A stretch of DNA of 24,128 nucleotides from positions 1 through 24,128 of the forward strand of contig JBGFSC010000050.1 of the NCBI GenBank assembly GCA_041694815.1, given 5' to 3'. Below are positions 1-24,128 of this stretch, in pieces. Source of the DNA: Elusimicrobiota bacterium. Lineage in GTDB: Bacteria > Elusimicrobiota > Elusimicrobia > UBA1565 > JACRDR01. Each line of letters begins with the position of its first letter. Position 1 is the first letter of the stretch. The translations under genes and the position numbers were made by a program. Below the pieces are notes generated by a model. That model was given only the letters and a program-made list of their open reading frames with translations. It had not been told where the DNA came from and did not search any database.

Positions 1-66
1 TGTCACGAATTCGCGTTCTGTCAGGGAGTGCTTGCGCCTCATTCTTTTTAATTCTTTAAACGACAT
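1..66 (-). CDS. Possible N-terminus of a gene running off the left edge (XRE-type HTH-like start)
   Basis: Minus-strand ATG at 66 reads MSFKELKRMRRKHSLTEREFVT to the window edge with no stop. It loosely resembles helices 1-2 of XRE HTH domains (LKxLRxxxGLTQxEF). Only 22 codons are visible. Confidence 0.25.
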   Translation of the reverse strand, partial: MSFKELKRMRRKHSLTEREFVT

Positions 67-83
67 CCAACAGATTTCTCGTT

Positions 84-114
84 CTTTCGGTAGGTGGTAA
101 CGATGTGCCCGACG
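84..114 (-). repeat. Left copy of a long-range inverted repeat (core 95-114)
   Basis: Reverse complement of 95-114 is CGTCGGGCACATCGTTACCA, identical to 24029-24048. The match extends outward to 28/31. Confidence 0.9.
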
Positions 115-189
115 AGTTCTAAGTATCTGGGCCCTCTGGGGCAGAGTCCCTGGGACCAAAGACTGCTGACCATCTAGGCCTTTGGCCAC

Positions 190-218
190 CTGCCGGATCT
201 CACCCAGAACCGTACAAT
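190..218 (+). promoter_or_regulatory. Putative sigma70 promoter for the 259..1002 gene
   Basis: CTGCCG (190-195)-N17-TACAAT (213-218), followed by a GGAGG RBS at 251-255. Confidence 0.45.
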
Positions 219-258
219 TTCTCCGGAGGACTGCTGCGCCCGTTAGTTTTGGAGGAAT

Positions 259-1002
259 ATGAAAAGAACCTTGATTGCCTTGTCGCTGGCTGCGACGAAT
301 TTCGGCACGTATGGCTATACCGAAGATGTGGAGGACCAGCTGCGTCGAGCAGCAACTCGATCGCGTCCCATCAGCCAAGATACCCGCAAAAAAATCATGG
401 GCGTATTCGGCAAGGTATCAAGCACGAAATACTCAGGCAAAGTGCGATGGCAGAATGACCTGCCCGAGGATACGCCGTTCAAGAAAATCGGCTTGATCGC
501 GGCGATATGCATAGGAGGTCCGAGCTTTGAAGCCTATATCCCGGTCGGAGCGGTGGATTCCTCAGTGGAGGATCCTAATCTGGCCGAATACTTCATCCTA
601 GCCGTCACTAAAGCTGAAAAAGGCTGCGGTGATACGGGACCGACAAAGACCCAATACTCCCAGCCGCTATATTTCAAGGATTTCCCACCAGAACCTGCCG
701 ATGTTCTTCTGACCGGACTCGTCGGCAAGCATCAAACAACAGGCGCACGAACGGTGCCTGACCTTCTCCTTGGACCCGGAAAGAAATGCTCGTTGCAAAT
801 GAACGGCAAAGAGCATGTCTCTATGCCGCCGGAGCTGGAGGCCCTGGAGGGTAAAATCGTCACCTGCAAAGGGCTGCTGTTCGGATCGGTTTTGACGGTA
901 GAAAAATGCCAGCTAGTCAATGGTTTCGTCAAAAACCCTCAGTCGCCATCGGAACTCGTGCGTGTGCACGATGGAGTTATCGTCGGGCCCGGCCCCAGCT
1001 AA
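259..1002 (+). CDS. Hypothetical protein, probably exported (247 aa)
   Basis: ATG with GGAGG just upstream. Signal-peptide-like start MKRTLIALSLAA. No family recognised. GC is lower than in the operon (30/60 at 361-420 versus 38/60 at 1741-1800 and 46/60 at 3241-3300). Confidence 0.7.
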   Translation: MKRTLIALSLAATNFGTYGYTEDVEDQLRRAATRSRPISQDTRKKIMGVFGKVSSTKYSGKVRWQNDLPEDTPFKKIGLIAAICIGGPSFEAYIPVGAVDSSVEDPNLAEYFILAVTKAEKGCGDTGPTKTQYSQPLYFKDFPPEPADVLLTGLVGKHQTTGARTVPDLLLGPGKKCSLQMNGKEHVSMPPELEALEGKIVTCKGLLFGSVLTVEKCQLVNGFVKNPQSPSELVRVHDGVIVGPGPS

Positions 1003-1049
1003 CGATCGCCTAATCGCTTTTTCGATACGTAAACGTCATCGCGGCCCGA

Positions 1050-1079
1050 TTGCCTTCAAGCATCGGCGCGGATTACACT
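1050..1079 (+). promoter_or_regulatory. Putative sigma70 promoter for the small gene
   Basis: TTGCCT (1050-1055)-N18-TACACT (1074-1079). The predicted +1 falls at about the ATG at 1086. Confidence 0.4.
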
Positions 1080-1085
1080 AGGCCT

Positions 1086-1283
1086 ATGGAAACCATGCGA
1101 TTTCAGGGGTCCGATTGGACCCCCGTCTGGCACGGCGCCGAGCCGACCGCCACACTCGCCTTCGACATGCTCCAAGGCAACGGCATCGAGGCGCTCAAGC
1201 GCGCGGAGGCCGAAGTCGAGATCCTCGTGCATCCCCAGGACGCCGACACCGCCAAGGAGCTGCTCCAGGACTGGGCGATTTAG
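1086..1283 (+). CDS. Small DUF2007-like (putative signal-transducing, ferredoxin-like fold) protein, 65 aa
   Basis: Pattern W..V......A.L....L..NGIEA....VEILVHPQDADTAKELL matches what I know of DUF2007. Host-like codon use. ATG 1086 (or 1095) is preferred over TTG 1050. Confidence 0.65.
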   Translation: METMRFQGSDWTPVWHGAEPTATLAFDMLQGNGIEALKRAEAEVEILVHPQDADTAKELLQDWAI

Positions 1284-1302
1284 CGCGCATCCGCGCTTCT
1301 TT
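1282..1302 (+). terminator. Possible weak intrinsic terminator
   Basis: AGCGCG-CATC-CGCGCT hairpin followed by TCTTT, overlapping the TAG stop. Confidence 0.4.
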
Positions 1303-1304
1303 GA

Positions 1305-1333
1305 TTGCCGCGCCGGAGGCAATTTGGTAAACT
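1305..1333 (+). promoter_or_regulatory. Putative main operon promoter (sigma70, extended -10)
   Basis: TTGCCG (1305-1310)-N17-TAAACT (1328-1333) with TG at 1325-1326. It lies about 85 nt upstream of the guaB ATG. Confidence 0.6.
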
Positions 1334-1417
1334 ATCTCCGACGGAAAATGCTCAATTCCGACCGGCGGCTGAGCGAAGTTCCCCACGGGCCGCCGCTCGT
1401 TCTCCACGAGGTCTTCT

Positions 1418-2581
1418 ATGGCGTTTTTCATCGGCCGTGACCGAGAGGCCAGGCGAGCTTATGGCTTCGACGAGATCGCGCTGGTCCCGGGGCAGATCAC
1501 CGTCAATCCGGAGGAAGTCGACACCAGCCTGAAGCTGGGTAAGGTCCGGCTCGAGATTCCCTTTTTGGCATCGGCCATGGATGGCGTCGTCGACGTCCCC
1601 TTCGCCATCGCGATGGGCAAGCTGGGCGGCCTGGGCGTGCTCAATCTCGACGGCATCAACACCCGCTACGACAAGCCCCGCGAGGTCGTAGCGCAGATCG
1701 CCTCCGCCGATCCGGAAACCGCCACGAGGCTCGTGCAGGACCTCTACCGCGAGCCGACCAAGGAGAATCTCGTCGCCCGGCGCGTCGAGGAGATCAAGAA
1801 GGCCGGGGTGCACTGCGCGGTCAGCACCATCCCCCAGAACGCCGAGCGCTACGGTTCGATCGCGGCCGAGGCCGGCTGCGACCTCTTCGTCGTACAGTCC
1901 ACCGTCACGACGGTCCGTCATAAAGCAACCAAGTACAAGCCCTTCGACATCGCTCAGTTTTGCAAGAAGATGCCCATCCCCGTCATCGTCGGCAATTGCG
2001 TGACCTACTCCGTCGCCCTCGAGCTAATGGAGGCGGGCGTCTCGGCGCTTTTGGTCGGGGTGGGCCCCGGCGCCGCCTGCACCACCCGCGGCGTGCTGGG
2101 TTTGGGCGTACCGCAGGTCACCGCTACCGTCGACTGCGCCGCCGCGCGCGACTTCTTCTACAAGAAAACCGACCGCTACGTGCCCATCATCACCGACGGC
2201 GGCATGTCGACGGGCGGAGACATCTGCAAGGCCATCGCCTGCGGATCCGACGGGGTCATGGTCGGCTCGGCCTTCGCCAGGACCAAGGAGGCCCCGGGAC
2301 AGGGATTCCATTGGGGCATGGCCACCCCCCACCAGAACCTGCCGCGCGGCACCCGTATCCACGTCGGCGTCACGGGCACCCTCGAGGAGATACTCTACGG
2401 CCCCTCGAGGCTCGACGACGGATCGCAAAATCTAGTCGGGGCGCTTAAGACCTGCATGGGCTCGGTCGGCGCCTCCAACATCAAGGAGATGCAGCTCGCC
2501 GAGATCATCATCGCCCCGGCCATCAAGACCGAGGGCAAATTGTTCCAGAAGGCCCAGCGCATCGGGATGGGGAAATCGTGA
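1418..2581 (+). CDS. guaB: IMP dehydrogenase family protein, CBS-less GuaB3/cyanobacterial-like type
   Basis: [19 protein letters not shown], catalytic Cys loop [21 protein letters not shown]. 387 aa with no CBS pair. Adjacent to guaA. Confidence 0.9.
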
Positions 2582-2600
2582 GCCTCCCCCGGGGGGAGGC
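2582..2600. repeat. GC-rich palindrome between guaB and guaA
   Basis: GCCTCCCCC-G-GGGGGAGGC, with perfect 9-bp arms. No U-tract follows. Confidence 0.75.
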
Positions 2601-2624
2601 GAGCATTGAGGGGGGCTATACATC

Positions 2625-4148
2625 TTGATTGTCGTTTTAGATTTCGGTTCTCAGTACACCCAGCTCATCGCGCGGCGCTTGCGCGAGCTTGAGATATACT
2701 CCGAGATATTGCCTTACAACGCCCCGGCCCGGGAGATACTGGCCAAGGCCCCTAAGGGACTGATCCTTTCGGGCGGGCCCGCCAGCGTGCACCGCTCGGG
2801 GAGCCCTCGACTCGACTTGGGTCCCTTCTCAGGCCTGCCGCTGCTGGGGATCTGCTACGGGATGCAGCTCTTGGTGCACTCGCACGGGGGAGCCGTGGCC
2901 CCGGCGGGCAAGCGCGAGTACGGCGACGCCACGATCTCCGTGGTGGAGCCGGACCCGCTCTTCGACGGGATGGAAGGCGAGCTCAAGGTCTGGATGAGCC
3001 ACGGCGACGGCGTCTTGAAGCTCGGCAACGGCTTCCGCGTGCTCGCGCGCACCCCCGCCGCCCCCTTCGCGGCCATCGCCGACTCCGGCAGGCGCTGGTA
3101 CGGGGTGCAGTTCCACCCCGAGGTGGCGCATACCCCGCAGGGGGCCCGCCTGCTCGAGAATTTCGCGCGGCGCATCTGCTCCGACGAACAGCGCTGGACC
3201 CCGGCCGCGCAGTTGGAACGCTCCCTGGCCGTGATCCGCGAGCTTGTGGGCCCGGGCCGGGCCGTATGCGCCCTGTCCGGCGGCGTCGACTCCTCGGTGG
3301 CGGCCGCGCTGGCGCATCGCGCGCTGGGGGGGCGCCTGCATTCCTTCTACGTCGACACCGGGCTCGGGCGCCTGGGGGACCGCGAGCGCATGCGCGAGCT
3401 TTTCGCGCGCCGGCTGGGCATGCGGCTTAAGATCGTCGACGCCTCGTCCTTGTTCTTGCGGCGGCTGGCCTCGGTCTGTGATCCGGAGCGAAAGCGCAAG
3501 ATCATCGGGCGCGCGTTCATCGAGGTGTTCGAGTCCCAGGCGAGGAGGATCCGGGGGGCGGACTTCCTGGTCCAAGGCACGCTTTACCCCGACGTGATCG
3601 AGTCCGTCTCGGTGCACGGCCCTTCGGCCGTCATCAAGAGCCACCACAACGTAGGCGGGCTTCCCAAGCGGATGCGCCTGCGCCTCGTCGAGCCGCTCCG
3701 ATTCCTGTTCAAGGACGAGGTGCGCCGGCTCGGGCGCGAGCTCGGCCTGCCCGAGGAGGTGCTGGGAGCCCATCCCTTCCCCGGGCCAGGGCTCGCCATC
3801 CGCGTCCTCGGCGCCGTGACCAAGGACAGGCTCGAGCTGCTGCGGCGGGCCGAGGCGATCGTCCAGGAGGAATTCATGAAGAGCGGCTTGTACGAAAAGA
3901 CTTGGCAGGCATTCGCCGTGCTCCTGCCCGTCAAATCGGTCGGGGTCATGGGCGATGAGCGGACGCATCAGCCGGTCGTGGCGCTGCGCGCCGTAGGCAG
4001 CGTCGACGGGATGACCGCCGATTGGGCCCGCCTCCCCTACGATCTGCTGGCGCGGATCTCGAGCCGCATCACCTCGGAGGTGCGGGGCGTCAACCGCGTT
4101 GTCTACGACATCAGCTCCAAGCCGCCCTCCACGATCGAATGGGAATGA
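2625..4148 (+). CDS. guaA: GMP synthase (glutamine-hydrolysing)
   Basis: LDFGSQY, GICYGMQ, QFHPEV, SGGVDS, IKSHHNVGGL, C-terminal KPPSTIEWE. TTG start with a GAGGGG RBS. Confidence 0.98.
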   Translation: MIVVLDFGSQYTQLIARRLRELEIYSEILPYNAPAREILAKAPKGLILSGGPASVHRSGSPRLDLGPFSGLPLLGICYGMQLLVHSHGGAVAPAGKREYGDATISVVEPDPLFDGMEGELKVWMSHGDGVLKLGNGFRVLARTPAAPFAAIADSGRRWYGVQFHPEVAHTPQGARLLENFARRICSDEQRWTPAAQLERSLAVIRELVGPGRAVCALSGGVDSSVAAALAHRALGGRLHSFYVDTGLGRLGDRERMRELFARRLGMRLKIVDASSLFLRRLASVCDPERKRKIIGRAFIEVFESQARRIRGADFLVQGTLYPDVIESVSVHGPSAVIKSHHNVGGLPKRMRLRLVEPLRFLFKDEVRRLGRELGLPEEVLGAHPFPGPGLAIRVLGAVTKDRLELLRRAEAIVQEEFMKSGLYEKTWQAFAVLLPVKSVGVMGDERTHQPVVALRAVGSVDGMTADWARLPYDLLARISSRITSEVRGVNRVVYDISSKPPSTIEWE

Positions 4149-5047
4149 ACGCGCTGGCGCTAATCCAAAGCCGCATTCCAGGCTTGCCTGAACCCAAGCG
4201 GGGAAAGGTGCGGGACATCTATGATCTCGGCGACACGCTGCTCATCGTGGCGACCGACCGGCTATCGGCCTTCGACGTGGTCTTGCCCACGCCGATCCCC
4301 GATAAGGGCCGGGTGCTTACCCAGCTGTCGGAATTCTGGTTCCGCAAGATGCGCCGGATCGTTCCCAACCATTGCATCAGCACAGACCTCGAGGAGATCC
4401 GCCGCCATTTGCCCGCAGGGGCATCGCTCGATCCAAGGGAATTTTCAGGGCGCAGCATGCTGGTACACAAGGCGCGCCGCATCGACGCCGAATGCGTGGT
4501 GCGCGGATACCTGGCCGGATCGGGCTGGAAAGAGTACAGGAAAACGGGTTCGGTCTGCGGACACGCGTTGCCCGCGGGACTTCAGGAGGCGGAAAGGCTT
4601 CCACAGCCGATCTTCACTCCTTCCACGAAGGCCGACGTGGGCCATGACGAGAACATCGATCGAGCCGCCTTGGCGAGCGCCATCGGCCCGGCCTTGGCGG
4701 ATCAGCTAGAGCGCCTCAGCCTGGCCCTCTACACCGAGGCGGCAGAAATGATGCGCGCACGGGGCCTGATCCTCGCCGATACCAAATTCGAGTTCGGACT
4801 TCTCGACGGCCAGACGATCTTGATCGATGAGGTCCTGACTCCGGATTCCTCCCGATTTTGGGACGCTTCCCTTTATAAGATCGGGACTTCCCCCGAAAGC
4901 TTCGACAAGCAGTTCGTGCGAGATTACCTCGAAGCCGTCGGATGGGACAAGCGGCCCCCGGGGCCCGAGCTTCCCCCGAATGTCGTCGCTGGGACCACGG
5001 GGCGTTATCAAGAAGCGCTCGCCAGACTGACCCAGGGGGCCGCGTGA
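4145..5047 (+). CDS. purC: SAICAR synthetase (300 aa)
   Basis: GKVRDIY, ATDRLSAFD, LADTKFEFG, DEVLTPDSSRFW, SFDKQFVRD. Start reassigned to the ATGA overlap with guaA. Confidence 0.97.
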   Translation: MNALALIQSRIPGLPEPKRGKVRDIYDLGDTLLIVATDRLSAFDVVLPTPIPDKGRVLTQLSEFWFRKMRRIVPNHCISTDLEEIRRHLPAGASLDPREFSGRSMLVHKARRIDAECVVRGYLAGSGWKEYRKTGSVCGHALPAGLQEAERLPQPIFTPSTKADVGHDENIDRAALASAIGPALADQLERLSLALYTEAAEMMRARGLILADTKFEFGLLDGQTILIDEVLTPDSSRFWDASLYKIGTSPESFDKQFVRDYLEAVGWDKRPPGPELPPNVVAGTTGRYQEALARLTQGAA

Positions 5048-5523
5048 CGCCCTACCGGGTGGAGATATTCGGCAAGCCCGGCTTCAGCGACCCTGCCGGT
5101 ACCGAGCTCCTCGCCCAATCCGCTTCCGTGGGACTCTCGGGCGCGGCCGAGATACGCGCGGGTAGGATTTACGAGATCGTCGGGCGCCTTTCCCCGGCCC
5201 AAGTCGAGCAGGCCGCCCGGGAACTCCTGGCCGATCCCGTGACCCAGGATTACCGGATCAATGAACAAGCGGTGCCTCCCGCCTTCCTGCTGAGTCCCCA
5301 TTGGCGCGTCGAGATATGGCTCAAGGACGGCGTCTCGGACCCGGAGGAGGAGAGCTTGCGTAAGGGCCTACGCGACCTCGGCTTGCCGGCTCCCGATTCC
5401 ATCCGCGGCGGACGCGTCTACAAGATCGTCGGGCGCTGCCAGCTGCCGCAGATCGAGCGCGTCGCGCGCAAATGGCTCTCGAACCCGCTTATCCACCGCT
5501 CCAGCGTCGAGGCGCCGCGCTGA
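5044..5523 (+). CDS. purS: FGAM synthase subunit PurS with two tandem PurS domains (159 aa)
   Basis: Two repeats of RVEI..K.G.SDP...IR.GR.Y.IVGR...L.[DN]P. GTGA overlap with purC. Directly precedes purL. Confidence 0.88.
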   Translation: MTPYRVEIFGKPGFSDPAGTELLAQSASVGLSGAAEIRAGRIYEIVGRLSPAQVEQAARELLADPVTQDYRINEQAVPPAFLLSPHWRVEIWLKDGVSDPEEESLRKGLRDLGLPAPDSIRGGRVYKIVGRCQLPQIERVARKWLSNPLIHRSSVEAPR

Positions 5524-7985
5524 TGCCCGTCAAGACGTTCAAGCCCGAGGCGCCGCCACCCGCATCCGCCCGCCCGGCGATCGGACTGCGCGACGCCTCG
5601 CCCGCCAAGCTCCAGGATTTAAACCGGCGGCATGGCTGGTCGCTCAACGCGGCCGAGCTTGCCGCCATCTGCCGCCACTTCCGTTCGGTTGGACGGGAAC
5701 CGAGCCGCGCGGAGATGGAGACGATCGCGCAGACTTGGTCGGAGCATTGCAAGCATAAGACGTTCACCGGCGAGATACGCTACCGTGAAGGCGGGCGGAC
5801 CCTGCGCTTTGGCAATCTGCTGCGCGAGACGGTGATGGAGGCCACCCGCCGCCTCAAGAAACCCTGGTGCCTGTCGGTATTCAAGGACAACGCCGGGGTC
5901 GTCGCCTACGATCAGCGCTGGGCCCTGGCCTTCAAGGTGGAAACCCACAACCACCCCTGCGCCCTGGAGCCCTACGGAGGCGCGTCTACCGGCGTCGGAG
6001 GCGTCATCCGCGACATTCTCGGCGTGGGCCTGGGGGCCAAGCCCGTGCTCGGAACGGACGTTTTCTGCCTCTGCCCTCCCGACGGCGCCGACCCCGTCGA
6101 AGGCCCTGCGCCCCGCCTAATGCTCGAGCGCGTCGTCGCCGGAGTGCGCGATTACGGCAACCGCATGGGCATCCCCACATCCGGCGGCGCCATCTGGTTC
6201 GATGAGGCCTTCCGCTTCAATCCCCTCGTCTTCTGCGGTAGCGTCGGACTGCTGCCGCGTTGGGCGGTCCGCAAGGAAGTACGGCCAGGCGACGTCATCG
6301 TCGCCGTTGGCGGCCGCACGGGCAAGGACGGACTGCATGGAGCCACCTTCTCCTCGTCCGGACTGCACGGGGATTCCCCCTCCTCCGCGGTACAGATCGG
6401 CCACGCCATCATGGAAAAGCGCATGCTCGACGTCCTGCTCAAGGCGCGCGACGCCAAGCTCCTGCGCAGCGTCACTGACTGCGGCGCTGGCGGTTTCTCC
6501 TCGGCCATCGGCGAGCTCGGCGCGGGCTGCGGGGCCCGCGTGAAGCTCGACGAGGCCAAGCTCAAGGTCCAGGGCCTCGAGCCGTGGGAAATATGGCTCT
6601 CGGAATCGCAGGAACGCATGATCCTCGCCTGCCCCCCAAAGAATTTAAAGGCATTGCTCGACCTTTTCGACGCCGAGGATGTGGAGTACTCGCTGCTTGG
6701 AGAATTCACCGCCGACCGGCGCCTGAAGGTGGAATTCCGCGGAGAAACGGTCATCGATCTGCCGATGTCATTTTTGCACGAGGGGCTGCCTAAACGGACG
6801 CTTGAAGCGCAGTGGAATCCTCCACCCAAAGTCTCCGCCTCTAGAATTAAATCGGGGTCCGGCTCTTGCTCCGATGCACTGTATGCCCTTCTCTCGCACT
6901 GGAACGTCTGCAGCCGCGCCTGGGTGATACGCCAGTACGATCACGAGGTGCAGGGCGGGGCCGTGATCAAGGCCCTGCAGGGCACCGCCCACGACGGGCC
7001 CGGCGACGCCTGCGTGCATTGGCCGCACGCGGCGACCGGCGAGGTCGACGGGTTTTCGGCCGTCGCGATCGCCCACGGCCTCAATCCAAATTACGGGCGG
7101 CTCGATCCCTACGCCATGGCTCTTTGCTGCGCCGACGAGGCTCTGCGCAACCTAGTGAGCGTCGGCGCCGACGTCTCGCGCGCCTCCTTCCTGGACAATT
7201 TCTGCTGGGGCAATCCCGAGGATCCGCGCACGCTCGGCTCCCTGGTTCGCGCGGCCCTGGGATGCCGCGACGCGGCGCTCGGCTACCAAGTGCCGTTCAT
7301 CTCGGGCAAGGACAGCCTCTACAACGAGTACCGCGACGCCCGTGGAAACAAGCACTCGATCCCCGGCACCCTGCTGATCTCGGCCGTGGCGCCGGTGGAT
7401 GATTTTCGCAAGGCCCTCACCCTGGACTTCAAGGCTCCCGGGAACGCGATCTACCTCGTCGGCTGGACGGCCGAGGAGATGGGCGGATCGCTCTACTCCC
7501 AATGGCGGGGAGACCCACTGGCCGGAGCCGTTCCTTTGCCGTACCCTAAGCGGGCCCGGGCCTGCTTGCGCCTCTTATCGGCGGCCATCGCCAAGGGGCT
7601 CGTCTCCGCCTGCCACGACCTTTCCGAGGGAGGCCTTGGGGTCGCCGCCGCCGAGATGGCCTTTTCGGGTGAGATCGGCGCGCTCCTGGAGCTCGACGAG
7701 GTCTGTCGCCCCAAGGGCCTTCATTCCAACGAAGCGGTGCTTTTCTCCGAATCGCCCAGCCGCTTCCTAGTCGAGGTCGCCTGCGAGAAGGAGAAGGAGT
7801 TCCTCAAGGCGATGAAGGGGGCCATCCTCGCGCGCGTCGGCAGCACCCTCGCCAATCCGGTCCTGCGGATCAAGGGCACCGACGGCTCGGCGCTGCTGGA
7901 GGAGCCCCTGGCCAAACTCAAGGAGGCCTGGATTCGGACGCTGCCCTTGGCCATGCTCGAGCGCCGCAACGGGGCCCACTCATGA
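5523..7985 (+). CDS. purL: FGAM synthase subunit PurL (820 aa)
   Basis: WSEHCKH, KVETHNHP, DCGAGG, SESQERM, QYDHEV, ISGKDSLYN, HDLSEGG. TGATG overlap with purS. Confidence 0.97.
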   Translation: MPVKTFKPEAPPPASARPAIGLRDASPAKLQDLNRRHGWSLNAAELAAICRHFRSVGREPSRAEMETIAQTWSEHCKHKTFTGEIRYREGGRTLRFGNLLRETVMEATRRLKKPWCLSVFKDNAGVVAYDQRWALAFKVETHNHPCALEPYGGASTGVGGVIRDILGVGLGAKPVLGTDVFCLCPPDGADPVEGPAPRLMLERVVAGVRDYGNRMGIPTSGGAIWFDEAFRFNPLVFCGSVGLLPRWAVRKEVRPGDVIVAVGGRTGKDGLHGATFSSSGLHGDSPSSAVQIGHAIMEKRMLDVLLKARDAKLLRSVTDCGAGGFSSAIGELGAGCGARVKLDEAKLKVQGLEPWEIWLSESQERMILACPPKNLKALLDLFDAEDVEYSLLGEFTADRRLKVEFRGETVIDLPMSFLHEGLPKRTLEAQWNPPPKVSASRIKSGSGSCSDALYALLSHWNVCSRAWVIRQYDHEVQGGAVIKALQGTAHDGPGDACVHWPHAATGEVDGFSAVAIAHGLNPNYGRLDPYAMALCCADEALRNLVSVGADVSRASFLDNFCWGNPEDPRTLGSLVRAALGCRDAALGYQVPFISGKDSLYNEYRDARGNKHSIPGTLLISAVAPVDDFRKALTLDFKAPGNAIYLVGWTAEEMGGSLYSQWRGDPLAGAVPLPYPKRARACLRLLSAAIAKGLVSACHDLSEGGLGVAAAEMAFSGEIGALLELDEVCRPKGLHSNEAVLFSESPSRFLVEVACEKEKEFLKAMKGAILARVGSTLANPVLRIKGTDGSALLEEPLAKLKEAWIRTLPLAMLERRNGAHS

Positions 7986-8755
7986 AGCTGCCCAAGGCCC
8001 TGATCCTGCGCTGCGCCGGCACTAATTGCGAACGGGAAACGGCCAATGCCTTCGCCATGGCCGGGGCCCGTCCCGAGCTGGCGCACATCAACGAGCTTAA
8101 GTCCGGCCGCGTGAAGCTGCTGGAGGCCGATATCTTTGTCATCCCGGGTGGTTTTTCCTACGGCGACGACGTCGCCGCGGGCCGGTTGCTCGCCAACGAG
8201 CTCAAACGCTTCGTCGTCGACCTGCGCCAATTCATCCGTTCCGGCCGCCCGGTGCTGGGCGTCTGCAACGGCTTCCAGGTTCTCGTCAAGGCCGGGTTCC
8301 TGCCAAACAACCGCCAGGAGCTGCAGTCGGCGAGCTTCACCTTCAACGACTCCAACCGCTTCGAGGCCCGCTGGACGCACCTGCGCATCAACACCCATTC
8401 GAACTGCCTCTTCACCAAGGGCCTGCCCGAAATGATCGAGCTGCCCGTCGCCCACGCGGAAGGCAAGTTTGTCGTCAAGACGCCGAAGGTGCTCGAGGAG
8501 CTCAAGCGCAGCAATTCGATCGTGCTGCGCTACGTCAATGAGACGGGAGAGCCCGCCGGCTATCCCTACAACCCGAACGGCTCCGTCTTCAACATCGCGG
8601 CCATCTCCAATCCCGAAGGAAACTGCCTGGGCCTAATGCCCCACCCGGAACGATTCATCACGCGCTACCACCATCCCAACTGGACCCGGCAGACCTTCCA
8701 CAAGGAGGGCGTTGGGCTCGAGATGCTGCGCAACGCCGTGCGGCACGTCTCATGA
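7982..8755 (+). CDS. purQ: FGAM synthase glutaminase subunit PurQ
   Basis: GTNCE, GGFSYGD, GVCNGFQ, AHAEG, NPNGS, MPHPER. Confidence 0.97.
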   Translation: MKLPKALILRCAGTNCERETANAFAMAGARPELAHINELKSGRVKLLEADIFVIPGGFSYGDDVAAGRLLANELKRFVVDLRQFIRSGRPVLGVCNGFQVLVKAGFLPNNRQELQSASFTFNDSNRFEARWTHLRINTHSNCLFTKGLPEMIELPVAHAEGKFVVKTPKVLEELKRSNSIVLRYVNETGEPAGYPYNPNGSVFNIAAISNPEGNCLGLMPHPERFITRYHHPNWTRQTFHKEGVGLEMLRNAVRHVS

Positions 8756-8770
8756 CGTTTTGAACCTTTT

Positions 8771-10123
8771 ATGTGCGGAATACTAGGAGTATCCGGGCAT
8801 CGCGACGCGGCCCGGCTGGCGAATCTCGGCCTCTTCGCCCTGCAGCACCGGGGGCAGGAGTCGGCCGGCATCGTGGCTTCCGACGGCAAGGAGCTCTCCC
8901 TCAAGGTGGGCATGGGCCTAGTCTCGGAGATCTTCGACGCGGCCTCGCTCAAGTCCCTCAAGGGCCGCTCGGCCATCGGGCACGTGCGCTACGCGACCAC
9001 CGGCGCCAGCCACCTCAAGAACGCGCAACCCTTGACCTTCAACCACGTGCACGGCCCTATCGCCATCGCGCACAACGGCAACCTCACCAACGCCATGCAG
9101 CTGCGTGGCAAGCTCGAACAGCGGGGGGCCATCTTCCAGTCCTCGACGGACAGCGAGGTCATTGTCCACCTGATCGCGCGCAACCGCGGGCCAGTGGAGG
9201 ACGCCATCCTGCAGTCGCTGCGGCAGGTGGTGGGCGCCTACTCCCTGCTCTTTCTGACGCCCCGGCAGATGATCGCCGCGCGCGATCCCTGGGGCTTCCG
9301 CCCCCTCGTCATCGGCAGGATCGGCCGCGCCTTCGTCTTCGCCTCGGAGACGACGGCCCTCAACCTCCTGGAAGCCCGCTTCGTGCGCGAGGTCGAGCCC
9401 GGGGAGGTCGTCATCACCGAGGGAACCGTCCTCAAATCCCTCAAGCCCTTCCCTCTCCCCGCCAGGGCGGCACATTGCGTCTTCGAGCAGGTCTATTTCG
9501 CGCGCCCCGATTCCATGGTCTTCGGCGCCAGCGTCCAGGCCTCCCGGCGCGCCATGGGCCGCGAGCTGGCCAAGGAGATGGCGGCTGTCCGTGCGGACCT
9601 GGTGGTCGCCGTTCCCGACTCCGGGGTGCCCGCCGCCCTGGGCTTCGCGGAGGAAAGCGGACTTCCCTTCGAGACCGGCTTCGTGCGAAGCCATTACATC
9701 GGCCGCACCTTCATTCAACCCGCGCAGGGGATGCGGGACGCCTCGGTCGCGCTCAAGCTGCTCCCCGTGCGCGAGGCGCTGGAGGGCAAGCGGATCGTGC
9801 TCATCGACGACTCCATTGTGAGGGGCACTACTTCGCGCAAGATCTGCCGGATGCTGCGCAAGATCGGCGTGCGCGAGATACACATGGGCGTCTCCAGCCC
9901 GCCGATCGTAGCTCCCTGCTATTACGGCATCGACACCCCGCGGCGCTCCGAATTAATCGCCGCCAATCACTTCGAAGAAGAGATCCGGCGCTACCTGGGC
10001 GTCGATAGCCTCCATTACCTAAGTTTGGACGGGCTGCGCAGGGCGTCGGGAGGCGGGCCCGAGCGCTTCTGCGACGCCTGCTTCACGCGGCGCTACCCTA
10101 CGCCGATCGCGGATTTCCAATGA
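8771..10123 (+). CDS. purF: Amidophosphoribosyltransferase, Fe-S type
   Basis: N-terminal MCG nucleophile, LQHRGQES, HNGNL, PRPP loop IDDSIVRGTT. Four Cys in HCVFE, PCYYGID and FCDACF, as in the [4Fe-4S] Bacillus-type enzyme. Confidence 0.98.
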   Translation: MCGILGVSGHRDAARLANLGLFALQHRGQESAGIVASDGKELSLKVGMGLVSEIFDAASLKSLKGRSAIGHVRYATTGASHLKNAQPLTFNHVHGPIAIAHNGNLTNAMQLRGKLEQRGAIFQSSTDSEVIVHLIARNRGPVEDAILQSLRQVVGAYSLLFLTPRQMIAARDPWGFRPLVIGRIGRAFVFASETTALNLLEARFVREVEPGEVVITEGTVLKSLKPFPLPARAAHCVFEQVYFARPDSMVFGASVQASRRAMGRELAKEMAAVRADLVVAVPDSGVPAALGFAEESGLPFETGFVRSHYIGRTFIQPAQGMRDASVALKLLPVREALEGKRIVLIDDSIVRGTTSRKICRMLRKIGVREIHMGVSSPPIVAPCYYGIDTPRRSELIAANHFEEEIRRYLGVDSLHYLSLDGLRRASGGGPERFCDACFTRRYPTPIADFQ

Positions 10124-11403
10124 GGGTGCTGCTCGTCGGTTCCGGCGGACGCGAGCACGCCCTCGCGTGGGCGCTCAAGACGGGACGTCGCCCCGTCGAG
10201 CTCTTCGCCTTGCCCGGTTCCGACGCCATCGCGGGCCTGGCCGAGACGATGGCCGGCGACCCCCTCGACCCTGCCTGCGTGCTGGCGGCCTGTCGCCGGC
10301 TAAAGATCGAACTCGTCGTCGTGGGGCCCGAAGCGCCCCTCGCCGCCGGGCTTGTCGACTCCCTCGAAGCGGAGGGGATCGCGGCCTTCGGCCCGGGGCG
10401 GAGCGCGGCGCGGCTGGAATCCTCTAAGATTTTCGCCAAGGAATTCATGATGCGCCACGGCGTTGCCACGGCCGCGCATGAAGTCCACGACGATCCCGTA
10501 TCGGCCCAGGACGCCGCCGCGCAGCTTCCACTGCCCTTGGTGGTGAAAGCGGACGGACTGGCGTCCGGAAAGGGGGTCTTCATCTGCCGCAGCCGCAAGG
10601 AGGCGCTGCAGACCGTCGGCGAGCTCATGATCCGGCGTTCCATCGGCGAGGCGGGAAGGCGCGTCGTGCTCGAGGAGTGCCTCCAAGGGCCCGAGCTGAC
10701 CGTCATGGCCTTCTACGACGGAAAAACCCTCAAGCCCCTTCCGCCCTGTCGCGACCATAAGCGCCTGGGTGACGGCGACGAGGGGCCCAATACGGGAGGC
10801 ATGGGGGCTGTCTCGCCGTTGCCCTCGCTCGGTGAGGATCTCGCACGGCGCATCCAGACCGGGGTCCTGGACCGGACGCTCGAGGGATTGCGGTCCGAGG
10901 GACTCTCGTACCGGGGAGTCCTATACTTCGGCCTAATGCTCACCGAGGCCGGCCCCAAGGTCCTGGAATTCAACGTACGCTTCGGCGACCCGGAAGCCCA
11001 GACCGTTCTTCCCCTGTTGGAAACGGATCTACTCGACGTGCTGCAGGCCTGCCGCGACGGCCGCCTGCGCTCTCTCACGCTCAGGACGCGCCCCGCTTAT
11101 TCCGCATCGATCGTACTGGCTTCTCCGGGTTATCCTGGAACCTCCAGGACGGGAGCCTGGATCGATGGAATCGAATCGGCCGAACGAGAGGAGGGGGTGC
11201 ACGTCTTCCACGCCGGCACGAAGAAAAGCGGCGGCGCATGGGTGACGGCCGGGGGGCGCGTGCTCGCGGTACAGGCCTCGGGACCGTCCTTGTCGGCGGC
11301 ATTGGAGAAGGCCTACGGGGCCGCGGGGGGCATCCGCTTCGAAGGGATGCAATATCGCACGGACATCGGGTCCAAGGAGGCAGTATGGGTAAGCCAGCGG
11401 TAG
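10120..11403 (+). CDS. purD: Phosphoribosylamine-glycine ligase
   Basis: GSGGREHAL, VGPEAPL, KADGLASGKGV, GPNTGGMG, EFNVRFGDPE, GGRVL. Confidence 0.98.
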   Translation: MRVLLVGSGGREHALAWALKTGRRPVELFALPGSDAIAGLAETMAGDPLDPACVLAACRRLKIELVVVGPEAPLAAGLVDSLEAEGIAAFGPGRSAARLESSKIFAKEFMMRHGVATAAHEVHDDPVSAQDAAAQLPLPLVVKADGLASGKGVFICRSRKEALQTVGELMIRRSIGEAGRRVVLEECLQGPELTVMAFYDGKTLKPLPPCRDHKRLGDGDEGPNTGGMGAVSPLPSLGEDLARRIQTGVLDRTLEGLRSEGLSYRGVLYFGLMLTEAGPKVLEFNVRFGDPEAQTVLPLLETDLLDVLQACRDGRLRSLTLRTRPAYSASIVLASPGYPGTSRTGAWIDGIESAEREEGVHVFHAGTKKSGGAWVTAGGRVLAVQASGPSLSAALEKAYGAAGGIRFEGMQYRTDIGSKEAVWVSQR

Positions 11404-11861
11404 CTATTTTCATGGGGAGCGAATCGGATCGGCCGATTCTTTCCAAGGCGGCGGAGGCGCTCAAAGCGCTGGGCGTCCCTTTCGTGTGGAAGGTCGCCTC
11501 GGCGCATCGCAGCCCCGCCTACCTCCATGAGCTGGTACTAAAACTCGACAAGGGCGGGGTCCAGGTCTTCATGGCGGGCGCGGGAGGAGCCGCCCACCTG
11601 GCGGGAGTCGTGGCCAGCCTGACGCAGAAGCCCGTCATCGGGGTGCCGCTGTCCTCCAAGCTCAACGGCCTAGACTCGCTCCTGTCGACCGTGCAGATGC
11701 CCCGCGGCGTCCCGGTGGCGACCGTGGCGATTGACAACGCCGAGAACGCGGCTCTGCTGGCGGCGCAGATTTTATCCCTGTCGGACGCGCGCCTGGCGAA
11801 GGCCTTGGCGGAGCGCCGACGCACGGAGGCCGCCTCCATCGCCGCCCAAGGACTTTCATGA
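11385..11861 (+). CDS. purE: N5-CAIR mutase (class I PurE, 158 aa)
   Basis: [46 protein letters not shown] at 11374-11380. Confidence 0.96.
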
Positions 11862-12811
11862 ACTGGACCCGCAAGGACCTCTTGGGGATCGAGGAACTCT
11901 CCTCAAGCGAAATCGAGCTGCTGCTCGATACCGCGGGCGAATGCAAGCGCGACTTTAAATCCGGCAAAGTCGGCGCTGATTTGCGTGGTCATACGCTCGC
12001 CTTCGTGTTCTCGGAACCCTCCACGCGTACCCGTTCCTCCTTCGAGATCGCCGCGCGCCGGCTGGGCGCGGAGGTACTGGGATTCTCGGTCTCGGCCTCG
12101 AGCGTACTTAAGGGGGAAAGCCTCGTCGACACCCTGCTCAACCTCCAGGCGATGGGAGTGGGCTTCTTCGTCATCCGCCATGAGCTCTCCGGAGCGGTCG
12201 CCCAGGCGGCCGGCTCCGTCCGGGCGCATCTCATCAACGCCGGAGACGGCGCCCACGAGCATCCCACGCAGGCCTTGCTCGATCTCTACACCTTGCGGGA
12301 AAGGAAAGGTCGCATCGAGGGGCTCAAGGTCGTCATTGTGGGAGACGTCCTCCACAGCCGCGTGGCGCGCTCCAATATTTGGGGCTTAAAAAAGCTCAAG
12401 GCGCGCGTGACGGTCTGCGGGCCGGCCACCCTGATCCCGAAGGATGTAGAGAAATGGGGCGTTGCCGTCAGCCATGATCTATCTCGGGCCATCAAAGGCG
12501 CCGATGCCGTCAACGTATTGCGCCTGCAGCTGGAGCGGCAAAAAGAGAATCTCATCCCCTCCCTGGGCGAGTACTACGAGAGCTATGGGCTTACCTCCGA
12601 GAGACTGCGCGACGCCGAGCCCGATTGTCTCATCCTCCATCCCGGACCGATGAACCGCGCCGTCGAGATATCATCGGAGTTGGCGGACGGGCCCCGCTCG
12701 GCGATCCTAGAGCAGGTCGCCAATGGGGTCGCCGTGCGCATGGCCGCTCTCAAGCTGCTGGCCTCCGTGTCCTCGGACGCGAAGGCTCGAAAGACGAAGG
12801 TGCGCGCATGA
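11858..12811 (+). CDS. pyrB: Aspartate carbamoyltransferase catalytic subunit
   Basis: [47 protein letters not shown]. Confidence 0.98.
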
Positions 12812-14106
12812 GCCTAGGCGAGCGGATACTCATCACCGGCGGCTTGGTGATCGATCCGTCCCAAAACCTCGAGGCGGCACGGGATCTGCTGTTGGAGAAC
12901 GGCAAGGTCGCCGCCGTCGGTCAAAAGCTTCCCGGCGACGGCTGCCGCCGCATCGACGCCTCCGGGCGCTGGGTGCTGCCCGGCCTCATCGACATGCACG
13001 TGCACCTGCGCGAGCCGGGCCGCGAGCAGGACGAGACGATCGCCTCCGGCACGCGCGCGGCGGCCGCCGGCGGCGTGACCACCGTGCTCGCCATGCCGAA
13101 CACCGAGCCGGTGATCGACACTCCCGCCATGGTGGAGTTCCTACTCGACCGGGCCCGCGCCGAGGGGCTCGTGAACGTGCTCGCCTCGGGCGCCGTGACG
13201 CGGGGGCAAAAGGGAGCGGAGCTCTCGGAAATGGGCCGCATGGCAGCCGCCGGTGCCGTCGCCGTGACCGACGACGGGCGCCCCATCATGAACGCGCAGG
13301 TGATGCGCCGCGCGCTCGAATACGCCCGTGGATTCGCCCTCCCCATCCTGGATCACTGCGAGGACGAGAACCTCTCGGCAGGCGGCGTCATGAACGAAGG
13401 ACCCCACGCCGCGGCCAAAGGGGTGGGCGGGATCCCCGTCGCGGCCGAGAGCGTGATGGCCATGCGCGACATCGCCTTGGCGGAGCTGACCGGTGGCCGG
13501 CTGCATCTCTGCCACGTCAGCGCCGCGGCGACGATCGAGCTGCTGCGCCGCGCCAAGGAGCGCGGTGTGCCGGTCACGGCCGAGGCCGCGCCGCACCATT
13601 TCACGCTCATCGACGAGGACGTTTCCGGCTACGACGCCGATTTCAAGATGAATCCGCCGCTGCGCCGCGAGGAAGACCGCGAGGCCGTCTGCCGCGCCCT
13701 GGCCGAGGGCGTCATCGACGCGATCGCCACGGACCACGCCCCTCACGGCCCGGGCAAGAAGGCCCTCGGCTTGGCCGCCGCGCCTTTCGGGGTGATCGGC
13801 CTGGAGACCCTGCTCCCCCTCACCTTGCGCTTGGTGGAGCGCCGCGCCCTATCGCGGCGCAGGGCGGTGGAGCTCCTCTCGACCGCGCCGGCGCGCATCC
13901 TCTCGCTCAAGGCCAAGGGGAGCTTGAAGCCCGGAATGGACGCCGACGTCACGATCGTCGATCCCTCCGCGAGCTACGTCGCCGACCGTTTCGAGTCGAG
14001 AAGCCGGAACTCTCCCTTCCGTCGCTGGAAGCTCAAGGGGCGCGCTGAAACGGTAATCGTCGGAGGGCGCCTGGTCCTCGAGAAGGGGGATTTCGCGCCG
14101 CGATGA
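12808..14106 (+). CDS. pyrC: Dihydroorotase, long class I type (432 aa)
   Basis: DMHVHLREPG, MPNT, TDDG, HCED, CHVS, KMNPPLR, ATDHAPH. Metal ligands and catalytic Asp are present. ATGA overlap with pyrB. Confidence 0.96.
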   Translation: MSLGERILITGGLVIDPSQNLEAARDLLLENGKVAAVGQKLPGDGCRRIDASGRWVLPGLIDMHVHLREPGREQDETIASGTRAAAAGGVTTVLAMPNTEPVIDTPAMVEFLLDRARAEGLVNVLASGAVTRGQKGAELSEMGRMAAAGAVAVTDDGRPIMNAQVMRRALEYARGFALPILDHCEDENLSAGGVMNEGPHAAAKGVGGIPVAAESVMAMRDIALAELTGGRLHLCHVSAAATIELLRRAKERGVPVTAEAAPHHFTLIDEDVSGYDADFKMNPPLRREEDREAVCRALAEGVIDAIATDHAPHGPGKKALGLAAAPFGVIGLETLLPLTLRLVERRALSRRRAVELLSTAPARILSLKAKGSLKPGMDADVTIVDPSASYVADRFESRSRNSPFRRWKLKGRAETVIVGGRLVLEKGDFAPR

Positions 14107-15179
14107 CGCTCTATGAGTCCCTGCTGCGCCCCTGCTTGTTCCGAATGGAGCCGGAGCGAGCCCACGCGCTCGTGCTTGGGACATTGGAATGGGCCGCGCG
14201 GGTCCCGGGCGCCTTGGCGATGTTGGCCGCCGCCTTCCGATTCGACTCTCCGGCTTTGCGCGCGCGCCTTGGCGGGATAACCCTGAGCAATCCCGTGGGC
14301 CTCGCCGCCGGCTTCGACAAGGACGCTCGCGCTCCGCTGGCGCTGGCCGCCTTGGGCTTCGGGTTCATCGAGCTGGGTACCGTGACGCTCCGGCCCCAAT
14401 CCGGAAATCCTTCCCCCAGGCTCTGGCGTATTCCCGAGGAGGAGGCGCTGCTCAATCGCCTGGGCTTCAACAACGACGGCGCCGAGGCGCTCGCTCGGCG
14501 CCTGCGCGAGATCGGCGAGCTCCCATTGCCGGTGGGCGTCAATATCGGCTTGAACGCGGACGTCCCGCTGGAGAAATCCCCCTGGGAGTACGCCGGCGCC
14601 TTCGAGCTGCTGCGTGAGCATGGGAACTATTTCGTCGTCAACGTCAGCTCGCCGAATACGGACCGCCTACGGGAGCTCCAAGGGCGGCTGAGGCTCGAGC
14701 GCATCTTGACGGAGATCGACTCGAGGAACCCGCGACGCAAACCCGTCCTCGTGAAACTGTCGCCCGACATGGACCCCGAGCGCCTCGAGGAGCTCTGCCC
14801 CTTGCTGCTCCAGGCGGCCGCCGGCGCGGTCGTCTCCAACACGACGCTTTCCCGCGAAGGCCTGCCCGAACGCTACTTGGAGCAGCGGGGAGGCCTCAGC
14901 GGAGCCCCGCTGCGGCTGCGCAGCACGGAATGGATCGCGCGCCTTCGTCGGGCCACGCGAGGCAGGCTCCCCATCGTGGGCGTCGGCGGCATATCCTCCG
15001 CCGAACACGCCTACGAGAAGCTGCGCGCCGGCGCCAGCGCCGTGCAGCTCTACACCGGGTTGGTCTATAAGGGCCCCGGCCTGGTGCGCGAGATCAAACG
15101 AGGCCTGGCGGGGCTGCTGGAAGCCCACGGGCTGCCCGCGGTCGAGGATGCCGTAGGGTTGAGTGTAAACAACGCATGA
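14103..15179 (+). CDS. pyrD: Quinone-dependent dihydroorotate dehydrogenase (class 2)
   Basis: N-terminal helical extension (LF..EPERAH), GLAAGFDK, NRLGFNN, NVSSPNT (Ser base), KLSPD, GGLSG. Confidence 0.97.
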   Translation: MTLYESLLRPCLFRMEPERAHALVLGTLEWAARVPGALAMLAAAFRFDSPALRARLGGITLSNPVGLAAGFDKDARAPLALAALGFGFIELGTVTLRPQSGNPSPRLWRIPEEEALLNRLGFNNDGAEALARRLREIGELPLPVGVNIGLNADVPLEKSPWEYAGAFELLREHGNYFVVNVSSPNTDRLRELQGRLRLERILTEIDSRNPRRKPVLVKLSPDMDPERLEELCPLLLQAAAGAVVSNTTLSREGLPERYLEQRGGLSGAPLRLRSTEWIARLRRATRGRLPIVGVGGISSAEHAYEKLRAGASAVQLYTGLVYKGPGLVREIKRGLAGLLEAHGLPAVEDAVGLSVNNA

Positions 15180-15850
15180 CCGACGTCATCGCCGCCCTCG
15201 ACGTCGATACCTTGGCCCAAGCGGAACGGCTGCTCGAGCGGCTGCGCGGGGCCATCGACCATTACAAGATCGGCTTGGAGCTCTTCACCGCGCACGGACC
15301 TCGCGCCGTCGAGCTGGTCCACCGCTACGGAGGCAAGGTCTTCTTGGACCTGAAGATGTTCGACATACCCCGGACGGTCGAGCGAGGGGTGCGCCGGGCG
15401 CAGGAGCTCGGGGTTTTCTCCCTCTCGGTGCACCTGTGGGGAGGCAGGGGGATGCTCGCGGCGGCAGCCTCCGTGAGTCCCCGTCCCAAGCTCTGGGGGG
15501 TGACGGTGCTGACCTCTTGGGGCGCCGAGGATTTGCGCGGAATAGGTCCAGGATTGAACCTTAAGCCCACGGTGCTGCGCCTCGCGAAGCTAGGCAAGCG
15601 CCTCGGTTTGGACGGCACCATCTGCTCCGCGCAGGAGGCGCCCGACTTACTTAAGGCCTTGGGCCCCGGAAGCTGTTTGATCACGCCCGGAATCCGCCCC
15701 GCCGGTTCCGACCGGCACGATCAGAAACGCGTGTCGACCCCCGAGGTGGCCTCCCGTCTCGGCGTCCGTTACCTGGTGATCGGCCGTCCGATCACGGAAG
15801 CCAGCTCGCCTCGCGAGGCGGCGCTCGATATCTTGGGCTCGATCCAATGA
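15176..15850 (+). CDS. pyrF: Orotidine-5'-phosphate decarboxylase
   Basis: ALD, YKIG, DLKMFDIPRT (DxKxxDIxxT), VTVLTS, TPGIR, DQKR, IGRPIT. Confidence 0.96.
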   Translation: MTDVIAALDVDTLAQAERLLERLRGAIDHYKIGLELFTAHGPRAVELVHRYGGKVFLDLKMFDIPRTVERGVRRAQELGVFSLSVHLWGGRGMLAAAASVSPRPKLWGVTVLTSWGAEDLRGIGPGLNLKPTVLRLAKLGKRLGLDGTICSAQEAPDLLKALGPGSCLITPGIRPAGSDRHDQKRVSTPEVASRLGVRYLVIGRPITEASSPREAALDILGSIQ

Positions 15851-16434
15851 ACCTCGACGGCGAGCAGCTCCTGCGCGAGATCGAGCGGCGCGGCGCGCTG
15901 CAGCGCGGGCATTTCCTCCTTTCCTCGGGCCTCCACAGTGACCAGTACGTCCAATGCGCCCTGCTTTTCCGCGACGGCGCGTTCGCCGAATCTCTAGGCC
16001 GAGCACTGGCCTCGCTGGCTCCCGAACCTCCCGACTGCGTCGTTTCTCCGGCCTTGGGAGGGCTGCTCATCGGCCACGAGGTGGCCAAGGCGCTGCGGGC
16101 GCCGTTTATCTTCGCCGAGCGCGAGGGCGGTGCCATGGCGCTGCGGCGCGGGTTCTCTCTCGAGGAGGGGAGGACGGCCCTCATCGTCGAGGATGTCTTG
16201 ACGACGGGCAAGTCCACACTGGAGGTAGCCTCGCTGCTGCGTTCCCTCGGGGCGCGGGTCGCCGCAGTCCTCTCGGTCATCGACCGCGGCGTGGAACAGT
16301 CCTCGCTCGGCTTTCCCGCGCGCAGCCTGCTCCGGCTCCCGCTGCGCGCGCAGCCCCCCGGGGAGTGCGGGCTGTGCCGATTGGGCGCTCCGCTGGTCAA
16401 GCCGGGAAGCCGGCCGGAGCCCAAGCCGTGCTGA
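15847..16434 (+). CDS. pyrE: Orotate phosphoribosyltransferase (Thermus-like type with C-terminal CxxC)
   Basis: GHFLLSSGLHS, PALGG, FAER, PRPP motif VEDVLTTGKS, C-terminal CGLC...KPGSR. Confidence 0.95.
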   Translation: MNLDGEQLLREIERRGALQRGHFLLSSGLHSDQYVQCALLFRDGAFAESLGRALASLAPEPPDCVVSPALGGLLIGHEVAKALRAPFIFAEREGGAMALRRGFSLEEGRTALIVEDVLTTGKSTLEVASLLRSLGARVAAVLSVIDRGVEQSSLGFPARSLLRLPLRAQPPGECGLCRLGAPLVKPGSRPEPKPC

Positions 16435-17396
16435 CGTATAAAAAAGCCGGCGTCGACATCGACCTGGCCGACCGCTTCGTCGAATTCCTGCAAAAGAAAT
16501 CGCCGGCCATCGGCGGCTTTTCCGGGCTCTTCCCACTCAAGTTTACGGGCGCGGGGGATTACTGCCTGGCCGCCTGCACCGACGGCGTGGGCACCAAGCT
16601 TAAGATCGCATTCCTGCTGGACCGGCACGAGACCGTCGGCATCGACCTCGTCGCCATGTGCGTCAACGACCTCATCACCTGCGGCGCCAAGCCGCTTTTC
16701 TTCCTGGATTATTACGCCACCGGCAAGCTCCATCTCGAGCGCTCCAAGCGAATTCTTTCAGGGATACTCGAAGGATGCCGGCAGGGCCGGCTGGCCCTCT
16801 TGGGCGGGGAGACCGCCGAGATGCCCGGCTTCTACCATGGCGGCGAATACGACTTGGCCGGGTTCGCGGTGGGCATCGTCGCGCGCTCGGAGATCATCGA
16901 CGGCACGAAGATATTCCCCGGCGATCTCATCCTCGGGCTTCCTTCCTCGGGGCTTCATTCCAACGGGTATTCCTTGGCGCGCAAGGCCCTCGGCCCCCGC
17001 GAGCTGCGGCGGCTCGGGCCGCGGCTGCTGACTGCGACGCGCATCTACGTAGAGGAGATCGCCTTGCTGCAGCGCGCTTTCCTGGAAGCCGGCCACATCA
17101 TCCTCGGGATGGCCCACATCACGGGCTCCGGCATCCCCGGCAACCTCCCGCGCGTGCTGCCGCGCGGCTGCAAGGCGGTGCTTCATACGAAGGCCTGGAA
17201 GGTGCCTCCCCTTTTCCGGCTTATCCAGGAGAAGGGCGGCATCGGGGAGGCCGAGATGTGGAGCACCTTCAACATGGGCATCGGCATGGCGATCGTGATC
17301 CGGCCCAATTCCCTGGCCCTGGCCCTCAAGCTCCTGCCCCAGGCCCGCCTTATCGGCGAGATCATCGGCGGAAAACAAGAGGTGCTGCTCAAGTGA
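16428..17396 (+). CDS. purM: AIR synthetase (322 aa)
   Basis: TYKKAGVDI, TDGVGTK, AMCVND, GGETAEMPG, SGLHSNGYSL, HITG, FNMGIG. GTG start at 16428. Confidence 0.97.
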   Translation: MLTYKKAGVDIDLADRFVEFLQKKSPAIGGFSGLFPLKFTGAGDYCLAACTDGVGTKLKIAFLLDRHETVGIDLVAMCVNDLITCGAKPLFFLDYYATGKLHLERSKRILSGILEGCRQGRLALLGGETAEMPGFYHGGEYDLAGFAVGIVARSEIIDGTKIFPGDLILGLPSSGLHSNGYSLARKALGPRELRRLGPRLLTATRIYVEEIALLQRAFLEAGHIILGMAHITGSGIPGNLPRVLPRGCKAVLHTKAWKVPPLFRLIQEKGGIGEAEMWSTFNMGIGMAIVIRPNSLALALKLLPQARLIGEIIGGKQEVLLK

Positions 17397-19594
17397 TGCG
17401 TATCGCCGTCTTCGCGTCCGGGGAAGGGACGAACCTCCAGGCCTTGATCGACGCCGCGCGCAACGGGCGCATCCGCGCGAGCGTTGCCCTGGTCGTCTCG
17501 AGCGTCGGCGATGCCGGCGCGCTGCGCCGGGCCGCCCGAGCCGGGATTGCCGGGGTCGTGCTGCGGCCCGCGGACTACGCCGGCCCGGATGAATACAGCG
17601 CCGCCTTGGCGGCCCTCTGCAAGCAGCACGAGATCGGCCTCATCTGCCTCGCCGGTTTCCTGCTGCAGCTTAAAAGCTCGCTTTTGGAAGCCTACCCCCA
17701 GCGCATCCTCAACATCCACCCCGCCCTGCTCCCCGCCTTCGGCGGCAAGGGCATGTACGGCTCCCGCGTCCACGAGGCGGTGCTGCGCTCCGGAGCCAAG
17801 GTCAGCGGGTGCACGGTGCATTTCGTCGACGAGGTCTACGACCACGGCCCGATCATCTCCCAAACAACGGTCCCGGTACTGGCGAACGACACGCCTGGCT
17901 CGCTCGCCGCGCGCGTGCGCGCGCAGGAGCATTGGGCCTATCCGGAGGCCGTCCGCCTATTCTGCGAGGGCCGTCTCCGCGTCGGTCCCGGGGCAAGGGT
18001 GGAGCTGCTACCGTCACCCAGGGAAGAGTCGCCGCGCATACGCCGGGCCCTGGTGTCGGTGGCTGACAAGACGGGCCTCGTGGAGTTCTGCCGAGGCATC
18101 CATGAGCTGGGGCTGGAGATTGTCTCGACTTCGGGAACGGCCAAGGCGCTGCGCGAGGCCGGCCTCGAGGCCCGCTCCCTAGACTCCATCACCGGCTTTC
18201 CGGAGATACTGCAGGGCAGGGTCAAAACCCTCCATCCCAAGATCCACGGAGGCATCCTGCTGCGGCGTGGAGACCCGGAGCAGGAGCGCGAGGCCGCCAA
18301 CTTCGGCCTGGAGCCGATCGACATGGTCGTCGTCAATCTCTACCCCTTCGCCCGAGCGGCCGCCGGCGCCCATTCTCCTTACAGCCGGGAGGTGATAGAG
18401 CAGATCGACATCGGTGGGGTCACGCTGATCCGGGCGGCCGCGAAAAACTTCGAGAACGTCGCCGTCGTCGTCTCGCCGGAAGACTACCCCGCGGTGCTCA
18501 AGGAGCTCGCGCTCGGGCAAGGGCAGCTAGCCCTGGAAACCCGCCGACGCCTCGCCTTGTCGGCCTTCCGGCACACGGCCGGCTATGACGCGATGATTTC
18601 GGCCGCCTGGGACGAAACGCCTTCCCCGGAGGCCGAGGGCGGGCCGTTCCCGCAAACGATGACCTTTTCGCTCGCGAAGGCCCAGGAGCTCCGCTACGGA
18701 GAGAACCCGCACCAGCGCGCCGCGCTGTACACGCGCCAATCGCCCGGGAGCCGGGCTTCCTTCGAGCAGCTCCAGGGCAAGGAACTCTCCTTTAACAACC
18801 TACTCGACGCCGCGGGCAGCTGGGAGGCCGCCTGCGAATTCTCCGAACCGGCCGCGGTGATCTTCAAGCACGGCACGCCCTGCGGGATCGCTACTGGCAC
18901 TTCCGCGGCGCAAGCCTTGGAAAGGGCCTGGGCCTGCGACCCCCTATCTGCCTTCGGGGGCGTGATCGCCGTCAACCGTCCGTTCGACCGAGCAATGGCC
19001 GATTTTCTCTCCAAGCGTTTCGTGGAGGTGGTTTCGGCTCCCCAATTCGAACCGGAGGCCGCGTTCGTCCTGCGCGAGAAGGCGAACCTGAGGCTATTGG
19101 AGCGCTCCGCCGCGCCGGGAGCGCGGCTGGAATGCCGCAGCGTCGGAGAGGAGTTCTTGGTCTACGAGCCGGATCGTCTGCTCTTCGGCGATGCGGTGCG
19201 CGTCGTGACCCGCCGCAAGCCCGCGGCCGAGGAGGAAGAGGCCCTGCGCTTCGCCTGGACCTGCTGCAAGCACGTCAAGAGCAACGCGATCGTCCTGGCG
19301 GACGCCCGATCGACCGTCGGCATCGGGGCGGGGCAGATGTCCCGCGTCGACTCGGTGCACATGGCCGGGGCGAAATACAAGGCCTTCCTCAAGGAGAATC
19401 CGGAGCCGCGGCCACTGGTGCTAGCCTCCGACGCCTTCTTTCCCTTCCGCGACGGGCTCGACGCCGCAGCCGCGTTGGGGATCACCGCCGTCATCCAACC
19501 CGGGGGCTCGGTGCGCGATGCCGAGGTCATTGCCGCCGCCGACGAGAGGGGGCTGGCGATGCTGTTTACCGGCATGAGGCACTTTAAACATTAA
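17396..19594 (+). CDS. purH: Fused GAR transformylase (PurN) plus AICAR transformylase/IMP cyclohydrolase (PurH), 732 aa
   Basis: PurN part: ASGEGTNLQAL, LAGF, NIHPALLP, GCTVHFV, DHGPII. PurH part from about 18038: RALVSVADK, STSGT, GRVKTLHP, IDIGG, LRYGENPHQ, KSNAI, GAGQMSR, SDAFFPF, RHFKH. No stop between the two. Confidence 0.95.
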   Translation: MRIAVFASGEGTNLQALIDAARNGRIRASVALVVSSVGDAGALRRAARAGIAGVVLRPADYAGPDEYSAALAALCKQHEIGLICLAGFLLQLKSSLLEAYPQRILNIHPALLPAFGGKGMYGSRVHEAVLRSGAKVSGCTVHFVDEVYDHGPIISQTTVPVLANDTPGSLAARVRAQEHWAYPEAVRLFCEGRLRVGPGARVELLPSPREESPRIRRALVSVADKTGLVEFCRGIHELGLEIVSTSGTAKALREAGLEARSLDSITGFPEILQGRVKTLHPKIHGGILLRRGDPEQEREAANFGLEPIDMVVVNLYPFARAAAGAHSPYSREVIEQIDIGGVTLIRAAAKNFENVAVVVSPEDYPAVLKELALGQGQLALETRRRLALSAFRHTAGYDAMISAAWDETPSPEAEGGPFPQTMTFSLAKAQELRYGENPHQRAALYTRQSPGSRASFEQLQGKELSFNNLLDAAGSWEAACEFSEPAAVIFKHGTPCGIATGTSAAQALERAWACDPLSAFGGVIAVNRPFDRAMADFLSKRFVEVVSAPQFEPEAAFVLREKANLRLLERSAAPGARLECRSVGEEFLVYEPDRLLFGDAVRVVTRRKPAAEEEEALRFAWTCCKHVKSNAIVLADARSTVGIGAGQMSRVDSVHMAGAKYKAFLKENPEPRPLVLASDAFFPFRDGLDAAAALGITAVIQPGGSVRDAEVIAAADERGLAMLFTGMRHFKH

Positions 19595-19595
19595 G

Positions 19596-19604
19596 TGATA
19601 CAAT
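19596..19604 (+). promoter_or_regulatory. Putative internal extended -10 promoter for carAB
   Basis: TG-A-TACAAT in an AT-rich patch, 7 nt upstream of ATG 19612. No clear -35. Confidence 0.45.
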
Positions 19605-19611
19605 GGATGAA

Positions 19612-20751
19612 ATGAAGAAACCGGCCGTTCTCGCCCTCGAAGATGGCTCGGTCTTTCGCGGCTTCTCTTGCGGCGCCCAAGGCGAGTCGTCCGGCGAGCT
19701 GGTCTTCAATACCTCCATGATGGGCTACCAGGAGGTACTCACCGATCCCTCCTACAAGGGGCAGCTCGTCGTCATGACGTATCCGCAGATCGGCAATTAC
19801 GGGATCACCGCCGCCGACTACGAATCGGCGCGGCCGTTCTTGGAAGGGTTCGTCGTGTGGGAACTCTGCCGCCATCCCTCGAACTGGGAGTCGGTGGAGA
19901 CCGTCGATTTCTTCCTCAAACGCAACGGAACCCCCGGCATCGAAGGGGTCGATACCCGCGCCTTGACGATACGCCTGCGCCAGGCGGGCTCCCTCCGGGC
20001 CGTGCTCTCTAGCGTCGACCTGGACGCGGAGCGCCTGATCCGGAAGGCGCGCCAATGCCCGCCTATGTCGGGGCAGAACCTAGCCAAGGCGGTCAGCTGC
20101 AGCAAGCCGTACGAATGGACGGGCCGGCGCGATGGGCAGCGTTCCGCTGGCTCGAGAACCCGTGGGCACCACGTCATCGTCTTTGATTTCGGCGTCAAGC
20201 GCGGGATCCTGCGCTGCCTGGGCTCCTTGGGCTGCCGCGTGAGCGTCGTGCCCGCTTGGACCTCCGCGGCGGAAGCGCTCGCCCTGCGGCCGGACGGGAT
20301 CGTGCTCTCCAATGGCCCCGGCGACCCCGAGCCCTTAAGCGACGTCGCCAAGGAGATCCGGCGCCTGGTCGAGACGGGGCTGCCCACCCTCGGCATCTGT
20401 CTCGGCCACCAGCTGCTTGGCCTCGCCTTCGGGGGACGGACATTCAAGCTCAAATTCGGCCATCACGGCTCCAACCATCCGGTCCAAGACCTACGGACGG
20501 GGCGCATCGAGATCACGTCCCAAAACCACGGCTTCTGCGTGGACATGCAATCTTTGCCCGCGGACCTCGAGACCACCCACATCAACCTCAACGATCGGAC
20601 CTCGGAGGGCATGCGGCACCGAAGCCTCCCCATCTTCTCGGTGCAATACCACCCGGAGGCTTCCGCGGGTCCGCACGATTCGCGCTACATTTTTGAGCGC
20701 TTCGCCCAGGCGATGGCCCGGCGCGAGGGAGGCCGGAAGGCTCATGCCTAA
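19612..20751 (+). CDS. carA: Carbamoyl-phosphate synthase small subunit (alternative start 19603)
   Basis: [51 protein letters not shown]. Confidence 0.98.
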
Positions 20752-23700
20752 GCGCACCGATATCCAGAAAATCCTCGTCGTGGGCTCGGGCCCCATCGTC
20801 ATCGGCCAAGCCTGCGAGTTCGATTATTCGGGCACCCAAGGCGCCAAGGCCCTAAGGGAGGAAGGCTACAACGTCGTGCTAGTCAATTCCAACCCGGCCA
20901 CCATCATGACCGACCCGCAGCTGGCCGAGCGCACCTATATCGAACCGTTGACCCCCGAGTTCCTGGAGATGATCATCGAGAGGGAGCGGCCGCAGGCAAT
21001 GCTCTCGACGCTGGGGGGCCAGACCGCGCTCAACCTGGCCACGGCGCTGGCCGAGCGAGGGGTGCTCGCCAAATATGGCGTCGAACTGCTCGGCGCCAAG
21101 CTGGAGGCGATCCGCAAGGCGGAGGACCGCCAGTTGTTTAAGGCCGCCATGCAGGAGGCTTCGCTAGACCTTCCCAAAAGCCGCATCGTCACCGACATCC
21201 GGGAGCTACAGGAGGTCTCGCGCGACCTGGGATTCCCAATCATCATCCGCGCCTCCTTCACCTTGGGCGGAACGGGCGGCGGTATCGCCTACCATCTAGA
21301 AGAGCTCCGCTCCTGTGTGGCGGCCGCCTTGGAGGCCAGCCCCGTTAAGCGCGTGCTGCTGGAGGAATCCGTCATCGGCTGGAAGGAATACGAGCTCGAG
21401 GTGATGCGCGACGGCAAGGACAATTTCGTGGTCATCTGCTCCATCGAGAACCTCGACCCGATGGGGGTGCACACTGGGGATTCCATCACCGTCGCCCCGG
21501 CCCAGACCCTGACCGACCGGCAATACCAGGAGATGCGCGACGAGGCCAAGCGCGCCGTCAGTGTCATCGGGGTCGAGACGGGCGGCTGCAACGTCCAGTT
21601 CGGCGTCGACCCCAAGACCGGCCGGCGCGTGATCATCGAGATCAATCCGCGCGTCTCGCGCTCCTCGGCCCTCGCCTCCAAGGCCACTGGATTTCCGATC
21701 GCCAAGATCGCCACGAAGCTGGCCGTCGGCTATTCCTTAGACGAGATTCCCAACGACATCACGCGCAAGACCCCGGCCAGCTTCGAGCCCGCCATCGACT
21801 ACGTCGTCACGAAGGTGCCCCGCTTCGCCTTCGAGAAGTTCCAAAGCTCCAGCGAATATACCCTAGACACCACGATGAAATCGGTGGGCGAGGTGATGGC
21901 GATCGGCCGCACCTTCAAGGAATCCATCCAGAAAGCCTTGCGCAGCCTCGAGATCGGCAAGGCGGGCCTGGAATCGGGGGAATTCGCCTTGGGGGAGCAG
22001 CCCTCAGCCGCGGAGGAAGAGCGCCTGCTGCGCAAGCTTTCCTTACCGTGCGCCGAGCGTGTATTCGCCGTCAAGGCGGCCTTGCAGCGAGGGCTTTTCC
22101 CCAAGGAAATCGCCGATATCTCCTCCATCGATCCGTGGTTCCTGCACCAGTTTCAGGAGCTGGTGGCCTTCGAGCAGGCCTTGAAGCGTTCACCCCTGAC
22201 CCCTCAGCTCCTGCGGGAAGCCAAGGCGCTCGGTTTCTCGGACGAGCAGATCGGGAAGCTCTGCGCCCGCTCGGCGGCATCGGTGCGCCGGCTACGGCGG
22301 CGTTGGGATCTGCGCCCCGCCTTCTCCTCCGTCGATACCTGCGCGGCGGAATTCGAGGCCGAAACTCCCTATTTCTACTCCACCTACTCCTCGACTCCCC
22401 CGCCCCGATCCGTCCGCAAGGGCGAGGGGCGCGCGAAAAACCGCAAGATCGCGATACTCGGCTCGGGCCCCAACCGCATCGGGCAGGGCATCGAATTCGA
22501 CTATTGCTGCGTGCACGCCTCGCAGGCCCTCAAGGCGGCGGGATACCGGACGATCATGATCAACTGCAACCCAGAGACGGTATCCACCGACTACGACATC
22601 TCCGATCGCCTGTATTTCGAGCCGCTGACCTTGGAGGACGTTCTCGAGGTGCTCGACTTCGAGCGGCCGGAGGGCGTGATCGTCCAATTCGGCGGTCAGA
22701 CCCCGCTCAACCTCACCCAGGGCCTGCACCGCGCCGGGATCCGGATCCTGGGGACTTCCTCCGCCTCGATCGACATGGCCGAAAGCCGGGAGCGCTTCGG
22801 CGCGCTACTTAAGCGCCTGCGCATCCCCGCCCCCGCTTACGGCATCGCCGGCGGCGTGCGCCACGCCCTGCGCATCGCGCGGCGGATCGGCTATCCCGTG
22901 ATGGTGCGCCCCAGCTACGTGCTGGGCGGGCGGGCCATGGAGACGGTCTATGACGAAGCGAGCCTCAAACAATACGTGCTCCGGGCCGCCAAGGCCTCCG
23001 AGCACCCTGCCTTGCTCATCGACCGATTCCTTTCCGACGCCACCGAGGTCGATGTCGACGCGGTCTGCGACGGCAAGAATGTCTTCATCGGCGGCATCAT
23101 GGAGCATATCGAGGAGGCTGGTATCCACTCGGGCGATTCCGCGTGCACGATCCCCGCGCATTCCCTAACTCCCGAGCAGCTCGAGCGGATCTCGGACTAC
23201 ACGCACCGCCTGGCGCGGGCCCTGAAGGTGGTGGGGCTGCTTAACATCCAATTCGCCGTCAAGGACAACGTCGTTTACGTCCTGGAGGCCAATCCCCGTG
23301 CCTCGCGTACCGTGCCATTCGTCAGCAAGGCCACGGGCCTTCCCTTGGCCAAGATCGCGGCCCGGGTGATGGCCGGCGCGTCGCTTAAGGGCCTCCTCCC
23401 CAAGGAGCTCCTCGGGCACAAGATCCCTCCGCTGCCCTATACGGCCACCAAGGAGGTGGTCCTGCCCTTCATCAAGTTCCGCGGCGTGGATCCCATGCTA
23501 GGGCCGGAAATGAAGTCCACGGGCGAGGTGATGGGCATCGACCTCGATTTTTCCCGTTCCTTCGCCAAGGGCCAGCTGGCCTCCGGCATGTCGCTGCCCG
23601 TATCGGGTGCGGTGTTCATCAGCGTGCGCGATCAGGACAAGCCGGAAATACTGCCGGTGGCCACCGCCCTGCGCCAATTCGGCTTCACGATCCACGCCAC

Positions 23701-24025
23701 GAAGAACACCCACCGCTTCTTTGAGCGGCACGGCATCGAGGCCAAGCACGTCTACAAGTTGGGCGAGGGAAAGCCCGACGCCATCGACCTGCTCAAGCAG
23801 CGGAGCTTGAGCCTCGTCATCAATACCCCCTCGGGCAAGCGCTCCCATTCCGACGGCTTCGCCATACGCCGCACCGCCCTGGAGCTCAATATCCCGACCA
23901 TCACCAACATCCATTCCTGCCAAGCCGCCTTGGGCGCCGTGGCGGTGCTGCGCCAGGCGCCTCTACAGGTCTGCGCGCTCCAGGATTATCACAAGCGGCT
24001 CGCCTATAAGGCGCCCAGCTTGTGA
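20744..24025 (+). CDS. carB: Carbamoyl-phosphate synthase large subunit (1093 aa)
   Basis: [37 protein letters not shown], second half [28 protein letters not shown]-terminal MGS domain. Confidence 0.99.
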
Positions 24026-24028
24026 GGA

Positions 24029-24059
24029 CGTCGGGCACATCGTTACCAGCTAACGAACG
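24029..24059 (+). repeat. Right copy of the long-range inverted repeat (core 24029-24048)
   Basis: CGTCGGGCACATCGTTACCA starts 3 nt after the carB stop and is the inverted match of 95-114. Confidence 0.9.
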
Positions 24060-24128
24060 CTGAAGCAGGCTAAAGTCGAAGGGATAGTGATCTAAAAGCA
24101 CGGGAGGGAAATTAGCGATATTAGCGTC

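Follow-up and report, generated by a model that had tools for sequence, protein, structure and literature searches.

Two inverted repeats lie near the ends of a 24,128-nt contig from an Elusimicrobiota bacterium, analyzed here as one entire contig (the window), with a nucleotide-synthesis cluster between them. A first-pass annotation had offered several readings of the pair, including the outward-lying ends of two related elements, a composite transposon, and the recombination sites of an invertible or transferable prototrophy cassette. We asked what these repeats are, and whether they have anything to do with movement of the genes that they bracket.

Results

The repeats as insertion sequence ends

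Recomputation bore out the repeat itself: a 20-nt core at 24029-24048 (plus strand) is the exact reverse complement of the core at 95-114 (minus strand), and 28 of 31 positions match between 84-114 and 24029-24059. No exact inverted match of 20 nt with separated arms arose in 200 order-3 Markov simulations of the window (the longest was 19 nt), and the flanks are more AT-rich than the cluster, as had been noted (G+C of 45.8% in 1-120 and 50.0% in 24023-24128 versus 66.3%). The boundaries required adjustment. The exact match stops 6 nt short of the element termini, which are at 120 and 24023 on its inner side; the outermost 6 nt of the left and right ends differ from each other. Nor does the right copy follow the carB stop codon, as its first three bases (24023-24025) are that stop codon. 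Rfam and tRNA scans of the window returned no match.

The left end (1-120, minus strand), made up of an inverted repeat at about 86-120 and a non-coding leader, is identical at nine contig ends in this genome, while the right end of a second copy (24023-24128, minus strand) is identical at eight contig ends and one internal 88-nt remnant; the genome holds at least nine copies of the element. Target duplications of 4 bp pair six right ends with left ends, with no pairs at 5 or 6 bp. The duplication of the window's right copy (24019-24022, plus strand) recurs next to the left end on contig C17, and the expected 4-bp duplication of the left copy (121-124, plus strand; length taken from the paired sites) has no partner among the assembled right ends. 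One contig (C49) carries a single junction of left end, 4 nt and right end, which fits a circle junction but also a tandem remnant. The annotation had seen neither transposase nor recombinase in the window; we likewise found no recombinase among the 20 long open reading frames (ORFs) scanned, but the last 35 codons of a transposase, without a stop codon, are present on the minus strand at 24024-24128.

The peptide encoded by these codons resembles the C-terminus of a transposase clade and the right end of a complete, 1236-bp relative that lies, with the same geometry, inside a 92-kb contig of another genome (G298). The window's left end aligns without gaps to that of the complete element (70 of 120 positions identical), and the alignment places the transposase start about 17 nt outside the contig and the element body beyond the contig end. 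A short peptide reading off the left end was rejected as the transposase start because the G298 start lies 137 nt inside the element, past the 120 nt available.

The repeats almost certainly belong to two separate copies, in direct orientation, of an IS481-like element of about 1.2 kb, of which they are the terminal inverted repeats; the assembler collapsed the element and broke the contig at both copies, and a contig bracketed by repeats is what such breaks produce. The idea of two related elements lying outward was therefore sound, the two being the left and right ends of separate copies. It is extremely unlikely that misassembly or misbinning glued these ends onto contigs from another organism: the genome lacks the element body and a 49-nt flank shared by contigs C3 and C38 may be chimeric, but matching duplications join different contigs, the complete element keeps the same geometry deep within the G298 contig, and contamination is 0.48%.

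Family assignment

The resemblance to IS481 that the annotation had suggested holds in part. IS481 is the best family for the G298 protein (NF033577, 151 bits, E 4e-44), but the score is below the cut-off of 224 bits; a paralog on contig C40 of our genome reaches 133 bits. The G298 transposase is a single 369-aa ORF with HTH_28, HTH_32, HTH_23 and rve_3 above Pfam cut-offs and a candidate DDE triad at D158, D230 and E273, and it matches the ISNCY_2 model, the IS1202-type signature, at 37 bits against a cut-off of 250, over its N-terminal part only (NF033594). In this genome, G298 and a third genome, G446, the right end starts TGA and the left end AGA, rather than forming TG...CA termini; TGT is the usual prokaryotic terminus in the IS481 family. 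The 4-bp duplication, also seen in one G446 pair (L210 with L219), lies within the 2 to 15 bp of that family. We file the element as IS481-like rather than as an IS481 family member, an assignment made by proxy from G298, this genome's transposase being known from its last 39 codons and the homology of the ends. IS110/IS1111 elements have subterminal repeats, but the variable 4-bp duplications and the DDE relative argue against that identity. The 1236-bp element showed no targeting gene.

Searches with the ends did not yield the element body. The 20-nt core had seven matches in genome_contigs and two in metagenome_contigs (eight Streptomyces-type, one other), all in unrelated contexts and without further likeness to the ends. 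Left-end DNA gave short chance matches only in 40 relatives, and an 18-nt core allowing two mismatches gave one or two matches in 23 of 400 genomes of the phylum, all 27 loci inspected being chance. The C-terminal peptide was absent from 300 genomes of the class and had no match in the protein set or the Atlas, with one spurious repeat protein among representatives. For the C40 paralog, viral contigs yielded no relative and plasmids yielded distant ones only.

The nucleotide-synthesis cluster

The genes between the ends (1418-24025, plus strand) belong to purine and pyrimidine synthesis families, in the order guaB3 guaA purC purS purL purQ purF purD purE pyrB pyrC pyrD pyrF pyrE purM purN-purH carA carB. 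The annotation had proposed comparing relatives; three of the five family genomes searched (G001, G002 and G003, from other genera) keep the gene order without the repeat, with proteins 51-86% identical. The two remaining genomes (77% and 88% complete) had no guaB3 or carB match at E 1e-50. A homolog of the first gene on C17, the contig paired with our right copy, comes after carB, behind an array of the kind described below, in G001 and G002. On the other side, contig C11 had been considered as left neighbor by elimination and was rejected, since the G002 genes upstream of guaB3 match the end of C40 instead; a short contig is thus probably missing.

These data bear directly on whether the cluster could be inverted or transferred through the repeats, acting as recombination sites or as the ends of a composite transposon. 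The same insertion sequence does flank the 23.9-kb segment twice, in direct orientation, so excision or carriage is possible in principle, and the left copy's duplication is partnerless in the assembly. However, the right copy is paired with C17 by a duplication of its own, where a composite transposon would have a single one around the whole unit (the outer end of the left copy lies outside the assembly), and the supposed cargo keeps its place in G001, G002 and G003, the C17 gene included. Each end type occurs at nine places in the genome, the scanned ORFs hold no recombinase, and directly oriented copies delete rather than invert the DNA between them. The annotation itself had named many genome-wide copies and vertical inheritance as evidence against a cassette, and both are what we found. 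We consider this explanation very improbable. Judging from gene order and protein similarity, the cluster appears to be vertically inherited host DNA and not cargo, and the repeat pair, as an assembly-break effect, carries no information on a mobile nucleotide cassette.

A palindrome array beside the left end

More interesting than the repeat pair is the fixed target beside the left end, at 128-190. It consists of three boxes: a degenerate, promoter-distal box 1 (128-143, score 1.8), starting 7 nt from the element end; box 2 (151-166, score 7.5), 23 nt after it; and a promoter-proximal box 3 (175-190, score 8.4). A -10-like hexamer (213-218, plus strand) follows 22 nt past the proximal box, the modal spacing genome-wide, ahead of a 247-aa ORF with a signal-peptide-like start (259-1002, plus strand), the presumed regulated gene, to which no NCBIfam or Pfam family was assigned. 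A consensus sigma-70 scan of 1-300 found no -35/-10 pair.

Such arrays are tandem 16-bp palindromes with the consensus TAGGCC-N4-GGCCTA and a period of 23-25 nt, the last box ending 22 nt before a -10-like hexamer, and they stand mostly ahead of exported-protein genes. The hexamer was present at the 22-nt offset in 19 of 48 arrays before signal-peptide-like genes, compared with 4 of 48 on the far side. Arrays were found in all 101 genomes of the order, reversed controls being near zero, and about 120 occur in this genome, of which 5 are intragenic and 15 already adjoin an IS481-like or IS4 targeting element. The boxes are degenerate and their arms often mismatched; the outward half-site is conserved at 17 of 41 distal edges versus 8 of 41 proximal edges. 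Only 122 of 6394 TRGGYC half-sites begin an array (102 of 924 among non-coding ones). With its fixed promoter position, intergenic location and conservation, the array has the properties of an operator. None of three Crp-type genes inspected could be tied to the box motif, and Crp-type genes, present in 41 of 41 genomes, do not discriminate. One of the candidates, beside an array on contig C34, was rejected as the regulator on account of its FNR-like cysteine cluster and a nearby FNR-type box.

Position and orientation of the IS481-like element

To score insertion sites, we used a box matrix trained on 139 boxes from arrays distant from contig ends. The left end stands outside the array, separated from the promoter-distal box by 7 nt (the 4-bp duplication and 3 further nt), and the best box pair is at offset 8 in eight of the nine left-end flanks of this genome; the ninth, the window's own, has its weak box at that offset and two more in register. 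None of the nine right-end flanks reached the array threshold, so that 9/9 left ends and 0/9 right ends face an array (the 49-nt flank is the same in C3 and C38, which leaves eight independent left-end flanks). The geometry was replicated in another order, at the single G298 site, whose distal box scores 2.5, and at 8 of 10 G446 ends; one remaining G446 end has a strong second box in register, and the other is off target, an observation that counts against the targeting. Register is kept even at G446 site L221, which lacks the half-site (distal box -6.4). On contig C12, the element is inserted into the end of the IS4 element described below, again 7 nt from the rebuilt box, and for the C39/C38 site an IS-free paralog on C8 confirms the spacing of 4+3 nt, which indicates that the box, not the flank, sets the insertion position. 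In all, 17 clear sites in three genomes agree to the single base.

The preference is not general to IS481-type elements, an idea rejected because none of 50 loci, taken from 143 matches across the order, had an array within about 400 nt, measured from the ORF. The C40 paralog is out of register, with 70 nt between it and an array, and the G019, G126 and G057 relatives have no array.

An IS4-family element within the same box

A second, unrelated element uses the same target. This IS4-family element inserts within the box with a 9-bp duplication spanning box positions 6-14 and its right end toward the promoter; the box is restored by the element's terminal CA. Right ends were inside the box in 12 of 12 cases across four genomes (six here and two each in G009, G165 and G213), compared with 0 of 21 distinct loci of a sister clade. 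Its identity comes by proxy from an element in G009 whose left end is 95.5% identical over 112 nt and whose transposase scores 259 bits against NF033592 (cut-off 115) and has DUF4372 and DDE_Tnp_1. Terminal inverted repeats and duplications of about 9 bp agree with this family: seven left and six right ends here form five exact 9-bp pairs and none at 8 or 10 bp, with an exact duplication in G009, one exact and one mismatched in G165, and a mismatched one in G213 (C52). The targeting transposases are 389-390 aa, versus 388 aa in the sister clade, and have no extra domain.

Could random insertion, followed by survival of only the harmless intergenic events, have put both elements near arrays by chance? 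The arrays are intergenic in a genome that is about 88% coding (gene and signal-peptide calls are from our own crude scripts). However, selection does not produce one offset and one orientation, and the fixed register already refutes this account; in addition, neither the 21 sister-clade loci nor another multicopy IS4 element of the same genome (13 left and 13 right ends, 0/26 reaching the array threshold) is linked to arrays. We regard it as highly unlikely, and are confident that the IS481-like element is site- and orientation-specific at the array, with an unrelated IS4-family element inside the same box.

Discussion

What do the transposases recognize? One answer is that each reads the box sequence, an inner half-site and its neighbor, unaided by a host protein, two families having converged on one motif. 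In keeping with this, all eight independent flanks carry T, G, G and C at offsets 8, 10, 11 and 13, the IS4 duplication covers part of the box, and 152 of 238 intergenic boxes scoring at least 10 are already in arrays; the IS4-family ISRm22 is reported to insert in REP palindromes (PMC1525189). Yet weak or absent distal boxes are used in register beside strong ones (the window, G298 and L221), only the distal outer edge is used, and the IS4 element cuts away from the palindrome axis and in one direction, whereas the consensus is symmetric. Direct reading is thus possible but doubtful. We think it improbable that the transposases instead sense a bend, cruciform or other distortion caused by the tandem palindromes or the promoter complex, leaving the regulator untouched. 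The boxes are palindromic, target bending is described as general for DDE enzymes (PMC10045372), and site architecture is one of two options, with protein contact, in a study of IS1202 at xrs (10.1101/2022.12.17.520857), which also raises a safe-haven idea. Against this, degenerate boxes with often mismatched arms make stable hairpins unlikely, and the single-base precision better fits contact with a protein.

A protein platform is favored by the few half-sites that begin arrays, by L221, and by the presence of arrays throughout the order and their rarity within genes. We judge it an even call that the array is the binding site of a predicted dimeric host activator, on whose free outer edge the transposase-DNA complex docks. 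Docking would fix both distance and orientation and would leave the promoter intact, making the array a safe landing site; by analogy with copy-out/paste-in circles, the canonical right end (TG) may attack the non-canonical left end (AG), which would account for the asymmetry. The whole account, of IS481-like ends targeted to arrays by docking on an array-bound activator, is the best overall explanation, and we lean modestly toward it.

Several observations count against docking. The IS4 cut falls within the box, so a protein bound there would first need to leave, and the IS4 transposase lacks an extra domain; the concentration of strong single boxes in arrays is compatible with a transposase that reads the whole box. 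The outward half-site is better kept distally, and an insertion at the proximal edge would destroy the promoter; sequence quality together with selection may thus account for some of the one-sided pattern.

The broadest form of the idea, to which we give slightly less than even weight, is that two unrelated DDE lineages (IS481-like and IS4), in at least two orders of the class, each evolved docking on a host master activator of exported-protein genes and use arrays as dedicated safe sites, where the box is rebuilt or an upstream stop codon replaced. If true, simple insertion sequences without a targeting gene would be doing in bacteria what Ty3/Ty1 do when they tether to a host transcription factor, and would adjoin a regulon that shapes the cell surface.

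In the literature searched, we found no description of a promoter operator as an insertion sequence target, which would make it a new target class beside recombination sites, REPs and attTn7. Two families reached the same operator independently, and their non-targeting sister clades serve as natural controls. It thus becomes testable whether plain transposases recognize the DNA itself or a host protein bound to it, with complete elements of 1.2-1.3 kb in G298 (IS481-like) and G009 (IS4), and the transposases could act as bait for the predicted regulator of exported proteins in an uncultured group.

Among known systems, Tn7 at attTn7 (through TnsD) and yeast Ty3/Ty1 at RNA polymerase III promoters insert at a constant distance from a DNA-bound protein, leaving the neighboring gene unharmed; Tn7 encodes its own targeting protein for one site, in contrast to the 1236-bp element, and Ty elements are eukaryotic retrotransposons. 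REP sequences are the target of IS1397, ISKpn1 and ISPsy8 (IS3), IS621 and ISPa11 (IS110), and ISRm22 (IS4) (PMC1525189). As there, several families converge here on one dispersed palindromic repeat, with an IS4 member inside the palindrome; but REP targets hardly differ from one another and are cut on the symmetry axis, whereas our motif is degenerate, conserved across an order and beyond, and fixed relative to the -10, with cuts off the axis or outside it and a single orientation. With the IS481 family, whose duplications are given as 2-15 bp and mostly 6 (PMC10045372), the element shares a single ORF with HTH_28/HTH_32 and rve_3, inverted repeats of about 30 nt and a right end that begins TG; it differs in its sub-threshold score, its AG left end, TGA rather than TGT at the right, its 4-bp rather than the usual 6-bp duplication, and an ORF without a stop codon inside the element.

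The closest precedent is that of IS1202 elements at XerCD sites, where the ISAba32 subgroup targets xrs/dif with a gap and a duplication of 5-6 bp each (10.1101/2022.12.17.520857). Both systems have an IS481-related HTH plus DDE transposase, a short fixed distance from a host protein-binding site (binding being predicted here), a left end that always faces the target, as we observed, and sites that several elements can occupy. Our element nevertheless has a 369-aa transposase (from G298) that matches the ISNCY_2 model weakly and at its N-terminus only, a 4-bp duplication and a gap equal to the duplication plus 3 nt rather than to the duplication alone; and its target is a promoter operator array with some 120 copies, rather than xrs, that is shared with a second, unrelated family.

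Recurrent contig ends identify the repeats as termini of an insertion sequence

The exact 20-nt inverted match between positions 95-114 and 24029-24048, its outward extension at 28/31, and the AT-richer DNA outside it (G+C 45.8% and 50.0%, versus 66.3% in the cluster) were all reproduced when recomputed on the window, and no inverted match of 20 nt with separated arms arose in any of 200 simulated windows, consistent with the first-pass annotation's claim that the match exceeds chance. The window is the whole of C5, one of 54 contigs in the source assembly (G000). Its left-end bases 1-120 are present in identical copies at 9 contig ends, and its right-end bases 24023-24128 at 8 contig ends plus one internal 88-nt remnant; the two end types have a 20-nt core in common and differ in the outer 6 nt. 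A search for target-site duplications, as had been proposed, found 4-bp duplications pairing left and right flanks (C5-C17, C10-C9, C23-C15, C32-C33, C36-C50, and C49-C3/C38); a length of 3 bp gave one pair, and lengths of 5 and 6 bp gave none. C39 is linked to C38 through a paralog on C8 that lacks the IS. C11, C12, and the left end of the window remain without a paired flank; the partner of C12 lies inside another collapsed element. Recurrent contig ends and target duplications thus confirm the earlier suggestion of ends of related elements: the repeats mark the termini of an insertion sequence that occurs at least 9 times in G000 and was collapsed in the assembly. As both window copies are on the minus strand, they are direct repeats; what looks like an inverted repeat arises because one copy's left end faces the right end of the next.

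Some copies show further features. C37:8810-8897 is a lone 88-nt right-end remnant within a contig, with neither a left end nor the target array described below. At C49 105-144, a 28-nt remnant joins the right end's first 16 nt to the left end's last 12 nt; a 4-nt spacer and then a complete right end come next. This arrangement is either a collapsed tandem copy or a circle-type junction, and an inverted pair beside it resembles DnaA boxes. The C3 end and C38 start have 49 nt of flank in common. A paralog at C8:6530-7844 indicates that the original C38 flank differed and pairs with the C39 end, and the shared flank would stem either from conversion between copies of the IS or from a chimeric assembly.

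The nucleotide-biosynthesis cluster is very probably not cargo

The first-pass annotation had also proposed that the repeats border a mobile nucleotide-biosynthesis cassette. The cluster, spanning guaB3 to carB, keeps its gene order in contigs fetched from three other genera of the family (G001, G002, and G003), and the 20-nt core was not found in these contigs at up to 4 mismatches. Two further relatives, G004 and G005, gave no match to a guaB3 or carB query. The right copy pairs with C17, and in G001 and G002 the gene after carB, behind an unoccupied array, is homologous to the first gene of C17, which supports the C5-C17 join. Gene order and flank pairing argue that the cluster is not cargo, and we reject the cassette reading.

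Nor does the right copy begin 3 nt past the carB stop, as had been described: the element's terminal TGA (24023-24025) is itself that stop, leaving CarB one residue shorter. This TGA ends a called gene at 4/8 contig-end sites (the window, C11, C23, and C32). At 3/6 paired sites the box had begun with the gene's own stop codon and one residue is lost; this layout is seen in only 3/41 unoccupied oriented arrays. Within the cluster, PurN and PurH occupy one reading frame (16658-19594); since alignments run continuously across both in G002 and G003, this fusion looks conserved. Between purH and carA, which are adjacent in G000 and G003, G002 has ~5 kb (C87; L069 6283-11364).

The element is IS481-like

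The element body is absent from the G000 assembly, and searches with its ends also failed. C40, however, encodes a single-copy paralog with an rve_3 domain, and a profile built from 120 listed homologs of this paralog placed the right-end peptide at the transposase C-terminus (E 1.2e-5, versus 0.031 for the best of 500 shuffles). Searching the paralog against 300 class genomes recovered a complete true relative in G298, a 1236-bp element with a 4-bp duplication, a left end beginning AG and a right end TG. The window's first 157 nt, box included, align to it gaplessly, and the right ends are also alignable. Its 369-aa ORF has HTH and rve_3 domains above Pfam cut-offs; the best-scoring model is IS481, yet below cut-off. 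The resemblance to IS481 noted earlier stands as to best model but not as to family score, and we file the element as IS481-like rather than as an IS481 member. In G000 the transposase ORF has no stop inside the element, and the flank supplies tails of 4-88 residues.

The IS481-like C40 paralog (L056 1294-2445) has its left end cut by a multicopy IS4. As G002 genes upstream of guaB3 match this contig end, it probably lies close to the left end of the window. Within the element's left end, conservation is highest immediately ahead of the transposase start (window 1-55, minus strand; L205 1397-1528). This segment, which in G298 can be read as a basic ORF of 43 codons without a Pfam match, may serve as a promoter or binding site or encode a small protein.

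Left ends abut tandem palindromes upstream of promoters

Every left-end flank carries a 16-bp palindrome (box) from offset 8 and another one 23-25 nt beyond it, the window's own box being weak. Such box pairs number 159 in G000 at score 18, versus 2 in a Markov control. With the matrix retrained on 139 boxes >300 nt from contig ends to avoid circularity, the best pair fell at offset 8 in 8/9 left flanks, and no more than 4.2e-5 of the positions in the genome score that high; the window's left flank has a weak box at offset 8 (score 1.8) and two more in register. The array threshold was reached by no right flank and by 0/26 ends of another IS4 in G000. Insertion is shown at a fixed offset, in a fixed orientation, and at the distal (promoter-far) edge, with the promoter left whole.

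G000 contains 120 arrays, 5 of them intragenic, and the pattern is present in 101/101 genomes of the order. By our own gene and signal calls, 48/83 nearest genes look exported, versus 687/2424 overall. In 19/48 arrays, a -10-like hexamer is located 22 nt past the last box (far side, 4/48), which would put the centre of that box near -42, as in class II activators. A regulator for the array was not found among the Crp-type genes inspected. At G000 C34:35006-35770 and G005 C306:4531-4791, the end of a Crp/FNR-type gene directly precedes an array, in G000 with a putative FNR-type box between them. Other collapsed elements at G000 contig ends comprise an IS4 type with 13+13 ends and three further sets (3+4, 2+2, and 4+4) whose end motifs look like those of IS1202, IS21, and an unknown type, respectively; none of their contig ends abuts an array.

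A second element family and another order use the same target

In G000, an unrelated IS4-family element, represented by 7 left and 6 right ends, enters the distal box itself. Five of its 9-bp duplications pair exactly and cover box positions 6-14, and its terminal CA rebuilds the box in 6/6 cases (scores 10.0-13.7). A near-identical G009 relative scores over the IS4 cut-off and is placed in the box in the same way. For this clade, 2/2 right ends are inside a box in each of G009, G165, and G213 (scores 4.4-21.2); for G213, one further pattern hit was set aside as not an element end, and one flank was too short to reveal a second box. Elements of the sister group, which have another repeat and 40-57% identity when full-length, were in a box at 0/21 distinct loci (30/32 matches fetched, two showing no end). 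On C12, an IS4 end has itself received the IS481-like element, and there too the distance to the rebuilt box is 7 nt.

G298 and G446 were assigned to an order other than that of G000. The G298 left end is 7 nt from a box pair, and in G446 a box lies at offset 8 in 8/10 left ends (scores 7.9-20.5; the best pair of one falls at 9), the other two having only the second box in register and none. Five identical IS481-type copies in G220 (L122-L126), a single-contig genome of G000's order, are not near any array and are a non-targeting control.

We suggest that the array would bind a dimeric activator on which the transpososome would dock. We give such tethering slightly better than even odds, because only 122/6394 half-sites in G000 begin an array and because weak distal boxes are still used when their neighbours are strong. 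The latter also counts against direct read-out of the box sequence by the transposase, which we regard as possible but distinctly less probable. Against tethering, 152/238 strong boxes lie in arrays anyway, the half-site is better preserved distally (17 versus 8 of 41), and IS4 insertion cuts the DNA at the place where bound protein would be expected. Read-out of structure seems improbable.

Comparison with known systems

The repeats are ends of an ordinary kind of element. A literature search covering few subscription journals and no ISfinder returned no paper on this motif or on insertion sequences targeting an operator array. IS481 duplications range over 2-15 bp, most being 6 bp (PMC10045372), and REP-targeting elements include an IS4 member (PMC1525189). 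The closest known case is found in IS1202: members of its ISAba32 subgroup integrate 5-6 bp away from xrs sites, the left end towards XerC, by a mechanism that the authors leave open (10.1101/2022.12.17.520857). Beside it, a target common to two element families and replicated across two orders would represent a new form of site-specific transposition.

Follow-up and report, generated by a model that had tools for sequence, protein, structure and literature searches.

Why should one sequence, in inverted orientation, stand on either side of a cluster of nucleotide-synthesis genes? The DNA analyzed here (the window, 24,128 nt, which is one whole contig from an Elusimicrobiota bacterium) carries near its left end a 20-nt sequence whose exact reverse complement lies near its right end (95-114 versus 24029-24048, 20/20 nt), with a purine and pyrimidine operon in between. 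The inverted pair is a real feature, and it is probably an ordinary one. Judging from the sequence, we think it reasonably likely that the arms come from two copies, or close relatives, of one element resembling an insertion sequence (IS), one arm being a left and the other a right terminal inverted repeat. The elements would lie outside the contig in the same orientation, with ordinary chromosome of an uncultured bacterium between them. The IS-like identity of the arms is something we infer, no transposase or family having been matched.

An Inverted Pair at the Two Ends of One Contig

The pair described in the first-pass annotation was recomputed and is borne out in all its particulars: the exact core, the 28 of 31 identical positions over the extended arms (84-114 versus 24029-24059), and an identity that stops sharply on the inner side and decays outward. 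The right copy was said to begin 3 nt past the carB stop, and the coordinates agree (24025 is the last base of carB, 24029 the first of the arm). No exact inverted match in the window is longer, the runner-up measuring 16 nt. With up to three mismatches allowed, the 20-mer occurs in the window at two sites, the arms only, and two matches were obtained in 0 of 100 shuffles. The right arm contains a 6-bp dyad (24040-24056, 5-nt spacer), five of whose six pairs are kept in the left arm. Coordinates are collected in Table 1.

Table 1. Features of the 24,128-nt window
Feature	Coordinates	Strand	Remarks
Left outer flank	1..83	-	42% GC; up to contig end
Left arm, 31 nt	84..114	-	Exact core 95-114; probably a terminal inverted repeat whose element lies beyond the left contig end
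Orphan ORF, 247 aa	259..1002	+	GC 53.5%, GC3 0.59; N-terminus signal-peptide-like by eye
Possible degenerate third arm copy	981..1009	+	Overlaps last codons and stop of orphan ORF; first base as in main arms
65-aa ORF	1086..1283	+	GC3 0.86, host-like; weak DUF2007 match below curated cut-off
Best sigma-70-like site before operon	1305..1333	+	8/12, 17-nt spacer, TG before -10; inside arms; below 9/12 threshold
Purine/pyrimidine operon, gap-free, 18 ORFs	1418..24025	+	Largest gap 43 nt; GC3 0.75-0.89
Right arm, 31 nt	24029..24059	+	Exact core 24029-24048; 3 nt past carB stop
Right outer flank	24060..24128	+	46% GC; up to contig end

The claim that such a match is not expected by chance also holds: an inverted match of 20 nt arose in none of 200 Markov simulations (order 2 and order 4, 100 each), the i.i.d. 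expectation for the pair is approximately 1.2e-3 per window, and 8 of the next 11 bases match too. The simulations did reach 19 nt, their maximum, on two occasions, and the contig has been seen once; even so, we regard chance or an assembly artefact (a fold-back or a chimera) as extremely improbable. Both arms are noncoding and terminal. With a fold-back, identity should extend unbroken to the tips of the contig; here the flanks differ, and an overlap of 8-139 nt between the contig ends is lacking in both orientations. Tests for a circular contig gave a negative result as well.

The position of the arms is as distinctive as their sequence. Their inner edges lie 114 and 100 nt from the respective contig ends, and under random placement the probability that both arms would fall within 114 nt of opposite ends is approximately 4.5e-5. 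The contig continues 94 and 80 nt beyond the exact cores (from 95 and 24048), and the left and right outer flanks are unrelated to one another, their local alignment score being equalled in 994 of 1000 shuffles. The left end is 14 nt longer than the right, so that a single k-mer size cannot explain both lengths. The outer DNA, described earlier as more AT-rich than the operon, is indeed so (42% and 46% GC against 66%), but the left arm does not sit at a boundary in composition, for GC is 56% at 115-258 and 53.5% at 259-1002, inside it. The composition z scores of the outer flanks, -3.8 and -4.5, were taken against mostly coding windows and are inflated by intergenic AT-richness. Between genes, DNA as a rule has more AT than within them; the single long intergenic region of this host has 60% GC.

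Probable Element Ends at Assembly Breaks

The first-pass annotation listed, among other possibilities, two related elements lying outward. This survives as the best reading in view of the whole contig, the sharp inner edge and the unrelated AT-rich flanks, although no transposase or family was matched to it. If the arms are such ends, a transposase would bind the repeat and cut at, or within a few bases of, its inner edge. Within the 22.6-kb operon, whose genes are essential and overlap, insertions would be lost, leaving its flanks as the nearest places where they could be tolerated; the 3-nt gap to the carB stop could reflect an insertion, or an adjacent deletion that halted at an essential gene. 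The assembler would then have broken in the repeated elements on both sides, and one left and one right end of a family would yield an imperfect inverted pair with unrelated interiors, as observed. In other words, the arms appear to bracket the cluster because the window is a whole contig, and if they are IS ends the bracketing is largely a product of how contigs end. Contig edges commonly carry element ends, and this case would chiefly illustrate that breaks in an assembly can give the look of a bracketed cassette.

Excerpts from the literature are consistent with this possibility. The inverted repeats of IS are given as 10-40 bp in a passage of PMC9330008, and the 28/31 pair falls within that span; end identities tabulated in an excerpt of another paper run from 17/21 to 29/34, comparable to 28/31 (PMC3196728). 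Repeat-induced assembly breaks leave k-length repeat ends on contigs, according to a section of PMC10914622, and contig ends often carry IS, according to a section of PMC3129680. Compared with ends of DDE-type IS on contig ends, as portions of PMC3129680 and PMC9330008 describe them, the arms are alike in the imperfect 20-31-bp pair, the sharp edge on the target side, the unrelated interiors, the lower GC, an ORF beginning just within one end and the distance of about 100 nt from the contig ends. They are unlike them in that no transposase or family was matched, no terminal dinucleotide was recognized, and the end lengths differ by 14 nt.

The ORF in question starts at 66 on the minus strand, has 22 amino acids on the contig with a second ATG at 42, and runs off the left end. 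Its start is 48 nt outside the inner edge of the left arm, where a transposase would start, and by its position it is a candidate transposase start. Searches with the left outward peptide gave no match in Pfam, NCBIfam, PHROGs, plasmid tblastn, 1.84 billion representatives or a word-index search; fragments of 20-38 amino acids from the contig ends had no Pfam match up to E=10, and protein searches with the open frame at the right end were equally blank. That no transposase or recombinase is visible in the window, as noted earlier, was confirmed by family searches of the 19 main ORFs and the end ORFs. The 14-amino-acid start from ATG 42, with no Pfam match up to E=10, bears what we take to be a resemblance to the N-terminus of transposases of the IS427/IS1031 groups. 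These groups of the IS5 family have GA(A/G) termini, a short TA/TNA-type target and a DUF4096-type transposase N-terminus; IS1237, an IS5-family member, starts GAG with a TTA/TAA target. Ends placed 5 nt further in (119 and 24024) would start GAA and GAG, that is, GA(A/G), and the target side on the left would be TTA. Unlike in that family, the target side on the right is not TTA/TAA, and only two of the five extra bases match, which is chance level. For comparison, 40 loci were examined and contained no reference transposase, and eight plasmid stretches of 49-50 kb yielded no IS5 or IS481 reference element.

A loose resemblance to IS481 that the first-pass annotation had suggested is not supported by the arms. 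Members of that family start 5'-TGT at both ends (ISLxc2 is an example), and this is the one feature that can be tested at the left arm, which fails it: TGT occurs at the right only (24021), the left reading TTA at that register. Over 16 registers no TGT is shared by the two arms, nor do they have a TG or TGT terminus at any common register. Subterminal repeats of the IS481 type are lacking as well, since no further copy of the 20-mer exists in the window within six mismatches, and 12-mers of the arm find at best 8/12 identity in either outer flank. Taken together with IS3 and IS1202, the IS481 family is like the arms in repeat length (29/34 in an IS481 member tabulated in the excerpt of PMC3196728) and in a TGT positioned 8 nt ahead of the right arm, across the carB stop, and unlike them in that no transposase was matched; the catalytic region of an rve-type DDE transposase, expected of IS481, would fall beyond the contig end. 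IS1202 elements of the ISTde1 subgroup have been reported in Elusimicrobia, in a portion of one preprint (10.1101/2022.12.17.520857).

The arms themselves were used in searches of DNA and RNA collections. An exact scan of GTDB with the 18-nt core returned 30 loci; when the 11 copies of a single Streptomyces/Kitasatospora locus among them are counted as one, the total is close to the 17 that uniform-base arithmetic predicts. None of the 30 extends into the 31-mer (agreement over the following 14 nt reaches 6 at most), none is from Elusimicrobiota, and no second copy of the arm family was found among them. Two pairs of these loci lie near contig ends; the one member inspected from each (L026 and L021) sits beside or within ordinary genes. 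Plasmid and phage blastn searches with both ends and with 1-1420 gave nothing or matches at chance level. The longest arm match, from Sphingomonas (E=6), is placed at the end of an ORF like an IS3-family transposase and not at an element end, and a 20-mer match in Burkholderia falls in a region without annotation. Scans for Rfam families, tRNA genes, promoters and terminators found nothing above chance at the arms, and no regularly spaced copies of the CRISPR type occur in the 83 or 69 nt outward of the arms, again with no Rfam match. The 31-nt end sequence, which was found neither in one exact scan of GTDB representatives nor in the plasmid and phage searches, could serve to mark a mobile element, as yet unclassified, from a phylum that has been little studied.

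The Operon and the Question of Its Mobility

The operon runs in the order guaB3 guaA purC purS purL purQ purF purD purE pyrB pyrC pyrD pyrF pyrE purM purN-purH carA carB. It does lie between the arms, as claimed, but the arms do not bracket an entire nucleotide cluster: among the ORFs of the window purA, purB, purK and pyrG are absent, and the left arm is 1,303 nt from guaB3. Codon use is host-like and GC3 is uniform.

Formally, a left and a right end facing a cluster have the geometry of a composite transposon, as defined in a passage of PMC9330008. An active composite transposon, in which two flanking elements carried the 24-kb block of nucleotide-synthesis genes from one locus or genome to another, nevertheless strikes us as improbable. 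It would be in keeping with the right arm adjoining carB, with one Proteobacteria-labelled protein, 76% identical, in the nearest PyrB subclade, and with the best GuaB3 look-alike cluster, which is commonest in Verrucomicrobiota. PyrB, however, is a singleton with no near-identical relative (best non-self match 78%); 12 of the 17 matches that name an organism, among 119 non-self matches listed, are from Elusimicrobiota, and in a quick tree, the one gene tree built, PyrB is nested among Elusimicrobiota-labelled rows. The best plasmid match of PurL is 38%. PyrB and PurL, 2 of the 18 genes, thus give no sign of movement as a unit in the form of near-identical cargo elsewhere. The host-like codon use also counts against a composite transposon, and with purA, purB and pyrG missing, the block alone cannot give prototrophy. 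Composite transposons of the Tn5, Tn10 and Tn6097 type resemble the locus in having a chromosomal block between two related element ends. They differ from it in that only the inner 100-114 nt of the elements are present here, each far end being off the contig, with no outer ends, target duplication, second location or signs of transfer seen, and in cargo, which here is 24 kb of core metabolism. Had the block moved in one piece, a transposon would have carried core nucleotide synthesis, which would be unusual. We found no report of nucleotide synthesis carried by a transposon, which is weak evidence of absence, and passages of two Elusimicrobiota papers (10.1101/765248, PMC11257099) do not mention purine or pyrimidine.

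The inverted orientation and the 20-bp exact core would also suit a 24-kb segment that inverts by recombination at the arms, or one inward element that has them as its termini and spans 84-24059. Both are very unlikely. Frequent inversion would be expected to branch the de Bruijn graph at 95 and 24048, yet the contig continues past those points by 94 and 80 nt. A flip would not switch expression, since the candidate promoter lies inside the arms together with every gene of the operon. For an inward element, no target duplication longer than 2 nt exists at any of 30 registers, and neither version finds a recombinase in the window. The suggestion of a transferable or invertible prototrophy cassette is unsupported, given the host-like composition, the absence of a near-identical PyrB, the 38% plasmid match of PurL, the incomplete pathway, the lack of an inward target duplication and a geometry unlike an inversion branch. 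The most far-reaching version, that an uncatalogued Elusimicrobiota IS-like family flanks, and can mobilize or invert as one unit, a 24-kb operon for most de novo purine and pyrimidine synthesis, has little likelihood; were it true, one event would be enough for a lineage to acquire nucleotide synthesis or to lose it.

The Region between the Left Arm and the Operon

The 1,303 nt from the left arm to guaB3 hold the orphan ORF and the small DUF2007-like ORF, and a possible third, degenerate arm copy overlaps the former. Its significance is borderline: window-wide, scores as good were seen in 18 of 300 and 2 of 300 null trials, and within 126-1085 in 4 of 3000. It is not significant with the left arm as query, nor by nhmmer (E=3.8).

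This copy, the dyad of the right arm, and the observation that the left arm and the third copy precede same-sense gene starts by 48 and 105 nt would fit a short dispersed noncoding repeat (a MITE end, a REP-like element or a site for a dimeric protein); the contig end close by could then have a related cause or a separate one. We consider this unlikely. Twenty exact bases plus 8 of 11 are long for an operator, the dyad is broken at one pair in the left arm, and a repeat of 31 nt, being shorter than the k-mers generally used, would not account for a contig break some 100 nt beyond it. The lack of an Rfam match and the nhmmer result for the third copy also count against it.

Integron-like or other att sites, with the orphan ORF as the cassette and an arm whose outer half resembles an attC start, seem to us most unlikely. 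The attC consensus consists of RYYYAAC ... GTTRRRY cores on a folded bottom strand. A heptamer ending AAC covers the orphan stop (997-1003) and recurs at 24048-24054, GTTAG occurs at 242, 17 nt before the orphan ORF, and that ORF is low in GC. Yet the left arm is without AAC, no GTT follows in the 150 nt past the third copy or in the remaining 74 nt past the right copy, no strict attC core pair occurs in 1-1420 or 23800-24128, an attC-like fold was not found, and the conserved 20 nt would fall outside an attC site.

The orphan ORF has no homolog, family, atlas or PDB match, and its single-sequence fold has a pLDDT of 35. The DNA of this ORF, inside the left arm, is foreign-looking.

An inverted pair near the contig ends

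The inverted pair is a real feature of this DNA: the right core is the reverse complement of the left at 20 of 20 positions, and on the outward side the pairing continues to a total of 28 of 31, as the first-pass annotation described and as recomputed in the window. No other exact inverted match there is as long (the runner-up is 16 nt), and the earlier claim that the pair exceeds chance holds, since 20 nt was attained in none of 200 Markov simulations and 19 nt in two; chance or artefact is scarcely credible. Beyond the two arms, the window contains no site for the 20-mer at up to 3 or up to 6 mismatches. On the inner side the identity of the arms breaks off at a single base, and outward it tapers off. 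The right arm begins 3 nt past the carB stop, and the outer flanks are richer in AT than the operon (42% and 46% versus 66% GC), both as previously noted.

Features of the contig that bear on the inverted pair
Feature	Position	Strand	Remarks
Left arm	84-114	-	exact core 95-114
Right arm	24029-24059	+	exact core 24029-24048
Candidate third copy	981-1009	+	degenerate arm look-alike
Outward ORF	from 66	-	22 aa, leaves contig; second ATG at 42
V-G-H-I-V-T frame	24026-24052; 52-117	+; -	right arm; left arm
Foreign-looking DNA	1 to about 1085
Orphan ORF	259-1002	+	247 aa
Candidate promoter	1305-1333		8/12, inside arms
Operon	1418-24025	+	18 ORFs, gaps <=43 nt: guaB3 guaA purC purS purL purQ purF purD purE pyrB pyrC pyrD pyrF pyrE purM purN-purH carA carB
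IMP dehydrogenase	1418-2581	+	guaB3
PurS	5044-5523	+	159 aa
Probable PurN-PurH fusion	17396-19594	+	733 aa

The orphan protein and PyrB each have a record on a single contig of 24,128 nt, exactly as long as the window, which is therefore a complete contig. The arms begin 114 nt and 100 nt from opposite ends of the contig. Because the probability of placing both this near the ends at random is ~4.5e-5, we regard arms and contig ends as causally linked. IS are described as often located at contig ends (PMC3129680), and repeat-caused assembly breaks as leaving k-length repeat sequence there (PMC10914622). The two arm-to-end lengths differ by 14 nt, so a single k cannot explain both ends, and the two termini of the contig do not overlap in either orientation. 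On balance, we favor two IS-like elements lying just off the contig, with the assembly broken within them. The suggestion that the arms are ends of two related outward elements had already been made; it fits the sharp inner edge, the unrelated outer flanks, and the contig-end position. Most likely, the operon is native and the assembly, by breaking on either side of it, has laid bare the ends of ordinary elements. If this gap-free operon is essential, insertions would not be tolerated within it, and the nearest IS-like copies would flank it. The 3-nt spacing from carB could reflect an insertion immediately past the stop, or else an adjacent deletion that went no further than an essential gene.

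An active composite transposon is compatible with the arm geometry, but no sign of movement is seen, and we consider this very improbable. Inversion of the enclosed DNA, or an element facing inward, is less credible still: with frequent inversion the contig should stop at 95 and 24048, whereas it continues 94 and 80 nt further; the arms enclose the candidate promoter; and an inward element shows no target duplication longer than 2 nt across 30 registers. Integron-like sites are just as remote, attC tests being negative.

A dispersed repeat or binding site is unlikely, though not negligible. In its favour stand a 6-bp dyad and a possible third copy; against it, a repeat of 31 nt would not break the contig 100 nt away. 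This candidate copy scores highest among gapped alignments of the right arm to the rest of the window; it shares the arm's first base and spans the orphan ORF stop. Shuffled arms equalled its score in 18/300 and 2/300 cases under two scoring schemes, and in 4/3000 within 126-1085; with the left arm as query the site was not significant, and nhmmer gave E=3.8. Its significance as a degenerate look-alike is borderline. If real, it would make the motif a small dispersed family in foreign DNA and not a pair dedicated to the operon. Together with the left arm, and inverted relative to it, this copy encloses the orphan ORF only.

Anatomy and family of the ends

Past the 31-mer the outer flanks are unrelated (alignment score equalled in 994/1000 shuffles). 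Since two copies of the same end would match over the full 100 nt, the arms would represent opposite ends, left and right, of copies in the same orientation. IS inverted repeats are given as 10-40 bp (PMC9330008), with examples of conservation from 17/21 to 29/34 (PMC3196728). The outward ORF starts 48 nt from the inner edge of the left arm. Its peptide had no match in Pfam, NCBIfam, PHROGs, plasmid tblastn, 1.84 billion representatives, or a word index, searches in which 22 residues carry little power; no transposase was seen on the contig. A GTDB scan for the arms' 18-nt core returned 30 loci, none of which extends the core and none from Elusimicrobiota. In 11 Streptomyces/Kitasatospora genomes (loci L004-L008, L012, L017, L020, L025, L027, L028; about 10001-10018) the core sits in a single conserved setting; flanks there are unrelated to the window's, and we take this locus as coincidence.

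A resemblance to IS481-family subterminal repeats, also proposed earlier, was not borne out. TGT is reported to begin IS3, IS481, and most IS1202 ends (10.1101/2022.12.17.520857), as exemplified by ISLxc2 (PMC2516522). The right arm has TGT 8 nt ahead, whereas the left reads TTA at the corresponding register; a common TGT is absent at 16 of 16 registers, there are no tandem subterminal arm copies, and IS481 membership is not assigned. Both ends would start GA(A/G) if placed 5 nt further in, as in IS5, with TTA as the left target; however, 2 of the 5 extra inner bases match, which is chance level. The first 14 residues read from ATG 42 may resemble the N-terminus of IS5-family transposases. Pfam gave no match, nor was there a reference element among 40 loci examined, and we assign the ends to no family. 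PMC10045372 and PMC13343696 contributed no end sequences for comparison.

In one reading frame both arms read as V-G-H-I-V-T, the left copy within a 42-codon minus-strand ORF; the right and third copies reach TAA at the identical point. The shared frame is probably incidental.

DNA between the arms

The idea that the pair brackets the entire nucleotide cluster stands in part. The operon does lie inside the arms; the left arm is 1,303 nt from guaB3, and purA, purB, purK, and pyrG are absent from the operon, where ORF tiling leaves no space for them. Without PurB, IMP synthesis halts, and the block is thus not self-sufficient. Nor is the left arm a composition boundary, since foreign-looking DNA extends well beyond it. 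GC3 is 0.75-0.89 across the whole operon and 0.59 in the orphan ORF; a 65-aa ORF, also left of the operon, is host-like in composition. The orphan ORF is a singleton for which no relative was found. It is cassette-like, with a signal-peptide-like start, GTTAG 17 nt upstream, and an AAC-ending heptamer across its stop; no attC site was found around it.

Among the 119 non-self PyrB matches listed, the best identity is 78%, and an organism is named for 17 (12 Elusimicrobiota, 3 Omnitrophota, 1 Proteobacteria, 1 'bacterium'). A quick IQ-TREE of all 120 rows, midpoint rooted, places the window PyrB in a 14-row clade (SH-aLRT 92) with 3 Elusimicrobiota, 1 Proteobacteria-labelled, and 9 unnamed rows, and with Elusimicrobiota labels on neighbouring branches of either side. 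Counting against an Elusimicrobiota origin, the closest 4-row subclade holds the Proteobacteria-labelled row, and Verrucomicrobiota are the commonest source of the top GuaB3 look-alike cluster. Judged from one gene tree, the DNA is probably chromosomal, from a member of the Elusimicrobiota, and gives no hint of recent transfer. The proposed prototrophy cassette fares poorly: the block depends on other genes, PyrB has no near-identical match among those listed, PurL reaches at most 38% among plasmids, and no sign of transfer is seen. We think it very unlikely that the block is mobile.

De novo purine and pyrimidine genes are united here in a single 22.6-kb operon whose ORFs mostly overlap; purM-purN-purH and carAB lie downstream of the pyr genes. 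Its IMP dehydrogenase is a short one, GuaB3 (TIGR01304, scoring above cut-off), and the cluster has no full-length GuaB. The probable PurN-PurH fusion occupies a single open frame, its two parts joined by a short linker that no stop interrupts, and PurS comprises two tandem PurS domains, with two family matches in separate halves.
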